Below are positions 1 to 42,810 of a stretch of 42,810 bases of DNA, piece by piece. How positions within the stretch are numbered: the stretch's first letter is position 1; each line of letters begins with the position of its first letter. Where the stretch lies: the IMG/VR virus record IMGVR_UViG_3300048929_000691; one strand, written 5' to 3'. This DNA is from a virus. The notes under the pieces were generated by a model, which was given only the letters and a program-made list of their open reading frames with translations, ran no database searches and had not been told where the DNA came from. A program made the translations under genes and the position numbers.

Positions 1-1
1 A

Positions 2-127
2 GAGGGTATATCATTCGATTATGATAATCCTCACCAGGATATAATAACAACATCACCAGATGCAGCTTTAACAGATGCTACTGTAGATGCTGATGTAATA
101 AATATATGGAGTGGGGTGGGATTATAA
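2..127 (+). CDS. 3' end of upstream tail-fibre-cluster gene (partial)
   Basis: Frame 2 is open from the window start (EGISFDY...TDATVDADVINIWSGVGL*). Its TAA overlaps the next ATG (TAATG), and its C-terminus resembles that of the next gene. Confidence 0.75.
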   Translation, partial: EGISFDYDNPHQDIITTSPDAALTDATVDADVINIWSGVGL

Positions 128-1635
128 TGAGTAGAATAGATATAAATACTAATATAACCAATGTAGTTAAAAAGTACTTAACAAGTTTCAGTAAATCATT
201 AGTTTCAAGATTCTATAACAAATCTGAAATAGATAAGAAGATGGCTAATATAGATAGCCGAAGTTTAGTTGGTAGTGAACTTGATTATCTATATTGTAAA
301 TTATCAGTTGACGCTGCATTCACTGTAGGGCAGAATATACCTTTTGTCCAATCTGGTGACTCCAAAGGATTATCTATAAACAATGGAATAGTTACTTTAA
401 AAGCTGGCAAAACTTATGCTATAACAATGGGATTATATGATTCATTGGGTGCATGGAAGTTTATTTATAATTTAACTGATAGTAAAGAACTTGGAAACAG
501 ATCAGATTATATAAGAACAACCGAATCTTTTGCTATTATCAAATGTGCGAAAGACACGCAAATAACAGCAAGAGTTGATAGAACCACAAATGTTTGTGTA
601 TCTTCTGCAAGTTTTCTTCAAGTAATAGAAATGGCTAGAACTGAAGTTATAGATCCAGCACAACAAATAGATAAGGATACTGGAATACAGGATACACCTG
701 TAGGTCACATAATATCAGTTATGGGATTAAAGGCTCCAGCACATTATCTAACTTGTGATGGTAAAACTTATAATATAGTTGACTATCAGAAACTTGCTAA
801 CTACTTCTTAACAGAGTTTGGTAGTATAAATTACTTTGGTGGTGATGGAGTTACAACATTCGCTGTACCAGATATGATAGGTGAATTTGTAAGAGGTTAC
901 GATCCAACTAACTTAAGAGATCCACAAGGTAGTACAAGGGGAATTGGTAAACACCAAGATGGCACAGAGCAGACATCAGTTTCATACTGTATGAATAATA
1001 ACGCTTCGTATTTACAATTCCGTGCTGATAATGATGGCTCATTCACAAGTCCAACAAAACCAGATTCATATAAAAAGACAAAGTATTATGCAAATATATA
1101 TTCAAGTATACCATCAACACAATATACAGTTGACTTACTATCAACTTATACAGCTAGACCTACAAACGTAAACGTACTGTATTGCATAAAGTTTGAACCA
1201 ACTTATTTTATGAATTATTCACCACAATATGCTGGCTTTGACACTAAGACGCTATTTGAAAGCACAGCTAATACTGCTGGAGATTATGTCTTAAGTGATG
1301 ATATAAACAACTATCAATTTTTATATGTATATGGTGATATAAACAGTGGTTCTGATAAAAGTATGACTGTAATTGATGTTTCAGCAATAAGTTCCACTGA
1401 AACTCTTAGTTATTTTCAATATGCGAATGGTTATTATAATATCAGATTCACAATTGGTGGAAAGAAGCTTACTTATATTGATTCTACAATTGGTTCAGCT
1501 TGGACTTCATATAACGCTAGGATAAGCAAAATAGTAGGGGTAAAATCTGGTTCAATGAATGTAGAAGCTTTTAATATTACTGATGCCGAAACTGATAATG
1601 GAGTTGCAGATATATGGAATGAGGTGGGAATGTAA
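127..1635 (+). CDS. Phage tail fibre protein with tail-collar domain
   Basis: Collar motif PVGHII...APAHYLTCDG...GGDGVTTFAVPDMIGEFVRG and RPTNVNVLYCIK. Start ATG127 chosen from GGGGTG RBS and TAATG coupling. Confidence 0.85.
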   Translation: MSRIDINTNITNVVKKYLTSFSKSLVSRFYNKSEIDKKMANIDSRSLVGSELDYLYCKLSVDAAFTVGQNIPFVQSGDSKGLSINNGIVTLKAGKTYAITMGLYDSLGAWKFIYNLTDSKELGNRSDYIRTTESFAIIKCAKDTQITARVDRTTNVCVSSASFLQVIEMARTEVIDPAQQIDKDTGIQDTPVGHIISVMGLKAPAHYLTCDGKTYNIVDYQKLANYFLTEFGSINYFGGDGVTTFAVPDMIGEFVRGYDPTNLRDPQGSTRGIGKHQDGTEQTSVSYCMNNNASYLQFRADNDGSFTSPTKPDSYKKTKYYANIYSSIPSTQYTVDLLSTYTARPTNVNVLYCIKFEPTYFMNYSPQYAGFDTKTLFESTANTAGDYVLSDDINNYQFLYVYGDINSGSDKSMTVIDVSAISSTETLSYFQYANGYYNIRFTIGGKKLTYIDSTIGSAWTSYNARISKIVGVKSGSMNVEAFNITDAETDNGVADIWNEVGM

Positions 1636-1636
1636 A

Positions 1637-2011
1637 ATGGCTCAAATAAATATAAAAGATGCAATAGTTAATGTAGTAGAAAAATATCTTAAAAGTTTTA
1701 GTAAATCATTAATCACTAGATTTTATACCAAAGAGCAGCTAATGGATGTATATGATAAGAAGGATATAATAAAAAATCTTTCTAAAAATAGTAATGACAA
1801 ATTATTATATAATGGCAGTATATTATGTACAGAAGACGATTTTATTAACATTAAAGCGTCGAACATCATAGTCGAAACAGACAATGGTGAAAAAACTCTC
1901 CAAGAAATTTTGGACTCACTTTCTGATTATTCTGACGCACCTAAAGCATATTGTGGAACTGCAGAATGTGGGTCAAGTTATTGCGGAGACATAGATTCTG
2001 AGGATGCATAA
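1637..2011 (+). CDS. Tail-associated hypothetical protein (N-terminus paralogous to previous gene)
   Basis: ATG1637 after GAGGTG RBS; NVVEKYLKSFSKSLITRFY matches NVVKKYLTSFSKSLVSRFY of the previous gene. Confidence 0.7.
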   Translation: MAQINIKDAIVNVVEKYLKSFSKSLITRFYTKEQLMDVYDKKDIIKNLSKNSNDKLLYNGSILCTEDDFINIKASNIIVETDNGEKTLQEILDSLSDYSDAPKAYCGTAECGSSYCGDIDSEDA

Positions 2012-2063
2012 AACTATGCTGAATATAAACGGAATCTAATTTTATAATTAAAGAGGTGATTTT

Positions 2064-2420
2064 ATGTCATATACAGCACTTACATGGGTTGATAGATCTA
2101 AAGACACACCTGGAACAAAGCTTAATGCTACAAATTTAAACCGTATTGAAAATGGAATTAAAGATCTTTATATTGCATTAGACACTATAACAAAGAAAGT
2201 TCCAACAGAAGCTCAACTTAATGCAATATCTAATTTTTCAAAGAGCGTAGGTGATTTACAAACAGGATTAGATCAATTGAAAACCGATTTTAATGCCCAT
2301 GTTCATTCAAATGAAGCTGGTGATACTACTGGTGGAGTTACAACTGATCCTACTGCTACTACTAGTACAACTGATTCTAGCAGCACTAACGGTCAAGATT
2401 CTAACAAAGCTGGAAATTAA
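2064..2420 (+). CDS. Phage tail/baseplate-associated small protein
   Basis: GAGGTG RBS; W-x-D...GTKLNATNLNRIENGI motif typical of N-termini of phage tail/fibre proteins. Confidence 0.6.
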   Translation: MSYTALTWVDRSKDTPGTKLNATNLNRIENGIKDLYIALDTITKKVPTEAQLNAISNFSKSVGDLQTGLDQLKTDFNAHVHSNEAGDTTGGVTTDPTATTSTTDSSSTNGQDSNKAGN

Positions 2421-2454
2421 ATCAACATTAACAATGTTAAGGCAAGAGTGTAAC

Positions 2455-2490
2455 ATAAGCAGTTGGAATTATCCAGCTGCTTATTCTTTT
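2455..2490 (+). terminator. Intrinsic terminator
   Basis: ATAAGCAGTTGGA-ATTA-TCCAGCTGCTTAT stem followed by TCTTTT. Confidence 0.65.
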
Positions 2491-2535
2491 GGCTAAGCCA
2501 CGTTTAAAAATATTTTAGAAAGAAGAGATAATAAT

Positions 2536-3021
2536 ATGTTAGATATAATTAATAATGCTATTTCAAACATTAACTTTGGTGAAGTAATAACAACAGTTGT
2601 CATTGCTGCATTAGGTACTTTAATTGCAAAAGTTAGACCTTATGTAAAAGATCTATTAGATAATCTTTTTCAATATGTTTTACTTCAAATTGAGTCTAGT
2701 GAATATGAGGATCAATTTAAAAAAGCTTGTGATATTTGGAAACTTGTAGATGAAAATTTCCGCATAGGTGCTGATATTACAAAGGAATTTGAAAATAAAG
2801 CTGATTATTTTAATAATCTTCTTTTGCAAAAGTTTCCTTCACTTACTCAAGGGGAAATAGATTATATAAGACAAGTAATTGCTGGAAATGAGAATTCAGT
2901 GAAAACAACTGTAGGTTCACAAACTCAAGCTGATAAATTACAAAAAGATGATAAATCAGCTGAAGCTGCTGAAATCGACGGAGTAAAAATTCAAACTGAG
3001 TCTGCATCTGTACAAGCTTAG
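2536..3021 (+). CDS. Putative holin
   Basis: Single N-terminal hydrophobic helix (VITTVVIAALGTLIA) directly upstream of the endolysin. Confidence 0.6.
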   Translation: MLDIINNAISNINFGEVITTVVIAALGTLIAKVRPYVKDLLDNLFQYVLLQIESSEYEDQFKKACDIWKLVDENFRIGADITKEFENKADYFNNLLLQKFPSLTQGEIDYIRQVIAGNENSVKTTVGSQTQADKLQKDDKSAEAAEIDGVKIQTESASVQA

Positions 3022-3047
3022 CAATAAAATTAAGGGGGGATTTTTAT

Positions 3048-4166
3048 ATGTCATTAATTACTGGAATAGATATTTCAAATAATAATGGAAATGTAGATAT
3101 AAATGGAGCCTATAATAGCGGAGCTGAGTATATTTACTTAAAGGCTACAGAAGGAAGAACTTTTAAAGACTCTTATATGGATGGATTTTATAATCAGTGT
3201 AAGGCTGTAGGTGCTAAATCAGGAGCTTATCATTTCCTAGTAAGCACAAGCGAGCCTGAAGATCAAGCTAAAAACTTTGCTGAAAAAATTCAAGGTTATG
3301 AATTTGAACTTATGCCTTGTTTAGATGTGGAAACAAATTTTAATAATCTTAATGATTATGTTCAAAGATTTGTAGCTGCATTTTCAATGTATTCAAACAA
3401 GGAATTATTACTTTATACTTATACAGGCTTTTTATCAAGCTTAAATAATACATCTTTAAGCATGTTTAGGAAAGCATGGATGGCTAATTATAACAATTGT
3501 GAAGATTTAGATAGTGTTGCAAGTGATGCATTAGCTTCAGCAGGTATTGAAATTGTTGGCCATCAGTATACAGAAAATGGCACTTTAGGCGCCTTTTCTG
3601 GAGATTTAAATGTTTTTACAGATGGTGTAATAAGTTTAGAATTTCAAACTTCTAAAGGTACTTGGAAGCTTGATTCTAAAGGCTGGTGGTTTGAATATGA
3701 AGATGGAACTTATCCTAAAAATTCTTGGGCTAAGCTTCCTATAAAAAATAATGATGCTGATAATGTTGCTTGGTTCTTATTTAATGAAAATGGGTATATG
3801 CTTTATTCTTGGCAGCAAAAAGATGGCAACTGGTATTACTTAGGTGGAAGCAATGATGGAGCTATGAAAACAGGCTGGGTATTTGATAGTAATTATAACA
3901 GATGGTTCTATTTTGATGACTCTGGCGCTATGCAGACAGGCTGGCAAAAAATCAATGAGAAATGGTACTACTTACAAGTAGATAATTTTACAGATTCCGT
4001 TACTAATACTTCCTATGTAAAAGGTGAAATGAGAACTGGCTGGATTAATTTAGATGGAAAAGATTATTTATTATACAGCACAGGTGAAATGGCACATGAT
4101 ACTGTAATATATGATTACACAATAGATTCAAGTGGAGTTGCAACTAAAAATACTTTAGAAAAATAA
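3048..4166 (+). CDS. Endolysin, GH25 muramidase with C-terminal choline/cell-wall-binding repeats
   Basis: GIDIS, KATEG, GAYHF, LDVE, HQYT and DLN motifs; repeated WYYL/MKTGW units. Confidence 0.92.
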   Translation: MSLITGIDISNNNGNVDINGAYNSGAEYIYLKATEGRTFKDSYMDGFYNQCKAVGAKSGAYHFLVSTSEPEDQAKNFAEKIQGYEFELMPCLDVETNFNNLNDYVQRFVAAFSMYSNKELLLYTYTGFLSSLNNTSLSMFRKAWMANYNNCEDLDSVASDALASAGIEIVGHQYTENGTLGAFSGDLNVFTDGVISLEFQTSKGTWKLDSKGWWFEYEDGTYPKNSWAKLPIKNNDADNVAWFLFNENGYMLYSWQQKDGNWYYLGGSNDGAMKTGWVFDSNYNRWFYFDDSGAMQTGWQKINEKWYYLQVDNFTDSVTNTSYVKGEMRTGWINLDGKDYLLYSTGEMAHDTVIYDYTIDSSGVATKNTLEK

Positions 4167-4184
4167 ATTCATATTTAATATTTA

Positions 4185-4213
4185 TTGCATAGTCGAATTC
4201 GACATGTTAAAAT
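4185..4213 (+). promoter_or_regulatory. SigA-type promoter with palindromic operator in its spacer
   Basis: TTGCAT-17 bp-TAAAAT with TG extension; the spacer contains perfect GTCGAATTCGAC (4192-4203). Confidence 0.7.
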
Positions 4214-4244
4214 AATATAAAGAGAAGTAGCTATCTAGTAGCTA

Positions 4245-4279
4245 CAAGGCAGCTAGAAAACCTCTAGCTGCCTTTTATT
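4245..4279 (+). terminator. Intrinsic terminator/attenuator
   Basis: AAGGCAGCTAGA-AAACC-TCTAGCTGCCTT followed by TTATT. Confidence 0.75.
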
Positions 4280-4298
4280 ATTCGAAAGGAGAATTATT

Positions 4299-6482
4299 TT
4301 GACTTTTTTAAATTTAGATACCATAAAAAATAGCATTATCGATAATGTAGTAGATACTTTAAGCAGTAATGCAAGAACTGAAAATGAAAAAGAAGCACTA
4401 AAACAGACCTTAACTTCCAAAATAAAAGCCAATACTTTAATATCAAATGCACCTTCTGGAGATATAACTATTGATGCAGATTCAATAAATAATGTAATGA
4501 ATAAATTATATATTGATCTTCTTACAACTTATGGGGTGTTAAATAATATAGGAGAAGAGTTATCAAAATATAATGTAAGTTACTCTTCCTATATAAACTA
4601 TGTGAATTCACGTATAAATGAAATCAGCGATGCTTTAGAAGCTTGCAGACACTCCTTAACAAGTATCTATATGCCTGCCTATCATATTGAAAGATTTAGA
4701 ACAGCAGATAGTTTTGATACAACAAGGAGTCTTCAAAAAACAAGGTATGATGGATATTTTCCAAGCTATTGTTACTGTAATTATGAAAATAAAGAGCATA
4801 GGCTTACCTTGCCCTTATTAAGGCAGGATAATTCCTTGCGCTATGATGACAAAGTTGAAACAGCATATATTACCCCTTTTTTCCAGCTTGGCAAAGGGTT
4901 TACTAATTTAAAAAATGACGAAACCAATATAGAAAACTGTTTAGATGATAGTGAAACTGACTTTTGGAATACAAGCATCCTTTCAGATAGTAAATTAGAG
5001 GTAAGTTTTATAGATAAAAAACCTAGTGTACTTTTTGCTGGAGATGGTTATTACTATGACATTGACAATGGGGCTGTATGTGAGCTTGAAATAAACTTTG
5101 AAAGTGTAAATACAGTAAATGAATTAGTATTAAATCCTTGCTGCAATTATCCAATTAGAATAGTTGCTGTAAGATATAAGCAAACAGATGATGAAGACGA
5201 GCCCCTTACAGAATTAGTATGGCCTGAGAATGAACAAAAAATGCTTCAAGATAAATTCACAAAATCACAAGTGAGTTTTAAATTCCCAGATATTTTATGT
5301 AAAAAAATATATATTTTATTTGTACAAGAGCATTATTTAAGAAAAACTTATTTGTACAATCCTCAGGATGTATACAAAAATTCTTTATGGTTTGATAGTA
5401 AAAATAGTGTTAAGCCAAAGGTTTTAGAAGCTGAATTTCAACCTACTTATGGCGATAGAGAGTTGAATTCGACCATATGGGACAATGTAAATGATAGGAT
5501 AGTAAAAAATGAAAATAAGGATCTTGCAGCCATTATAATAGGAGATGAAAAAGATAATAGAAAGGTCATTAAATATGATTATAACTATGGTTTTTACTAT
5601 ATAAGCTGCTATAACAATCATTATGACAGAGCAGGTTTTTATGTATCTAAAATGATTGATCTTGGTAATAACATAAGAACAATTAAGCTTTATACTGATG
5701 AAATTCATCAAAGAGATAGCTTGAATCATTATATTACTGACATTGAATATTATATAGCTGGTTCAGAAAATCCAACTATGGAGGACTGGCTCCCAATACT
5801 TCCTCAAGGAGTTACTGAAATCAAATCAGAACTTTTAGAAATTACTGGGGAAAATTATGCTTATTTGCGCTTCCAAACAGATACCATTTTAAATGTTATG
5901 AAGAATGGGGTTCCTATTAATTTAAAAAAGGATAATACTATAGTCTTTGAAAAAGATTGTTCTAAAGATTCTGATGGTCACTATTACGCAATTAGAATAA
6001 ATAATTACGATTTTGATGCTGTTTATAGTGTAAATTATGTCCCTATTGATGGTTCTAATATATTAGATTTAAGTCAAAAGCTAGCAACTTCCATTGAAAG
6101 TTTTGATGGCAGCAATAAGACCTTTTTTAAACTTAATGATGAACCTTATATAGATGACACAGATAACTACTGTAGTGTAAAACTTACTGATCTTAGTAAA
6201 AATACTACAGGTACAGAAATAGAGGTCAAAAATATAACAGAATCCGCAAATCAAAGCATCAGCTACAAGAATTTTATAGGTGATGGAACTTATCAATACT
6301 ATGTTTACAAGAACATAATATATTTTAATAAGCCTATTCCTAAAAATTATATAGTAGATATTTCCTATAGGCATTTGATTTCTAAATTTAGAATTAAAGC
6401 TATCTTTAGAAGAAATTCCTCAAAGGATGGATGGCTTACTCCAATTTTAAATGAGATAAAGTATGATATTGAAACTTATTAG
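4299..6482 (+). CDS. Large phage virion structural (baseplate-like) protein, paralogue 1
   Basis: AAGGAG RBS with TTG start; N-terminal coiled coil, GFYVSK motif and C-terminal TPILNEI shared with the next two ORFs. Confidence 0.65.
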   Translation: MTFLNLDTIKNSIIDNVVDTLSSNARTENEKEALKQTLTSKIKANTLISNAPSGDITIDADSINNVMNKLYIDLLTTYGVLNNIGEELSKYNVSYSSYINYVNSRINEISDALEACRHSLTSIYMPAYHIERFRTADSFDTTRSLQKTRYDGYFPSYCYCNYENKEHRLTLPLLRQDNSLRYDDKVETAYITPFFQLGKGFTNLKNDETNIENCLDDSETDFWNTSILSDSKLEVSFIDKKPSVLFAGDGYYYDIDNGAVCELEINFESVNTVNELVLNPCCNYPIRIVAVRYKQTDDEDEPLTELVWPENEQKMLQDKFTKSQVSFKFPDILCKKIYILFVQEHYLRKTYLYNPQDVYKNSLWFDSKNSVKPKVLEAEFQPTYGDRELNSTIWDNVNDRIVKNENKDLAAIIIGDEKDNRKVIKYDYNYGFYYISCYNNHYDRAGFYVSKMIDLGNNIRTIKLYTDEIHQRDSLNHYITDIEYYIAGSENPTMEDWLPILPQGVTEIKSELLEITGENYAYLRFQTDTILNVMKNGVPINLKKDNTIVFEKDCSKDSDGHYYAIRINNYDFDAVYSVNYVPIDGSNILDLSQKLATSIESFDGSNKTFFKLNDEPYIDDTDNYCSVKLTDLSKNTTGTEIEVKNITESANQSISYKNFIGDGTYQYYVYKNIIYFNKPIPKNYIVDISYRHLISKFRIKAIFRRNSSKDGWLTPILNEIKYDIETY

Positions 6483-6493
6483 GAGGTAAGAAA

Positions 6494-8296
6494 ATGAATG
6501 GATATGAGTATAGACAAGATAATGCTGCTTTAGATTCAAGACTTAAACAAGAAGTGGCAAAAATACAATTTAAATACCAAAATGGACAGATAAAAACCCA
6601 GACAGATTATGCTTATGAATTAAAAAATGCCATTTTAGAGTTCTATAAACAGCTTGGAAAACCTACTATGAAATTTATACCTGCAGCTTCAGTTCCTTTT
6701 TATGAGGAATATACAACTATGCTTGAAAATGCAATAAATGATATGAATACTGTAATACAAGGGTGTAGCAGCAATTATGAAACTTTAAATTCCAGCAAGC
6801 AGAAAACAGAAGACTCTATAGATATACTTGTAAATAGGATTGATCAGATATCTGCAACAACTGATTTTATAAAAAATAAAATTACTGCCATAAGAAAGGC
6901 TTCAGATATTATTATTTCAGATGATTTTAGTGATGGTACAGGCTATAAAGCACAGAATTCTTTTATTGATACCTCCTCAAATGCTTTAATGCTAGGAATA
7001 GTTAACAGCCAGTCGATTTCAGATAACAATCTAGATATAGAAATTCTAAATACCTCAAATGGATTTCCTGGAAACACTCATGAGGTATATAACACAGTTG
7101 GAACTATAAATAATAAGTTCACCTTTAAAGGGGAAAACAATACTCACATTAAGTTATCTGCTATAAAAGAAAATAATGTAAATACTAGTGCAGCATCTTC
7201 ATATACCTCTACAAACTGGTTTGAATTTGAAATGTATAATATTTCAGATTCTATTAAAGAAGACACCTCCATGATAGGTTTTTCCTATACTGAGGGAATA
7301 AGATGGGTAACAGATGATGACACTCTTTATTTAAATTTAAAGTTAACCTTACAATCAGAAAACAACTCTAATTACGTAGTAATAAAAGGTGCACCTAAAA
7401 CCAATGAAACTGCTAATCCTATATTACACAAGGTAATAGTTTCAGATGACTTGGGTCTACTTCAAATTATAGAATTAAATAGAGAGTTAGTTGGTACAAT
7501 AGTAATTCCATTTTCCAGTCAAAAGGTTAAATATGTGACATTAGAGCTTATTCAAACAGAATTTATCAGCACTCAAGTATGTAGGCAGTATGGAATAAAT
7601 ATCGATCCAACTAGGGTATCAAAATATGATAGTGATGATTTACAAGGCTATGTGGAGGTTGAAGCTCCACTTCAAAGTATTGAACTCTTAGGCCTTAAAT
7701 ATGATAAAAGAAACAGAAGCATAATCTATCCAACTACTGCTAATACAGAAAACTTTTTAGATGATGCCTATGTAAAAGCGCAGCTTTTTTATAACACTAT
7801 AAGCTCTGATGGAAACTTAATAAAAAGGGAACCTGTAAATGCCAATAGATACAGCATAGGAATAAGTGCAGTTGATGTTAGATATAGAAAATATGTAAAG
7901 GTTGGAACCTATATTTCTAAGACTTTTACTGCTTCTAGTCCAATAAAACAGCTAATATTTAATTCAGAAGATTATATTCCTAGTTCCTTTAATAATTATG
8001 TCCCTGCTACAGGAAATATAAATGACTTTATTAAATATTCCATAAGCTTTGATAATGGAGGCGAATGGCATCCTATATATCCACGGCATAAGGCTTCTAG
8101 CGGATCATGTACTATCATTGTAAATTCCGACTCAGCAGTATTAAACCGTAATCCAAACATCACTTACGTGGATATGATGACTTCACCAAGCAGCTTCATA
8201 ATAAAAATAGAGCTTTCAAGACCTGAAGACATTATTGATGAAACGCCAATAGTCTACAATTACAATTTAGATATAAGTGGGAAGGAGAGCTTTTAA
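6494..8296 (+). CDS. Large phage virion structural protein, paralogue 2
   Basis: AGGAGG RBS; GTYISK and C-terminal TPIVYNY motifs. Confidence 0.65.
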   Translation: MNGYEYRQDNAALDSRLKQEVAKIQFKYQNGQIKTQTDYAYELKNAILEFYKQLGKPTMKFIPAASVPFYEEYTTMLENAINDMNTVIQGCSSNYETLNSSKQKTEDSIDILVNRIDQISATTDFIKNKITAIRKASDIIISDDFSDGTGYKAQNSFIDTSSNALMLGIVNSQSISDNNLDIEILNTSNGFPGNTHEVYNTVGTINNKFTFKGENNTHIKLSAIKENNVNTSAASSYTSTNWFEFEMYNISDSIKEDTSMIGFSYTEGIRWVTDDDTLYLNLKLTLQSENNSNYVVIKGAPKTNETANPILHKVIVSDDLGLLQIIELNRELVGTIVIPFSSQKVKYVTLELIQTEFISTQVCRQYGINIDPTRVSKYDSDDLQGYVEVEAPLQSIELLGLKYDKRNRSIIYPTTANTENFLDDAYVKAQLFYNTISSDGNLIKREPVNANRYSIGISAVDVRYRKYVKVGTYISKTFTASSPIKQLIFNSEDYIPSSFNNYVPATGNINDFIKYSISFDNGGEWHPIYPRHKASSGSCTIIVNSDSAVLNRNPNITYVDMMTSPSSFIIKIELSRPEDIIDETPIVYNYNLDISGKESF

Positions 8297-8297
8297 T

Positions 8298-10715
8298 ATG
8301 ATTAATATGCAAGAATATCAAATTAAGCAAAAAGATGAACAGTATTCCTTGGAGCTTTTAAAAGAAGGGCATGGAGCAACAAATTATCAAGTTAATAAGA
8401 GAATAACTGAATTCTTTGAAAACAAAACTCCAGGGCTTCCTTATTTTAAGCCAATTACTTTAAAGAAATACGTTAGATCTGATAAAGAAGATTATAATAA
8501 TATGTTTAAAAACATAGAACAGGACTTGAAAAATGCTTTTGAGGTATACAATACTCAAACTAACTATGAAGTGCTGATTAATGGAAATTATGATATGCAA
8601 ATGGAGGAAGCTAATCATTCCTTAGATAAATTAATTCTTCAAACAGAGCTTTTAAAAAAATATACAGAAACTAAAACAGCTTATGAGCCTTATATAATAA
8701 AATTCAATGATTTATCTATGGTTAATACACGAAATTTAATTACTCATAATATTCCTCAAAGTACAAGTGAAATAGATTATGATATATCAATTTTAAGAAA
8801 TGAGCTAAGGTCTACTCCAAGTGATAAAGTGGATATAAGCACAACTGGAACCATAAGTGTTGACAGCAGTAATGCTAAAGTTATTTTAAACAAAGATATA
8901 TCATCAATTCTAAGTGAAGTTATAACTGATATGCTTACAATATCTACAGTAACTTCAAACAAAGAGCCTGGAACCTTAACCCTTCAAATTGATTTTGCAG
9001 ATAATCATGAAGCTTCAAGAATATGCTTAAATGGTTGTAGCTTATATAACACTACTGTTAAATTATTTATCTCAGAGGATGGCACTAACTTCCTTGAAAA
9101 AAGTAATATTGATGGGGATTCAAGCATGTCTTGGAGATTTAATGCTATAAATATGAAAGCCTTTAGAATTATCTTTGAAAAAACAAGTTTTGATTATATG
9201 GATAACGATAAAGAAGAATTTTATTGCTATTATGTGTTTTCTAATTTATCTGTTTATAATGATAAATACAAGAAAGCTAGCGTGTTTACAAGTAAAACCA
9301 TAGAAATGGAGCAGCCAGTATCAAATATTACAGTAGATTCAATTCATGAACTGCCTCCACATACTGATATAGCCTATTTTGTAGGCTTTGAAAATAAAAA
9401 CGATGATGTAGAGTGGAAGAATGTTGAAGCTGGAAGCAATGTTGATTTAGGTCTCCTTACTAATGAAAAAGAAATATTAACCTATGAAACAGAAAAATTT
9501 GAGTTTTCTGAACTAGCTAGATATGACAAAATAAATAAACAATATTACTTTAAGGTTTATCCATTGCCAGATAATACAAACTTAAATTCTATTTATCTAA
9601 GAGCTGGCCACTCCCAATGGCTTATTGAAAGACTTGATGTAAATGATAGATATAAAAATAGATATATAGAGGATATTAAAGCTGATTCTAATAAAGGAAT
9701 CCCTGAGGATAAGCATATAATACATGATGCTGTTCCAGCAGATAAAGTATGTCATACAAATGATTACTCAAAAGCACGGGTTACAGATATAGCACCGTTA
9801 GATTCTACAGTTATGGATATAAGATGCGAAAGGGTAAATAACTATTTTATCATGAGCCAATATGCCATATGTGAACAAGAAACCATAATTGAAAATAGAT
9901 ATATTACCTATGATGTCACTACTGAAACCTTCAATGCAATGGTGCTTATAAATGGAAGACAAATCTTCCCTAAAAATAATAAATATAGCTTTAAATTAAA
10001 TGCTGGAGAAAATTTAATACAAATAATGGTTTTATTAATTAATCATGATTTAACAAACTTAGATAATGAGGATAAAACTAAGGATGTGAAAAAAATAAAG
10101 CACAATTTTAATTTATTAGCTTATTGCAGGGAATTATATGCTGGCCCTGAAATGCAGAGAATAAATTACAACAGTCTTATAAAAAACATAAGCAATCAGT
10201 CCTTAAAATACTATTCTGTAAAAAAAGAAGATGTAAGCAGCCATCCAAAAAATGAAGCTCCTCGTGTAAAAGAATTTAAAAATGTCATAGTAACTGTCTT
10301 TGATTTAAAAAATAAAGCTGAAAAGATTAAAGATCCTCATTACTATGATAACCTAAACCTAGAAGTAAACGTCCCAGACGTACCTATGGCTATGGGAGAT
10401 ATGGATTATAACACTAACGAAAAAGCTATGGATGATGGCCCTGGAGACGGCCCTATCTATGATGAAAACAATGACGTGCTTAAACCATCAGATAATGGAC
10501 ATTATCCTCCATATCATTCTCAAGAAGTTTATATGAACAATACTCCATACTTTAGAATGTATATTACTTATAAGCATATGCTTAATTCAACCAAGGAATA
10601 CCTTACAAATGCAAAAGGAAATTCAAACGTGAGACTTAGAATCATGGCAAAATTATCTACTGCTGATTACACAGTATCTCCAGCAATTAATTCTATAAAG
10701 ATAGTAGGTGAATAA
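8298..10715 (+). CDS. Large phage virion structural protein, paralogue 3
   Basis: ATG8298 after AAGGAG; SVFTSK and C-terminal SPAINSI motifs. Confidence 0.62.
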   Translation: MINMQEYQIKQKDEQYSLELLKEGHGATNYQVNKRITEFFENKTPGLPYFKPITLKKYVRSDKEDYNNMFKNIEQDLKNAFEVYNTQTNYEVLINGNYDMQMEEANHSLDKLILQTELLKKYTETKTAYEPYIIKFNDLSMVNTRNLITHNIPQSTSEIDYDISILRNELRSTPSDKVDISTTGTISVDSSNAKVILNKDISSILSEVITDMLTISTVTSNKEPGTLTLQIDFADNHEASRICLNGCSLYNTTVKLFISEDGTNFLEKSNIDGDSSMSWRFNAINMKAFRIIFEKTSFDYMDNDKEEFYCYYVFSNLSVYNDKYKKASVFTSKTIEMEQPVSNITVDSIHELPPHTDIAYFVGFENKNDDVEWKNVEAGSNVDLGLLTNEKEILTYETEKFEFSELARYDKINKQYYFKVYPLPDNTNLNSIYLRAGHSQWLIERLDVNDRYKNRYIEDIKADSNKGIPEDKHIIHDAVPADKVCHTNDYSKARVTDIAPLDSTVMDIRCERVNNYFIMSQYAICEQETIIENRYITYDVTTETFNAMVLINGRQIFPKNNKYSFKLNAGENLIQIMVLLINHDLTNLDNEDKTKDVKKIKHNFNLLAYCRELYAGPEMQRINYNSLIKNISNQSLKYYSVKKEDVSSHPKNEAPRVKEFKNVIVTVFDLKNKAEKIKDPHYYDNLNLEVNVPDVPMAMGDMDYNTNEKAMDDGPGDGPIYDENNDVLKPSDNGHYPPYHSQEVYMNNTPYFRMYITYKHMLNSTKEYLTNAKGNSNVRLRIMAKLSTADYTVSPAINSIKIVGE

Positions 10716-11556
10716 AATGGCTACAACTTTAACATATAACTATCCTGATAAGGATGATGCCGTTGCTTTAAATTGGACAACAACTGATGCAGCGGCAGAC
10801 CATTATAAGATTTACAGAAGAATCTTAGAAACAGATGCAACCTCTAATAAAATACAAGATCAAAATACTACTTCCTATTTAGATAATAGTGTGCTAGTAA
10901 CAAAAAATATGAAGGCTCCCCAAATATCAATAAATCTTCAAAGAGAATTTGGAAAGCTTAAAATATCCTTTGTAAATAATCCAGATAATATCAGAAATTA
11001 TGTGTATTCTGTTTATACCTATGATGTAAATGATAATTTGCTATCTGCTTCAAACCAGGTGCAGATATATATTAAAAAGGTTCCAGACAAATATTTCTAC
11101 CTAATTAAAAAAGCTGATATTCCATTAAGTAAGACAGATAAATTCACAGAAACAACAGTTAACTTTGCAGAATTCACTAATATGGACAACGGTAAATATA
11201 TAATTTATTTATATGCTCAGCTTGAAAGTACAAAAACAGATATTGTGAGTGCAAGATTTGTAATAGATAATACTATCTTTAAAAAAGAAGAGCATTTAGA
11301 TGTGCCAAATGCAGTAAGATACAACAATAGATATAGAGGCCCCCATGAGTCAAAGAAAAAAGACTTTGCCATAATGGAAATCAAAAATAATATAAATAAG
11401 TTAAAAAAGAGAGTTGCCTATTTACAAGACTACAAAAAAGGCTTTTTAGATAAGCCTGAAACCATTAATGTAGAGCTTACAAACTTACTAGAAACCATAG
11501 AAAGTAGCATTGAAGATATAAGAAAGGAATTAAAATATGAAAAACGTAATAATTAA
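10708..11556 (+). CDS. Phage structural protein with Fn3/Ig-like N-terminus
   Basis: VALNW...HYKIYR Fn3-like strand pattern; RYRGPHES motif followed by coiled coil. ATG10717 is an alternative start. Confidence 0.55.
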   Translation: MNKMATTLTYNYPDKDDAVALNWTTTDAAADHYKIYRRILETDATSNKIQDQNTTSYLDNSVLVTKNMKAPQISINLQREFGKLKISFVNNPDNIRNYVYSVYTYDVNDNLLSASNQVQIYIKKVPDKYFYLIKKADIPLSKTDKFTETTVNFAEFTNMDNGKYIIYLYAQLESTKTDIVSARFVIDNTIFKKEEHLDVPNAVRYNNRYRGPHESKKKDFAIMEIKNNINKLKKRVAYLQDYKKGFLDKPETINVELTNLLETIESSIEDIRKELKYEKRNN

Positions 11557-12766
11557 TAATATACCAAGTGCAAATAGAAAAAACTTTGGTTATAAATCAA
11601 TTAACAGAAGTGATGAACATAATGAAAATCAAAATGAAATATTAGCTGATATTCTTGATCTTTATAACAAAACCAATGCAATTGAACGATTATTAAATAG
11701 AAATATGGATTTTATTAAAGAAGAAAATACGTATTTAACTTCCTTAAACAAGGATATATTGACAAAATATAATGATTTATTAGCTCAGTATGAAGAATTT
11801 AAAAACAATGCTACAGAAAGAAGACTGCTAATAACTCCAGCTTCCTGCACTACAGATGACAGAAACTATGGTGCAGTCATAGATACAAAGACTTCAAGTA
11901 TCACCAAAAGACCAACCTTAAAGGTATCTAAATTTGTTATTTTTGATGAAGCAGCTGATTCTGTATACCTTCCAGACACCTTAAATGTCACAATAATTAA
12001 TGAAGATTCCAAAGGAATAATAACTGAAAGCGATAATGATATATATTCTCCATTTTATAAAGATGAAAATTTATACTGGACACGAAGGGTAGTTACTGAT
12101 ACTTCAGTAGAAAAATTAACAACAAACTATGTAATAACCTTGCCTGAAGAAATAATGACAACTCCTTTAATGAATGAATTATATATTAATCCATTCTTAT
12201 GCAGAGTTACTAAAGTATACTGTAGATATGGAGATTCTGCTGCCTGGGATCTTATTGATGGATTAGATTATAATCCTGCTACAGCAAATGCTGGAATTAG
12301 GTCACTAGATAATACGATAGAATGTATAAGACCTTTTAAATTAAATTTTGAAAGCAGAAAGATAAATCAAATTAAAATAACCGTTGAAGCAAGCAGGTCC
12401 ACAGAAGTTGAAAGTAATTACAGGACTTTTTTATATGGACTTAAAGAAGTAACTGGTTTTATTAACTATTATAGCGATTATGAAACTTCTTCCTTTGAAT
12501 TTGAAACAAAGATTCCTGATACAGATGGCTATGAAATAACAGGTATTAAGCCATACTTTAACAATGGCAGCGATTCAAGCATGTATTATGAAGATTTCAA
12601 TTATGATTTCTATTATAAAGATAATGATGATGAATATCATAAGATAACAGATACCTTCCCATTTACGCCTGCTACTAGCAATATCAAGGTAAAATGCATT
12701 TTTGGTGAAAGTTATGATGAAATGAATCTTAGGAAAATAGAAATTATATATAAAAAAAATAGTTAA
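11537..12766 (+). CDS. Phage structural protein
   Basis: Last gene of the coupled operon; coiled-coil N-terminus and NELYINP motif like NELVLNP in 4299-6482. Confidence 0.55.
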   Translation: MKNVIINNIPSANRKNFGYKSINRSDEHNENQNEILADILDLYNKTNAIERLLNRNMDFIKEENTYLTSLNKDILTKYNDLLAQYEEFKNNATERRLLITPASCTTDDRNYGAVIDTKTSSITKRPTLKVSKFVIFDEAADSVYLPDTLNVTIINEDSKGIITESDNDIYSPFYKDENLYWTRRVVTDTSVEKLTTNYVITLPEEIMTTPLMNELYINPFLCRVTKVYCRYGDSAAWDLIDGLDYNPATANAGIRSLDNTIECIRPFKLNFESRKINQIKITVEASRSTEVESNYRTFLYGLKEVTGFINYYSDYETSSFEFETKIPDTDGYEITGIKPYFNNGSDSSMYYEDFNYDFYYKDNDDEYHKITDTFPFTPATSNIKVKCIFGESYDEMNLRKIEIIYKKNS

Positions 12767-12773
12767 TATTAGA

Positions 12774-12801
12774 TTGTAATATTATTGTAATTTGCTATAA
12801 T
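12774..12801 (+). promoter_or_regulatory. SigA-type promoter
   Basis: TTGTAA-16 bp-TATAAT with TG extension. Confidence 0.55.
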
Positions 12802-12947
12802 TTATATATAAAGGATATTGGTTCTAAATATGTAAAAGGCTTATGGATTAACAGATTTTTTTATATAGTTTTTAGTCTATTTCGACTATAATCTAAAAAT
12901 ATTCATAAGTACTTTTACTAAATTACATTAAAGGCAGGCGATTAAAA

Positions 12948-13286
12948 GTGTCCGAAGACAGAATACTGAATATAATGAAAAATTTAAATTATTTATTAAG
13001 CACTCTAGAGCAAGTTTGTGCTCAAAAATTAATCAACAATGTTCCAAGCTCTGAATATGACAGTATTTACATCAATTTTGAGTTAAGCAAAAACTCAGAT
13101 ATAATATTTTCCGTATTCAATTCCAATACAAAATGTATTGTTAAAAAGATATATACTCTTCCTCAATTGTTAAAAAAATGTGCAGATATCTTTTCTGTTA
13201 TGAGTTTTATAGATGAAGACACTATAACTTTATACAAGAAATCAAAGGAACACATTTATAATACAAATACAATAATAAGTATATAA
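12948..13286 (+). CDS. Hypothetical protein
   Basis: 112-aa ORF, GTG start after AGGCAGG. Confidence 0.55.
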   Translation: MSEDRILNIMKNLNYLLSTLEQVCAQKLINNVPSSEYDSIYINFELSKNSDIIFSVFNSNTKCIVKKIYTLPQLLKKCADIFSVMSFIDEDTITLYKKSKEHIYNTNTIISI

Positions 13287-13350
13287 AGTTATGGTTGAAT
13301 GAATTGTGTAAGCAGATGATAGAATATAAATACAATAGTAACTATATAAA

Positions 13351-13734
13351 GTGGTGGAGAATAGTATGAATAAAGAATTTATTAAGATGCAGCAAGCAGC
13401 AGCAGAGAAAAAGCTGGTTACAAAAATTAAAGATAATATGCATAAGCATAAGACAACTAAAGAAATATTTGAAGAGGATAAGGAATGCTTCACTTCATGT
13501 CCTAGATACAATCCATGTCCTATATGCAGTAAATGTGAGAATAAGGCAAGCCATTTATATATTAAATGTGAACTTTGCCAGATACCAATGTGCACCCATA
13601 AATATACGGATAGACAGCACATGATAAAAAGAGAAAGCAATACTATACAAGTTTCAAGAGAAACTATTGATAAGCTAAAAATAATTGCAGCTAAGAGAGA
13701 GCAGGTGATAAACAATGAAAATAGCACTAGATAA
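13351..13734 (+). CDS. Cys-rich putative Zn-binding protein
   Basis: CFTSC...CPICSKC...CELC...C cluster. ATG13366 after GGAGA is the likely start. Confidence 0.65.
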   Translation: MVENSMNKEFIKMQQAAAEKKLVTKIKDNMHKHKTTKEIFEEDKECFTSCPRYNPCPICSKCENKASHLYIKCELCQIPMCTHKYTDRQHMIKRESNTIQVSRETIDKLKIIAAKREQVINNENSTR

Positions 13735-13996
13735 TAATATGAATGCTGAGGATTATACAAGAAATGGGCAGAACATCCCTAAAAAGCCTGAGCCTGGTCA
13801 GCCTATTATTTGTCAGTATTGCAACGAAATAATATATCCAAGTGAATTTTCAAAGGATTCTTTTCAAAGAAAATTTGAATTTAAATGGCATTTACATCCT
13901 TGGTGTAAAGAAGCTATGATGAATCAAGCTGATAGGGGAACTCCAGGGCTTATAGATGAAAGAAAAAGGGCTGCAAGACGCCTTGAAGAAGAATAA
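13715..13996 (+). CDS. Small putative Zn-finger protein
   Basis: CQYC...HPWC; GCAGGTG RBS; overlaps the previous gene. Confidence 0.65.
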   Translation: MKIALDNNMNAEDYTRNGQNIPKKPEPGQPIICQYCNEIIYPSEFSKDSFQRKFEFKWHLHPWCKEAMMNQADRGTPGLIDERKRAARRLEEE

Positions 13997-14133
13997 ATAA
14001 ATTCGGATACTACTGATAAAACTGCCACTTCTAAAAATTTAGTAAGAACAAGGCGGTTTGGAGAAAAGATCTAAGAAGAGAGGGAGAATAATGTTAGTCT
14101 TAATCCCATCACTAAATTATTCAGGTAGCTTTT

Positions 14134-15039
14134 ATGAGAAATAAACAATATGAAGTTGATTATAGCAAAGATTATCAAAGAGTACATGACTTAGTATATG
14201 AATATAAAAATGGTTCAATGGATGCTGCCGATAAATTATTGGAGTCCTTTGCAAAATTCTTGTCCAATTATGCAGTGTTAATAAAGTATGGTAAATATAA
14301 TTTAAATTACTATTCTGTAAGAAGCTTTATAAAGCTATTCATTGAAGATCCAAAAGATAGAAAATTATTAAATTCTCATTTTTACAATCAATATGCAGGG
14401 AAAAATGTAGTATTTTCAACAATTAATACAATCATGAATATTTTTCATGAGTCAAGCTCTGAAGATATAAAACAAGATTTGAAAATAATATTTTTTAATA
14501 TGTGTCAGAAATACAAAGATGTAAGGCCTAGTTTTCATACTTATATAGATAAAAATTTCCATTATTATGCCTATAGATACTGGGAGAAAACTATAAGAGA
14601 TCCCATTGGACGTGGAAGCTCTGTAAGTATTTCTACACCAATTAAATCAATTAAGTTTGTAGAAGATACCAATCTTACCTTTGCAGATATATTAGAAGAT
14701 GTACAATCAAAAGTCGAAAACGACTATACTTTAAATAAAATAACTGTATATTATGATATTAAAACTTCCTCCATACCAGTTGCTTACGGGGAAGAAAACC
14801 ATGATACATATAATAATACTTTTTTAAATACCAATTGGATAAATGGTATTACTTGCAGCACAGCCTTTAAGATTCTTACTCCTTTAGAGCGTAAAATCAT
14901 TAAATTATGGTATATAGATAATCTTACCGATAAGGAAATAGGTGATAAATTTGGCATCTGTAGAGGCAGCATAAATAAAAGAAGAAATATTGCAAAAACA
15001 AAGATAGGAGAATATTTGAAATATAGAAAAGTGGAATAA
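14134..15039 (+). CDS. Phage sigma-70-family RNA polymerase sigma factor
   Basis: Region-2-like EDIKQDL...F...Y..RPSFHTYI and region-4 HTH LTPLERKIIKLWY...TDKEIGDKFGICRGSINKRR. Confidence 0.75.
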   Translation: MRNKQYEVDYSKDYQRVHDLVYEYKNGSMDAADKLLESFAKFLSNYAVLIKYGKYNLNYYSVRSFIKLFIEDPKDRKLLNSHFYNQYAGKNVVFSTINTIMNIFHESSSEDIKQDLKIIFFNMCQKYKDVRPSFHTYIDKNFHYYAYRYWEKTIRDPIGRGSSVSISTPIKSIKFVEDTNLTFADILEDVQSKVENDYTLNKITVYYDIKTSSIPVAYGEENHDTYNNTFLNTNWINGITCSTAFKILTPLERKIIKLWYIDNLTDKEIGDKFGICRGSINKRRNIAKTKIGEYLKYRKVE

Positions 15040-15070
15040 TATTAGAGTGTATAAATACTTGCTATACAAA

Positions 15071-15107
15071 AACGGCTATAAATGTGATTTTTACATTTAT
15101 AGCCGTT
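15071..15107. terminator. Bidirectional terminator between convergent genes
   Basis: AACGGCTATAAATGT...ACATTTATAGCCGTT inverted repeat at the strand switch. Confidence 0.75.
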
Positions 15108-15258
15108 CAACTTTATAATTCCCTCACATTATGCATATCTCTAAGCTTTTTAAACTAATCAAAGCTCAAAATAGCGCCTTTGACCATCTTTTCATGTTCA
15201 GGTTGCAAATCTCTCAAATTGGATTTAACTTCCTTTGACTTATCATATGCTACTTTTA

Positions 15259-15284
15259 AATTTGTGCAGACAGTGTCTGCACAA
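15259..15284. repeat. Palindrome; exact inverted copy of 16052-16077
   Basis: AATTTGTGCAGACAGTGTCTGCACAA is the reverse complement of 16052-16077. Confidence 0.95.
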
Positions 15285-15319
15285 TTTAAGAATTTCACCT
15301 GATTAATTTTCTGTGATCT

Positions 15320-16354
15320 TTAATCATCAGATATTTCACCATCAAAGAAATTAATGCGTTTTTCTAAATCTTCAATAGTTGGCAATGCATCTTCAAATTC
15401 ATCTGGTAATTCTCCAAATAGTTTGTATTCACTTATTCCAATTGGTTTTGTCATATCTTTAAGGGCATATTCTGCAATTAACTTATTTTTCTCTCTACAT
15501 AATAAAAGCCCTATGGTTGGATTATCTTGTTCTGTTTTTAAAATATCATCAACAGCAGAAAGATAAAAATTTAGTTTACCTGCATATTCAGGTACAAATT
15601 TTCCTGTTTTCAGCTCAATAACTACATAGCATTTTAGTTTTAAATGATAAAATAATAAATCAATATAAAAATCTTCTCCAGCTACCTCTATATGATACTG
15701 ATTTCCTACAAATGCAAAGCCTGAACCTAGTTCTAAAAGTAACTTGGTCACTTGCTTTACAAGTTCTTTTTCTAATTGAACTTCTAACATATCTTCTCTA
15801 AATGTAATAAAATCAAAATTGTACGGATCTTTTAAAATTCCCTTTGCAAGTGTACTTTGTGTCTTAGGTAGATTTTTTTCGTAATTAGTGGTCTTTTCCA
15901 CAAGTACTTGCCTTTTATATAAATTTGTTTTTATCTGAGTGGCCAATACATTTAAAGACCATCCATTTTCTATAGCCTTTTCAATATACCATTTTCTTTC
16001 ATCCTGTGATTTTACCTTATCCATAATCTCAATATTATGTGACCATGTTATTTGTGCAGACACTGTCTGCACAAATTCAAAATCTGTATATAATTCTGCA
16101 AATTTACGCATATATTTTAAATTCCTAATAGAGAAACCTTTTATTTCAGGGAATTCCATTTTAATATCCTTTGCAAGGCTATCTATAAACTTATTGCCCC
16201 ATTTGCTATTATTAAGAATCACATTACCTATATTCCAATATAATAGTATAAGTTCTTTATTCACAGTTTTTATAGCTCTATATTGTGAAGCTTTTATTTC
16301 TTCCTTTATTTTCTGAATGGTTTGCAAATAATCATTTTCATTAATAAGCATCAT
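15320..16354 (-). CDS. yhcG: YhcG/DUF1016 family PD-(D/E)XK nuclease
   Basis: LYWNIG, GFSIRNLKYMRKF, WSHN, KDPYNFDF, LLELGSGFAFVG, IDLLFYH, IELK and NPTIGLLLC motifs. Confidence 0.93.
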   Translation of the reverse strand: MMLINENDYLQTIQKIKEEIKASQYRAIKTVNKELILLYWNIGNVILNNSKWGNKFIDSLAKDIKMEFPEIKGFSIRNLKYMRKFAELYTDFEFVQTVSAQITWSHNIEIMDKVKSQDERKWYIEKAIENGWSLNVLATQIKTNLYKRQVLVEKTTNYEKNLPKTQSTLAKGILKDPYNFDFITFREDMLEVQLEKELVKQVTKLLLELGSGFAFVGNQYHIEVAGEDFYIDLLFYHLKLKCYVVIELKTGKFVPEYAGKLNFYLSAVDDILKTEQDNPTIGLLLCREKNKLIAEYALKDMTKPIGISEYKLFGELPDEFEDALPTIEDLEKRINFFDGEISDD

Positions 16355-16369
16355 ATCCCTCCATTTCTG

Positions 16370-16540
16370 CTATGATAAATTTAAGATACTGAAATGCTCC
16401 AAATTGTTGTATCCTTCTTTAAAATGGATTTGCCTCTAAAACCTCAGCTACATCTTGCAGCTTTACTTTTTCTAAATCAAAATCCTCGAATTTCTTAATA
16501 TATTCATGATATATTTTAAAATTTAGTACGTCAACATTAA
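16370..16540 (-). pseudogene. Frameshifted remnant resembling a restriction-modification specificity (TRD) segment
   Basis: Reads EKVKLQDVAEV(fs)RGKSILKKD..., like the start of HsdS-type TRDs; no intact ORF. Confidence 0.4.
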
Positions 16541-16765
16541 ACTTTATTTCATATTTATTTGCTGCTATTTTTTAAACTTACAACATTTTTAAAATTAAAA
16601 ATGAGCTATCGCTAACAGATTTTTATCAGTTAATGCAAAAGCTCTTTTTTCGTAGTTAAAATGTAAATTATATAGTTTTAAGTCTTGTACGTGAAATAAT
16701 TTTATTTCCTAACATAATCTCATATTAACCCTATATTGGATATTTTGTCAATATGAGATAAAACA

Positions 16766-16790
16766 AAAAAATCTAGCATAAGCTAGATTT
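16766..16790 (-). terminator. Terminator after PadR-like gene
   Basis: AAAATCTAGC-ATAA-GCTAGATTTT with A-run on + (U-run on -). Confidence 0.65.
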
Positions 16791-17134
16791 TAAGGTAAAA
16801 CTTTTGCAACATCTTTATAAAATTTAGATGTTTTGCTAAGTAATTTTTTATAATGTTCAGAATTAGAATTATAATAGTCTCTCCCTACAGGTGTTATTTC
16901 GTAATACTTCTTTTGGTTGTAATCATACATGTAATTGATATACCCATTTTTAATCATAGAATTAATTACAGGATAATAAGTTCCATGAGATATATCCCAT
17001 GTAATGTCAAAACGCTTTATTTCGTCTAGAACTTCTTTAAAATATACTTCTGAATCTTTTTTCATTATATATCCCAGTGTAAATAGTTCTAATAAATTGC
17101 CAGGCGTAATTTTGGTTATTTTTTTTTGCTCCAC
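16790..17134 (-). CDS. PadR-family winged-helix regulator
   Basis: ISHGTYYPVINSM..NGYI and KKYYEITPVGR motifs; GGAGGG RBS. Confidence 0.85.
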   Translation of the reverse strand: MEQKKITKITPGNLLELFTLGYIMKKDSEVYFKEVLDEIKRFDITWDISHGTYYPVINSMIKNGYINYMYDYNQKKYYEITPVGRDYYNSNSEHYKKLLSKTSKFYKDVAKVLP

Positions 17135-17551
17135 TTAAACAAGACCCTCCATTCCTTAGATTTAACTTCTACATTCTACATTTTTCTACCACGAATTCGA
17201 CCTACAATAAGTCATTAAATTATATACAAAATTAAATAAATATTTAAATTCATTTAATTTTATACCCTACCCCTTTTTACATACATTTTTAACTACTTTT
17301 AACTAAACCTTAGCATAGCTTACATTAATAATTAAGTCAATATACTCAAAATTTAATTATACTTAATAATTATATCATTTTTTTAATAGCAAAACCATTT
17401 AAAGAAAATTTGCCGTAAAATTAAATTTACGTTGCTATTCACTGAGATAATATTCACTTTATTTTCATGACATACGAAAACTTTAAAAAGATTCTCAGGA
17501 ATATACGAATATAAGAATAAGGAACATACCTAAAATAGGCGTTTAGAAGCC

Positions 17552-17599
17552 AAGAATATAAGAATATATATTCTAAAAAATATATATTCTTATATTCTT
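17552..17599. repeat. Perfect 21-bp inverted repeat
   Basis: AAGAATATAAGAATATATATT-CTAAAA-AATATATATTCTTATATTCTT. Confidence 0.9.
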
Positions 17600-17693
17600 A
17601 GGATTATGTTGTTAATTTTTATGCGTGAAGTTTTTTATTTAGTAGAAGGTGAGGGGAGAGGATCAAATTTTTTTAAGAAAATTAATATGTAAA

Positions 17694-17738
17694 TAAAAAC
17701 ATACAGCTATGTTATTAATTAACTAGCTGTATGTTTTT
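17694..17738. terminator. Terminator downstream of 17832-18491
   Basis: AAAAACATACAGCTA...TAGCTGTATGTTTTT. Confidence 0.7.
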
Positions 17739-17831
17739 TGATTTACATTATATTATGTAATCAATTATTTGCATTTCTATTATATTTATCTTATTCTAAC
17801 TAACAATCAATAAAATATTAGCTATTGTTTA

Positions 17832-18491
17832 CTATTCCAGAGCCCTCCAGTCAGTTGAATTTTTAATTTCTCCAACTAAATTACCATTTGAATCATACTC
17901 TGGTATATATTTCACTTCAGTAAATAGTTTAGAATTAGTTGTGAAAGGCTTCCCATTTCTATCAAATACCTTTACTTTATCAATCATGCAAGGAATCTCA
18001 TCTCTCTGTTTAGTAACATCGTTATAAAGAGTTATAATACCATTCTTAGAAGTAAAATCAGCTTCAGCAATACCGCTTTTGGGACTTATATAATATAATT
18101 GACCATCAACAATAAATGGTCCTGTTATCCCATGTCCATCTTTATCAGCAAACATCAAAGCATCAGAAAAATAATTTGATTCAGTATCTCTTATAAAACC
18201 AGTTGCCATTTTTCCTGATGCATAAAAATAGTAAGTGTATTTACTACCTGGCATTTTCCAATTTTGTCTATTATCAGCCATACGCTCATGCTCATCTAAA
18301 TAGTACCATGAGTTATTATAGTAAACCCATTCATTTTTAGCATAATTTCCATCATCTTTTACATACTTCCAATAACGATCATATGAAGGTCCAGTTTGTT
18401 CCCATGTTCCTGCAAAAACAGTAGTAGAGCTTGTACACACCATTAATCCAAGCAATATACACCCTATAATTCTTTTTTTCATCCTTATCAT
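17832..18491 (-). CDS. Secreted cell-wall (choline)-binding repeat protein
   Basis: Signal peptide ending VFA; WKYV, WYYLD and YYFYASGKMATG repeats. Confidence 0.8.
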   Translation of the reverse strand: MIRMKKRIIGCILLGLMVCTSSTTVFAGTWEQTGPSYDRYWKYVKDDGNYAKNEWVYYNNSWYYLDEHERMADNRQNWKMPGSKYTYYFYASGKMATGFIRDTESNYFSDALMFADKDGHGITGPFIVDGQLYYISPKSGIAEADFTSKNGIITLYNDVTKQRDEIPCMIDKVKVFDRNGKPFTTNSKLFTEVKYIPEYDSNGNLVGEIKNSTDWRALE

Positions 18492-18512
18492 CTCCCAATA
18501 AATATTAAATTC

Positions 18513-18543
18513 TTTGCAATAGCGCCTCTTCTATTGCAAAAAA
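18513..18543 (-). terminator. Terminator of 994-aa gene
   Basis: TTTGCAATAG...CTATTGCAAA. Confidence 0.55.
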
Positions 18544-18555
18544 CAATTGAATAAA

Positions 18556-21540
18556 CTAATCTAATGTTTCCGTATGAGTGCTATTATACCAATCATAAAG
18601 CTTTTTAAAATCTATTGAAAAAGTATTAGCAGGAATCTCTTTACCATTTGCATCTTTTTTCGTATCATCTCTACCATCTATTGCAAAAGTTATTCTATTA
18701 AAATTAAAATTGCACCTAAGAGGTAAGTAATTGCCATCTACTTTCTCTTCTGATATAAGTGCTATAGCCCAATCAGCATCTCTATCCTTCCCTTTATATC
18801 TTTGAACACCTAATCCTACACTTGTCTTATTAGTTGCACCATATAAATATCCACCACATTTTGCATCAGAAGCAGTACTATAGAATTTTACTCCACAGAA
18901 AGTTTCTCCTCCATTAGGATTATCTTTCTCATAATTTTGAGGTGCCCCATTTTTTAAGGCATTACCATCATATTGAATCCACAAGGATCCATTCATAGTA
19001 TCTCCAGTTTTCTTTACGAAATTTCCCAATGCTGCATTTAATGCACCTACTAAGGCTTCAAGCAATTTTTCTATTGTATCTAGAGTAGTCCATACATCTT
19101 TAATTTCATTCCATAAATCCCCAACTTCCTTTTTCAGTGCATCCCATAAATCGTCTATTTGATCTTGAATATTTCCTCCAATATTTTTCAATTGATAAAG
19201 TTCATCTATTAATACATCACTTTCTTCAACGCAGGAAGTGCCTATAGTACGACTGCAATTTTCTATTGTCCTATCTTTAGTAGGAACACTTGTTATAAGA
19301 ACCCTTGAACCTTTTCTTCTTGGATCTTCTCCAGTATCTGGATTTGTATCTGTTGGCTCACAATGTCTTACCATATTATCATCAGCAGCATAAACTTTTC
19401 CTTTTTTATCTGTAAGCATTACTTTATTTGCATTATCCATGCCTTGATCTAAGGCTACATAATTCTTAAAGTTCTTCCAGATTTGATCTGCTTCTAAGGT
19501 CAATTCCCAAATTCTTCTTTCATAGTCATAATGCCTGTGTCGAACACTTGCATATCTATTATCATATATAGATTTTGGTCTTATATAACGTGTTGCCGCT
19601 GGCATTTCTCCTGTTGGTACACATTCATTAAAGTTATACATAAGGCATGCACTTGACATATATGGCTGAATTCTTACTTCTGTTTTTTCATCTATTGCCA
19701 TATATAATTCAAATATATGTGTTACCACTTGAAGTCCATCAAGAGGCTCAACTATTGTATTTACATGATATAATCTCATAATATCAATATAAGTTTGATA
19801 TTTATCCCCTTGATCTGCATCATTATTCTTTGGGAATGGCTTCCTCATTCTCTTTGTTTCATTATATGGTTCAGCCTCTTGAATAGTTTTTGGTGGCTTT
19901 TTGTAATCACCATATCCATGTATACTATCCTCTAAATCTATTCTTGATTTTGGACCATTGTGTACTTCTGTAAGAAGTCTAGGATCAACAGGTGTTATCT
20001 CAATGCTAGCCTCAGAAGTGACTCCCTTTTTCAAGTTATCTTTAACAGCATCAACATCATCTTTCAATTCAGTGAGTCCATCTTTTCCATCATCTAGTTT
20101 AATATTTATAAAGCTAGAATCTTTATCTGAAGACTTTCCACCCTCACCATCAGATGAGCTCGAACCTCCTGGTCCTGAACCTCCACTTGTCCCCGAATCT
20201 CCATCTGCCATAGCAAGACCTAAATCCTTCAAACGTGCAAGTTCACTTTCTAAAGCTAGTTTATAATCATTTCCATAAGCTAACTTTAGCTCCCTTAACC
20301 TTTTAGCTTTTTCCACATTAGGTTTAGTAAAATACAAGTTTGCCATTGCACTTTTAATACCACCAGATAATTCATTTGAAACATCATTTTGATAATTTTT
20401 TGTTCCTGCATTACCGGTATAGCTCCAACTATATTGCGGAAAATTAGGATAACTTGCAGAATATCCATCAATTACTGCACCCGAAGCATCTTTATCTCCA
20501 TTTTCATCATCTGTATCCCAATTTCTTTTATCATCCTTGGTATAACCTTTGTTTAAATTAGGGTCCATATCCTCATAACTTGGGGTAGTATAGACATCTT
20601 TTTCTGATAAAAATGGCAAGGTTTCATCATGTAAACTTACATAAAAATATTTTCTTATGCCATTCCAAGCATCATTCATTGTAGTATCTTTTGTATATAA
20701 TGGATCTTCAAATAATCCAACATGGAAATCAAAAGTAGTTGCATTATCATTTTTAAGTAAAGTAACGCAGCCCCTTAAAGCTCCATTGTATACACCCTCT
20801 GTTAAAAGGTTAGTTGTATGAAATACATCAGGGTCGTATTCGTCTAAGAATGGTGGAGTATTTGCTTTAAATTGATCTCTTATATCCATTGTTGCAAGAG
20901 CTTGATTTAAAGAATTTATATTTTTTGCAGGAATAGTTACATTTCCTCCTGGAACTACAACATCTTTAGGATCTACTCCAAAGACACCATTTCCACTATA
21001 TTCAAATACGCCTCCATAAGCTGGTTTTCCCTCATGAGTATAGTCTAAATCTGATCTATTCCCCATAATCCTTCTTGTAGTAAAGGTAGCTATCTTCACC
21101 CAATTCTTTTCATCAGTTGTTTTAGGATCTTTATTAACTTGATGAAGAAAATGATGATAACCATACCTATCTTTAAATTCAGTAGCATGTCTACCATCAA
21201 GTAAATCAGCATTTAGTCCTGAATTTGGACCATCATTTGTTTCATTCCATATTTTATAATCATTAAAAGTAATGGCAGGAACTGCGCCACTATCATCTGC
21301 TGTACATACAAAGTTTAGCAAATGTCTATCAATAGCAAAATTACCCCGAGCCTCAGTTGCTTTAAACCTTAAAGTAAAATTAGCATCCTCTCCATCTGAC
21401 TCTTGAATATCTCCTCCAAATTTAATAGCCATTAAAGCTCCGCTATTATCAAAACTATCGCGTAGCAATAAATTATTTGTAAGTACCTTTGATGTTTGTT
21501 CTTCTTGTAATATAGTGCTGTTATCAGCCACAATATTCAC
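18556..21540 (-). CDS. Tail-fibre-like virion protein
   Basis: NDGPNSGLNADLLDGRHATEF and FVKKTGDTMNGSL fibre motifs, coiled coil, G/S linker. GTG21531 may be the true start. Confidence 0.65.
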   Translation of the reverse strand: MNIVADNSTILQEEQTSKVLTNNLLLRDSFDNSGALMAIKFGGDIQESDGEDANFTLRFKATEARGNFAIDRHLLNFVCTADDSGAVPAITFNDYKIWNETNDGPNSGLNADLLDGRHATEFKDRYGYHHFLHQVNKDPKTTDEKNWVKIATFTTRRIMGNRSDLDYTHEGKPAYGGVFEYSGNGVFGVDPKDVVVPGGNVTIPAKNINSLNQALATMDIRDQFKANTPPFLDEYDPDVFHTTNLLTEGVYNGALRGCVTLLKNDNATTFDFHVGLFEDPLYTKDTTMNDAWNGIRKYFYVSLHDETLPFLSEKDVYTTPSYEDMDPNLNKGYTKDDKRNWDTDDENGDKDASGAVIDGYSASYPNFPQYSWSYTGNAGTKNYQNDVSNELSGGIKSAMANLYFTKPNVEKAKRLRELKLAYGNDYKLALESELARLKDLGLAMADGDSGTSGGSGPGGSSSSDGEGGKSSDKDSSFINIKLDDGKDGLTELKDDVDAVKDNLKKGVTSEASIEITPVDPRLLTEVHNGPKSRIDLEDSIHGYGDYKKPPKTIQEAEPYNETKRMRKPFPKNNDADQGDKYQTYIDIMRLYHVNTIVEPLDGLQVVTHIFELYMAIDEKTEVRIQPYMSSACLMYNFNECVPTGEMPAATRYIRPKSIYDNRYASVRHRHYDYERRIWELTLEADQIWKNFKNYVALDQGMDNANKVMLTDKKGKVYAADDNMVRHCEPTDTNPDTGEDPRRKGSRVLITSVPTKDRTIENCSRTIGTSCVEESDVLIDELYQLKNIGGNIQDQIDDLWDALKKEVGDLWNEIKDVWTTLDTIEKLLEALVGALNAALGNFVKKTGDTMNGSLWIQYDGNALKNGAPQNYEKDNPNGGETFCGVKFYSTASDAKCGGYLYGATNKTSVGLGVQRYKGKDRDADWAIALISEEKVDGNYLPLRCNFNFNRITFAIDGRDDTKKDANGKEIPANTFSIDFKKLYDWYNSTHTETLD

Positions 21541-21947
21541 CTTCTATTAGTTTTAGTAACTCTTCGTAATCAGACGAATCTGTTCCGTCCTGGAATTGTT
21601 ATCTATTTATATGCTTTTTTGCATACCTGTATTTTTATTATATTACATTTATATAGAATAATATAGTTATTTCTGTCAAATTTTATATTCAAAGTAATTT
21701 CTTCTATATAATTTAATTGATTTAATATATATACATATTTAGATATATATATATTAAACTTTTCCTATAACGGAATAGAAATCTTTTCAAATTTATATTT
21801 TTTCTAAATTGGCTTATCCTAGTTTTATTTAATTTTCAAATCCAAAAATTTGTTACAATCCATTCATAGTCGATTTCGAAGAAAATAACCTCTTTATTTG
21901 ATTTTTTTAGAATTCCGCTCAAACCATTGAAAAATGGTGATTTTTTA

Positions 21948-21973
21948 TTTCGGGAAATTTACATTTCCCGAAA
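21948..21973. repeat. Perfect 11-bp-arm palindrome
   Basis: TTTCGGGAAAT-TTAC-ATTTCCCGAAA. Confidence 0.85.
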
Positions 21974-22660
21974 ACACACTTTTTAGTAAAGCTATTTTTA
22001 CTTGTTTTATCAAAATTCAAACTAGATTTATTTTATTTTTGAATATAATTCTCTCTCATAATAAATATATCCCTATATAATAATTCAGCTTTCACAATGT
22101 AATATTTTTTCCTTTTTTGTAAATAATATAGGGTGATAATTTTGTTTTTTTGAAATTTATAATATTAAATTAAATAAATAATTAAAAATATTTATTCATT
22201 TTGTTGAAATATGGAATGTTTTACTGTATTTTTTAAATTAACATATATTACAAAATAAAATAAGCATCACAAAACAATTTATTTTTTTGCTATTCTGTGA
22301 TACTTATTTATATATTTAGCTGCTATATTTATAGAAAGAGAGATCATTAATATTATGTGCTTACTTAATAGGAGTTTAATGCGTTTAAATTTATGGATAG
22401 AATACATAATTAAATATTAGCAGCATAAATTCAATTTTTGTGGGAGATGAAAGCCAAAGAACATATTATTAATACATTTTCTTTAGCTTTCAAGGTATAT
22501 TATAGATAACGAATAAAAATGGATGAGATTCAACGTTTCTATAGAGTTTAAAATTGAAAAAACTATGTGTCGAAATCGACTTTAAACTTTAAAAACTTCA
22601 TCATCTATACTTATAGGGACACGGTGCCCGTTGATGGGCTTTATGGTGTATTGCATATTT

Positions 22661-22689
22661 ATTATAACACTTTTATTTTTGTATTACAA
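22661..22689 (-). promoter_or_regulatory. SigA-type promoter firing into an ORF-free region
   Basis: Minus strand TTGTAA-17 bp-TATAAT with TG extension. Confidence 0.65.
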
Positions 22690-22710
22690 TAACATTTTAT
22701 ATATTTTTTT

Positions 22711-23187
22711 CTAATTATTCTTATTATTGTATGCTTCCATCATTGTCTTTATAATATTTATGCTTTGTTTCTTTTCCAATATGGATTTAAGTACCTGATC
22801 CATAAATGTGGTTCTGAAAATATAATATTTTACTAAAGTATATAAATCAGAGGAATATCCATTAATAATATTATTAGAAATATAACTTTTGACTAACCCT
22901 TTTATATCATTTTCTGTAACCTTATACCCTAAGTTTTGTTGCTGATGCTTAATTATAGAAAAGTATTCAATTTCTGCATTCCTTAAATCCATATTAGCAA
23001 GCTCCAGCTTTCGTTTAAAATTTGAATAATCAAAGCTCGCTTCTGTGTGAAGATTATCCAGCCTGCTTACAATTCCCATAACTTCAATTGGTGTTGGCTT
23101 TAATGGAATGACTATGGAATTAATTTTTAAAAGATATTCATTTTCTTTATCTTCCCATTCTTTATTTGTATAAGTTGACTGAATCAT
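22711..23187 (-). CDS. Helical protein, possibly UvsY-like recombination mediator
   Basis: GGAGG RBS; long amphipathic helices with TENDIKGLV...LKSILEKKQSI pattern reminiscent of UvsY; sits in the replication cluster. Confidence 0.4.
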   Translation of the reverse strand: MIQSTYTNKEWEDKENEYLLKINSIVIPLKPTPIEVMGIVSRLDNLHTEASFDYSNFKRKLELANMDLRNAEIEYFSIIKHQQQNLGYKVTENDIKGLVKSYISNNIINGYSSDLYTLVKYYIFRTTFMDQVLKSILEKKQSINIIKTMMEAYNNKNN

Positions 23188-23199
23188 AATAGTCCTCCA

Positions 23200-23736
23200 T
23201 TAGCTTATATTACCCATTTCATTTTCTAAAGCAGCATATTCCATTAGAAGCTTAAATTTATCATTAACATATTTATATTCTGGTGTATCTTTTTTATTGA
23301 AATCAATTATTCCAGAAACTAATATTTCTAATTCTTTCTCAGATAAAGCTGGTCCAGAGCAATTATCAAATCCAAGATATATAATTTTTCTCGGTTTAAT
23401 TATTTGAATTTCCTTTTCAAGTAACGTATTATTTATCATATCATCATTTGTCTTTTCATAAAGCGTTAAGTATATATCATAAAAATCTACACCATTTCTA
23501 TCGTAAAATTCCTTTATTCTCTCTTCTATAATACTGAGTTTAGATTCATTCAAGTTAATAGCAATTATTGTATCAGCTGCATAATTGCCAAATAATGAAT
23601 CCTTGAGTATAAAATTCTTCCTTACAACATCAAAAATCTTTTGTATAATTTCACCATTAGCAAAATATTTATCTTCAATCCCTTTATTCACAATATGTAA
23701 AGAATTGAAATTTTCCTCGTTGTTCTTCATTATCAT
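23200..23736 (-). CDS. Degenerate uracil-DNA-glycosylase-like protein
   Basis: LLEKEIQIIKPRKIIYLG matches the family-4 UDG EI..I.P..I..LG motif; the catalytic GEAPG and HPS motifs are not visible. Confidence 0.45.
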   Translation of the reverse strand: MIMKNNEENFNSLHIVNKGIEDKYFANGEIIQKIFDVVRKNFILKDSLFGNYAADTIIAINLNESKLSIIEERIKEFYDRNGVDFYDIYLTLYEKTNDDMINNTLLEKEIQIIKPRKIIYLGFDNCSGPALSEKELEILVSGIIDFNKKDTPEYKYVNDKFKLLMEYAALENEMGNIS

Positions 23737-23790
23737 ATCTATTCCTTTCTTAAAGCAAAAAATATCCCAAATTTTCGTTTTAGAAAAGAT

Positions 23791-24057
23791 TTACAAATGC
23801 TTTATATAATCAGCAATTAGATCCAAAGACTCCTCATCTATTTTTTTATCTGATTTCATCTTTTCTATTAAAATTAATAAATTGAAAATATCTTTTTTGT
23901 TTATATCAAAACTATTTATCATAAAATCTTGCTGCTCTTTTGTAATTTTAATTGTTTCAAGAAAATCATATATGATTACTTGAACAGGATCATTATAGCC
24001 CTCTCCAACAAGATATTTAAAATAATAGGCCACTGCACTTTTAAAATAATCCTTCAT
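23791..24057 (-). CDS. Hypothetical protein
   Basis: AGGAGAG RBS, co-oriented with the cluster. Confidence 0.6.
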   Translation of the reverse strand: MKDYFKSAVAYYFKYLVGEGYNDPVQVIIYDFLETIKITKEQQDFMINSFDINKKDIFNLLILIEKMKSDKKIDEESLDLIADYIKHL

Positions 24058-24105
24058 TTTATAAAAACTCTCCTAAAATTTTATTTTATCAAAAGCTTCA
24101 GTTCC

Positions 24106-27100
24106 TCATGATCTTACGTCTCCTGAAGCATTATATCCCAAAGTTTCTAGCTCCCATTGTAATTTCTTCTCTCCATTAAAGTTTTTTTCTTCTAATAACT
24201 CACTTTCTAATTCCTTCTTTTTATTTCTAAACTTTATAAAATCGTTAAATAATTTGTATCTGTTAGGTTCAAACCTATCAAAAGCTCCAGCTTTAATAAG
24301 AGCTGTAACATTTTTTTTAGAGAATGGATTTCTCACATTTATCACTATTTTTCCATTTTTATCACGCTTTCGTGTGACATTAGCATAGTTTTTACTAAGT
24401 TCTTTTCTTAATGTACCATTATTTATATCATCCAAAGTCCTTTTTAAAAAATCATCAAAAGAAGTAAATTGTCCATCAATTTTTATTAAAACTCTAACTG
24501 AATCAAGTACAGTTTTTCCTATTTCTTTTATTCCAAGAAGACCAAATCTTATACTTTTATCTCCATTGTTTAAACTAACATTAAAATCTGCTTTAGATTC
24601 ATTTATATCAGGAGGAAAAATTTTAATATTTCTCTGTTTAACCTCTCCTAAGGTTTTTGTAATCTCTTCTGTTTTTCCATCCATAGCATAAAATTTCATA
24701 CATGCTGCTGCATATTCTGCTGGATAATATAAACTAAGCCAAGCTGTCTTATAGGCCAAAAACGCATAGGCATAAGAATGGGATTTATTAAAACAATACG
24801 CTGCAGAAGTTTCTATATTTTTAAAAACCTTTAAAGCTTCTTCTTCTGAAAAACCAAGCTTTAATGCACCAATACAATATTTTGAAGGCTCCTTTGAAAT
24901 TCCCCATACCTCTCCTTTTTCATTAAATAAGGACTGTTTACCATAAACAAATTCATTTCTAATTTCTGCTATCCTTCCTTTATCCTTTTTGGCTATAGTC
25001 TTTCTTATTCTCAAATCTGCATTTCCAAGACTGTAACCAGCCATAACTTGTCCAAGCTTTATAAGCTGTTCCTGGTAAATCAAAACACCTTTCGTGTCTT
25101 TCCCTACAGAATCTATTAAATTATTTTCTATTCCTCTTCCCATAACTGCAGCCTTATATTTATCAACCATTGATTTTCCATCAGCTCCTTTAGCTAAAGG
25201 CCCTGGACGATTGCAGGCATTTACTGTACTAAGACCATCTAAATCCGATACCTTAAAATCTCTTATCATTTGTGTTGCCACATATTTAGACATTTGAAAG
25301 ATATTCTTTGTATTTCCATTCCTTAAAAATTGGTAAACTTTTTCGTCATTTGTATCATCACTTTGAAACCATCTTCTTTCAAGTCCTATAGTCTTCATAG
25401 CTTCTTTTATAATGCTCAACGACTTTAATCCAAGAACATCAATCTTCAAGCCATGAAGATAATGAATTCCTTCCATATTAAACTGCGATACCAATAAAAC
25501 AGCAGATTCACTACCTACCGTAAGTGGCATGTGCTTTTTTATTCTTTGAGAGGAAATAACAACGCCTCCTGCATGAATACTCACTTTGCTTATTCCACCG
25601 CATAGCTTTTTTACAGCCTTTTCAAGCTTCTTATCTTTAGCAAATAACTTTTGAAGCTTATCATAAATATTAACTGCTTGATTAATTTCTCTTTGCGATA
25701 ACTTGTTATGATTATAGGGATTTTTTTTAACATCTTCTAAGAGCTCATAGGTCACACTTTCTCCACCTAAAAAGTCTGGAATATTCTTTGTAATATCATT
25801 CTTAAATTTATTATCATAGCCACTATTTATTGCTAAAACTGCTTTGATTGCACTTTTTATTTTATATTGGTTAAAAGCTGCAATCTGGCAGACATATTCA
25901 ATTCCATATTTGTTTTGAAAATATTCAATAGCCTCTTTCCTGTCTACACTAGCTACATCTGTATCTATATCTGGCTCATCCCTTCTTTCAGGATTTAAAA
26001 ACCTTTCAAAGATAAGATTATTTTTAACAGGATCAATATTTGTTATATCTAAACAGTAAGCAATTAAACTTCCAGTACAAGATCCTCTTCCTGGTCCTAA
26101 AAGAATATCGTTATTTTTACAGTATCGGCACCAGTCCCATAATATTAAGAAATAACTGCTGTATCCCATAGATGTAATTATTGTATATTCATAATTTAGT
26201 CTTTTAATATATTTTTTTATGGAGCTTGTCTTCTTTCCTAATAAAAATTTCTTTTTAAACCCTAAAAACATTTGCTTTTTTAAATAACTATTAGGAGTAT
26301 ATCCCTTTGGACACTTAAAGGCTGGCATAAGGCTTTTTGTATCCTTTGGGGTAATATCCACGCAACACTTATCAGCAATCTTTCCTGTATTTTCAACTGC
26401 TTCAATGGGTATATCATTTCCTTTGCACCAGCTTATCATCTCTTCAGGAGTTCTCATATAGCTATTTACCTTAGAAATTTCCATATTATTTATAGATTTT
26501 AGAATATCCTGATATTCTTTATCTTCTTTATAAATATAATGAGTGTCTCCTGTAATCACCAAAGGCAACCCAATTTCCTTATGAATTTTTAAGAGAGCTC
26601 TATTTATGCACATTACTTCCTCACAATCATCATAAGGCAATATTTCCAAGTAAAATTCATCAAAAACATTTTGAAAATATAAGGCTAAATCCTTTGCCTC
26701 TTCATATTGTCCATTTAAAATAAAATGTCCTATTTTGCTGTATAATCCACCACTTAAGGCTATAATTCCTCTTCCATGCTCCTCCAAATAACCTTCCTCA
26801 GCTGAAGGCATTTCATAAGAAGGAAGTTTTACTTTATGTATTCCTGCCTCTGTGGTTATTGCATACAAATTTTCTAACCCTTCCTCATTTGCTGCAAGAA
26901 GGACCAAATGATATATTTCTTCATATTTTAATTTTGCTATGTCAATGTAACTATCAATATGATAGATTTCATTTCCATAAATAGGCTTCAACTTTTTAAA
27001 ACTGTTACTCTCCATTTGTTCTATGCAGGCCTTATGATAATCTATTAATCCATACATATTTGAATTATCAGTTAAAGCAAAAGCCACTATTTCATGCTCT

Positions 27101-27207
27101 CCATTGGAATTATTATATTCATTAATAGCCTTAACATACTCTACTGGAGAAGTTAGAGAATCCTTTATTGAAAACTTAGTATGATTGTGAAGTAACGCAT
27201 ATCTCAT
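24106..27207 (-). CDS. dnaE: DNA polymerase III alpha subunit (phage/plasmid DnaE)
   Basis: PHP HNHT..S..D; GPGRGS, FERFLNPER, PDIDTD, HAGGVVI, KIDVLGL, YQEQ and FNKSHS motifs. Confidence 0.95.
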   Translation of the reverse strand: MRYALLHNHTKFSIKDSLTSPVEYVKAINEYNNSNGEHEIVAFALTDNSNMYGLIDYHKACIEQMESNSFKKLKPIYGNEIYHIDSYIDIAKLKYEEIYHLVLLAANEEGLENLYAITTEAGIHKVKLPSYEMPSAEEGYLEEHGRGIIALSGGLYSKIGHFILNGQYEEAKDLALYFQNVFDEFYLEILPYDDCEEVMCINRALLKIHKEIGLPLVITGDTHYIYKEDKEYQDILKSINNMEISKVNSYMRTPEEMISWCKGNDIPIEAVENTGKIADKCCVDITPKDTKSLMPAFKCPKGYTPNSYLKKQMFLGFKKKFLLGKKTSSIKKYIKRLNYEYTIITSMGYSSYFLILWDWCRYCKNNDILLGPGRGSCTGSLIAYCLDITNIDPVKNNLIFERFLNPERRDEPDIDTDVASVDRKEAIEYFQNKYGIEYVCQIAAFNQYKIKSAIKAVLAINSGYDNKFKNDITKNIPDFLGGESVTYELLEDVKKNPYNHNKLSQREINQAVNIYDKLQKLFAKDKKLEKAVKKLCGGISKVSIHAGGVVISSQRIKKHMPLTVGSESAVLLVSQFNMEGIHYLHGLKIDVLGLKSLSIIKEAMKTIGLERRWFQSDDTNDEKVYQFLRNGNTKNIFQMSKYVATQMIRDFKVSDLDGLSTVNACNRPGPLAKGADGKSMVDKYKAAVMGRGIENNLIDSVGKDTKGVLIYQEQLIKLGQVMAGYSLGNADLRIRKTIAKKDKGRIAEIRNEFVYGKQSLFNEKGEVWGISKEPSKYCIGALKLGFSEEEALKVFKNIETSAAYCFNKSHSYAYAFLAYKTAWLSLYYPAEYAAACMKFYAMDGKTEEITKTLGEVKQRNIKIFPPDINESKADFNVSLNNGDKSIRFGLLGIKEIGKTVLDSVRVLIKIDGQFTSFDDFLKRTLDDINNGTLRKELSKNYANVTRKRDKNGKIVINVRNPFSKKNVTALIKAGAFDRFEPNRYKLFNDFIKFRNKKKELESELLEEKNFNGEKKLQWELETLGYNASGDVRS

Positions 27208-27282
27208 ATAATTCTCTCCTCATAATAAATTAATCTAATTTTCTAACATAAAATAAATTCAATCCTCTAACATAAACTTAAT

Positions 27283-27567
27283 CTAATCTTCTAGTACACA
27301 AAGTATATCTCTTTCATTCAATATTATAAATTCATCCTCTCCATTTTTTATTGGAGAACCTGAAAAGGTAGTATATGCAATTCTATCTCCTTCTTTAACC
27401 TGCATTGACACTCTTTCACCATTTTCAAGAAGAGCTCCATCACCAACAGCTATAATTCTTCCAACATAAGTAGGTTCTTTATCCTTTCCTGGAATTATGA
27501 TTCCAGAAACAGTTTCCTCCCCTTGCTTTTCTTCCTTTACGATGCATCTTGCTCCAAAAACCTTCAT
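27283..27567 (-). CDS. groES: Co-chaperonin GroES
   Basis: ETVSGIIIPG mobile loop, GRIIAVGDG, VKEGDR and ILNERDIL motifs. Confidence 0.93.
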   Translation of the reverse strand: MKVFGARCIVKEEKQGEETVSGIIIPGKDKEPTYVGRIIAVGDGALLENGERVSMQVKEGDRIAYTTFSGSPIKNGEDEFIILNERDILCVLED

Positions 27568-27618
27568 TACTATTTCCTCCTTATAATTTTAAAATACTAA
27601 TTTTTATCTTTGCTAAAC

Positions 27619-28530
27619 TTAATAAGATATGCCTATACCATCATCAATAATATTTTTATTGTCCATACTTTTTATAATGTCTTCAATTTCAATTAATGTG
27701 CTATTAACCACTTCTTTGTAATAAGCTTTTTTCTCTATATTAAAAATATCCATTTCATCTTTAACAGTACCTACTACAGCTATATCATTAACTTCTTGGC
27801 TAACACCAGTACCTTCATTTTTTGAAATACTTTTATTAGCACTATTTGTTTTAACTCTATTTCTATTCCCTGAAGACATATTTTTTTCGACGTCGATTTC
27901 GACTTTTTGCTCATGATTAAGTTTAGCTATTTTCTTTTCTTTCTCTATTGTAACACTTTTTTTGCTGTTTTTAACTAATTTTTCTTCATTTTTTCTTTTT
28001 TTACTTTGAGCTTTCTTTTCATTCTCTTCAACTATTTCATGTGACTCAGTCACTTTAAATACTTTATCATGTTCCACTGACTTACAAAGCTCTTGGGAAG
28101 TAGAGGCTTCTTTTAAATCAATTAGTTTTTTTTCTTCAGAGAATTCCAAAGATTTATTGAAATTGTCTATATCACTTAACTCAGTTTCAACCTTTTTATT
28201 CTGCTTCAAAATCATTAAGATTAACTCTTCCTTTGATATGCCTATCAGCTTTTCAGCTTCTTTACTACACTCTAGGCATATTCCATTTTCATTTACCTCT
28301 AAAGCTTCCCTTTTACATACATTGCATATATGAACTTCACTTAAATCTTCCTCAGTAACATTCCTCCTGCAGGTAAAACAATAATTAATTTCCCTTATTT
28401 CTTCTACTTCCTCATAACCTTTAAAGTACTCTGTTATTTTTCCATTAACAATTTTAGCAGCTCTTTTTTCAATTTTTTTAACTATTACTCCAAAGTTACT
28501 TTGACCACATACTTTACAGATTCTGCACAT
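27619..28530 (-). CDS. Zn-ribbon protein with charged low-complexity tail
   Basis: CKVC, CFTC, CNVC and CLEC pairs; AAGGAGG RBS. Confidence 0.7.
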   Translation of the reverse strand: MCRICKVCGQSNFGVIVKKIEKRAAKIVNGKITEYFKGYEEVEEIREINYCFTCRRNVTEEDLSEVHICNVCKREALEVNENGICLECSKEAEKLIGISKEELILMILKQNKKVETELSDIDNFNKSLEFSEEKKLIDLKEASTSQELCKSVEHDKVFKVTESHEIVEENEKKAQSKKRKNEEKLVKNSKKSVTIEKEKKIAKLNHEQKVEIDVEKNMSSGNRNRVKTNSANKSISKNEGTGVSQEVNDIAVVGTVKDEMDIFNIEKKAYYKEVVNSTLIEIEDIIKSMDNKNIIDDGIGISY

Positions 28531-28656
28531 AAAAAATATTTCCTCCTTCTATTATTGTCAGCTCTCCTAAAATATAACTCAAATAGTAATGTATATTTAT
28601 TTTTATTATATCAAATGGATTTACTTTTGATAATATAGATGTGATAAAAAATTTAA

Positions 28657-28770
28657 GTAACATAAAATGTAACAATATAACGTTACTCACATTGGCACTA
28701 ATATAGTTACATTAATAGTAACAAAAGAAGTCACAAAATATGTACTAAACTTTATTACATATTTTGTGAC
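28657..28770. repeat. 12-bp-period GTNAC array 1
   Basis: Pentamers at 28657, 28669, 28682, 28694, 28706, 28718, 28730, 28742, 28754 and 28766. Confidence 0.85.
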
Positions 28771-28871
28771 TTCTTTACTGAATACTCTGGTGATCTGATA
28801 TTATTTTGTAGGGAAATTACCTCTTTGCTCCTGAGACAACTTAGTTAACATCCCTCATTTTATATGTTTTA

Positions 28872-39975: not shown

Positions 39976-40494
39976 CTATTGTTTTTCTTTATTTTCTGTT
40001 TCAACCTTTGAATTATCTTCTTTTTCAATATCTTGAATATTAGATACAAGCATTCTCCAAATTATATATTCTCCAGCTTGTGCAAGAGCCATCATCATTC
40101 TTCTTACAGAAAGATCTTCTTTATCATAATTTTCATCGACAATCTTACCATCTTTTATTAATGGAAGCATTGATGGAATTATCTTTTCTAATGCAATTTT
40201 TTGAGCTGCATCAATTTCTTTCTTAAAGAATTCTTCATTTTCACATAATGCTTGAGATATGTATACAAGCGCTTTTGACAAAGCTATATATCCTTGTCTT
40301 ACAGTAAATTCATTATCAGCATCAAGTTCATCACTAATAACCTTTAAGATTTTCTCTAAAGCTGGAGCCATAATCTCATTATCTTTTTTTGAAATATCTT
40401 GTACCTCCTCAAATACTTTATCTTTTTTAATAGTTTTTGCATTTTTATTTTTCAATTTAATTCCTTCTTTCCTGGCAGATAAAATCTCTGCCAT
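39976..40494 (-). CDS. Hypothetical protein
   Basis: 172-aa helical ORF, co-oriented. Confidence 0.65.
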   Translation of the reverse strand: MAEILSARKEGIKLKNKNAKTIKKDKVFEEVQDISKKDNEIMAPALEKILKVISDELDADNEFTVRQGYIALSKALVYISQALCENEEFFKKEIDAAQKIALEKIIPSMLPLIKDGKIVDENYDKEDLSVRRMMMALAQAGEYIIWRMLVSNIQDIEKEDNSKVETENKEKQ

Positions 40495-40512
40495 ATTTCT
40501 ATATATAATTAA

Positions 40513-40863
40513 TTAAAAATTAATTTTCTCCACATTTTTATTTTTAAAATATTCAATTATGGGTACTAACTGCATTGATATTATCTTGGTCCTTTCAGTT
40601 TCTGCATATATACTTTTCAACATTTTTTCCAACTTATAGGAACCATTTAAATTAACTATTAAATACTCAACACTTAAATGTGTTAATACAAAATATTCTA
40701 TTTTATTTACATTAAGCTGTTTCTTCAATTCAATTGCAATATAGTTATCTCCTACTATTGCATAACCATCCTTTAATAAAGCTTCATAATATTTCCTAGA
40801 TTTTTCAACAATTAAATTCAAGACATCCCTTTTAAAATCTCTCGTAGTTTTTCCTCCTTGCAT
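40513..40863 (-). CDS. Hypothetical protein
   Basis: 116-aa ORF; a GTCGA box lies about 30 bp upstream. Confidence 0.55.
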   Translation of the reverse strand: MQGGKTTRDFKRDVLNLIVEKSRKYYEALLKDGYAIVGDNYIAIELKKQLNVNKIEYFVLTHLSVEYLIVNLNGSYKLEKMLKSIYAETERTKIISMQLVPIIEYFKNKNVEKINF

Positions 40864-41109
40864 ACCTTATGATGTCAACAATTAATTCTATAGTCTAAAT
40901 CGACTTATTATTGCATTGCTATTCTCTTTATATATTACAGCTATTAATTTAAATTTGCTGCATGAACTTTTAAAAATCACTTAAAGTTCTTTATTTATAT
41001 ATAAATTTTAATTAATATTGTAGAGCCCCCTCCAATAAATTTTGAAAGAATTTATTCATTAATTGAACATTGATAATTGGCAATTAGAACATATATAACT
41101 AACCTTTTA

Positions 41110-41784
41110 TTATCTATATAATCTATCATATTCAAAAACTAATTCATCCCCTATTTTATCAATAGTCTTATACCATTTAGAATCGGCACTGTAGTATTTA
41201 TTAACTTTACTTGTGCTCCCTCCACTATAATAACAAGCCCCAGGTGTTAAATAATAGGTTCTAAGCTGCCTTGCCAAATCAATTATACATTCATATTTTG
41301 AAGCATATACAGTTCCTTTTGATGAATCAAATTGAACATCCATACCTGTAATATTGTTATTCCCATTATTAGCTCTCAAGCTTTCATCCCACCCAGACTC
41401 GGCAGCTGCTATTGCAACTAGAGCAAAGGCATTTACCTTATACTGCCTTTCTGCATCAACAAAAGCATCTGAAAGCTTTAATAAATTTGCATGATGTGAA
41501 GTATTAAGTACATTTTCCATCTCTTTATGGGTGATTCCACTTGGAATTCCTATATCATAGCTATTAAACCCAACCCGTGCTCTACGCTCTTTTTCTTCCT
41601 GCTGCATTTCTACAACTTCAATTAAACTTTCATTTACTCTAATCAATGACATATCTGCTAAGTGATTATTGATTTTTTCCTTGGCTGCACATTTGTAATC
41701 AAAATTGCTGCTTCCACTACAGATTCCTAAATTTATTAAGAAAACAGAACATAAACATAGTGGTAATATTTTTGTTATTACCAT
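41110..41784 (-). CDS. GH73 glucosaminidase-domain peptidoglycan hydrolase
   Basis: NAFALVAIAAAESGW, NNITG and YYSADSKW motifs; N-terminal signal/anchor. Confidence 0.85.
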   Translation of the reverse strand: MVITKILPLCLCSVFLINLGICSGSSNFDYKCAAKEKINNHLADMSLIRVNESLIEVVEMQQEEKERRARVGFNSYDIGIPSGITHKEMENVLNTSHHANLLKLSDAFVDAERQYKVNAFALVAIAAAESGWDESLRANNGNNNITGMDVQFDSSKGTVYASKYECIIDLARQLRTYYLTPGACYYSGGSTSKVNKYYSADSKWYKTIDKIGDELVFEYDRLYR

Positions 41785-41879
41785 TTAATTCCCCCTTCTA
41801 ATATAGCCTAACTATTGCCATTTTTTCAATACCTTTTTAAGTCGAAAACGACTTAAAGCTGTTAATAATTTTTCTAATT

Positions 41880-42314
41880 TTAACAGCATAAATGCTTAGG
41901 ATCAATTAAGTTTACTTCTGCATTGTATTTAGAAAACACAAGTTCTCTATTATAGATATCCTGCTTATTAGCAATATGTAAAGAATAACTTCCAGTTTGT
42001 ATCTTCTCTACTGCTATGTCCTGCAAGACTATTCCACCAAACAATAACACTTCCTCAAGAAATTTAATTTTGTCATTATCAGTAAGGAACTCAAAAATAT
42101 CTCCCATATTTTCCACATGAAATTTAAATAAAATATCTTTTCTTTTCAGGCTATACACAACATAAAAGTTACATTTCTCAATTTTATTAGATTTTTTATA
42201 ATATCTTTTGCTGCATTTAAAAATATAAAAATCTCCAACAGAAGCTTTAAATTCTAAATACAATAAAATATTACATGCTCGCTCTTTATTACTAATATTA
42301 ACCATTTCCTTCAT
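41880..42314 (-). CDS. Hypothetical protein
   Basis: GGGGGA RBS, 144 aa. Confidence 0.6.
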   Translation of the reverse strand: MKEMVNISNKERACNILLYLEFKASVGDFYIFKCSKRYYKKSNKIEKCNFYVVYSLKRKDILFKFHVENMGDIFEFLTDNDKIKFLEEVLLFGGIVLQDIAVEKIQTGSYSLHIANKQDIYNRELVFSKYNAEVNLIDPKHLCC

Positions 42315-42443
42315 GGTAATTCCCCCATAGTCAAAAGTAGTACAATACTATGTTACCACATTTTGGTCGTAATCGAAATAGACTCTTAACATTTTTTTGT
42401 AAAATTACTAAAAAGTTTTCTTTAGGGCTTATTTTTCTAGTTT

Positions 42444-42499
42444 CAAATAAAAAATTTATATATATAGTATAAATACTATATATATAAATTTTTTATTTG
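42444..42499. repeat. 56-bp palindrome (perfect 27-bp arms)
   Basis: CAAATAAAAAATTTATATATATAGTAT-AA-ATACTATATATATAAATTTTTTATTTG. Confidence 0.9.
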
Positions 42500-42626
42500 C
42501 CATATATTTTACACTTTTATTTCTTATATATGATTTTTAATAAATACTTTTGCTTTTTTATAATAGCTAATTATACTTTAAGACCTTACTTAGTATATTT
42601 TTAAGTGACAGCTTAAGTAATATTTT

Positions 42627-42739
42627 GTATTATTATTAGTTACTATTAATGTAACTCTTTATGTTATTAATAGAGTAAGTAAATAAATTACTTTTTGCGT
42701 TACTAAAAGTGTTATTTTTGTTGTTACATTATGAGTTAC
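42627..42739. repeat. 12-bp-period GTNAC array 3
   Basis: Pentamers at 42627, 42639, 42651, 42663, 42675, 42687, 42699, 42711, 42723 and 42735. Confidence 0.85.
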
Positions 42740-42810
42740 TTATTTATAAGCATATCCTATATATATAAATAGATTATATGATTAATATTACAAATATTAT
42801 AGGTAAATTT

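Follow-up and report, generated by a model that had tools for sequence, protein, structure and literature searches.

A 12- to 14-bp palindrome, A-GTCGAWWTCGAC-T, is present in about 17 copies on a 136-kb phage-plasmid, and these sites are real, element-specific and conserved, are under selection as DNA and are enriched between genes. We give a probability of about one half to the reading that they are operators of one dimeric regulator, which would probably act as a repressor through promoter occlusion and roadblocking. We infer from the sequence the binding of a protein, repression as its effect and the identity of the possible binders.

The window (the whole stretch of DNA analysed, 42,810 nucleotides from IMG/VR record IMGVR_UViG_3300048929_000691) is approximately 95% identical to Csp_135p, the megaplasmid of Clostridium saccharoperbutylacetonicum N1-4. 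Csp_135p is a 136-kb phage-plasmid, distant kin of Bacillus phage 0305phi8-36, and the structural genes of the element form one co-directional block of 100 kb. The dyad is specific to an uncharacterised 136-kb Clostridium element related to an atypical jumbo phage. A literature search on the regulation of Csp_135p found nothing. Comparisons were made with the 6.7-Mb genome that includes Csp_135p and a 6.5-Mb host chromosome (G001) and with a relative of the element that has a DNA identity of 75 to 88% (G305).

Abundance and specificity of the dyad

The perfect dyad was found three times in the window compared to 0.00 expected, with no perfect copy in shuffled sequences, and copies with two or fewer mismatches were found 15 times compared to 0.97 expected (shuffle maximum, 4). 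An earlier sequence-only reading had claimed a frequency far above chance, which these counts uphold, and all 15 positions and mismatch counts that it listed were reproduced. Over the whole of the related plasmid, GTCGA-N2-TCGAC was by far the most over-represented dyad, with an observed/expected ratio of about 1,200. In the consensus built from 32 sites (64 half-sites), the halves are inverted and abutting, with the same spacing in all copies. A chance origin of the copies is excluded.

The same reading had proposed a comparison with the host chromosome. In G001, all 17 copies with one or no mismatch were on the plasmid and none was on the 6.5-Mb chromosome. About 0.02 chromosomal dyads were expected from the rarity of the half-site, which makes avoidance of the dyad by the chromosome a needless assumption, and it was rejected. 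On the plasmid, the half-site GTCGAA was no commoner than its use in dyads accounts for. A scan of IMG/VR for AGTCGAAATCGACT never gave more than one match per contig, and the dyad was absent from two distant relatives, L054 and G144 (contig C3, first 140 kb). In phage 0305phi8-36, no copy was perfect and five had one mismatch, compared to roughly 1.5 expected from base composition, a signal too weak to use.

Nine of the 15 copies in the window are intergenic, as had been claimed, compared to a non-coding share of 15.3% (binomial P = 9e-5), and the reported gap without copies, between 27904 and 40892, was also found. Counted over the full 136-kb element, genes contain 11 of the 17 best copies, and the structural block (related plasmid) has no dyad in most of its intergenic regions; the statement that the palindrome marks promoters across the element was thus too strong.

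Sites and their surroundings

The copies in the window and the features around them are as follows; dyads are given without strand, and promoters were read from the sequence.

1871..1882: two-mismatch copy, a weak site, intragenic, with an extra GTCGAA 13 nt upstream; kept in G305.
2968..2979: two-mismatch copy of uncertain status, intragenic, without orthologous alignment in G305.
4185..4213, + strand: predicted sigma-A-type promoter TTGCAT-17-TAAAAT, upstream of a five-gene virion-protein operon (4299-12766); kept in G305 and metagenome contigs L051-L053.
4192..4203: perfect dyad GTCGAATTCGAC in the 17-bp spacer of that promoter; in five relatives only the central W varies.
4227..4282, + strand: leader with two hairpins between that promoter and the gene start at 4299 (-29.5 kcal/mol, z -6.1; in relatives, stems invariant and loop variable); the second hairpin, 4246-4274, is a predicted intrinsic terminator with a 12-bp stem and a U-run.
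5462..5473: one-mismatch dyad in the gene for a 727-aa virion protein, frame 2, with a rare TCG codon; identical in five relatives, one of them at 82% amino-acid identity.
12875..12886: one-mismatch dyad directly next to TATAAT; it precedes the operon 12948-15039 and lies about 75 nt downstream of a predicted strong extended -10 promoter (12774-12801); intact in G305 despite indels in its flanks.
14713..14724: one-mismatch dyad in the sigma-like gene, frame 0.
17190..17201: two-mismatch dyad (GTCGAATTCGTG on the - strand) over the predicted -35 region of a padR-like gene, 55 nt upstream of it; identical in G305, deviating bases included.
20833..20844: two-mismatch dyad in the gene for a 994-aa protein; unchanged in G305, where the region is 72% identical.
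21869..21880: one-mismatch dyad in the intergenic stretch of 1.17 kb that precedes the 994-aa gene; G305 keeps one half-site.
22569..22580: perfect dyad about 85 nt downstream of a conserved extended -10 promoter (22689..22661, - strand).
27886..27903: perfect dyad with a third abutting half-site (TTCGAC-GTCGAT-TTCGAC) in the gene for a 303-aa Cys-rich protein, frame 0, where VEID is encoded with rare codons.
40893..40904: one-mismatch dyad directly next to a conserved TATAGA/TATAAA; the gene 40513-40863 (- strand) starts 29 nt further on.
41841..41852: one-mismatch dyad 56 nt before the gene 41110-41784 (- strand) and 11 nt upstream of a predicted -35, TTGAAA; G305 carries another one-mismatch version in the same place.
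42366..42383: a run of three degenerate half-sites, each abutting the next, that covers the predicted core promoter of the gene 41880-42314, the first of the leftward block.

The sequence-only reading had placed the dyad at 4192 in a promoter spacer, that at 12875 against a TATAAT, and others before padR and the genes starting at 40863, 41784 and 42314. The first two placements were confirmed, and the last four copies overlap or adjoin predicted promoter cores. The position of the dyad relative to promoters is not uniform: a consistent offset to the -10 element was sought over the 17 sites and not found, and -10-like hexamers lay 16 to 19 nt from the dyad in 10 of 40 cases, compared to a background of 20.5%. 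A role as a -35 mimic (TCGACA) or as a fixed promoter part was rejected on both of these grounds.

Conservation and selection

At orthologous sites in G305, the motif columns were changed in 3 of 144 positions and the flanks in 196 of 996 (P = 1.4e-9). The same comparison limited to intragenic sites gave P = 5e-5, in keeping with the suggestion of the sequence-only reading that these copies be examined for conservation. Between the window and Csp_135p, there were no changes in 180 motif positions and 62 changes in 1203 flank positions. Single mismatches are never compensated, which indicates that base identity matters and not pairing; for this reason, and since the stem would be just 4 to 5 bp, a role as an RNA hairpin was rejected. 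Of the seven V[DE][IF]D peptides in the proteome, five are encoded as GTC...GAC by means of rare codons, and two perfect copies were seen among the sequences coding for such peptides compared to 0.003 expected. Taken together, these comparisons indicate that the dyad is under selection as DNA, even within genes, and the codon-embedded intragenic copies provide a clear case of such selection on DNA sites inside coding sequence. There is next to no probability that the copies reflect chance or a side effect of coding sequence or paralogy: paralogous genes do contain two of the intragenic copies (Csp_135p 73237 and 83801) and 8 of the 11 intragenic copies are in frame 0, but shuffled sequences held no perfect copy, rare codons are used, the dyad is kept within diverged flanks and the chromosome has none.

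Proposed regulation and candidate binders

If the dyads are operators, one symmetric dimeric protein would bind A-GTCGAWWTCGAC-T and in this way regulate the transcription of the phage-plasmid, and the element would hold about 17 to 20 such operators. Some of the intergenic operators would lie in or beside the core promoters of the virion operon, the sigma operon, padR and three early genes and others 70 to 85 nt downstream of strong extended -10 promoters, and occupancy at these sites would block initiation or elongation. At the promoter at 4185, the ideal spacing of 17 bp with good hexamers implies that a bound protein should occlude RNA polymerase and not help it. The intragenic copies in the 100-kb structural block may be extra roadblocks or a reservoir of bound protein, by which lytic genes would be kept silent in the plasmid state. 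The intragenic position of most sites (11 of 17) speaks against the operator reading and fits an architectural role as well; the uneven placement relative to promoters and the many intergenic regions of the structural block without a dyad also count against operators. The proposal of the sequence-only reading that one dimeric protein controls structural, sigma and early genes together stands as far as the sites are real, selected, element-specific and overlapping with promoters; the binder, which the element or the host may encode, is the part that we infer. The features that encode possible regulators are as follows.

12948..15039, + strand: operon with candidate regulators, namely a 112-aa protein, two Cys-rich proteins that resemble zinc fingers and a divergent member of the sigma-70 family.
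16790..17134, - strand: PadR-family winged-helix protein, candidate binder.

The PadR-like protein is a candidate because no other dimeric DNA-binding regulator can be recognised in the non-structural region. Typical PadR operators, ATGT-N8-ACAT, are wider than the present dyad. No such dyad was found upstream of PadR homologues (30 to 38% identity) in other Clostridium genomes, which is uninformative, and a search of the phage collection gave no PadR homologue. Further candidates are the Cys-rich proteins of the sigma operon, a 145-aa HTH-like protein, and 148- and 125-aa proteins whose C-termini are, judged by eye, ribbon-helix-helix (RHH)-like. Searches of Pfam, PHROGs, NCBIfam and the ESM Atlas and two AlphaFold models added no new DNA-binding candidate (pLDDT 41 for a 116-aa protein; pLDDT 64 and no Foldseek match for the 145-aa protein).

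A single short dyad would in this way define a candidate regulon of early genes, the phage sigma operon and the virion operon. Since the 6.5 Mb of host DNA are free of sites, a single oligonucleotide should suffice to identify the regulator by pull-down, and the host, an industrial butanol producer, exists as a plasmid-cured strain, which is a clean control. Phage-plasmids are common, though control circuits are known for few of them (such as P1 and N15).

Alternative explanations

The dispersal of the sites over most of the element, with a majority intragenic yet selected, would also suit a protein that organises, tethers or partitions the 136-kb replicon through sites of the parS, matS, SlmA or N15 centromere type, with secondary effects on transcription. 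N15, RK2 KorB and pSM19035 omega are precedents, and the element encodes a ParA ATPase and a small partner of 125 aa, without a Pfam match, whose RHH-like C-terminus appears by eye to be strand-helix-helix. We nonetheless consider this unlikely, since intergenic enrichment and promoter overlap are unexpected for a purely architectural site. A six-frame search for the ParB_N domain (PF02195) gave two matches on the chromosome and none on the plasmid at E <= 1. The nearest 14 kb around parA are without a dyad, and no copy with two or fewer mismatches lies from 132421 to 14849 of Csp_135p (through the origin of the circular record). The place next to parA is occupied instead by GTNAC arrays phased at 12/24 bp (Csp_135p 135963-136081, directly upstream), which also occur at other loci of the element, look like a centromere or iterons and would be better centromere candidates than the dyad; partner repeats at the parA promoter, as in an omega/ParG-like centromere-operator, are not formed by the dyad. 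By direct reading, GTCGAWWTCGAC is unrelated to the Firmicute parS, TGTTNCACGTGAAACA, and the case for a parS is weak. The parS-like role that the sequence-only reading had allowed is less likely for want of ParB_N and of a dyad near parA, which has its own arrays.

It is rather unlikely that the dyads are high-affinity sites for host Spo0A~P by which the element is shut down or re-programmed at host sporulation. The half-site GTCGAA equals positions 2 to 7 of the 0A box TGTCGAA, which the sequence-only reading had overlooked, spo0A is present in the host, and the sigma factor of the element has weak SigB/F/G similarity. Spo0A box pairs run in tandem, in the same direction. Conversely, the halves of the dyad are inverted and abut at a fixed spacing, whereas known Spo0A sites are two boxes 3 bp apart (PMC2731898). 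The flank is A and not T (at box position 1, 47 of the 64 half-sites have A and 8 have T), GTCGAT half-sites are about as frequent as GTCGAA, the plasmid shows no enrichment of orphan single boxes, and the 600 bp that precede the host spo0A gene contain no 0A cores. On the other side, the half-site matches 6 of 7 box bases, including G2, C4 and G5, all of those that Spo0A contacts specifically (PMC3485338); relative to the core 5'-TGNCGAA-3', their equivalents are G in 58, C in 61 and G in 55 of the 64 half-sites. Phage phi29 provides a precedent, as its early promoters are repressed through six 0A boxes of consensus sequence (PMC2731898), and a further likeness is that the sites belong to a phage of a spore former and lie at early and late promoters. 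That some 18 inverted pairs of 0A-box cores silence or switch the whole element at sporulation seems quite doubtful; if they did, Spo0A sites would be written into promoters and, by rare codons, into genes, and carriage into the spore would be secured.

At lambda PR', a single Q-binding element lies between -35 and -10 of the late promoter, and tR' follows. The arrangement at 4185-4282 matches this, with the dyad at 4192 between -35 and -10 and a strong predicted terminator beyond it in the leader, and a 100-kb co-directional block would profit from antitermination. Small zinc-finger late activators of P2/P4 bind dyads, and the two Cys-rich proteins are encoded beside the sigma gene. It is still improbable that the dyad is a late-activator site or a loading site for a factor that modifies RNA polymerase (Q-like or RfaH ops-like): such a layout is found at one site, while the 16 other dyads are without it, the 17 sites share no common register to promoters, and a palindrome within a good 17-bp spacer is more in line with occlusion than with activation. 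Among the proteins scanned, none could be recognised as Q or NusG-like. For 0305phi8-36, a 21-bp motif has been proposed as a phage RNA polymerase promoter (PMC2147016). The dyad was rejected as a promoter of this kind because the plasmid has no RdRP/YonO-like gene and the 994-aa protein has no polymerase signature.

Comparison with known systems

As operators of one regulator, the dyads can be compared with several dispersed site families. CcpA at cre and other Firmicute repressors form transcriptional roadblocks from intragenic sites, and the likeness lies in palindromic operators within coding sequences or leaders that stop elongating RNA polymerase; here, however, the regulon would be confined to one mobile element. 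The dyad consensus matches neither cre, WTGNAANCGNWNNCW, nor the LexA box CGAAC-N4-GTTCG, and direct comparison bears out the sequence-only reading on these two and on parS. The dispersed centromeres of N15 and the omega heptads of pSM19035 are bound by partition proteins, serve as operators at the same time and are distributed over a plasmid or prophage. Two inverted heptads can be read in the 14-bp dyad, but it is absent from the present parA promoter, where the GTNAC family is found instead.

In RK2/IncP, KorA binds a 12-bp palindrome, GTTTAGCTAAAC, and the 13-bp KorB site OB occurs 12 times, in some cases far from promoters. Short perfect palindromes present 7 to 12 times per replicon, at promoters and remote from them, with global co-regulation, resemble the present case; the site sequence is different, the replicon is here a Firmicute phage-plasmid, and KorB is a ParB homologue, whereas ParB_N was not found on this plasmid. 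In the phage-plasmid P1, a known repressor, C1, binds as a monomer to many asymmetric 17-mer operators dispersed over the prophage. The present site is a palindrome of 12 to 14 bp, is mostly intragenic, has only candidate binders and is not related in sequence. Like P1, the element is a plasmid prophage with one operator-like sequence at many dispersed sites over promoters of unrelated operons: 17 sites on 136 kb, with 9 of the 15 in the window intergenic and overlapping or adjoining predicted promoters.

Element identity and distribution of the dyad

The window encodes a phage tail-collar protein, a GH25 lysin with cell-wall-binding repeats and large virion proteins, as well as DnaE, GroES, a PadR-like protein and a divergent sigma-70 family protein. 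Across most of its length it was 93-99% identical in DNA sequence to 91.9-132.9 kb of Csp_135p, the circular 136,188-bp megaplasmid of Clostridium saccharoperbutylacetonicum N1-4(HMT) (NC_020292.1), which is contig C2 of entry G001 in the genome collection. A derivative of N1-4 cured of the megaplasmid has been described (Gu et al. 2019, cited in PMC6491355). Csp_135p carries a type Ib parA, and ORF171 of the Bacillus jumbo phage 0305phi8-36 shares 27% identity with the plasmid's 727-aa virion protein. Given the phage-type genes, the ORF171 relative and the plasmid parA, the element is a phage-plasmid rather than an ICE.

An insertion sequence at about 32855-34468, 99% identical to host chromosomal DNA (G001:C1:4393694-4395307), is absent at the equivalent Csp_135p position. 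The repeat of approximately 300 bp at 36178-36481, which has at least 45 host-chromosome copies of 84-94% identity, is apparently a MITE-type insertion into the plasmid. At 41110-41784 lies a 224-aa glucosaminidase-like ORF that is annotated in Csp_135p (131149-131823) as two ORFs of 133 aa and 77 aa, pieces that are separate families in PHROGs; there is probably a frameshift or stop at this locus in either the window or Csp_135p. Beyond the window, the hairpin AAGTGG-N6-CCACTT occurs three times in tandem on Csp_135p (6692, 6822 and 6950), with a spacing of approximately 130 bp.

A sequence-only reading had described a dispersed palindrome, here called the dyad (core GTCGAATTCGAC, half-sites GTCGAA/GTCGAT), and every one of its positions and mismatch counts was reproduced in the window. 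Three perfect dyads were observed versus 0.00 expected, and 15 with no more than two mismatches versus 0.97 expected. Over the entire plasmid, GTCGA-N2-TCGAC was by far the most over-represented dyad in its class, and the consensus of 32 sites took the extended form A-GTCGAWWTCGAC-T. Genome G001 (6.7 Mb) has 17 dyads with one mismatch or none; all were on the 136-kb plasmid, and a scan of the chromosome at this threshold found none. The half-site GTCGAA is scarce genome-wide (431 copies, 22 of them on the plasmid), and 27 of the 37 plasmid half-sites belong to a dyad; the enrichment is therefore one of pairing, and the dyad-free chromosome needs no special cause.

Selection on the dyad

Between Csp_135p and the window, differences were found at 0 of 180 motif positions versus 62 of 1203 flank positions (P = 3e-4). 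We also compared a more distant relative, the MAG G305 (four contigs, 75-88% identity to Csp_135p). The dyad was kept at orthologous places, with changes at 3 of 144 motif versus 196 of 996 flank positions (P = 1.4e-9) and, for intragenic sites only, at 2 of 96 versus 101 of 640 (P = 5e-5). Three intergenic sites had an intact dyad despite indels in their flanks, and at two sites the mismatch lay elsewhere in each element, so that one mismatch per site still holds. Metagenome contigs encoding a protein 82-94% identical to the 727-aa protein kept both the promoter dyad and the dyad within that gene.

The intragenic dyads use rare codons (GTC, 5.5% of Val; GAC, 12.7% of Asp; ATC, 5.8% of Ile; TTC, 14.8% of Phe). 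The proteome contains seven V[DE][IF]D peptides, five of them encoded GTC...GAC, and two perfect intragenic copies were seen against approximately 0.003 expected. A compensating change on the opposite arm of a mismatched dyad was never found, and thus it is base identity that is kept, not pairing. On this evidence, the dyad is under purifying selection at the DNA level.

Dyads and predicted promoters

Dyads and adjacent predicted promoter elements in the window
4192: occupies the complete 17-bp spacer of TTGCAT/TAAAAT (promoter 4185-4213, virion operon)
12875: adjoins TATAAT, approximately 75 nt downstream of the conserved extended -10 promoter 12774-12801 (sigma operon)
17190: spans the predicted -35 region of padR; conserved, both deviating bases included
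22569: a second promoter of this kind (conserved extended -10), 22689..22661 (- strand), lies approximately 85 nt upstream
40893: adjoins a conserved TATA(G/A)A, 29 nt ahead of a start codon; a nearby TTGACA is not conserved
41841: 11 nt upstream of a predicted -35
42366/42372: triple half-site across the predicted core promoter of the first leftward gene

The intergenic bias proposed earlier was borne out in the window (9 of 15 dyads versus 15.3% non-coding DNA; P = 9e-5), with 6 of 17 intergenic versus 11% non-coding for the entire plasmid, and the placements described for 4192 and 12875 were recovered. The wider proposal that the dyad marks promoters across the element was an overstatement: dyads lie at several predicted promoters, but most gaps between structural-block genes have none. 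Since, in addition, no shared register to the -10 element was found, the dyad is not itself a promoter class.

Between the 4192 promoter and the virion operon lie two hairpins, of which the downstream one is a strong terminator, and the complete leader is nearly invariant across five relatives. The intrinsic terminator at 4227-4282 (-29.5 kcal/mol, z -6.1), between promoter and operon, is invariant in these five; either antitermination is required for the late operon, or an RNA of approximately 60 nt is what the promoter yields. The region 21541-22710 (- strand), 1.17 kb of non-coding DNA with the promoter 22689..22661, contains a hairpin (22449-22491) with compensatory C>T / G>A changes in G305; an Rfam search gave no match, and the region may be a non-coding RNA, or a regulatory or origin region. 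A long A/T-only palindrome at 42459-42484, TATATATAGTAT-TT-ATACTATATATA, conserved in G305, sits between the early leftward promoter and a separate family of GTNAC repeats.

Proposed function and alternatives

The dyads are most likely the operator set of one symmetric dimeric regulator, a reading to which we give a probability of about one half. With regulator bound, several core promoters would be occluded, and elongation would be blocked both downstream of strong promoters and inside the long late block of co-directional genes; the element would thus stay silent while carried as a plasmid. The properties of the sites are observed; that a protein binds them, which protein this is and whether it represses are what we infer. 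Among proteins of the non-structural region, only the PadR-like (16790-17134) and sigma-like proteins were recognized as DNA-binding. Further candidates were picked from protein sequences by eye; Atlas searches and two AlphaFold models were of no help toward a binder.

Candidate binders picked by eye
13351-13996: two Cys-rich proteins of the sigma operon
39494-39931: 145-aa protein with an HTH-like stretch
303-aa protein with four CxxC pairs
Csp_135p: 125-aa ParA partner, C-terminus ribbon-helix-helix (RHH)-like
Csp_135p: 148-aa protein, C-terminus RHH-like

The dyads may instead be partition or architectural sites. This is improbable: a search found no ParB_N domain on the plasmid, the vicinity of parA has no dyad, and it is GTNAC arrays, phased at 12/24 bp, that occupy the DNA immediately upstream of parA, as well as other loci. 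These arrays are better centromere or iteron candidates than the dyad, and such repeats are likely what they are. The intragenic dyads may have an organizing role.

GTNAC arrays (mostly GTAAC/GTTAC, 12- or 24-bp phasing)
Window: 28657-28766; about 42500-42810
Csp_135p: 907-1009; 3603-3723; 5773-5881; 135963-136081

One array lies inside the ParA-partner gene, where it encodes Val-Thr repeats.

Slightly less probable still is that the dyads are 0A-box cores bound by Spo0A. Two-box Spo0A sites have a tandem orientation. The dyad halves are inverted and abutting, unlike the paired boxes of known sites, which are 3 bp apart (PMC2731898); the base at 0A position 1 is A, not T, and the plasmid shows no enrichment of single 0A boxes. 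These points outweigh the identity of GTCGAA to 0A positions 2-7, which include the G2, C4 and G5 contacted by Spo0A (PMC3485338), and the precedent of phage phi29, silenced in sporulating cells through 0A boxes (PMC2731898). Less probable again is a Q-like or activator site, a reading that fits only the layout at 4192.

Comparison with known systems

The operator reading places the dyad beside the dispersed operators of P1 C1 and RK2 KorA/KorB and the roadblock operator cre, which it resembles in function but does not match in sequence. As the sequence-only reading had said, it does not match the LexA box, parS or cre, and it failed the defining tests of LexA, ParB-parS and cre. The canonical Spo0A site was also rejected on its defining tests. 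A literature search found no description of the motif or of Csp_135p regulation. We class the dyads as a putative set of global operators carried by a phage-plasmid, for which selection at the DNA level within genes is unusually clear.
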